Below are positions 1 to 64,000 of a stretch of 64,000 nt of DNA, piece after piece. Below the pieces are notes generated by a model. It ran no database searches. It was not told the origin of the DNA and saw only the letters and a program-made list of their open reading frames with translations. Origin of the DNA: Perna viridis (taxonomy: Eukaryota); the NCBI GenBank assembly GCA_037379345.1, contig CM074517.1, positions 20,336,001 to 20,400,000 of the forward strand. The letters are read 5' to 3'. How positions within the stretch are numbered: position 1 is the first letter of the stretch; each line of letters opens with the position of its first letter. The position numbers and the translations under genes were made by a program.

Positions 1-1224
1 ACCATACGTGATGTCAATCCGAATGGTTTCTCTTCGGATGATTTAAGTCATGCCTCTATAAATTCTTTGTTCGGAACAAGCACCAAAACTTAATTACTTC
101 TTGAAGTGCATACGAGGTGTAGTTTAGATTTTCATACAGTTATGGAAGAATAGGAAGACAATCATATTCGAATGATAATGACTTCCGAGCCTATAAACTT
201 AAGTTTTTTTGCAAGAACGAAAAAAAAACAAAGCAAAAAAACAAAAAAACATTTCCACTGAAAATGGAATAATACACAATAAAAACATCCGAAAACGATT
301 TATGAGATCTTTGTAACGCTGGAGTGTGCGAGCCCTTGAACATTACTTTTTTGATTGCCCAACGTATGATGATATATGCCTGAAATTTGCATCTTTTTCT
401 CAAGCGAATGTTGATAGCAATTCAAACCCATTTTTGTAGATCTGTTGCCTGAAGCTAAGATGCATTTTCAGATTGGTGATATCAGCTACCTTTTTCAGTA
501 GTAATGTCGGCCATTTCTACGATTGTATAGAAAATATGTTCATACAGAATTGTTTCAATCTCAGGTTTGAGTTTTTAAAATGATGATTTTAATATATGTT
601 TCCATTCGATTCATTTCTATTTGCATTGAACTGCTTTATGATTGATAATCAGTCATTGTATTTCAAAATATTTTTTCTATAAGCAAGGTGTATTTAAAAT
701 GTTTACATATTTGTAGAGATGCCCCTACTCATTGTAATTGTTTTATGGTATTTCTAAATGATATATACTGCGCCATCGGGTCCCATTGATAAACGGAAAA
801 AAAACGTAAGCATAGAAGGGTCTGAAAATTCTCAAAGATGTCAGAAATGTGGAGACTGTTGAAGCATGTGACCACCACTTCTGAATGAAATAAAAAAAAA
901 TCTTTCCCCATTTTGTAATATTTTATCAAAGGAACGACGTCATTTTAACGTCATTTTAACAGGTAAATGATGTAACAGCTTTTAAATGTCAATCGATTAT
1001 GTACTTAAATATCTTAGTAAGCTGTTTTAAAATACTCGGCACTGGCATCGCATCAAACATGATTGACCAATACGTTATATGCTATTTAAAATAATAAAAT
1101 TGCGTTTGAATTTTGTATCTATTTTTGAGTTCCCAACAAAAAACTCTGAAAGGCATTGATTTTGTACTTTTCTTTTCAAATCCTTACCGATTATGTTGAA
1201 ATAAAGTTTTTTGTTTATTTTTTA

Positions 1225-1586
1225 ATGGTCGTCATCATGAACTCGTGGATCGTTACGGTGTATCCATCTGCGCCATGAAAACTGATTTGTGCAACGTGTC
1301 ATAGTTTTCCTTTCCTCTTTCGTCTACCCCGGACTTGACTTTTTTTATGAGCAACTCGGCGTTTTTTTTTCTATAAAAACAGAGGACGCTTACCCTACTG
1401 GTGAACCTGTTCCATGCTTCCAGTTTTAAATGGAATCCGAGTTGCTCATTTGCTTTTGTTACTTTGTATGTATGATTTTAGTCATATTATATTCTTTGTA
1501 GCATATGTCTGTTTTCCTTGTCGGTCTTTGTCCCTGTAATACATTCTTTTGATTACCACTATAACCTTGGTGCCCATGATTACTCT
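1225..1586 (+). mobile_element. 3' end of Penelope-like (Naiad-type) retroelement, family A
   Basis: Matches copies at 10.55-11.06k, 24.2k, 25.5-26.0k, 29.3k and 49.9k; begins with GRHHELVDRYG coding remnant. Confidence 0.8.
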
Positions 1587-2458
1587 TATCTTATTTTTTT
1601 AAATGTTAATTCTTATGTATTAAAATCAACCAAATTGATAGAAGGAGTTGCAAGAAATCATTGTGAGGTCAAAATGGAACTTTTTGCTCTTGTTCTGTAT
1701 AACGGTTTTGATATTTTCAAAATGGCTTAATTATTGTCTGATTCTACTTAAAATTGATATTTAGGATAGACATATGACTGCAGAATGTAATGTATCAAAC
1801 GTGAATGTGGAAAGTTTCATTCTTTGTATTCGGTTACTTATTATTATAATACAAATATCTTGAGATTCGTTGTTTCGAATCTTTTTCTCTCCTTTTTCCG
1901 TTCTTTTCCATCATACAATCCGCTGAGCGTGCGTTTAAACGAAATTAAAACGATGTGTAAACGCACGATAAACGATTTTGGGGTTTCACATAGCAAAACA
2001 TTAACTTTGTAATTGGTAAAAAATGAGGACAATGGGTCCATTTATTATCTGTTACTCCTCCTTTACCACTAAATAGAATTGAATGAAATTTCCACAGAAT
2101 AGTTATAACATGTTTTCATCCAAATTAAAATGGAAGTTATAAAGTGCATGCTATCAAATAGGGAAAAGGGCTATAAATTTAGTGACATTGCTCACAGTTC
2201 TTCTAGTTATATTTTATATTTTTATATAAGACCAACAACATTTGTTGTTATCAGTGGTTGGTTGTAAAAAGACCTTATAACGTATGCTCTCAGCAAAATA
2301 CTTATCTGGTTTCAAGTAGAGCATAAAACGTCTAAGACAGATTGTAAATCAATAAAGTAAACCGTCAATAAAAAAGATGAAAATTTTAATAGAAATTTTT
2401 TTATAACTTTAACTAGTAACGTAAATATCATTGAATTACTTATATATACTTTTTGTAG

Positions 2459-2487
2459 GGAGGACATACTACTAATGAATGTTCCAA
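2459..2487 (+). CDS. 29-nt micro-exon of locus 1 (EDILLMNVP)
   Basis: ttttgtag|...|gtattg; paralogous 29-nt exon at 53231-53259 (EDILQMNVL) with synonymous changes GAC/GAT and CTA/CTT. Confidence 0.65.
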
Positions 2488-2553
2488 GTATTGATTGAGA
2501 AAACAAAATGCATTATTCATATTCTGCCTTTTTACTCTTTTGCATTTCGCAAG

Positions 2554-2580
2554 ATATTACGACTAGTATGTATGCGCTAG
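2554..2580 (+). CDS. 27-nt micro-exon of locus 1 (NITTSMYALG)
   Basis: tttcgcaag|...|gtaagt; paralog at 53327-53353; phase-1 end joins GT-ATG-ACT at 4179 in frame. Confidence 0.75.
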   Translation: MLRLVCMR

Positions 2581-5500
2581 GTAAGTACAAGTATTCCCTA
2601 TTTTCTTTAGAATTCACCATGATTTATATACCAGAATACATTTTGAAAAATTGTTATTTGCCACAATATCAAAATTAATTTTATAATCAAACAAAAACAA
2701 AGTAGCTTTTTGGCTGACATATCATAAAACTAGTCTAATCCATCGTTTATAAAATTGTCAGTTTAAGGCTATGTGTGTTTCCCCACGAAGTTGGTCAACA
2801 TATGTTTTTTTTCGAAACGTTTGAATGGTGTACAACTAAACTTGACACAAAAATTAGGACATTATTTGTGGTTATGCAACGTCTTATTAAGAAATCCAAC
2901 AATGATGCAATTCCAAAATGGCCGCTGTTTAAACTTTGAATAAAAGATCTCCAGAAGAATTACAAAATCGAATGAAATTTAATTTTAAAAAAATGGCCGG
3001 CATTATCAGTTAATCGCTGGTAAAAATTTCTAAGAATTACAAAAACAAAATTCATTGAGGCAAGCGAAGTGATTTAAAATGGTCTTGTGAAAACCGGGAA
3101 CTCGGAAACATACTGTTACGCTGTGTGTAACAATTATTTATAGTTATTATCTGCTTTTGCTATAAGAGTGCTGAATATACAAAATGTATTTTATTTAATC
3201 CTGTCATCAGATATATAGATTTAATCTTCAGTTTCATGGATAATTTTACTTGTACCTTCAAATTTCTGCCTAGATATGCACATATTACATGTTGACAGCA
3301 GTTGAAATGTCATTACATGGCCTAGCTGATAATTACAAAACTAAAGTTTTTGTGATAAGCATTATGTTGATACAAGTAAAAAGTCATTTGTGCCTGGAAT
3401 ATTGAAATACTGTCATAGGCGATAGCATAAAGAGTTTTACGGTACAATGTGATGCTTAATACGTTTAAATAGAACAGTTCTTATATAATCCACCGAATTA
3501 CAATTAAATGATATCCCTTTATTTTGTAAAAACATACGATAATAATTCATAGACAGATTGAATGGATTAGCAACATCGATTCCAAGAACATTAAAAGCGC
3601 CAATTTCATTATAGGATTAAATATATTTTGTTATCAGAATGAATCGATGTGTAAAATCAGACTATTCACTCACAAATCAAATTAAAGAGGAAACCCCATT
3701 TTTGATCCTAATAATTCCAATCTTAAACAATCTGTAAAGATACATTTCTCGTAAAAAGTTATATTGATACCTGGAATTGATATTAAAAATGGCGACATTC
3801 AACCGACATCATGACATTGTTTTCGATATTCAATTAAGATAGGGGCAACTGCATGATAACTATTTTCTTGAAAATTTGATAAAGCAGATTATTATATATT
3901 TGTTTATACATTTATTGTCTCTTTCTTTTGCCGGAGTGATGGTGTCCATATATAGTAACAACGTGCTCATATATTTTCCCACTCGTGAAAGCTTGCATCG
4001 CTGAGGTGGTAGAAGATAACTTATCAAAGTGCAAGAAAAAGACATGTGCTATCAAAATTGGATATATTGGACTTATGTATATTTCATCTTATATTTACTT
4101 TTATGGTATTAAACAAGTTCTATTTATTTTAGAGACGGCATATTAAAGAAATTACTAATTGACAAATTAAAATTCCAGGTATGACTGCAAATCCTACTTC
4201 ATCCTTCGGTAAAATTGAGAAAACAACCTCTACAAGTACAGTAGTAGAAAACTTAACAGTTAGTACACGGACATCATCAATTATAACTGGTGCATTGGTA
4301 ATATCAAGTTCCCCAGGCACAAATGAAAGATCAGGTAGAACTGATGAAACAAAAACGTATGGTAAAACACCACTTACTAAAACAATAATTATAACAGGAT
4401 ACCTACAACATCGCCTACAACAGATATGCCTTCAACGCTGAGCACAACTAAAACACCTTCAACATTAAACACCAATGACGAAACAACGTCAAGAATGCTT
4501 GAAGATTATACAACCTCCGGTACAAAAGAAAAATCTACAACATTGAGTACAATACAAATTCCTTCTACATTCAGTATATTTGACGAACCAACGTCAAGTT
4601 CAATGGTGCAGCCTACAACATCAATTAAAATACAATATTCTTCAATATCGGGTAAAACCGACGATATAATTACGTCAAGAACACCTATAGACACCACAAC
4701 TTCGAGCATAACAGAAATATCTACAACATCCAGTACTACAGAAAAAATTACAACATCAATAGTAAGTAAAACACCGACAACACCAATCATGCCTGATACG
4801 CCGACAACATCAGGAAAATCTGAAGAGACAATAACATTAAGTACAACTGAAGGAACAGCAACATCTAGTTCAGAACATACATTTTTAACCACAAGTGCAA
4901 CTGACGAAACTTCAATGTCAAGTACATTGTGAAACATCCAACATCTATAACAATGCAAACACCATCAACAACAAAAGAACAACTAATGAAACAACAATTT
5001 CAATTACAACGGTAAAGCCAACTACATACAGTACAAAACAAACAACTTCAATATCAAGTAAAATTGACGAATTCACATCCTCTAGTTCAACTTTAGAACC
5101 CGCTATACTGAGTACTGCAGACACATCTTCAAAATCAGGTAAATCTGACAAAACAACAACGTCAATATCAACAGTAACGCCTACAACATCAATTGAAATG
5201 CGATCATCTCCCACATCAGGTAAAACCGGCGATATAATTACGTCAAGAACACCTATAGAAAACACAACTTCGAGCACAAAAGAAATATCTACAATATCCA
5301 GTACTACAGACAAGACTACAACATCAATAGTAACTGAAACATCGACAGCATCAAATATGACTGATAGGCCGACAACAACAGGAAAACCTGAGGGGACAAT
5401 ACCATTAAGTACAACTGAAGGAACAGCAACATCTAGTTCAGAACATACATTTTTAACCACAAGTGCAACTGACGAAACTTCAATGTCAAGTACATTGTGA

Positions 5501-5848
5501 AACATCCAACATCTATAACAATGCAAACACCATCAACAACAAAAGAACAACAAATGAAACAACAATTTCAATTACAACAACTACATACAGTACAAAACCA
5601 ACAACTTCAATTTCAAGTAAAATTGACGAATTCACATCCTCTAGTTCAACTTTAGAACCCGCTATACTGAGTACAGCAGACACGTATTCACAATCAGGTA
5701 AATCTGACGAAACAACAACGTCAATATCAACAGAAAAGCCTAGAACATCAATAAAAATGCAATCATCTCCCATATCAGGTAAAACCGGCGGTATAATTAC
5801 GTCAAAAACACCTATAGAAAACACAACTGCCAGCACAAAAGAAATATC

Positions 5849-5973
5849 CATCAGTCATAATTGATGCTGTCGATGTTTCAGCTACTATTGATGTTGTAGT
5901 GTTTTCAGTACTACAGAAAACACTACAACATCAATAGTAGCTGAAACATCGACAGCATCAATTATGACTGATG
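5849..5973. repeat. Perfect 58-bp inverted repeat with 9-nt spacer
   Basis: 5849-5906 is the exact reverse complement of 5916-5973. Confidence 0.95.
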
Positions 5974-8609
5974 CGCCGAAAACAACAGGAAAATCTGAAG
6001 AGACAATAACATTAAGTATAACTGAAGGAACAGCAACATCTAGTTCAGTACATACATTTTTAACCACAAGTGCAACTGACGAAACTTCAATTTCAAGTAC
6101 AATTGTGAAACATCCAACATCTATAACAATGCAAACACCATCAACAACAACAAGAACAACAAATGAAACAACAATTTCAATTACAACGGTAAAGCCAACT
6201 GCATACAGTACAAAACAAACAACTTCAATATCAAGTAAAATTGACGAATTCACATCCTCTAGTTCAACTTTAGAACCCGCTATACTGAGTACAGCAGACA
6301 CGTATTCACAATCAGGTAAATCTGACGAAACAACAACGTCAATATCAACATTAAAGCCTAGAACATCAATAAAAATTCAATCATCTCCCATATCAGGTAA
6401 AACCGGCGATATAATTACGTCAAGAACACCTATGGAAAACACAACTGCCAGCACAAAAGAAATATCTACAACATCCAGTATTACAGACAAAACAACAACA
6501 TCAATAGTAACTGAAACATCGACAGCATCAAATATGACTGATACGCCGACAACAACAGGAAAACCTGAGGGGACAATACCATTAAGAACAACTGAAGGAA
6601 CAGCAACATCTAGTTCAGTACATACAACTTTAATAACTAATACAACTGACAAAACTTCAATGTCAAGTACAATTGTGCAACATCCAACATCCATAACACT
6701 GCAAACACCATCATCAACAACAAGAACAACTAATGAAACCACAGTTCCAATTGCAAAGGTAGAGCCAACTACATACAGTACAAAACAAACAACTTCAATA
6801 TCAAGTAATATTGACGAATTCACATCCTCTAGTTCAACTTTAGAACCCGTTATACATAGTACAATAGACACATATTCACAATCAGGTAAATCTGACAAAA
6901 CAACAACGTCAATATCAACAGTAACGCCTACAACATCAATTGAAATGCGATCATCTCCCACATCAGGTAAAACCGGCGATATAATTACTTCAATAACATT
7001 AAGTACAACTGAAGGAACAGCAACATCTAGTTCAGTACATACATTTTTAACCACAAGTGCAACTGACGAAACTCCAAAGTCAAGTACATTTGTGAAACAT
7101 CCAGCATTTATAACAATGCAAACACCATCAACAACAACAAGAACAACTAATGAAACAACAATTTCCATTACAACAGTACAAAACAAACAACTTCAATTTC
7201 AAGTAAAATTGACGAATTCACATCCTCTAGTTCAACTTTAGAACCCGCTATACTGAGTACAGTAGACACATATTCACAATCAGGTAAATCTGACGAAACA
7301 ACAATGTCAATATCAACAGTAAAGCCTAGAACATCAATAAAAATGCAATCATCTCCCATATTAAGTAAAACCGGCGATATAATTACGTCAAGAACACCTA
7401 TAGAAAACACAACTGCGAGCACAAAAGAAATATCTACAACATCCAGTACTACAGAAAACACTACAACATCAATAGTAGCTGAAACATCGACAGCATCAAT
7501 TATGACTGATGCGCCGAAAACAACAGGAAAATCTGAAAAGACAATAACTTTAAGTACAACTGAAGGAACAGCAACATCTAGTTCAGTACATACATTTTTA
7601 ACCACAAGTGCAACTGACGAAACTTCAATGTCAAGTACATTGTGAAACATCCAACATCTATAACAATGCAAACACCATCAACAACAACAAGAACAACAAA
7701 TGAAACAACAATTTCAATTAGAACAACTACATACAGTACAAAACCAACAACTTCAATTTCAAGTAAAATTGACGAATTCACATCCTCTAGTTCAACTTTA
7801 GAACCCGCTATACTGAGTACAGTAGACACATATTCACAATCAGGTAAATCTGACGAAACAACAATGACAATATCAACAGAAAAGCCTAGAACATCAATAA
7901 AAATGCAATCATCTCCCATATCAGGTAAAACCGGCGATATAATTACGTCAAGAACACCAATAGAAAACACAACTTCGAGGAGAAAAAAAATATTTACAAC
8001 CTCCAGTACTACAGAAAACACTACAACATCAATAGTAGCTGAAACATCGACAGCATCAATTATGACTGATGCGCCGAAAACAACAGGAAAATCTGAAGAG
8101 ACAATAACATTACGTACAACTGAAGGAACAGCAACATCTAATTCAATACATACAACTTTAACAACAAGGAACAACTGACGAAACTTCAATGTCAAGTACA
8201 ATTGTGAAACATCCAACATCCATAACACTGCAAACACCATCATCAACAACAAGAACAACTAATGAAACCACAGTTCCAATTGCAAAGGTAGAGCCATCTA
8301 CATACAGTACAAAACAAACAACTTCAATATCAAGTAAAATTGACGAATTCACATCCTCTAGTTCAACTTTAGAACCCGTTATACTGAGTACAGCTGACAC
8401 ATTTTCGAAATCAGGTAAATCTGACAAAACAACTTCAATACCAACAGTGAAGCCTACAACACCAATTAAAATGCAATCATCTCCCACATCAGGTAAACCC
8501 GACGGTATAATTACGTCAAGAACACCTATAGAAAACAAACCTTCGAGCACAAAAAAAATATCTACAACCTCCAGTACTACGGAAAACGCTACAACATCAA
8601 TAGTAGCTG

Positions 8610-9119
8610 TATCTAGTTTTGCATGTACTACATGTAGATAATTATGCTCTCAAGTGGGCACAATAACAACGTTCTGTGATGCAGCCAATTTTCCAGATTT
8701 TTTTTTCAAAAGGTGTTTTGGAAATGTTTTAGAACACCAATCACACAACTATTGAGACTTACGAAGAGGTTTTTGTAACCAATCCATTAAAAAGAAATTA
8801 AACCTTCTGTTTCTGCCTTTAATTTAGCAAAATCCAACTTGAGAAATCCTCTACCTTTGAAACAATCCAAATTTTAAACAAACCTGAAATTTTACTTCAG
8901 AGGAAAAATGGCTTGCTTGTAGGTGTTTAGCTGATACCATTTAATGGTTAAAAGATGTTCAAATTGGTCTGTTGCTTTGCGATGATGTCAAAGTTTGTAT
9001 TTATATTTCATTATGACTATGAAGTTGCTTATTAGCTAGTCTGTTGTACTTAAGTTCCTTCAAGGTCATTTAGATACATTTGAACTCTGAGCATGTCAGT
9101 CTTAATTTGATAGAAATAA
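8610..9119. other. ~510-bp non-mucin insertion in the PTS exon
   Basis: Mucin repeat stops after tagtagctg (8609) and resumes at cagtactacagaaaacactac (9120). Confidence 0.85.
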
Positions 9120-10095
9120 CAGTACTACAGAAAACACTACAACATCAATACTAGCTGAAACATCGACAGCATCAATTATGACTGATGCGCCGAAAACAAC
9201 AGGAAAATCTGAAGAGACAATAACATTGAGTACAACTGAAGGAACAGCAACATCTAGTTCAGTACATACATTTTTAACCACAAGTGCAACTGACGAAACC
9301 TCAATGTCAAGTACAATTGTGCAACAACAATCAACATCTATAACACTGCAAATACCATCAACAACAACAAGAACAACTAATGAAATAACAATTTCAATTA
9401 CAACGGTAGAGCCAACTACATACAGTACAAAACAAACAACTTCAATATCAAGTAAAATTCCCGTTCTGAAGTTTTCAGTTACTATGGAGTTCAAATATAC
9501 TGTCGATTTTAATTTGCAAGAAAAAAGTATTAAATCACAACAGCTTCGGAACAATACACATGACGCTGTAAGTATTTCCAAACTTAAACAGAGAAAGATA
9601 CGACTTTGAATGATTTTGATTGAACTGGTGTACCCTTTAAGCCTTATTTCTACGCTTTGAAAATTTTGAGTATTAACATTAATAAAATCAAATGCATTTC
9701 GAAAAAAAATGAAATGATATAAAAAAAAAATAAGCCAGGACCAAAGATTAACATAAGGGCACTTTGCTCGGAAAACTTACACAACATATGAATACAAAAG
9801 TACTCAAACGAACATATAGAAAAAAACAAACTACGCGAATTCCATTGATTGGCATGATTTCACATTCAAATGTGTCGTAAAAAAGAAACTAAAGCATTTT
9901 TTTTCCATTTTTGGTCATATCTTGGAGGTATAAGGGTACCTGAAAATCATATGTTGGTTGCTCAGTAGGAGTGCGTAGGTGGTTAAGATATCTCAGCCTA
10001 GGTACTAAATTATTTATTTGATGTACACCTATTTCATTTTTTTTTTTATGATGCAATTCAGATCTAATAAAAAATATGGCTACTTTACCATTTAG

Positions 10096-11530
10096 CTTTG
10101 GAATTTTTATAAAGGATCTGGCGAACTCGGGAAAGCATTGAAAAGTTTAACTATGATAAAACTAAGGTAGGTTATTGAACGGTATCTTTTGTTTAATTCA
10201 ACAGTAAAATATAACTATAAGAACTTTTACCATTTAAAAACTAGCAATGACAGCCGCATTCTTTTGTTTTTACTGTAATAGATTTTGTCTATTTGTTTTG
10301 ATTTATCATATTTTTTTTTAAATCTTATTTTAGTTGTCTGATCTAAGAATTGTCCCTGAAATTATTATTTTGTTTTATTTAGAACCGTTCCATTGGAACA
10401 TTCACGGAAGAAAAGGAATGCATGGCAAAGGTATTTAGAGATCAAAATTTAACTTAATTCTATAAATGTATTATTTCACATTTGTATTTTATCGTTTAAA
10501 TTTCAACTTAGAACAAAGGCACCTCTAAGAGGGGCTGTACATGCACAACATTAATCAAGGGAACACAGGTTATAACGGTAATCAAAAGAATGTAATCCAG
10601 GGACAAAGACTAGACATGGAAAACAGACATACACAACAAAGAACATAAAGTAACTAAAATCATACATACAAAGTAACAAAAGCAAATGAGCAACTCGGAC
10701 TCCACTAAAAACTGAGAGCATGGACCAGGTACACCGGTAGGGTAAGCGTCCTCTGCTTTTCTAGAAACACCCGCCGAGTTGCTCATACAAAGTCAAGTCC
10801 GGGGTAGACGAGAGAGGAAAGGAAAACTATAACACGTGGAACAAATCAGTTTTCATGGTGCAGATGAATACACCGTATCGATCCACGAGTTCATGATGGC
10901 GGCCGTAAAACTTTTGTAGTGATAACTTCAATCTTGTAGCAACATAACCCTGCTCCAGAAGCCTATTTGTTAGAATTCTAGCGCGATACAAAAAGTCTGC
11001 GTAGTCTCGGCAAGCTCTGGCATAACGTAGGAGCTGTGATATGAATACTCCATACGCATGTTTTAATTTATGAACGTAGTGTTCAGTACGGTTCTTGTAT
11101 AAAAAGTTTTTTACTTCCTAAATAAGTCAACAATTGCATTAAACTATGTTTGTATAAATAAGCGTTTTGAATATGGCATATTTATCCATTTCAACAAACA
11201 TCTAGATGCAATGTATCACAAGTAGTATATGTGATTTTTCCAGGTGTTTCCTATTAGCTGCTCATATTTTTTTTTCTAATTTGTTTGTTTGTATGTTTTT
11301 TTCTTCTTTTTTTTTGGGGGGGGGTGTTTTTTTTTTATTGTTTTGTTTTTGTTTGTTCTTGTCTTTTTTGTGATATTTTATTTCATCTTAGTAATAGCCT
11401 TTCCGTAGAATATGAAGTTGACTTCTATCAAATTTTTGGAACGACGAAGGATGTTCATGTACTTTTAAATGATGCATTCACAAATAGCAGTATCAGTATA
11501 AATGGAACGACTGTAAAGATAAATCGGTTC
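10096..11530 (+). CDS. SEA-like domain exons of locus 1 (10096-10166, 10383-10430, 11392-~11530)
   Basis: Spliced translation KFSVTMEFKYTVDFNLQEKSIKSQQLRNNTHDA|LWNFYKGSGELGKALKSLTMIKLR|TVPLEHSRKKRNAWQS|NSLSVEYEVDFYQIFGTTKDVHVLLNDAFTNSSISINGTTVKIN. Strand/helix pattern and position between the PTS domain and TM fit a SEA fold (inference). Confidence 0.7.
10551..11058 (-). mobile_element. 5'-truncated Penelope-like element, family A: RT C-terminus plus 3' UTR
   Basis: Minus-strand translation AYGVFISQLLRYARACRDYADFLYRARILTNRLLEQGYVATRLKLSLQKFYGRHHELVDRYGVFICTMKTDLFHVL*. Confidence 0.85.
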
Positions 11531-11749
11531 AGTTTTGTAATAATCGTTTCACCATTACCAGATATGCTTAAATTTTAAATCTATCTAATAAGTAACTACT
11601 ACCGAATTATAATGATCTATAATATCATTGTACTAGATAGTTCAGGAAAAATATATTTCACTAGAAAAACTGTAAGCAAAGTTCACCTTATGATACTCTC
11701 GCTCCCTCCAAAGAAAACAAATTAGAAACCCCGTCAATGATTTAAGCAT

Positions 11750-12030
11750 TCAGAAAGAAAGACAAAATAGAATGTGCACAATATAATCATACTATTACGA
11801 GTTTATGAAAATTGCATCAGCGGTTTCAAACGAGTCGACCAAGTCCAAGTTTTTCTAGGAAACCCAAAATGTCATTCAGGTGAAAAACAAAATAGGAGAT
11901 GCACAATGGCATCATGAAATAAAAAATCTGTAAAAAGTTTCATCAAATTCCATTCGGTGGTTACAAAGAGATTTTGGATTAGAAGTGAGGACGGATGAAC
12001 AGAGATACACCAAGATCACTTTATACAAAT
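11750..12030 (+). repeat. Degenerate repeat, possibly a non-autonomous Helentron-type remnant
   Basis: Two diverged units (gcacaat...agttt(c)at.aaa.t.cat.c.g.ggtt.caaa) and a ggacggatgaacag motif; classification from recall only. Confidence 0.35.
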
Positions 12031-12456
12031 GCTACTATTCATAGTCCTACTTACAAACCTTGAATTTATTAGCGTAACTTGTTTTAATCTTGATGAAATA
12101 CTTTGGTTCGATTGGCGAACAATTACTATTCCCATGTAAAAGCCTAACTAAGATCTTGAATTGCACTCAACACATTGAGGAGCAGTAAGAAATATTAAAA
12201 TACCAAGAAACAAGTATAGCAGAAAGTGTCCATGTGTCGTATAGTAGAAAGTGTCCATGTGTCGATTTCTTTTACACCATAGCATATCATATGTCAAAGC
12301 ATCTTAGCTGTAGCTTTTGTTTGCGATACACGATTCAAGCCACTGTATGCAGTAGTGTAACAAATATGAATTGTTGAAATAAAAGATACCTAGTATCTAA
12401 ACCAACGAAATATGAAATTTAAAAAATAAAAATTTATATTATTAATTAAGTTTTAG

Positions 12457-12592
12457 ATACATCAAAACTTGGATTGTATTTGGGTGTAGCATTGTTAGTA
12501 CTGGTATCAGTTGCAACTGGATTGGCTATATTTGTGAAAATACGCAAAAGGAAACAAAAACTTGTTCAACGTAACAACCTGAGATTTCAGAG
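12457..12592 (+). CDS. Transmembrane exon, copy A (TSKLGLYLGVALLVLVSVATGLAIFVKIRKRKQKLVQRNNLRFQ)
   Basis: ttttag|...|gtattg; 23-aa hydrophobic run followed by a KIRKRK stop-transfer sequence. Confidence 0.85.
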
Positions 12593-40619: not shown

Positions 40620-41022
40620 TGACGGGGAGCAGGGCGCTCTGCCCACAGTTTTGGGCCTCGGATGCTTGAATGGGGTAACCATGGTATGTTATTCTGGGGT
40701 CATCAGGACATAATATGGAAAACCTGACTGCAAACAATAGTGGTGCACCTTGTTAGGAGAAATGTCACGTTCCTTGCACGTTAAGAACACTGCTGTGGTA
40801 TTCGACAGGAGAAGAAGCCTCGGCTTCGCTAAAGGAGGCTAATTTACCCGACTTTATCCATCTCTCCCTATTCCCAGTGGCAATCTGAACTCGTGGGCCC
40901 TATAATCCTTGCATCCAATCCGACGTTTCATTTCTTGATCATTTTATCATTCATTTAATATTTATCGCACGGGTATAGCTGAAGAATTTCTGCTTAGGTA
41001 AAAAACGCCTATCAATCAACTA
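40620..41022 (+). mobile_element. SINE-like repeat (family D)
   Basis: Homologous to 38795-39070 and, inverted, to 13570-13785. Confidence 0.6.
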
Positions 41023-41534
41023 ATTTTGATTTATCAAATCAAATGGTCAACTGTTGGTTTTACAAATTTGTGTGTCTGATATATTGTGTACACTTTTTAA
41101 ACCCTGTATTTCTAGAAACAAAATACTACTATGTTACGTTTATGAAAAAAACACACAACAGGCTACATCTATAAACAACGACTATTATAACAAAATGTTT
41201 CGAAAACACCGCAGGTGTCGAACCCTGAACAACTGGTGCAAGTTTGGACATACCATTCAAGCTTAAAACAGGTCTGATTTTAATTGTGATCAAATATTTG
41301 ACACAGAAAAAAGAATTTGACAGGAAAACAAGGGTCAGTTTTTTACCCATACTCCTCCAAATACACAACCCCCGAAATTAATCCATGTCTTCGCTTAGGG
41401 GTATAGCACATTTGATAAAATATCAAAAACATCTTGTCATTTTCACGCAAGTTCTTATATGTACTTCAGGAATTTGTCTGTTTCTGGCTCTTCTTTCCTT
41501 ATCAGTTCAAGTCCCAACACCAAAAATTAATCTC

Positions 41535-41975
41535 ATCGCCTTTATTTTGGGGGGTCATGGGTTTGATTCCCGACCAAATCGGACCAGAGACTTTAAATTG
41601 CTTGATACTACATGCAGTAATTACGGGAACATAATGAAGACTGATTGGCTCAGGTTCAGAGTAATATCCCTCAATGGAATGACATATAACGAAAATGGGT
41701 ATAGTGAACATGGCAAGAGACAACAACCCCATCGGGATGAAAAATGTCAGCTCCAGGCCAATCATGGGTCTTCCGTGAATGACGAGAAAACACTCACACC
41801 TCAGGGCAAGTTGCAGCTGGCCCCAAAACAATATTATACAAGGCACAGCGAAATAGTTGTAATTACAGACTCCATAAACATAAAAGACAACTGAAAGTTG
41901 AAGCAAAAAAAAAGACATACAGAGGCCAGAAATTCTAGATTTGGGACAGGCGCAAAATATGCGGCGGGGTTAAAG
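41535..41975 (+). mobile_element. tRNA-derived SINE head fragment fused to a family B repeat
   Basis: Degenerate B box ggtttgattcccg followed by accagagactttaaattg, similar to 20500-20545; 41690-41975 is similar to 20615-20845. Confidence 0.5.
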
Positions 41976-42249
41976 TACAATCCGCCACTTTATTAAATCC
42001 AAAACATTATTATAAATACCTTTTATCAATATTATTAGTATTTGATATGAATTTTTATTGAAAAAGTTTTTCGTAATTTAGTTTACTAATTATACATGTT
42101 TTGTCATCCCAAGATGTAACATTCCAAAATTAATAAGGTATAATGGTTCTGAGGTTATAAACCAGACAGACACAATAAAAGCACAAAAAAATCATGAAAG
42201 TCTGTTTCCAGTTTAAAAAGATAAATTTGGATCAGCATTTGTTTTTGGT

Positions 42250-45130
42250 TTTTTTATCAAAATAGTCTTTTTACCTGCAAACTAATTCATGAAGAAGCCG
42301 AATCTTTAAAATGTAATTTAACACATCATGAATTGCTTTAATCTCTACAAAATTTGAAAAGTGGAAATCCTCTTGGTATTGACGGACTTTTACCATTTTA
42401 TTCTGATCAGACTGAATGTTTTTTTTTTATAACCAGGGGTGGGGTTCTCGAAGCTATCCTAAGATTTGTCCTAAGCCAAGTCCTGAGACCAACTTTAGGA
42501 TGGAGTTAGGATCATCTTATAACAATGTTAGGTTGTGTCTCTCGAAGCTATCTCAGGCATGTCTCAAGTTAAGACGTCATTAAAATATCCTAAGTCTTTT
42601 TAGTGAAATGTTTAATGAATTATTTATATTACGTTTTTTTATTAAAAATATTAGATACAGGCAAATAGTTGATATTGTTATATCAAATAAACAAAAATGC
42701 ATATATGATAAGGTAAAAAGCGTTTGATTATCGAGGAGGAGGGGGCACTAAGTATTTAAAAAAAAACACGAATGAAGTTATTGATTTTCAATTGTTACAT
42801 GTAAGTATTAGAAATAGAAACAGCAGCAAAATTTGTTTGAATAAAGTATTACTGAGTCGTAAAACATTCAGGTTAAATTTAAAATCATACACATTCCTTA
42901 CAAATATGTTTCAACCAACGTAAATAATGAGCGGGAATAAGAGAACTCTAAACGTTACTGAGACAGAGTTGCATGTTTTATCGGACGAAGTAGAAAAACA
43001 TATCATAAAGATCATTCTAAACACCTATTTAGTCGTCCTAAAGTTGGGATGAAAATTGCGACTCGTCTTAACTTCGAGAAAGTTAAGTTCGAGAATACGA
43101 CTTAAGACAGAAACGAATCCTAAGATAGTCTTAGGACACGTCTTATCCCTAATATAGCATCGAGGAACCCACCCAGATCATTTAACCAAGCTTGCAATAG
43201 AGGTATCCTCTCTGTGTCTTAGAGGCAAGGTGTTATTACATGCCTTAATGAAGAAGGCAAATCTAAATTTTGTTTAAAAACTGCCGTCCAATATTACTTC
43301 TGCATGTTGACTAAAAGATTTGTGCTTCCGCAATTAAACAGGTTTTACCGAAATACATTTCTGATACTCAGATGTGGGTAATGAAAGGACTATATATTGG
43401 AAAATGTACATGATTAGTATGCGATATTACAAAAAAGTGTGACGAAAATGAAATTCTGGGTCTTTTAATGCCTTTAGACTTGAACAAGCATTTGATTCAT
43501 TAGTGCAGAATTTTATCAATAAGTCTTTAAATTTCCTGGGTTTCGGTCCATCTATTTTTCATTGGTTTCAAACTTTTTGTAAAATTTGTATATTTTGTAT
43601 ACTTGTATATTATTATACTTGTATAGTTGTATATTATGGACACCTTTCGGAGCGCTTTAGAATTAATAGGAGTTATATAGGGGTCCGTCATCTCTCCTAA
43701 TTTTTATTTTATCGGTGGAAATACTCAGCGCTGCTATCAAATTTGATCCAAATATAAGGGGGATGAGTTTAAATGATTCAGAATTCTTAATATGTCAATA
43801 TGCTGATGTCTCACCCATGATTCTTGATGATGATTAAAAAGAAGTCACTAGTATTGATAGAGCTATTCTCTACTTGTTCTTGTTTGAGAACGAACTTTGA
43901 TTAAACCCAGGCTGCATGCATTGGGGCTTAACGGATTTGTGGAAGAGAACTTCATTCAAAACAATGAGGTAAAATGAATTCACTCAGGATCATTTAAACT
44001 GCTTGAAATTCAATACTCCCTTGCAAAACCAGAGAAATATATCGAAAACTTTTATCAAAACCTGGAATAGATAAAAAGGCATCTAAATGACTGGTCGTTT
44101 AGAAATATATCCCTGATTGGGGAAGTTATATTTATTAAATCTTTTCCAATTCTAGTGCAATCTTTCACTGTTTTACTCGATCCTCTAGGCATAAAATAAA
44201 GCGAACATAATTGTTGGAACTTATGACCTGGGAGGTCAACAGGTGCCTCATATCCCATCAATATTGCTTGCTTCAAAAATTTCTTGGATCAAGAAAATGT
44301 TGGATCCTAATAATACTGCCCTTTGGAAGTTGTTGTTTGCTGATACATTAGACAACTTCGACCAAGATAAATTTTGGTATTACACTGGGGTATACAAAAA
44401 GTCCTTTCACATCAGCTTAATCCCTTTTGAAGCGACGTTATAAATATTTGGGCATCTGTCAATGAAGATCCGACCGCAGTTCCTAAATATATTTCAGCTC
44501 AACCATGTTGGCATAACGATGGGTGGTAAACTAATCCGAATCTCATGCTTGGCTGAACAAAATATCTTTTTTTATCAGTGAATTGGTTAAGGCGACTGTT
44601 CTTTCCTGGCAAGAGTTTAAAGTAAAATATGTTATAACCATTATTTTGTAGACTACAATAGCTTGATAAATGATATTAAACAAACGTGGAGGAAACATTT
44701 ACTGATTCAAATTAACAGACTTAACAATTTAGTCTACAAACATATATTACTTGTAAGTGTCAATCATAAAGCTGTAAGAAAATTTTACAAAGTTCTGTTG
44801 ACATAAAATTTTTGTATCTTCTTAACGATTACAGATTTAGATCTCAGAAATGAAAATTGGGATGTTCATTATCAGATTCCTTTCAAATCAATAATTAGCA
44901 CTAGACTTCTATCATTTCAGTTCAAAATAAATCTACGAATTGTGTACACAAACAGTTAACTATCGAAATGCAAACTTTAAAACGAAGCTGTGTAGCTATT
45001 GTTTTGAAACAAAGCTAACTATTCTTCATTTCTTTCTTGAAAGCCCATTAGTACGTTCTTTATGGCTGCAATTTGAAGAAGTTATGAGATCTAGGTATGG
45101 CATTTTGATAGATTTTACTCCATCAGCATG
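42250..45130 (+). mobile_element. Decayed non-LTR retrotransposon ORF2 (L1/Tx1-like RT)
   Basis: Remnant motifs GIDGL, RQGVITCL..GK, KNCRPI.LL.VD.KI, LD..QAFDS, ILSAAIK, ICQYAD, WSFRNISLIG.VIFIKS, C-terminal CSYC..TILHFFLES; many stops and frameshifts. Confidence 0.8.
42434..43176. mobile_element. MITE-like element with imperfect terminal inverted repeats, nested in the LINE
   Basis: Left end caggggtggggttctcgaagctat versus reverse complement of right end ctgggtgggttcctcgatgctat; sub-terminal cctaag/cttagg motifs; RT remnants on both sides. Confidence 0.7.
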
Positions 45131-48100
45131 ACTTTGTATTCTTCCTTCTTATGCCGACTGTGCAATTAACAACACTTGTCTCATAATTATTTTATATAAT
45201 TGTATATGCTTGCATGATAAACAAAAAAAAATCAAAACGGCACCAAAAAATCATATATTTCAGACTGACCAGTAAAGCACCAGTCGAAATGTCTCAAATT
45301 AGAAAATATTATATAAGTAAAACATTTGTCAAAAGATATATGATATCTTTTTACTTTTGTTTAAGTCTGTCAGCTGTTTTGGATCCTAATAAAATGTATT
45401 TGACAAAAAAAAGATGTAATATAGTCGTTTTATTTACTTAACCCATGTTTGGATAGACATTCACAGCAGTATATTAAACTAAAAATAAACGTACCAACTC
45501 TGGTAGCTAAGATTTGTTTACGATACCATAACAGATGAAATGTACTCAATTAATTAAGAATAAGAATAAAAAAATAATAAGCGAAAATCAAAGTAATAGT
45601 TATATATCATCATACTATATGTAAAACTAATTAATACTGTTATATATATTTATAGAATAAATATAACAGTACTAAATTGTTAAATATAAACTATGAAAAA
45701 ATATATATTATATATTCTGTAGTAGATTGTTTGGTGATTACTTTGGTTTACCCGTTTTTCTTTAAGAAGTTACGATGCTGATGATGATGATGATGATGTA
45801 AAAAATAATTTCATATAATTATATACTTATTATTACTATATAATTCAAATACTATGTTATTTAAATACCCGGTAAATGACTGTAACACATTTCTTTTGTG
45901 CTTTACATTTGCCTACCGTAGCAATGGCACGTTCGAAAGTTGATTAAAGGTATGGCCAGGGTATGCGGAAGTGTGTAAATTAAAAGCTGTTAGTATTGAA
46001 ACAGATAACCTCTGACAAATAAAGACATTGTCCTCAATTCAAATACTGATATCAGTCAAGGAGTGCTGTGTGTTCAACTTCATTCCTAAACCTTTTTTTG
46101 CTGAAAGGTTTTTTTGTGAGATTGAAAGGTAAATTAGTTTTAAGTATACGTAATCTAAGCTCTTAAAATCTTAGCGTTTAAAATTTCTTTTAATTATATT
46201 TAGTTCAATTGTTTAAGTATGAAGCAATTTACATTTTTCAAACAGATTGTTTCTGTAGAATTCGCTTTAATGAAAATATCTGCTTAAATGAAAACGAAAT
46301 ATATCAAAAGTTAAAATAGAATCTTGTTTGAAAACAAAACATTGTATTGCATAAATGTAGATGATCTTTTTAAAATTTGCAAAATAAAAAAGGCCTTTAA
46401 AACGTCTATCAAATAAAATGACCATTATAGTTTTCATTTTTGAATTTGATGATTTTAACTGCTGCAATCTTACGTGCCATTCGAGTGGTATTTTATTCTA
46501 AATTTTAATAATTCATATGATTTCATGCAATAATTTATAATCTTGATAATGAGTTTCGATGGCAAATCGTCCGTTTGGTTACTATTTGATTTCATGTAAC
46601 ACAGGTAACGCGATAACAAATACACGTCCAGATTTTTGATGTAGTCCGTTCTTGTCGTCTATTTGAGTATTTTTTATTATATTTACTGTCCTATTACTTG
46701 TCGTTGTCGACTCTTTGTGCTTTATCTTATTTATTTTATTTTGTTTTGCTAATAGATCCTCCTCTCTATAGTATCGTTTTTCATACACCAGTTCAACTTT
46801 TTTAAAAAAAAATAACATAGCCGAATTGATGTTATGTCTGGTAGTCTGAAGCAAAACCTTTGATGTTTCGATACATTTATACATCAAGGCGGAAATAGAA
46901 GTTATTAAAACATGTGCGTGACTGTTGTCGTGTCTTTTTTTTGTAACTAAAAAAGAAAAATAATTCGATCTTGCTTTTTCGAAATTGTGGGTTTACTATT
47001 GTTTAGAATTACTACATCATTGGCAATATTATTATATGGAAGTAGTCTGATTATATTAGATGGCCATGTCCAATAAATAATTGTAACTATGTCAACATTG
47101 ATAAATGAAAAACTAACGTTCGCCGATTTACCGTTTTATATATTTATGAGTTTTCTGCCGCGGATTTGGTTAAGTAATCAAGTGAAGAAAATATTGGATG
47201 TTATTTATTAACAAGAACCACATGCAAATGACGAAGGCAGCGAGATAACTTTATTGTGTTAATAGAGAGATATATTTTACTTAATTAAACAACCGACTGA
47301 TAAATATCACGTTTTTTCATTTTAAAAGCGAAGTGCAAAAATACAATGTTGAATTAAAAGCTTGTATTTCTCAAGATTTATACATGTTTCTCTCAAACAA
47401 ATCAAGACGCAAAATGCATTTTATTTATTTTAACCCTTATCAAGATAGACATTCACAGCGGTATCTTAAAAAGGATACAGACATATGACAGGTTCATGAA
47501 CTTTCCTGATATTTAGGCAGCACAAAATTTTATTTTGCTTAATTTGAATTATAATAAACGTCCTGTTCTTGAATGACTTAGGAAGCTTTTGGGCATTTTC
47601 TGTATAATCAAATATGTCTGTTCCCAAAGTGAACTACTTTTGGGGAAGTATATAGTTTTACTCTGGTTTTTATTCTTTTTTCTGACGCCTCCCCCCTTTA
47701 TGTCCACCTAACAAAAGCGAAATATTGCTTTTATATACGTTTATTATTATGTCATCAAAATTACGTTGCCTACTATAAAGTTTCTTTATTATGTATTATA
47801 ATTTGTTATTACTATGTATTTATATGATAGTTCAGTAGTTTCTAAAACGCAAGATGAATCAAATTGACATTTGATATACAATTACACAAAGGCTTCAATG
47901 AATAGAAAGAAAATTTTTACTTGGGTACTGTTAATCATGTCAATCAAAAAATCATTGTTGATTTTTTTTTTCTAATATCGTCATTTCAAGATTGCAATCA
48001 ACAAATGTCAAATCTTTAATACTGTCTGATCTTTAGGACAATCGCTTTCTAGGATGTTTGAACCGCTCTGATCGGCAATATGAATACATTGAATGACTTC

Positions 48101-49905
48101 CAGGACGTAGGAAACTTATTTTTGTACTAAGTTACGATTTTTTTTGTGTTTGACGGTGTCATTAAATACCTTATATTTCAGAGATGTTTTGATATCTTGT
48201 CAACAGATTTCATTTTATTTTCGGCAAGATGACAATTTCTGGAAAGTGTGGTGTGACATCAAAACACCATATGCAGTTTTGCCTTTATTCCAACACTGAT
48301 AAATAAAAAATAACTCTCAAAAAAGGATAAATCATTACATCGGCGTTCTTTTGACAAATGCGGTAGTTATAGATTTTAACAGATATCATTTTTCATCTCG
48401 CATCCTTAGGTCATTATATCAGTGGCTAACCCTTAGGCTCGAAGAATTTTAAGCGCAGACAGATAAAGGATACGGTAAAAAAATATGCCATGTCATTATC
48501 TTTTTATCATACACTTATATAAAAGCAAAAGTATTTAACAATGTCAAATCGTATCCACAAATTTCCTCTATACCGCGTTTAAATGATTTAAAAAAAAAAC
48601 TTGAAAGATTAAGTGGACGGTTCCATCTGGTGAATGGATCACATGGTATTATTTCCCCATCATGCTCATACCATAGTCTATATCTTCTTAATCTGTCGTT
48701 TATTCCAGTGTAACGTGGGGAAGCGACCACGCATATTATGAATTAGCATCTCAAGATGCCGTTATTATTTGTTATACTATGCCCATAGACCGCTATCCTC
48801 TTTTGTTTTCGTTTCCATGAAAAGTCTTGTTAGTATTTCGTTAAAATTTATGACATAGACAAAACGAAATTTATCATCTCATCGATTTCACAAAGAAAAG
48901 ATGTTATCAGTTGTTCATAAAATTATGTTATCTTCAGATACGTTTTGCTATCGCCTTCAATGTTTTTGTTTGTGTAAGGAATGTAAAATGCATACCGATT
49001 AAAAACGGTAATGGCAGACTAACCGATTACGGATAATGCGTCGTGTGATATAAACCGGAATATATCACATGCATGATATAATCCATAAGCAGCTGATATC
49101 AAAAGTTATAGTCAAAGCAAGGCGGTTGAGGCAAGTTTGTAGATGTTATTAACAATTATATTCCTATAAGTTAACACTATCAAGAGATGTAATTATAACA
49201 TGATATTAAAAATTAAGATATAATTACAACAATATATGCATGAAATTGTTTTAACAGTAGCGATTCTAAAATAAAAAAAAAAGTTTTGTATTCGCATTTA
49301 ATTAAGCTCTTTGTGTGGTGTAAAGAAAAAGCCTAAAAGCAGAGCCGAGCAGAGCCGCAGACCTATTATGTGCAAAAAAACAGAAGTTTTGAAATTAAAT
49401 ACGCACGAAAAATGTTTGTGAACAGATAGTTACTTGTCACTTATAATAGATTTCTACCAATTGATTTTCGCACAAAGTAAATGTAAATTAAATCAGACTT
49501 TCAAAATCATTTATTGTAGTGCTTCCTATTAACCGGGAACGATATGTACTTGACATAAACAGAGAAATATCTTTATTCTGTTTAAATGAACAAAGAGACA
49601 TATTTTACTGGATGAAACCACAAACTGATAAATCTTCGGAATGGGGATTAAACCAAAGCTGGTTTTTCTTGGGATGTATACATGTCTGTTATCATAAAAA
49701 TCAAGATATGAATGCATTTTATTTATTTAAACCCCAGTTTAGACAGACATTCACTGCGTTATCTTAAAAAAAAGAAAAGACGTAAATCGGGTAAGGACAC
49801 TTTCCTTGTATCCTGGTAGCACAAAGGATAGTTTTGCTTTATATCAAATTCGGTCCTCAAAATATACTTAGTCAAATTGGCATGAATTTTGCATGATATT
49901 TCGTA

Positions 49906-50272
49906 AGAGAGTAATCAAGGGAATCAAGATTTTTGCGGAAATCAAAACGTGCAATCCAGGAAAAAGACCAGACCTTTAAAACCAGACACACATAACAAAG
50001 AACATAAAATAACCAAAAATAATACATTAAAATGTATAAACCAAACAAGTAAATGAGCAACTCGGAATCCACTAAAATAAAAATTGGGGGCATGGACCAG
50101 GTGCATTGGATTGGGGAGCGTATCCTGCCTTTCTAAAAGCACTCGCTGAGCTGCTCATAAAAAGTCCAGTCCGGGGATAGACGAAAGGGGAAAAGAAATT
50201 ATGACACGTCGAACAAATCGGTTCTCGTGGTGCATATGGATATACCGTGGTGATCTAGGAGTTCATGATAAC
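49906..50272 (-). mobile_element. Family A 3' fragment
   Basis: Reverse complement of the family A UTR (agagtaatcaaggg...gagcaactcgg...gagttcatgat). Confidence 0.8.
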
Positions 50273-51448
50273 GTCTTCATTTTTCGTAGTTTTAACTATT
50301 GTAGACACCATGTACTCAAATTTCGTAGTATGCTTTTTGAAAAACTCGGTCAGTTCTTTTTTTTGAATCCTCATTCTTACATGTATGAATTCTAGTACAC
50401 AAAATTCACTGAAGGATTTCCCAGAAAAAAAAACAGAGCAGAAGGAAGTTGCGCCTATGGTTTCAATTTTTTTGAATTTTTTTTTAAAAGGCTTGAATAG
50501 TGTCTTATTCAACTTAAAATCGATATTTAAGATAGTGAAAAGAGCAAAGGAGCCGAGTTTACCAACGTGAACGTGGTAAAAAAATGTATTCCATTACTTG
50601 TTGTTTTCATCGTATTTGGAGACTCATTCTTTTTGATCATCCATTCATCGAAATGATTGAAACGATCTGTAGTATTTTTGTAATTATATGGATGTTAAAA
50701 TCTACTTACAGGTGTAGAATCTACTTCCGATCTCGGCCGCGTTTTTACAAAATTTGCGCCAATAAAAGGTACCAGGACTAAACTTGATAGGAATTTTATT
50801 AAAGCGTTTATCAATGGGTGAAATTGAATGGTGATAAGTATTTTGATATAATTGTATTTTTTGCGTTAAGTGCCAATTTTATAAATGAGCGGCCAAAACA
50901 GGTTAAATTGCAACCTTGTCAAATGTGCAAAAGCATTTTTATCAAAGTCCGTATTAAACGACAGTGAGGCACTTGAATGTCTTTCCTCATTACTGAGAAA
51001 TATAATATAGGACAACGTTTTGAGCAACATTGCATTTGTTTTAAAGTGCATTACATCAACTGCCTTATTAAGGAATTGGGCAGGTAGTGTTATTCAAACG
51101 TACTACTTTTGACAAAGTTGAAATCCTGAACCGCATTAGGTGCTTCATGTCTACTCGCAACATCAAAACAAAACGTGAGGACTTACCTTACGTGTATTGG
51201 ATGCCAAGCAAAGACAGATATTTAGCATGATCTTCATCTTGCTCCTCGAAGGAGATATTAGGCTAAAAACCACTAATTACACTTTCCATAGGCTTCTATG
51301 CTAATTTCACAATATTCAATGGCTTCTCTGGACTTTACCTTAACTTTAACCTGCAGAGGACTATATATCAGCATGATTCTACATATGTCAGCTCACAATC
51401 CTCAGAATGTCATGTGGGGTTAGCAGACTTGCAGTGCAGTACTGGTCA

Positions 51449-51486
51449 CCGGAAGTGAAGGGTCTATAAATAGCATGGGAAATCCC
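51449..51486 (+). promoter_or_regulatory. Clustered ETS (CCGGAAGTG), TATA (TATAAATA) and kappaB (GGGAAATCCC) motifs
   Basis: Three consensus motifs within 38 bp, 1.75 kb upstream of the locus 3 micro-exons. Confidence 0.3.
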
Positions 51487-51849
51487 AGTGTTTTCACAAG
51501 ATAGGGGTATATTTAAAAATCATTATGGAGATTAGGCTTCACATCACAAAAAGCAAAATGCACCTATAAAATGTACAGAAATTTTTTTCCTTTCAGAAAC
51601 TGTTTAAATTTTTTAAATAAGATGAGACCTTTTTTCACAGCACTATGAGGAACAGGGATAATTTCTGCGTAGGACTATTTTTGCGTACGTTCCAAATGCT
51701 CATTGGTTGAATTGGTGGTCTGTAACCTATTAGCAAGCTAGCTGCAATGCCACCAACCCTCGTAGTGGCATTAATCATATGTGGATACTAAAATGTTCTA
51801 AAGATTTACTTCAATACCTAAAATCACGCAGCTTTTCGGAAATGTGTTC

Positions 51850-52520
51850 TCTCAAAATATTTTACTTCCCAACTCTTTACACTACGTTATCACATGATAA
51901 ATTGAACTCTTTTTTGATTGAAATCTCGTTTGAAAGGACTCATTCGTGAATCTTTTGTTATTTCGAAAAAATATATTGTTCTTGGTTACAAATCCACAAA
52001 TTTATATTCAAACGAGACTAAATGTCCTAAGCATCCGGTAAAGAATAGAAATATAAAAGATACTAAATCATTTTACATTACATACAGATATACATTTTTT
52101 TGTATTGATGATTTATTGTCTATCAATAACCGTGCTTTTGGTAAGTGGTTACCGTCAATATATCAACCAGGGCTCGAAATATAGGAGACTACAGAAACAG
52201 CTTGTCCTGCATCTTTTTGTATCTACATCTCAAATTTGACAATAGCACTGGTTTATAACAAAAGGGACAACTGTAATTTTAATATTATACATTTTGTTTA
52301 CCTATGCAGCGATATCCCTTCAACTCCTGCATGTGGTGTATATATTTCACAACTATTTCCGTACGCTAGAGCAAAATACCAACCACTCCAATTCCCTTGA
52401 ACGCCATAAATACCTGCGTAACAGACTCCATAATCAGGGATATGAGAAAATCTGTCTCAAAAGGTTTCTTACCTAATCTTTTTTTTATATATTAGTCCTT
52501 GGTTCAAAAATACTCAGTTC
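51850..52520 (+). mobile_element. Decayed Naiad-type Penelope-like RT fragment
   Basis: FPTLYTTLSHDKL, YRY..IDDLLSINN, IYQPGLEI*ETTET, YNKRD, PSTPACGVYISQLFPYARA, RLHNQGYEK. Confidence 0.8.
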
Positions 52521-53230
52521 TTCAAAAATAATGAGTAATGACTGTTTTTTTGTTTTTGATATGCATGTACCAAGTCAGAACCCTTGCGGTACCAGCTGCT
52601 CCTTTGGTGTAATATCTATTCGGCCAGATTAATTTTTGACTTGACTTGTTCATTAATTGGATTTGTTGTTACCTTACTTTAAAACATTTTGATAACAGCA
52701 ATCTATTTTTTGGTAGTTAAGATTTTGTTTACTTTGGACGAATATAATGATATATATTTGCAATAACATTTTACCTACTTTAGTTAGCAAACATTTTAGA
52801 TTCCTTTGGAGTTTTGCGTCCAATGCAAAATTTCAACAAGAAAAAAATAAAAAATCAAGTTCTATTGAAATACTAACAAAATTAGCTGTAGCTATTATTG
52901 AATATGCTGTTCGGTAGATACAAATGTACATGTACAAATGATATGAACTATAATAAAGTATACACTTTTATGAGGTTATATCAAGAAAATAAGTTTGATA
53001 TAGAACCAACAACATATATTAATTTACATATTGATATATATATGGTTTGAAATGGTCTCAAAACGTATTTGTGCAATAACAGTTATAAATTAGTTAGGTC
53101 TACGACTGATGATGTATTAGATAATTCAACATTAATTCAAAGACCGAATGTTTTATGGTAGTAACGTGCTTTATGTATAACTAGTATTGTTTCTAGTACT
53201 TAAAATCATTAGCGTTTATGACTTTTGTAG

Positions 53231-53353
53231 GGAGGATATACTTCAAATGAATGTTCTCAGTATTAGTGGAGAATACAAATATGCTCTATTCATATTTTGC
53301 CTTTATACTATTTTGCATTTCGCAAGATTTTATGAATAGTCGACATGCACTTG
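53231..53353 (+). CDS. Two micro-exons of locus 3 (53231-53259, 53327-53353)
   Basis: Same lengths (29 and 27 nt), phases and flanking intron sequence as locus 1; translation EDILQMNVL|NFMNSRHALG. Confidence 0.7.
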
Positions 53354-54165
53354 GTAAGTACAACTTTTCCCTTAGACTAGACCATGATTTGAATACATTC
53401 AAACCAAACAATTAATGAAAAATAAACAAAACAATAATAAATATAAAAAAAAATACATCGTCTAGATTTTGAAAAACAAATGATCATAACCAACTCAATT
53501 TTCACCAATCTATAATCAATCTCAAAATTGATATCACTTTCGACATCCGAGATATCATGAATCATGAGACTAAATTTCCATATGCTGAAGCAGCCGTAAT
53601 ATTTCTAGATATGGACACTGATAATTTTGAAAAAAACCAAAGTTGTCGCGATTGTCATAGAGTTTAATTAAAACATTTAGTAAGGCACTCGTTCTGGCTA
53701 TAACTGAACGATACAGACGAAGTACATCTTTTGATACGATATATTAAACGTCTTTCTTTTCCATGGAAAATTTTGTTATGTCTAGAAGCTAATTAAACAG
53801 ACAAAAATATGCTGATCCGATTATAAGCGTTGTTTATAACTGGAAAGAAACTTCAGCTTTGCAACATAGCAACATCACACTATAAGACTTATTAAACACC
53901 TTCGTCTATTTTGCAATTAGACGTCTGTCGTTGGTGTCCGAAGTAATAGAATACTGTAATAAGTGATAATATAAAAAAAATTTGCGATACATTGTGACAG
54001 TTGCTACGTTTAAATACATGTTATAAAAATTACTTTTCTATATTTGATTAAATTAAACATGTCCATACTCTAATATTTATTACTGCTTCTATGACTTTTT
54101 ACCGTTCCCTTTCATTTTAGATAGCATTATCAATGAAATAAGTAACTGACAAACTTACATTTCAG

Positions 54166-57100
54166 GCATGACTTCAACAAGTTCATCAACAACTTCAACT
54201 ACAATACTCATAACATCAATTCCCAAAGAAATTCCTTCGACGATGAATAAAATAGAAGAAGCCCATACAACATCACATTCAACTCAAACTTATATAACAT
54301 TCAGTACAAAAGAGACAAATACATTATCTAATAGAACTTACGAAATCTCAATTACAAATACCACAGAAACCCCTGCAAAATCAAGTACAAATGTAAAACA
54401 ATCGAGTTCGAAAAATGAACCACCAACATCAAATAAAACTGAAACGCAAAAAACATCAAGTATCACTTCTGCAACAACAACATCATCTTTAGGAACCGGT
54501 AGAACAGAAAAATCTACAATGCCAATTACAACTCAAGAACGCAAAACATGGAGAACCAGAGAAACACCCACAACATCAGACAAAACTTATGAAGCAACCA
54601 CGTCAAATTCACTTTATAAACCAAAAATATCTTTAACCGCAGAAACACAGACATCAGGAAAACCTGAAACACATACGATGTTAATGACGACAGTGGCACC
54701 CGCCAAATCGAGTGCGACAGATTCACCTACAACACCGAGTTTCAACGAATTGACCACAAAAACGGACAGCGCTGAAACACATACAATATCAATTTCGACC
54801 GTAGAACCCACCACATCGAGTTCGACAAGTAAGCCAACAGTATCGAGACTCACGCAATCACTTACAGTTACAGGTATGACTGAAACATCAACAGTGTCAA
54901 TAACGACGGTTCAACCCACAACATCGAGTGCAACAGATTCATATACAACAGCGAGTACCACAAAAGTCACCACTGCAATGAGTAGGACTGAAATACCTGC
55001 AATGCCAATTTTGACAGGTGAGTCCACCACATCGACTTTGGAAGAAACACCTGCTTTTTCGAGTATCACAGAATCAACAGCAGAAATAGGTAAACCAACG
55101 CTGGCAGTATTAAAAATGACTGTCGAACATAAGACATCGAGTGCGACAGATACGCCTACAACACCGGGTTTTAAGGAATCAACCACAAAAACAAACAGGG
55201 CTGAAACATATACAATGTCAATTTCCACCAAAGAACCCTCCACATCGAGTTCAACAAATACACAAACAACATCCAGATCCACAGAATCACCTAGAGCAAC
55301 AGTTATGACTGACACATCTACAATGTCAATTTCAACTGAAGAACGCATCACATCGAGTTCAAAAGAAACGCTTAAAACATCGAGTACCACAGAATCAACT
55401 ACAGAAACAGATAAACCAACACTGGCAGCATTAAAATCGACCGTCGAACCCAAGACATCGAGTGCGAAAGATACAACTACACCATCGAGTTTCACAGCAT
55501 CAACCACTGCAACAGGCAGGACAGAGACACATACACTGCCAATTATAACTGAAGAGCCCAAAACATGGAGAACCAGAGAAACATCTACAACATCAGACAA
55601 AACTTACCAACCAACTGCATCAAATTCACCTTTTAAACCAAAAATATCTTTAACCACAGAAACACAGACAGCAGGAAAACCCGAAACACATACGATGTCA
55701 ATAACGACTGTGGAACCCAAAAAATCAAGTACACCAGATTCAACCACAACATCGAGTATCAAGGAATCAACCGTAAAAATGGGTTGGACTGAAACACAAA
55801 CAATGTTAATTTCGACTGAAGAAAGCACCACATCTGGTTCAAAAGAAACGTTTGAATCATCGAGTACCACAGATTCTACTACAGAAATAGATAAACCAAC
55901 ACTGGCAGCATTAAAATCGACCGTCGAACCCAAGACATCGATTGCGAAAGATACAACTACACCATCGAGTTTCACAGCATCAACCACTGCAACAGGCAGG
56001 ACAGAGACACATACACTGCCAATTATAACTGAAGAGCCCAAAACATGGAGAACCAGAGAAACACCCACAATATCAGACAAAACTTACCAACCAACTACAT
56101 CAATTTCACCTTTTCAACCAAAAATATCTCTAAACACAGAAACACAGACATCAGGAAAATCTGAAAGACACACGATGTCAAAAACGACAGTGGCACACAC
56201 AAAATCAAGTGCGACAGATTCACCTACAGCACCGGGTTTCCAGAAATCAACCACAAATACGGATAGGACTGAAACACATACAATGTCGAATTCAACCGAA
56301 GAACCCACTGCATCGACTTCGACAAATACACCAACAACATCGAGACCCACAGAATCACCTGGAGCAACAGTTATAACTGTAACATCTACAAATTCAATTT
56401 CGACTGAAGAACGCACCACATCTGGTTCGAAAGAAACGCTTGCATCATCGAATACCACAGGATCAACAGCAGAAACAGATAAACCAACACTGGCAGTATT
56501 AAAAACGACTTTCGATCATAGGACATCGAGTGAGACAGATACATATACGCCATCAAGTTCCTCAGAATCAACCACTACAATAAGCAGGACAGAGAGACAT
56601 ACACTGCAAATTACAACTGAGGAGCCCAAAACATTGAGAACCAGAGAAACATCTACAACATCAGACAAAACTTACCAATCAACTGCATCAAATTCACCTT
56701 TTAAACCAAAAATATCTTTAACCACAGAAACACAGACAGCAGGAAAACCCGAAACACATACGATGTCAATAACGACTGTGGAACCCAAAAAATCAAGTAC
56801 ACCAGATTCAACCACAACATCGAGTATCAAGGAATCAACCGTAAAAATGGGTTGGACTGAAACACAAACAATGTTAATTTCGACTGAAGAACGCACCACA
56901 TCTGGTTCAAAAGAAACGCTTGAATCATTGAGTACCACAGAATCTACTACAGAAACAGCTAAACCAACACTGGCAGCATTAAAAACGACTGTCGAACAAA
57001 GGGCATCGAGTGCGGAAGATACATATACGCCATCAAGTTCCTCAGAATCAACCGCTACAATAAGCAGGACAGAGACACATACACTGCCAATAACACCTGA

Positions 57101-60100
57101 AGAACGCAAAACATTGAGAACCAGACAAACACCCACAACATCAGACAAAATTTACGAAATAACTACGTCAAATTCATCTTATAAACCAAAACTATCTTTA
57201 ACCGCAGAAACACAGACATCAGGAAAACCTGAAACACATACGATGTTAATGACGACAATGGCACCCGCAAAATCGAGTGCGACAGATTCACCTACAACAC
57301 CGAGTTTCAAGGAATCAACCATAAAAATGGACAGCGCTGAAACACATACAATATCGATTTTGACTGAACAACCCACGACATCGAGTTCGACAAGTAAACC
57401 AACAATATCGAGACCCACAGAATCACTTACAGTTACATGTATGACTGAAACATCAACAATGTCAATAACGACGGTTCAACCCACAACATCGAGTGCAACA
57501 GATTCATATACAACAGCGAGTACCACAAAATTCACCACTGCAATGGGTAGGACTGAAATACCTGCAATGCCAATTTTGACAGGTGAGTCCACCACATCGA
57601 CTTTGGAAGAAACACCTGCTTCTTCGAGTTCCACAGAATCAACAGCAGAAACAGGTAAACCAACACTGGCAGGATTAAAAATGACTGTCGAACATAAGAC
57701 ATCGAGTGCGACAGATACGCCTACAACACCGGGTTTTAAGGAATCAACCACAAAAACGAACAGGGCTGAAACACATACAATGTCAATTTCCACCAAAGAA
57801 CCCTCCACATCGAGTTCAACAGATACACAAACAACATCCAGATCCACAGAATCACCTAGAGCAACAGTTATGACTGACACATCTACAATGTCAATGTCAA
57901 CTGAAGAACGCATCACATCGAGTTCAAAAGAAACGCTTAAAACATCGAGTACCACAGAATCTACTACAGAAACAGATAAACCAACACTGGCAGTATTAAC
58001 AACGACTGTCGAATCCAAGACATCGAGTGCGAAAAATACACCTACACCATCGAGTGCCACAGAATCAAAAACTACAACAGGCAGGACAGAGACACATACA
58101 CTACAAATTACAACTGAGGAGCCCAAAACATGGAGAACCAGAGAAACATCTACAACATCAGACAAAACTTACCAACCAACTGCATCAAATTCACCTTTTA
58201 AACCAAAAATATCTTTAACCACAGAAACACAGACAGCAGGAAAACCCGAAACACATACGATGTCAATAACGACTGTGGAACCCAAAAAATCAAGTACACC
58301 AGATTCAACCACAACATCGAGTATCAAGGAATCAACCGTAAAAATGGGTTGGACTGAAACACAAACAATGTTAATTTCGACTGAAGAAAGCACCACATCT
58401 GGTTCAAAAGAAACGCTTGAATCATCGAGTACCACAGATTCTACTACAGAAATAGATAAACCAACACTGGCAGCATTAAAATCGACCGTCGAACCCAAGA
58501 CATCGATTGCGAAAGATACAACTACACCATCGAGTTTCACAGCATCAACCACTGCAACAGGCAGGACAGAGACACATACACTGCCAATTATAACTGAAGA
58601 GCCCAAAACATGGAGAACCAGAGAAACACCCACAATATCAGACAAAACTTACCAACCAACTACATCAATTTCACCTTTTCAACCAAAAATATCTCTAAAC
58701 ACAGAAACACAGACATCAGGAAAATCTGAAAGACACACGATGTCAAAAACGACAGTGGCACACACAAAATCAAGTGCGACAGATTCACCTACAGCACCGG
58801 GTTTCCAGAAATCAACCACAAATACGGATAGGACTGAAACACATACAATGTCGAATTCAACCGAAGAACCCACTGCATCGACTTCGACAAATACACCAAC
58901 AACATCGAGACCCACAGAATCACCTGGAGCAACAGTTATAACTGTAACATCTACAAATTCAATTTCGACTGAAGAACGCACCACATCTGGTTCGAAAGAA
59001 ACGCTTGCATCATCGAATACCACAGGATCAACAGCAGAAACAGATAAACCAACACTGGCAGTATTAAAAACGACTTTCGATCATAGGACATCGAGTGAGA
59101 CAGATACATATACGCCATCAAGTTCCTCAGAATCAACCACTACAATAAGCAGGACAGAGAGACATACACTGCAAATTACAACTGAGGAGCCCAAAACATT
59201 GAGAACCAGAGAAACATCTACAACATCAGACAAAACTTACCAATCAACTGCATCAAATTCACCTTTTAAACCAAAAATATCTTTAACCACAGAAACACAG
59301 ACAGCAGGAAAACCCGAAACACATACGATGTCAATAACGACTGTGGAACCCAAAAAATCAAGTACACCAGATTCAACCACAACATCGAGTATCAAGGAAT
59401 CAACCGTAAAAATGGGTTGGACTGAAACACAAACAATGTTAATTTCGACTGAAGAACGCACCACATCTGGTTCAAAAGAAACGCTTGAATCATCGAGTAC
59501 CACAGAATCTACTACAGAAACAGCTAAACCAACACTGACAGCATTAAAAACGACTGTCGAACATAGGGCATCGAGTGCGAAAGATACATATACGCCATCA
59601 AGTTCCTCAGAATCAACCGCTACAATAAGCAGGACAGAGACACATACACTGCCAATAACACCTGAAGAACGCAAAACATTGAGAACCAGACAAACACCCA
59701 CAACATCAGACAAAATTTACGAAGTAACTACGTCAAATTCATCTTATAAACCAAAACTATCTTTAACCGCAGAAACACAGACATCCGGAAAACCTGAAAC
59801 ACATACGATGTTAATGACGACAGTGGCACCCGCAAAATCGAGTGCGACAGATTCACCTACAACACCGAGTTTCAAGGAATCAACCATAAAAATTGATAGC
59901 GCTGAAACACATACAATATCAATTTTGACTGAACAACCCACGACATCGAGTTCGACAAGTAAACCAACAAAATTCACCACTGCAATGGGTAGGACTGAAA
60001 TACCTGCAATGCCAATTTTGACAGATGAGTCCACCACATCGAGTTTGGAAGAAACACCTGCTTCTTCGAGTACCACAGAATCAACAGCAGAAACAGGTAA

Positions 60101-63100
60101 ACCAACACTGGCAGGATTAAAAATGACTGTCGAACATAAGACATCGAGTGCGACAGATACGCCTACAACACCGGGTTTTAAGGAATCAACCACAAAAACG
60201 AACAGGGCTGAAACACATACAATGTCAATTTCCACCAAAGAACCCTCCACATCGAGTTCAACAGATACACAAACAACATCCAGATCCACAGAATCACCTA
60301 GAGCAACAGTTATGACTGACACATCTACAATGTCAATGTCGACTGAAGAACGCATCACATCGAGTTCAAAAGAAACGCTTAAAACATCGAGTACCACAGA
60401 ATCTACTACAGAAACAGATAAACCAACACTGGCAGTATTAACAACGACTGTCGAATCCAAGACATCGAGTGCGAAAAAAACACCTACACCATCGAGTGCC
60501 ACAGAATCAAGAACTACAACAGGCAGGACAGAGACACATACACTACAAATTACAACTGAGGAGCCCAAAACATGGAGAACCTGGGAAACATCTACAACAT
60601 CAGACAAAACTTACCAACCAACTGCATCAAATTCACCTTTTAAACCAAAAATATCTTTAACCACAGAAACACAGACAGCAGGAAAACCCGAAACACATAC
60701 GATGTCAATAACGACTGTGGCACCCAAAAAATCGAGTACACCAGATTCAACCACAACATCGAGTATCAATGAATCAACCGCAAAAATGGGTTGGACTGAA
60801 ACACAAACAATGTTAATTTCGACTGAAGAAAGCACCACATCTGGTTCAAAAGAAACGCTTGAATCATCGAGTACCACAGATTCTACTACAGAAATAGATA
60901 AACCAACACTGGCAGCATTAAAATCGACCGTCGAACCCAAGACATCGAGTGCGAAAGATACAACTACACCATCGAGTTTCACAGCATCAACCACTGCAAC
61001 AGGCAGGACAGAGACACATACACTGCCAATTATAACTGAAGAGCCCAAAACATGGAGAACCAGAGAAACACCCACAATATCAGACAAAACTTACCAACCA
61101 ACTACATCAATTTCACCTTTTCAACCAAAAATATCTCTAAACACAGAAACACAGACATCAGGAAAATCTGAAAGACACACGATGTCAAAAACGACAGTGG
61201 CACACACAAAATCAAGTGCGACAGATTCACCTACAGCACCGGGTTTCCAGAAATCAACCACAAATACGGATAGGACTGAAACACATACAATGTCGAATTC
61301 AACCGAAGAACCCACTGCATCGACTTCGACAAATACACCAACAACATCGAGACCCACAGAATCACCTGGAGCAACAGTTATAACTGTAACATCTACAAAT
61401 TCAATTTCGACTGAAGAACGCACCACATCTGGTTCGAAAGAAACGCTTGCATCATCGAATACCACAGGATCAACAGCAGAAACAGATAAACCAACACTGG
61501 CAGTATTAAAAACGACTTTCGATCATAGGACATCGAGTGAGACAGATACATATACGCCATCAAGTTCCTCAGAATCAACCACTACAATAAGCAGGACAGA
61601 GAGACATACACTGCAAATTACAACTGAGGAGCCCAAAACATTGAGAACCAGAGAAACATCTACAACATCAGACAAAATTTACCAATCAACTGCATCAAAT
61701 TCACCTTTTAAACCAAAAATATCTTTAACCACAGAAACACAGACAGCAGGAAAACCCGAAACACATACGATGTCAATAACGACTGTGGAACCCAAAAAAT
61801 CAAGTACACCAGATTCAACCACAACATCGAGTATCAAGGAATCAACCGTAAAAATGGGTTGGACTGAAACACAAACAATGTTAATTTCGACTGAAGAACG
61901 CACCACATCTGGTTCAAAAGAAACGCTTGAATCATCGAGTACCACAGAATCTACTACAGAAACAGCTAAACCAACACTGGCAGCATTAAAAACGACTGTC
62001 GAACATAGGGCATCGAGTGCGGAAGATACATATACGCCATCAAGTTCCTCAGAATCAACCGCTACAATAAGCAGGACAGAGACACATACACTGCCAATAA
62101 CACCTGAAGAACGCAAAACATTGAGAACCAGACAAACACCCACAACATCAGACAAAATTTACGAAATAACTACGTCAAATTCATCTTATAAACCAAAACT
62201 ATCTATAACCGCAGAAACACAGACATCAGGAAAACCTGAAACACATACGATGTTAATGACGACAATGGCACCCGCAAAATCGAGTGCGACAGATTCACCT
62301 ACAACACCGAGTTTCAAGGAATCAACCATAAAAATGGACAGCGCTGAAACACATACAATATCGATTTTGACTGAACAACCCACGACATCGAGTTCGACAA
62401 GTAAACCAACAATATCGAGACCCACAGAATCACTTACAGTTACAGGTATGACTGAAACATCAACAATGTCAATAACGACGGTTCAACCCACAACATCGAG
62501 TGCAACAGATTCATATACAACAGCGAGTACCACAAAATTCACCACTGCAATGGGTAGGACTGAAATACCTGCAATGCCAATTTTGACAGGTGAGTCCACC
62601 ACATCGACTTTGGAAGAAACACCTGCTTCTTCGAGTTCCACAGAATCAACAGCAGAAACAGGTAAACCAACACTGGCAGGATTAAAAATGACTGTCGAAC
62701 ATAAGACATCGAGTGCGACAGATACGCCTACAACACCGGGTTTTAAGGAATCAACCACAAAAACGAACAGGGCTGAAACACATACAATGTCAATTTCCAC
62801 CAAAGAACCCTCCACATCGAGTTCAACAGATACACAAACAACATCCAGATCCACAGAATCACCTAGAGCAACAGTTATGACTGACACATCTACAATGTCA
62901 ATGTCGACTGAAGAACGCATCACATCGAGTTCAAAAGAAACGCTTAAAACATCGAGTACCACAGAATCAACTACAGAAACAGATAAACCAACACTGGCAG
63001 TATTAACAACGACTGTCGAATCCAAGACATCGAGTGCGAAAAATACACCTACACCATCGAGTGCCACAGAATCAAGAACTACAACAGGCAGGACAGAGAC

Positions 63101-64000
63101 ACATACACTACAAATTACAACTGAGGAGCCCAAAACATGGAGAACCAGAGAAACATCTACAACATCAGACAAAACTTACCAACCAACTGCATCAAATTCA
63201 CCTTTTAAACCAAAAATATCTTTAACCACAGAAACACAGACAGCAGGAAAACCCGAAACACATACGATGTCAATAACGACTGTGGAACCCAAAAAATCAA
63301 GTACACCAGATTCAACCACAACATCGAGTATCAAGGAATCAACCGTAAAAATGGGTTGGACTGAAACACAAACAATGTTAATTTCGACTGAAGAAAGCAC
63401 CACATCTGGTTCAAAAGAAACGTTTGAATCATCGAGTACCACAGATTCTACTACAGAAATAGATAAACCAACACTGGCAGCATTAAAATCGACCGTCGAA
63501 CCCAAGACATCGATTGCGAAAGATACAACTACACCATCGAGTTTCACAGCATCAACCACTGCAACAGGCAGGACAGAGACACATACACTGCCAATTATAA
63601 CTGAAGAGCCCAAAACATGGAGAACCAGAGAAACACCCACAATATCAGACAAAACTTACCAACCAACTACATCAATTTCACCTTTTCAACCAAAAATATC
63701 TCTAAACACAGAAACACAGACATCAGGAAAATCTGAAAGACACACGATGTCAAAAACGACAGTGGCACACACAAAATCAAGTGCGACAGATTCACCTACA
63801 GCACCGGGTTTCCAGAAATCAACCACAAATACGGATAGGACTGAAACACATACAATGTCGAATTCAACCGAAGAACCCACTGCATCGACTTCGACAAATA
63901 CACCAACAACATCGAGACCCACAGAATCACCTGGAGCAACAGTTATAACTGTAACATCTACAAATTCAATTTCGACTGAAGAACGCACCACATCTGGTTC
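54166..64000 (+). CDS. Giant Thr/Ser-rich mucin exon of locus 3, open to the window end (>3270 codons)
   Basis: Acceptor catttcag|GC ATG ACT at 54165. The ATG at 54168 and the codons at the window end are in the same frame. The ORF track lists no terminated ORF in this frame, consistent with no stop before the window end. Confidence 0.9.
54621..64000 (+). repeat. Higher-order coding tandem repeat, 2565-bp (855-aa) unit, ~3.7 copies, one unit 2442 bp
   Basis: Antisense ORFs recur at +2565, +2442, +2565 (55604, 58169, 60611, 63176). PK(I/L)SL subunits spaced 1017/480/588/480 bp. Confidence 0.95.

Follow-up and report, generated by a model that had tools for sequence, protein, structure and literature searches.

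A tandem cluster of three likely membrane-mucin paralogs in Perna viridis, with a common 27-nt monomer and different higher-order repeats

The window analysed, 64,000 nt of Perna viridis (GCA_037379345.1, CM074517.1:20,336,001-20,400,000, forward strand), contains three paralogs of a likely cell-surface mucin gene, in tandem and in the same orientation. They probably represent a cluster of single-pass membrane mucin genes, two of them (loci 1 and 2) disrupted and the third (locus 3) still open where the window ends, with different higher-order repeats built on a common 27-nt monomer. The paralogy, the lesions, the open frame and the shared monomer are established, and the exon chain of locus 1 is phase-consistent except at one junction. 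Locus 1 is broken, locus 2 is a headless relic and only locus 3, whose C-terminus lies outside the window, remains open, so that the tandem paralogs include pseudogenes of different ages (loci 1 and 2), as in a birth-and-death multigene family. The tandem duplication with gene death proposed in the initial annotation is supported, and the turnover is stronger than was claimed there, because two of the three copies are broken.

Tandem loci and their 5' ends

The co-orientation of the three paralogs and the homology of their PTS-exon acceptors were confirmed, as the 120 nt 5' of the acceptors are homologous in all pairs (76/127, 76/123 and 78/129 identical; 0/1000 random pairs as high). Loci 1 and 2 also have intron homology over ~470 nt (E 1e-15). 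The motif reported as common to the acceptors (cag/GyATGACT) is present at all three; however, searched as CAGG[CT]ATGACT, it has five occurrences in the window, all on the plus strand, with one acceptor per locus at 4176, 35059 and 54163. The motif alone is no acceptor signature, because the other two (54871 and 62443) fall within the repeat of locus 3. Further upstream, loci 1 and 3 have a homologous block (64% over 293 columns; core blastn E 7e-9), which may be a candidate promoter or untranslated first exon, and no third copy was found by nhmmer:

1594..1875, no strand: upstream block of locus 1, non-coding, homologous to 50358-50632
50358..50632, no strand: upstream block of locus 3, homologous to 1594-1875

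Five repeats of ~350 bp are also present 5' of loci 2 and 3, without a consistent reading frame in the three of five copies translated. An Rfam search gave 0 matches.

The signal-peptide exons of loci 1 and 3, both with a phase-1 donor, are:

2459..2580, plus strand: locus 1 signal-peptide exon, 122 nt, ATG at 2508
53231..53353, plus strand: locus 3 signal-peptide exon, 123 nt, ATG at 53281

These had been described as 29- and 27-nt micro-exons shared by loci 1 and 3. The pieces exist, have AG/GT borders and splice in frame (the join was computed for locus 1; the open frame of locus 3 was read off the sequence), but they are better read, together with the piece between them, as one exon of 122/123 nt. 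Between the two loci this middle piece is the best conserved (41/46 identical from the ATG; the 27-nt piece has 18/27 and the true flanking introns 58-65%), and it codes for a hydrophobic, signal-like peptide. In both loci the exon has 24 codons, an 8-residue hydropathy of 2.65 and 3.19, and an A-L-G end at the phase-1 junction, by heuristic criteria. A parse with the 29- and 27-nt exons around a 66-nt intron and a signal peptide farther upstream is very unlikely: it has the AG/GT borders, the open join of locus 1 and internal acceptor scores of 4.3 and 2.7 on its side, whereas its supposed intron is the best-conserved part and sole source of the hydrophobic peptide, the internal acceptors are AAG, the internal donors are weak (2.0 and -2.7, outer donors 10.9 and 8.8), and no alternative signal exon was identified. 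At locus 2, neither a signal exon nor the upstream block was found by nhmmer.

Repeat arrays, shared monomer and lesions

The PTS exons and the higher-order copies of locus 3 are as follows:

4179..9567, plus strand: locus 1 PTS exon, ~8.5 copies of a 570-bp unit (21 x 27 nt), broken
35062..35652, plus strand: locus 2 relic PTS exon, phase-0 donor retained, alignment score matched by 0/1000 shuffles
54166..64000, plus strand: locus 3 PTS exon, 3277 codons without a stop up to the window end
54501-57065, plus strand: higher-order copy A
57066-59630, plus strand: higher-order copy B
59631-62072, plus strand: higher-order copy C
62073 onward, plus strand: higher-order copy D

Loci 1 and 3 thus have a long repetitive PTS domain within one large exon (5389 nt in locus 1, >9835 nt in locus 3). 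The repeat lengths given in the initial annotation hold, with 570-bp units that are 89-96% identical in locus 1, 2565-bp units that are 96.4-99.7% identical in locus 3 (one copy of 2442 bp, copy C, being shortened by a 123-nt in-frame deletion), and the ~0.5-kb relic of locus 2 at 35062-35652. The unit of locus 3 is composed of 1017+480+588+480 bp, equivalent to 95 x 27 nt. Serine plus threonine account for 47/39/45% of the residues of loci 1/2/3 and proline for 4.9/4.5/6.5%; an excerpt of PMC13345508 gives an S/T range of 25-52% for human mucins.

The same annotation had described the PTS exons as differing completely, which was not borne out: a 27-nt/9-residue monomer is common to all three, in one register and with its Ser codon class also shared, and only the higher-order repeats were built independently. 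Lag-9 autocorrelation gave z values of 10.4 (locus 1), 6.4 (locus 3) and 2.1 (locus 2), separately trained cyclic models of the monomer correlate at 0.77 (1/5000 permutations), and the cross-scores exceed 100/100 (loci 1 and 3) and 200/200 (locus 2) column-permuted and codon-shuffled controls. In protein-only models, the Ser at position 4 is TCN in 107/108 cases in locus 1 and 54/56 in locus 3, and the Ser at position 5 is AGY in 74/75 and 24/26, respectively; the Ser-class test over all monomer positions gave r 0.59 (P 0.22), with noise from positions with almost no Ser. Convergence of the 9-residue unit from like amino-acid demands is extremely unlikely. Low-complexity Thr/Ser repeats do converge readily and direct blastn of locus 1 against locus 3 reaches only E about 1e-4, yet the Ser codon classes are identical in the same register and the AGY position has the same one-step neighbours (Gly, Ile).

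The PTS exon of locus 3 is under frame selection, with 0 stops against 8.0 expected and sub-unit gaps that are all multiples of 3. The PTS relic of locus 2 has a stop at 35358, a frameshift near 35480 and a 1-nt deletion near 35567, in the SEA-like start. Frameshifts run through the entire PTS exon of locus 1, which was missed in the initial annotation. Its 10 lesions include a first frameshift near 4390 with a first stop at 4439 (after 111 codons), a 19-nt deletion and several 1-nt indels, an identical 1-nt deletion being found in three of the seven units spanning the site and another in 2/7. Two larger changes lie in the same exon:

5849..5904, minus strand: inverted fold-back copy, up to 97% to the reverse strand of other units
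8610..9118, no strand: 509-bp non-PTS insertion with stops in all six frames

The insertion was rejected as an intron, as no GT-AG pair with matching phase was seen by eye. Locus 1 could be functional, with frameshifts introduced during assembly of an A-rich repeat, or it could be a null allele whose intact counterpart is carried by other individuals: its PTS frame has 0 nonsense substitutions (4.3 expected, P 0.014), open frames and GT-AG ends are found in its signal, SEA-like, TM and tail exons, and several lesions are 1-nt indels. This is nevertheless unlikely, given 0 frame errors over 9.8 kb of the similar locus-3 repeat, identical deletions repeated in related units, and four changes atypical of consensus errors, namely the fold-back inversion, the 19-nt deletion, the 509-bp insertion and the duplicated TM exon. 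The null-allele version may nonetheless hold.

Juxtamembrane, transmembrane and tail exons

The region between the PTS rod and the membrane begins at the 3' end of the locus-1 PTS exon (9457-9567), with the first strand and helix of a SEA-like domain, and continues in separate exons:

10096..10166, plus strand: locus 1 SEA-like exon 2, phase 0 to 2, acceptor 5.2 and donor 10.5 bits
10383..10430, plus strand: locus 1 SEA-like exon 3, phase 2 to 2, contains RKKR
11392..11536, plus strand: locus 1 SEA-like exon 4, 3' end at 11512 or 11536
36431..36520, plus strand: locus 2 relic SEA-like exon 4, frameshift near its start, score 84 (5 shuffles gave 40-45)

Between SEA-like exon 4 and the TM exon of locus 1, neither a linking exon nor a good phase-1 donor was found. 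SEA exons 2 and 3 of locus 2 were not found by nhmmer; a candidate exon 2 at 35780-35880, with good splice sites and phase, shows no detectable similarity and was left unassigned. Of the PTS-SEA-TM-tail architecture proposed earlier, the layout of signal, PTS, juxtamembrane, TM and tail exons stands in locus 1, but the SEA identity holds at pattern level only, without a Pfam or fold match. The domain has ~120 residues, and its length, position and alternating strand/helix moments fit the SEA order, making it SEA-like by pattern. A furin-type RKKR occurs at residue 70 of the domain (RKKR in 993/50000 domain shuffles), GS[VI]VV is absent, the four juxtamembrane exons have 0 Cys, and no EGF exon was found in locus 1, a broken gene in which one junction lacks a good donor.

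Structure and domain searches used fragments of 21-56 residues and have little power. Pfam SEA was not detected on single exons (11 pieces searched at E 1 and 6 at E 10), PDB sequence searches gave a best E of 0.4-1.3 or none, and Foldseek with the last piece gave no match at E 0.001 or better. In AlphaFold models the first piece (38 residues) is a single long helix where a strand was expected, and the last piece is a helix plus hairpin (pLDDT 59). VIA returned rows at Z 2-3.2 for the last piece, and among the 50 listed there was no MUC1-type SEA; 16 HMA-type rows by title and one dystroglycan juxtamembrane domain were not counted, because their Z values (all 2.1-2.8) are too low. Bacterial clusters of 46-56 aa returned by ESM Atlas for SEA-like exon 4 (0.91-0.92) were rejected, with recognition below threshold. 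That the region is another small alpha/beta module, in membrane mucins of separate origin, has a minor share of the probability; the lack of Pfam, PDB-sequence and Foldseek matches, the first piece modelled as helix only and the missing GS[VI]VV favour it, whereas the length, position and alternating strand/helix pattern fit SEA, and fragments this short give the searches little weight.

Downstream of the SEA-like domain, the following exons were identified:

12457..12592, plus strand: locus 1 TM exon, 19-residue hydropathy 2.65, then basic stop-transfer
13788..14454, plus strand: recent duplicate of 12337-13017, 95% identical, second TM exon at 13908-14043
14961..15109, plus strand: locus 1 tail exon 1, Tyr-rich
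15536..15600, plus strand: locus 1 tail exon 2
16290..16347, plus strand: locus 1 tail exon 3, hydrophobic-x-I-K-R-P-x-hydrophobic motif
16965..17532, plus strand: putative locus 1 last exon, stop codon completed across the junction, AATAAA at 17527
38461..38559, plus strand: remnant of the locus 2 TM exon, with homology ending 5' of the donor
40106..40242, plus strand: remnant of tail exon 1 of locus 2, its protein 47% identical to that of locus 1

Locus 1 has a single TM helix and a cytoplasmic tail of 108 residues. The sharing of TM and first tail exons by loci 1 and 2 was verified, with locus-2 matches that end before the donors; tail exons 2 and 3 of locus 2 were not found by nhmmer. The conserved scaffold claimed for the family was not recovered as selection: between loci 1 and 2 the dN/dS of the pooled exons (104 codons) is 0.73, with a 95% CI of 0.42-1.27 that includes 1. 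The SEA start (0.84) and the candidate locus-2 SEA exon 2 (1.23) were left out of this pool because their alignments are uncertain. The tail of locus 1 has 11 Tyr and two YxN, motifs on which the suggested signalling role would rest. An extended I[KQ]RP pattern, defined post hoc on a single MUC17 peptide, has its only six-frame match in the window at 16290 and occurs in 7/200000 shuffled tails. The modelled tail ends in Thr, which is no class I PDZ end and depends on the last predicted splice.

Locus 3 might instead encode a secreted or differently anchored mucin, with only the signal exon and PTS start in common with locus 1, as the window ends within its PTS exon. This is improbable, with SEA-like, TM and tail exons in both other paralogs and the upstream block, signal exon, intron and monomer shared.

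Relation to known mucins and proposed mode of action

Like the human MUC3A/MUC3B/MUC12/MUC17 genes at 7q22, the loci are tandem paralogs with one giant PTS exon after the signal exon, followed by a SEA (here SEA-like) domain, TM and tail, with ends better kept than the PTS exons; as in MUC17, the tail of locus 1 carries an I[KQ]RP-type motif 17 residues before its end. This type of motif is conserved in MUC3 and MUC12. Unlike that cluster, locus 1 has RKKR instead of GS[VI]VV, no Cys in the juxtamembrane exons, no EGF exon found and a Thr tail end without class I PDZ; two of three copies are broken here, and no sequence homology is demonstrated. Excerpts of the literature describe the tandem arrangement, giant PTS exon and assembly gaps of the human cluster (PMC9578598, PMC13643018), the autoproteolytic GS[VI]VV as a feature of the MUC3/12/17 type (PMC13643018) and a MUC17 C-terminal peptide with the I[KQ]RP-type motif (PMC6705488). 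A further criterion for membership in the family is grouping with mammalian mucins in SEA phylogeny, or synteny (PMC1552070).

MUC1 and the Actinia mucin1-like proteins resemble the present cluster in having signal, PTS, SEA (SEA-like here) and TM without EGF. The tail of MUC1 is Tyr-rich, as is that of locus 1. In contrast, MUC1 is encoded by one gene, its VNTR unit is short and its SEA is autoproteolytic, whereas a tandem cluster with kilobase higher-order repeats is present here. These features are given in excerpts of PMC9080433 (cnidarian signal-PTS-SEA-TM without EGF), PMC13643018 (VNTR unit and autoproteolysis of MUC1) and PMC13345508 (its single locus). The Rx[KR]R is found in the SEA of Notch receptors and fibrocystin, where it lies in the strand 2-3 loop of a ferredoxin-like fold as a SEA variant (an excerpt of PMC13566292, citing Pei and Grishin 2017); here the fold is proposed by sequence pattern only, and those ectodomains are EGF/LNR or TIG/G8 instead of a PTS rod. 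Fungal Msb2 also has a mucin rod, a juxtamembrane SEA (SEA-like here), and protease processing and a signalling tail (both putative here), its divergent SEA having been found only by structure, according to an excerpt of bioRxiv 10.64898/2026.05.06.723240; it differs in kingdom and in yapsin processing, with no homology shown.

Homologues were not found with the tail exon among proteins of 87-2000 aa, nor with the locus-3 PTS among proteins of 1802-5735 aa (7997 candidates scored) and of 30-1801 aa (7999). Three matches of the tail profile among 1.84 billion representatives (E 4e-6 to 1e-3; one Bacteroidia protein and two TPR-looking proteins, by eye) were rejected as chance, because they are multi-stretch sums on repeat proteins. 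The earlier descriptions of the family as lineage-specific and missed by annotation fit libraries without homologues, although these may not cover this lineage. No description of this mucin family was found in the literature searched, whose supplementary files may list such proteins.

Tandem membrane mucins with conserved ends and a volatile PTS exon are already known from vertebrates, and the cluster is judged an invertebrate-looking variant of the known MUC3/12/17-type cluster. That it is a true invertebrate homologue, with I[KQ]RP inherited from a bilaterian ancestor and a Notch/fibrocystin-type furin-cleaved SEA replacing self-cleavage, is doubtful.

In a working copy, the signal exon would direct the protein into the ER, and the Ser/Thr-rich rod would be O-glycosylated and project from the cell as glycocalyx. 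The SEA-like module beside the membrane may be cut at RKKR by a furin-type convertase and not by autoproteolysis, which would leave the rod free to be shed from a TM stub whose 108-residue tail is rich in Tyr. Unequal crossing-over would act at two levels, multiplying entire genes and reassembling the array of each copy out of the 27-nt monomer. Locus 2 was presumably the first to die, and the death of locus 1 may postdate the divergence of most of its 570-bp units, with array recombination continuing afterwards.

The cluster provides a nucleotide-level record of the rebuilding of a giant mucin domain, in which one 27-bp seed forms a 21-mer and a 95-mer in sister genes, with one copy under frame selection and another with frameshifts spread through its array. 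Should the tail motif and the SEA-like fold be borne out, glycocalyx mucins of the MUC3/17 type, here with a furin-type site, would extend to an invertebrate cluster, and if the homologue reading is true, glycocalyx mucins of this type would predate vertebrates and turn over by whole-gene replacement.

Paralogy of the three loci and their common monomer

The three paralogous mucin-like genes (loci 1, 2 and 3) are all on the + strand, in AT-rich DNA with spliceosomal introns (27-42% GC per kb) and strong skew at 4-9.5 kb and 54-64 kb; an Rfam search of the window gave 0 matches. The structure of the genes marks the DNA as animal, and a bivalve source is suggested as an impression. The acceptor motif of the large Ser/Thr-rich repeat (PTS) exon was found at 4176, 35059 and 54163, with two further occurrences internal to the locus-3 repeat. 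The 120 nt 5' of the three acceptors are ~60% identical in every pair, outscoring 1000/1000 random pairs, so homology reaches beyond the motif, supporting the co-oriented paralogs of the initial annotation. Additionally, the intron of loci 1 and 2 is alignable over ~470 nt; loci 1 and 3 match in a block further upstream as well as in their first coding exon, and loci 1 and 2 in the SEA-like start (the 3' end of the PTS exon), SEA-like exon 4, the transmembrane (TM) exon and the first exon of the predicted cytoplasmic tail. Of the TM and tail exons claimed for both loci, the TM exon and the first tail exon were matched, with the locus-2 TM and tail matches breaking off early.

The main correction to the initial annotation, which took the PTS exons to be completely different, is that one 27-nt (9-residue) monomer is common to all three. 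In loci 1 and 3, autocorrelation is highest at 9 residues and at multiples of 9, and cyclic 27-nt models trained separately on these loci both gave x-[TP]-T-T-S-S-T-T-E (correlation 0.77; 1/5000 permutations). With each model, locus 2 and the locus not used for its training score higher than all controls, and protein-only models recover the same register in loci 1 and 3. Serine is encoded by TCN at position 4 (107/108 in locus 1, 54/56 in locus 3) and by AGY at position 5 (74/75 and 24/26), a match in register that protein-level convergence would not fix; a formal nine-position Ser-class test was not significant (P 0.22). The 570-bp unit of locus 1 corresponds to 21.1 monomers and the 2565-bp unit of locus 3 to exactly 95. 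The higher-order repeats arose independently, and the 9-residue seed is inherited across the cluster.

Other elements were also found in the window:
31063-31356 (-), relic to ~31900: broken transposon fragment with integrase core domain (Pfam rva_4, E 7e-17)
~43100-45200 (+): degenerate stretch reading, by eye, like a LINE reverse-transcriptase relic; Pfam on two fragments gave no reverse-transcriptase match
1221-1596, 10552-10910, 24182-24495, 25663-26049, 29336-29661, 49908-50273, partial 17674-17775 (either orientation): ~350-bp interspersed repeat, 69-93% identity
24857-25125, 28252-28654, 45405-45492, 47192-47673, 49513-49847 (same strand): a non-coding element present upstream of loci 2 and 3 in five old copies, either an old repeat or a duplicated regulatory module
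16419-16608, 39207-39474, 45594-45710: imperfect inverted repeats that may be MITE relics

Signal exon and coding state of each locus

The 29- and 27-nt micro-exons first proposed for loci 1 and 3 can be drawn, but the stretch between them, from the ATG, is the best conserved (41/46 identical, vs ~80% and 18/27 in its flanks and 58-65% in true introns) and codes for a hydrophobic peptide with an A-L-G end at a phase-1 junction. The internal donors are weak (2.0 and -2.7 bits vs 10.9 and 8.8 for the outer ones, with an approximate matrix); changes by codon position in the first exon (4/5/5) do not by their spread favor coding. A single signal exon of 122/123 nt is the better model. Both signal exons have upstream ATGs in their leader (2475-2500 and 53247-53253), and use of the in-frame locus-3 ATG at 53251 would add 10 residues. 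For locus 2, no signal exon was found in the window. DNA at 33022-33135 and 33299-33706, adjoining a repeat shared with 23603-23986, weakly matches (E 0.012) that upstream of the locus-3 signal exon, and the lost locus-2 exon may once have occupied this region.

The locus-3 PTS exon has no stop for 3277 codons, up to the window end, with 45% Ser+Thr and a single Cys. Its units, as initially described, span 2565 bp (1017+480+588+480), the copies being 96.4-99.7% identical with a dN/dS of 0.7-1.0, and one copy shorter by an in-frame 123 bp; every sub-unit gap is a multiple of 3, with 0 stops vs 8.0 expected. Mucin rods extend ~0.25 nm per residue, at which the predicted rod would be >0.8 micrometre long. 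Mismatches between copies cluster at the array's 5' edge (54501-55500 vs later copies): the first 500 bp hold 41, and beyond 1500 each 500 bp holds 0-3, the pattern that unequal crossing-over would leave.

The locus-1 PTS exon (4179-9567) contains ~8.5 of the 570-bp units previously reported, at 89-96% identity. Spliced to the signal exon, it reaches a stop after 111 codons, at 4439, and 10 lesions were counted, from ~7 events: the reading frame shifts near 4390, 3/7 units carry one 1-nt deletion and 2/7 units another, and the others are insertions of 1 nt and 509 bp, a 19-nt deletion and a fold-back inversion. Nonsense changes in the PTS frame number 0 among at least 119 substitutions vs 4.3 expected (P 0.014), which argues that the units diverged under selection, the shared deletions probably spreading later by recombination.

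The locus-2 PTS exon (591 nt) is interrupted by a stop (35358) and by two frameshifts, and retains a phase-0 donor; its 3' end aligns with the locus-1 SEA-like start (score reached by 0/1000 shuffles), and its SEA-like exon 4 is frameshifted. Against locus 1, dN/dS is 0.73 (0.42-1.27) over 104 codons, two uncertain alignments omitted, so selection on the conserved scaffold first proposed is not demonstrated.

Juxtamembrane domain and tail

Exons 10096-10166, 10383-10430 and 11392 onward of locus 1 form a phase-consistent chain of ~120 residues whose strand and helix moments alternate, with RKKR in the central loop; a SEA variant with Rx[KR]R between strands 2 and 3 has been described (PMC13566292). 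The identity as SEA is not proven. Pfam and PDB sequence searches with single exons of 21-56 residues gave no matches, and the last piece is predicted as a helix plus hairpin (pLDDT 59), a model with no Foldseek match and with structure-comparison rows at Z 2-3.2, many of HMA type and one a dystroglycan juxtamembrane chain. The first piece was modelled as one helix, counter to the strand-and-helix reading. Yeast Msb2 shows that SEA domains can go unseen in sequence searches (bioRxiv 10.64898/2026.05.06.723240).

The TM and four tail exons of locus 1 are phase-consistent, giving a modelled tail of 108 residues with 11 Tyr and two YxN; the TM exon is present twice (95% identity). At the junction from the SEA-like to the TM exon, neither a good phase-1 donor nor a linking exon was found. 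The 220-nt stretch 5' of the TM exon, homologous in loci 1 and 2, contains a 25-bp tandem duplication (12214-12264) and may conceal the missing linker exon.

Relation to known mucins

The human MUC3A/3B/12/17 cluster (PMC9578598, PMC13643018) likewise has tandem paralogs, a single PTS exon and conserved ends, and has assembly gaps; Signal-PTS-SEA-TM proteins are on record in a sea anemone (PMC9080433). The GS[VI]VV, EGF and PDZ-end features of the MUC3 family have no counterpart in the genes modelled here from DNA. Pointing the opposite way, the I[KQ]RP pattern of the MUC17 C-terminus (PMC6705488), in its extended form, has a single six-frame match in the window, which falls in the modelled last tail exon (7/200000 shuffles, with the pattern set post hoc). 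No homologues were retrieved from the searched protein libraries, which is weak evidence because those libraries may not cover this lineage. The cluster is real, partly as first described: a birth-and-death set of genes that probably encode SEA-type membrane mucins, two of the copies being broken; the set would work like the human cluster and the anemone proteins, its general plan being already known and the set itself a variant of the MUC3/12/17-like kind.

Follow-up and report, generated by a model that had tools for sequence, protein, structure and literature searches.

How the extracellular part of a transmembrane mucin becomes separated from its membrane anchor, and whether one very small exon can set this, is the question raised by a 48-nt exon within the 64,000-nt stretch of Perna viridis DNA analysed here (the window). 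SEA-type domains are cut by two different routes. MUC1 cleaves itself, while Notch2 and human GPR126 are cut by furin, all in the same β2–β3 loop, and the resulting halves stay associated (PMC6954182). GPR110 and GPR116 carry GSVVV/GSIVA at that loop position, and the convertase consensus given for GPR126 is (R/K)-X-K-R (PMC6954182). A further study describes a Gly-Ser strain mechanism of self-cleavage and a Notch heterodimer that is made by furin (bioRxiv 10.1101/279315). According to two other reports, the mucin-like KIAA1549 has a furin site in a membrane-proximal predicted SEA-like domain (PMC13570299), and exon 6B of APOER2 adds a furin site by alternative splicing (PMC11293713).

The window contains three tandem paralogues, genes 1, 2, and 3, all on the forward strand, and the 48-nt exon belongs to gene 1. 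The gene opens with a signal-peptide exon (2508–2580; ATG at 2508, phase-1 donor, signal peptide read by eye), to which gene 3 has a homologous counterpart at 53281. A large Ser/Thr-rich mucin exon (4179–9567) follows, which is broken in the assembled sequence and ends in the N-terminal part of a juxtamembrane domain. Predicted strand 1 and the start of helix 1 lie at 9457–9567, a segment with hydrophobic alternation and a phase-0 donor. A 71-nt exon (10096–10166, phase 0 to 2) encodes the rest of predicted helix 1 together with predicted strand 2; an exon at 11392–11531, which starts in phase 2, encodes predicted strand 3, helix 2, and the C-terminal hairpin. The 3′ end of the latter exon is uncertain and lies at 11524 at least; the donor at 11532 is poor (2/9) and is the only phase-compatible GT, and under the filter used no small exon bridging the alternative donors at 11527 or 11537 to the membrane exon was found.

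The membrane-helix exon (12457–12592; 136 nt, phase 1 to 2) includes a basic stop-transfer stretch. A tandem duplication, 12337–13017 and 13788–14454, is 95% identical between its copies and carries both this exon and a second open 136-nt version of it (13908–14043). Since the use of both would shift the frame, the two copies would have to be alternatives to each other, or one of them is unused. The cytoplasmic tail (14961–16966) is modelled from exons at 14961–15109, 15536–15600, and 16290–16347, with a stop-completing exon at 16965, and would have 109 residues, 11 of them Tyr; all tail exons are GT-AG bounded, their phases chain, and there is one terminal stop. From 9457 as far as the stop at 16965, each exon of the model is open, GT-AG bounded, and phase-compatible. 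Gene 1 has the layout of a transmembrane mucin, with a signal peptide, long Ser/Thr repeats, a single membrane helix, and a cytoplasmic tail.

The original prediction described a symmetric phase-2 exon of 48 nt with an RKKR site, followed by an NSLSV-type strand from which the preceding Gly is missing, and both features are present as described. The micro-exon occupies 10383–10430, is open and of phase 2-2, and is bounded by a T-rich acceptor with AG at 10381–10382 and by a GT donor at 10431. It lies between the exon at 10096–10166 and the one that begins at 11392, in the predicted β2–β3 loop. It encodes 15 residues, TVPLEHSRKKRNAWQ, which the two junction codons extend by an Arg on the N-terminal side and a Ser on the C-terminal side. 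The RKKR codons (10405–10416) form, by the published consensus, a predicted furin/proprotein-convertase site with the cut expected after the last Arg. The Ser-Leu-Ser-Val strand has no Gly before it in the inclusion form or in the skip form; omission of the micro-exon leaves the frame open, and the product then has a short Ser-Asn turn that likewise lacks Gly. The single Gly-Ser pair of the whole domain is 25 residues N-terminal to RKKR.

Because the loop is without Gly-Ser in both splice forms, self-cleavage is not expected, and the G-S-V/I-V-V/A motif that stands at the start of strand 3 in MUC1-type domains is found in neither form. Instead, RKKR stands a few residues before predicted strand 3, as in furin-cut SEA domains of the Notch2/GPR126 type, an assignment that depends on the predicted fold. 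The earlier proposal that a convertase has replaced autoproteolysis holds as far as a furin consensus between two amphipathic strands and a loop devoid of Gly-Ser go, and loses its novelty, since Notch2 and GPR126 are precedents. At the sequence level, a symmetric in-frame exon with a site and an open skip form also matches the APOER2 6B type. The R-x-K/R-R motif was found in 18 of 5,851 open 15-codon stretches from shuffled local introns and in none of the 3,277 residues of the paralogous gene 3 mucin. Among 85 decoy AG..GT open mini-exons, collected from both strands of the window with a filter that missed the true exon, one had a furin motif.

The juxtamembrane domain comprises about 125 residues over four exons, between the mucin region and the membrane helix. 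Read by eye, its size, its position, and its strand-helix-strand-strand-helix-strand pattern fit an SEA domain (110–125 residues), and the micro-exon falls exactly in the loop between two stretches of alternating hydrophobic residues, a pattern likewise read by eye. Human MUC1 has introns at the corresponding positions with identical phases (0, followed by 2 within an Arg codon). Structure models of single-exon fragments reproduce part of this arrangement. The 9457–9567 fragment forms a single helix over residues 10–36 and no strand, and the fragment from the 11392 exon forms helices at 11–15 and 18–29 and strands at 32–36 and 39–43; both helices and the last hairpin are obtained, and predicted strands 1 and 3 are not formed. 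The library and fold searches used single-exon pieces of 23–48 residues, which makes them weak tests. Pfam gave no family for three domain pieces and one sub-cut-off match to the membrane helix, the PDB sequences gave no match to the single-exon domain fragments, fold searches with a 48-residue fragment gave no match, and the ESM Atlas, queried with short fragments, returned unnamed short clusters of low recognition or nothing. From pattern and position, we consider with good confidence that the domain is SEA-like.

Whether the micro-exon is spliced in was addressed with sequencing runs assembled into contigs. Four of 23 listed runs, from four studies and all in the form of contigs, were mapped on 9330–12700; their RNA status is a guess, as none is recorded as RNA. 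In run X1, a contig of 239 nt with a depth of 2.4 matches 11390–11524 through its letters 105–239 with zero mismatches. The remaining length is accounted for if 133 nt of the downstream exon are preceded by the terminal 58 nt of the upstream exon and the 48 nt of the micro-exon, for a total of 239 nt. For the choice between the junctions 10166>10383 and 10166>11392, which had been put forward as a check, the inclusion model reproduces the X1 depth in 7/7 bins (0.25, 0.93, 1.02, 1.85, 1.02, 0, 0). The skip model fits 3/7 bins, as it expects zero where 1.02 is observed and cover where none is observed. This call is arithmetic on binned depth, and among the joint matches listed none spells out the junctions. 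A contig that passes over two GT-AG introns derives either from spliced RNA or from a retrocopy, which makes inclusion very probable, and we infer from the binned depth of this one contig that the micro-exon is very probably spliced in.

Both the upstream exon and the micro-exon are uncovered in runs X2, X5, and X6, which count neither way, leaving X1 as the only one of the four runs that is informative on the micro-exon. No skip form was seen among the contig matches listed from the four runs, and the only informative contig (depth 2.4) includes the exon. Contigs lose rare forms, and for this reason skipping is neither shown nor excluded. The donors of the upstream exon and of the micro-exon match the consensus at 8/9 and 7/9 positions, respectively, and the micro-exon acceptor has 13 T in 17 nt, which indicates that the micro-exon is not obviously weak or skippable. 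A length divisible by 3 is expected in about one third of exons. The idea of a splice-controlled shedding switch, which had been built on this divisibility, is left unsupported, with the only informative contig including the exon.

Other features of the depth profiles concern the neighbouring exons. Run X5 has a depth of 26 in the bin 11364–11476 and none in the neighbouring bins, and run X2 has 0.31 in the same bin and rises to 3.93 in the one after it; these signals possibly come from a paralogue with stronger expression that matches over a short length, or from low-complexity DNA. Run X1 has a depth of 0.67 in 12381–12493, where the membrane-helix exon begins, and zero depth in the bin that follows.

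As assembled, gene 1 has no single open frame from signal peptide to tail, a point absent from the original prediction. A stop at 4439–4441 is codon 87 of exon 2, and frame tracking over the mucin exon gives 15 frame changes: 2 at a fold-back, 5 at an insertion, and 8 elsewhere (4397, 4924, 4977, 5492, 5545, 7173, 7637, and 8164). The fold-back is local (5853–5896, with the reverse complement at 5927, 7465, and 8025), and the insertion (8611–9119) is 509 nt of non-repeat sequence with no second copy in the window. Seven of the 8 changes elsewhere are single-base losses, and one repeat motif has the same 1-nt loss in 3 of its 8 copies. Identical single-base losses recur across the repeat copies at 4924, 5492, and 7637, and also at 4977 and 5545, as if repeat expansion had multiplied them once the damage was done or a systematic sequencing error had produced them. 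The insertion is flanked by a 38-nt near-duplication (35/38 alike), which may be merely mucin repeat. By its phase, an AG at 9129–9130 could be spliced to the signal exon, which would give a short but intact mucin followed by the domain; as an acceptor it looks weak. Taken as it reads in the assembly, this copy of gene 1 cannot encode the full protein, and any mechanism proposed for it would hold for an intact allele, or for the gene as it was before it decayed.

The two paralogues differ in their state of preservation. Gene 2 (35062–40239) is degraded by stops and frameshifts and has no recognisable micro-exon; stops in its mucin and in its first strand mark it as dead. A possible remnant of the micro-exon near 35970–36010 is not above the shuffled background, the match of gene 2 to the micro-exon being insignificant (175 of 200 shuffles score as high), and R-x-K/R-R is absent from 35650–38480. 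The 71-nt upstream exon is undetectable in gene 2 as well (75 of 200 shuffles score as high), while the exons on either side of these two remain detectable (0 of 200 shuffles for each). Gene 2 cannot be used to date the micro-exon, because the 71-nt exon has been lost there too. It retains a Glu-Tyr-Gln-Arg-Leu helix start, which the helix-1 motif of SEA domains resembles. Gene 3 (53281–64000) has a mucin exon that is open for at least 3,277 codons up to the window edge, with 45% Ser+Thr and with 480-nt and larger nested repeats; its juxtamembrane domain is beyond the window. Of the three genes in the cluster, gene 3 is likely the functional one. Its open mucin exon indicates that repeats of this kind can stay in frame in the assembly, and this favours the view that the damage in gene 1 is real.

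On this evidence, gene 1 is likely a constitutively furin-cut, SEA-like membrane mucin with its cleavage loop on an exon of its own. In the mechanism that we propose, the micro-exon is normally included and would add a 16-residue loop with a predicted furin site next to the membrane. By analogy with Notch2, GPR126, and KIAA1549, the protein would be cleaved behind RKKR by furin or another convertase of its kind on its way through the secretory pathway, in the Golgi, and the two halves would stay bound non-covalently through their shared sheet. Force or a second protease might then free the sugar-coated stalk, and the membrane part with its Tyr-rich tail would remain. The SEA fold, the two-chain form, and the shedding are suggested by pattern and by these analogies. 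We regard this reading, a constitutive exon that places a furin-site loop in a probably SEA-type domain of a type I mucin cut in the Golgi and held together until shedding, as somewhat better than even in its chances.

Several other readings bear on parts of this mechanism. The micro-exon might be a regulated cassette, the inclusion of which would give a furin-cut sheddable mucin and the skipping of which would give an uncut one. Its 48 nt in phase 2-2, the open skip product without Gly, and the confinement of its content to the loop insert would suit such a role, for which APOER2 exon 6B is a precedent. The X1 contig that includes the exon, the poor fit of the skip model (3/7 bins), and splice sites that are not weak speak against it, and we consider the cassette unlikely. 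We give about the same low standing to the view that the domain is not SEA and that RKKR is a convertase site of the usual kind, placed in a linker, whose cleavage would release the ectodomain outright. The searches with 23–48-residue fragments, which gave no profile, sequence, or fold match to SEA, agree with this view, against which stand the size of about 125 residues, the position, the order of strands and helices, and the helix start kept by gene 2, which is like the SEA helix-1 motif. A domain that is SEA-like and uncut, with the micro-exon a young insertion and its basic run incidental, is slightly less probable still. It would be in keeping with gene 2, which shows neither the motif nor a significant micro-exon match, and with zebrafish Gpr126, which is without the site present in human GPR126 (PMC6954182). 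Gene 2 is, however, too decayed to judge, having lost a detectable 71-nt exon too, and the full consensus would arise by chance in about 0.3% of such exons and is here located at the loop where SEA domains are cut. Also improbable, and to the same degree, is the most far-reaching version, in which a plug-in furin exon, sited at an old intron position, has taken the place of SEA self-cleavage in an invertebrate mucin, the shedding of whose mucous coat is set by inclusion or skipping of that exon.

The alternative that carries the most weight is that gene 1 is a transcribed pseudogene or a null allele with the furin loop as a leftover and with no protein cut from the locus at present, a reading that overlaps with the constitutive furin-cut mucin and that we hold to be a serious possibility, somewhat short of an even chance. 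The early stop, the 8 frame changes outside the fold-back and insertion, the 509-nt insertion itself, and the 1-nt loss common to 3 of 8 repeat copies all point this way, as do the open repeats of gene 3 in the same assembly, the dead neighbour gene 2, and the very low RNA depth. On the other side, the exons after the mucin exon are all open and in phase, a spliced contig matches 11390–11524 without mismatch, and other individuals may carry an intact allele. Single-base losses in repeats can also arise as long-read assembly errors, and 7 of the 8 shifts are of this kind.

The closest relatives of the constitutive furin-cut reading are GPR126 (ADGRG6) and Notch2, in which, as predicted for gene 1, a basic convertase site replaces GSVVV in the β2–β3 loop, the halves are associated, and the site is present or absent among relatives. 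They differ in that their folds have been solved or modelled and their cleavage shown, whereas gene 1 is known from its sequence, and in that they are receptors and gene 1 encodes a Ser/Thr-repeat mucin. The alternatively spliced exon 6 of GPR126 is a linker outside the SEA domain, and in the part of that source available to us the loop is not described as a separate exon. MUC1-type mucins share with gene 1 the signal peptide, Ser/Thr repeats, one juxtamembrane domain, membrane helix, and Tyr-containing tail, and they differ at the loop, where gene 1 has a 16-residue insert instead of Gly-Ser. KIAA1549 is also a mucin-like type I membrane protein with a membrane-proximal furin site; it has three SEA-like domains and O-mannosylation, and the likeness is one of layout. 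APOER2 (LRP8) exon 6B is, like the micro-exon, an in-frame exon that adds a furin site to an ectodomain. APOER2 is a member of the LDL-receptor family for which both isoforms and furin-dependent cleavage have been shown, whereas gene 1 offers the inclusion form only.

Both halves of the combined idea of a furin loop and a splice switch have precedent, because Notch2/GPR126 and APOER2 6B have been published. The combination of the two in an SEA domain, or a mollusc case, was not found in the literature within our coverage, outside which most subscription papers lie. If the proposed mechanism is true, an invertebrate mucin joins the SEA-type proteins that are cut by furin instead of by themselves, and a simple evolutionary route to this change is suggested, in which a single small symmetric exon is gained or lost. 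The furin-loop exon would be a tidy evolutionary example of a mechanism that is itself already known. The case would gain in importance were the exon regulated, as one gene could then give both a mucin coat that is shed and one that stays in place, and the natural isoforms could be used to test what SEA cleavage is for. Weighing against the importance of this copy, gene 1 is broken as assembled, and the domain of its intact paralogue is outside the window.

Searches for homologues with single exons or with the mucin gave no orthologue of gene 1 among proteins and metagenomes. None of 17 candidates for the 11392 exon and none of 7,997 for the gene 3 mucin scored, a tail exon gave no candidates, and in metagenome scans none of 594 pattern matches was confirmed and there was no exact match. 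Two matches from a search of 1.84 billion proteins were rejected as unrelated, being repeat-rich proteins alike in short repeated stretches only.

The intron after the micro-exon holds an interspersed repeat (10552–11061), of which the window has at least 5 further copies, at about 1221–1582, 24182–24480, 25512–26042, 29336–29655, and 49912–50269. The summed contig depth over this repeat is very high in all 4 runs mapped. A short reading frame within it resembles the end of a reverse-transcriptase element, and a short open reading frame on the minus strand at 31060–31356 resembles an integrase-core fragment of a transposon.
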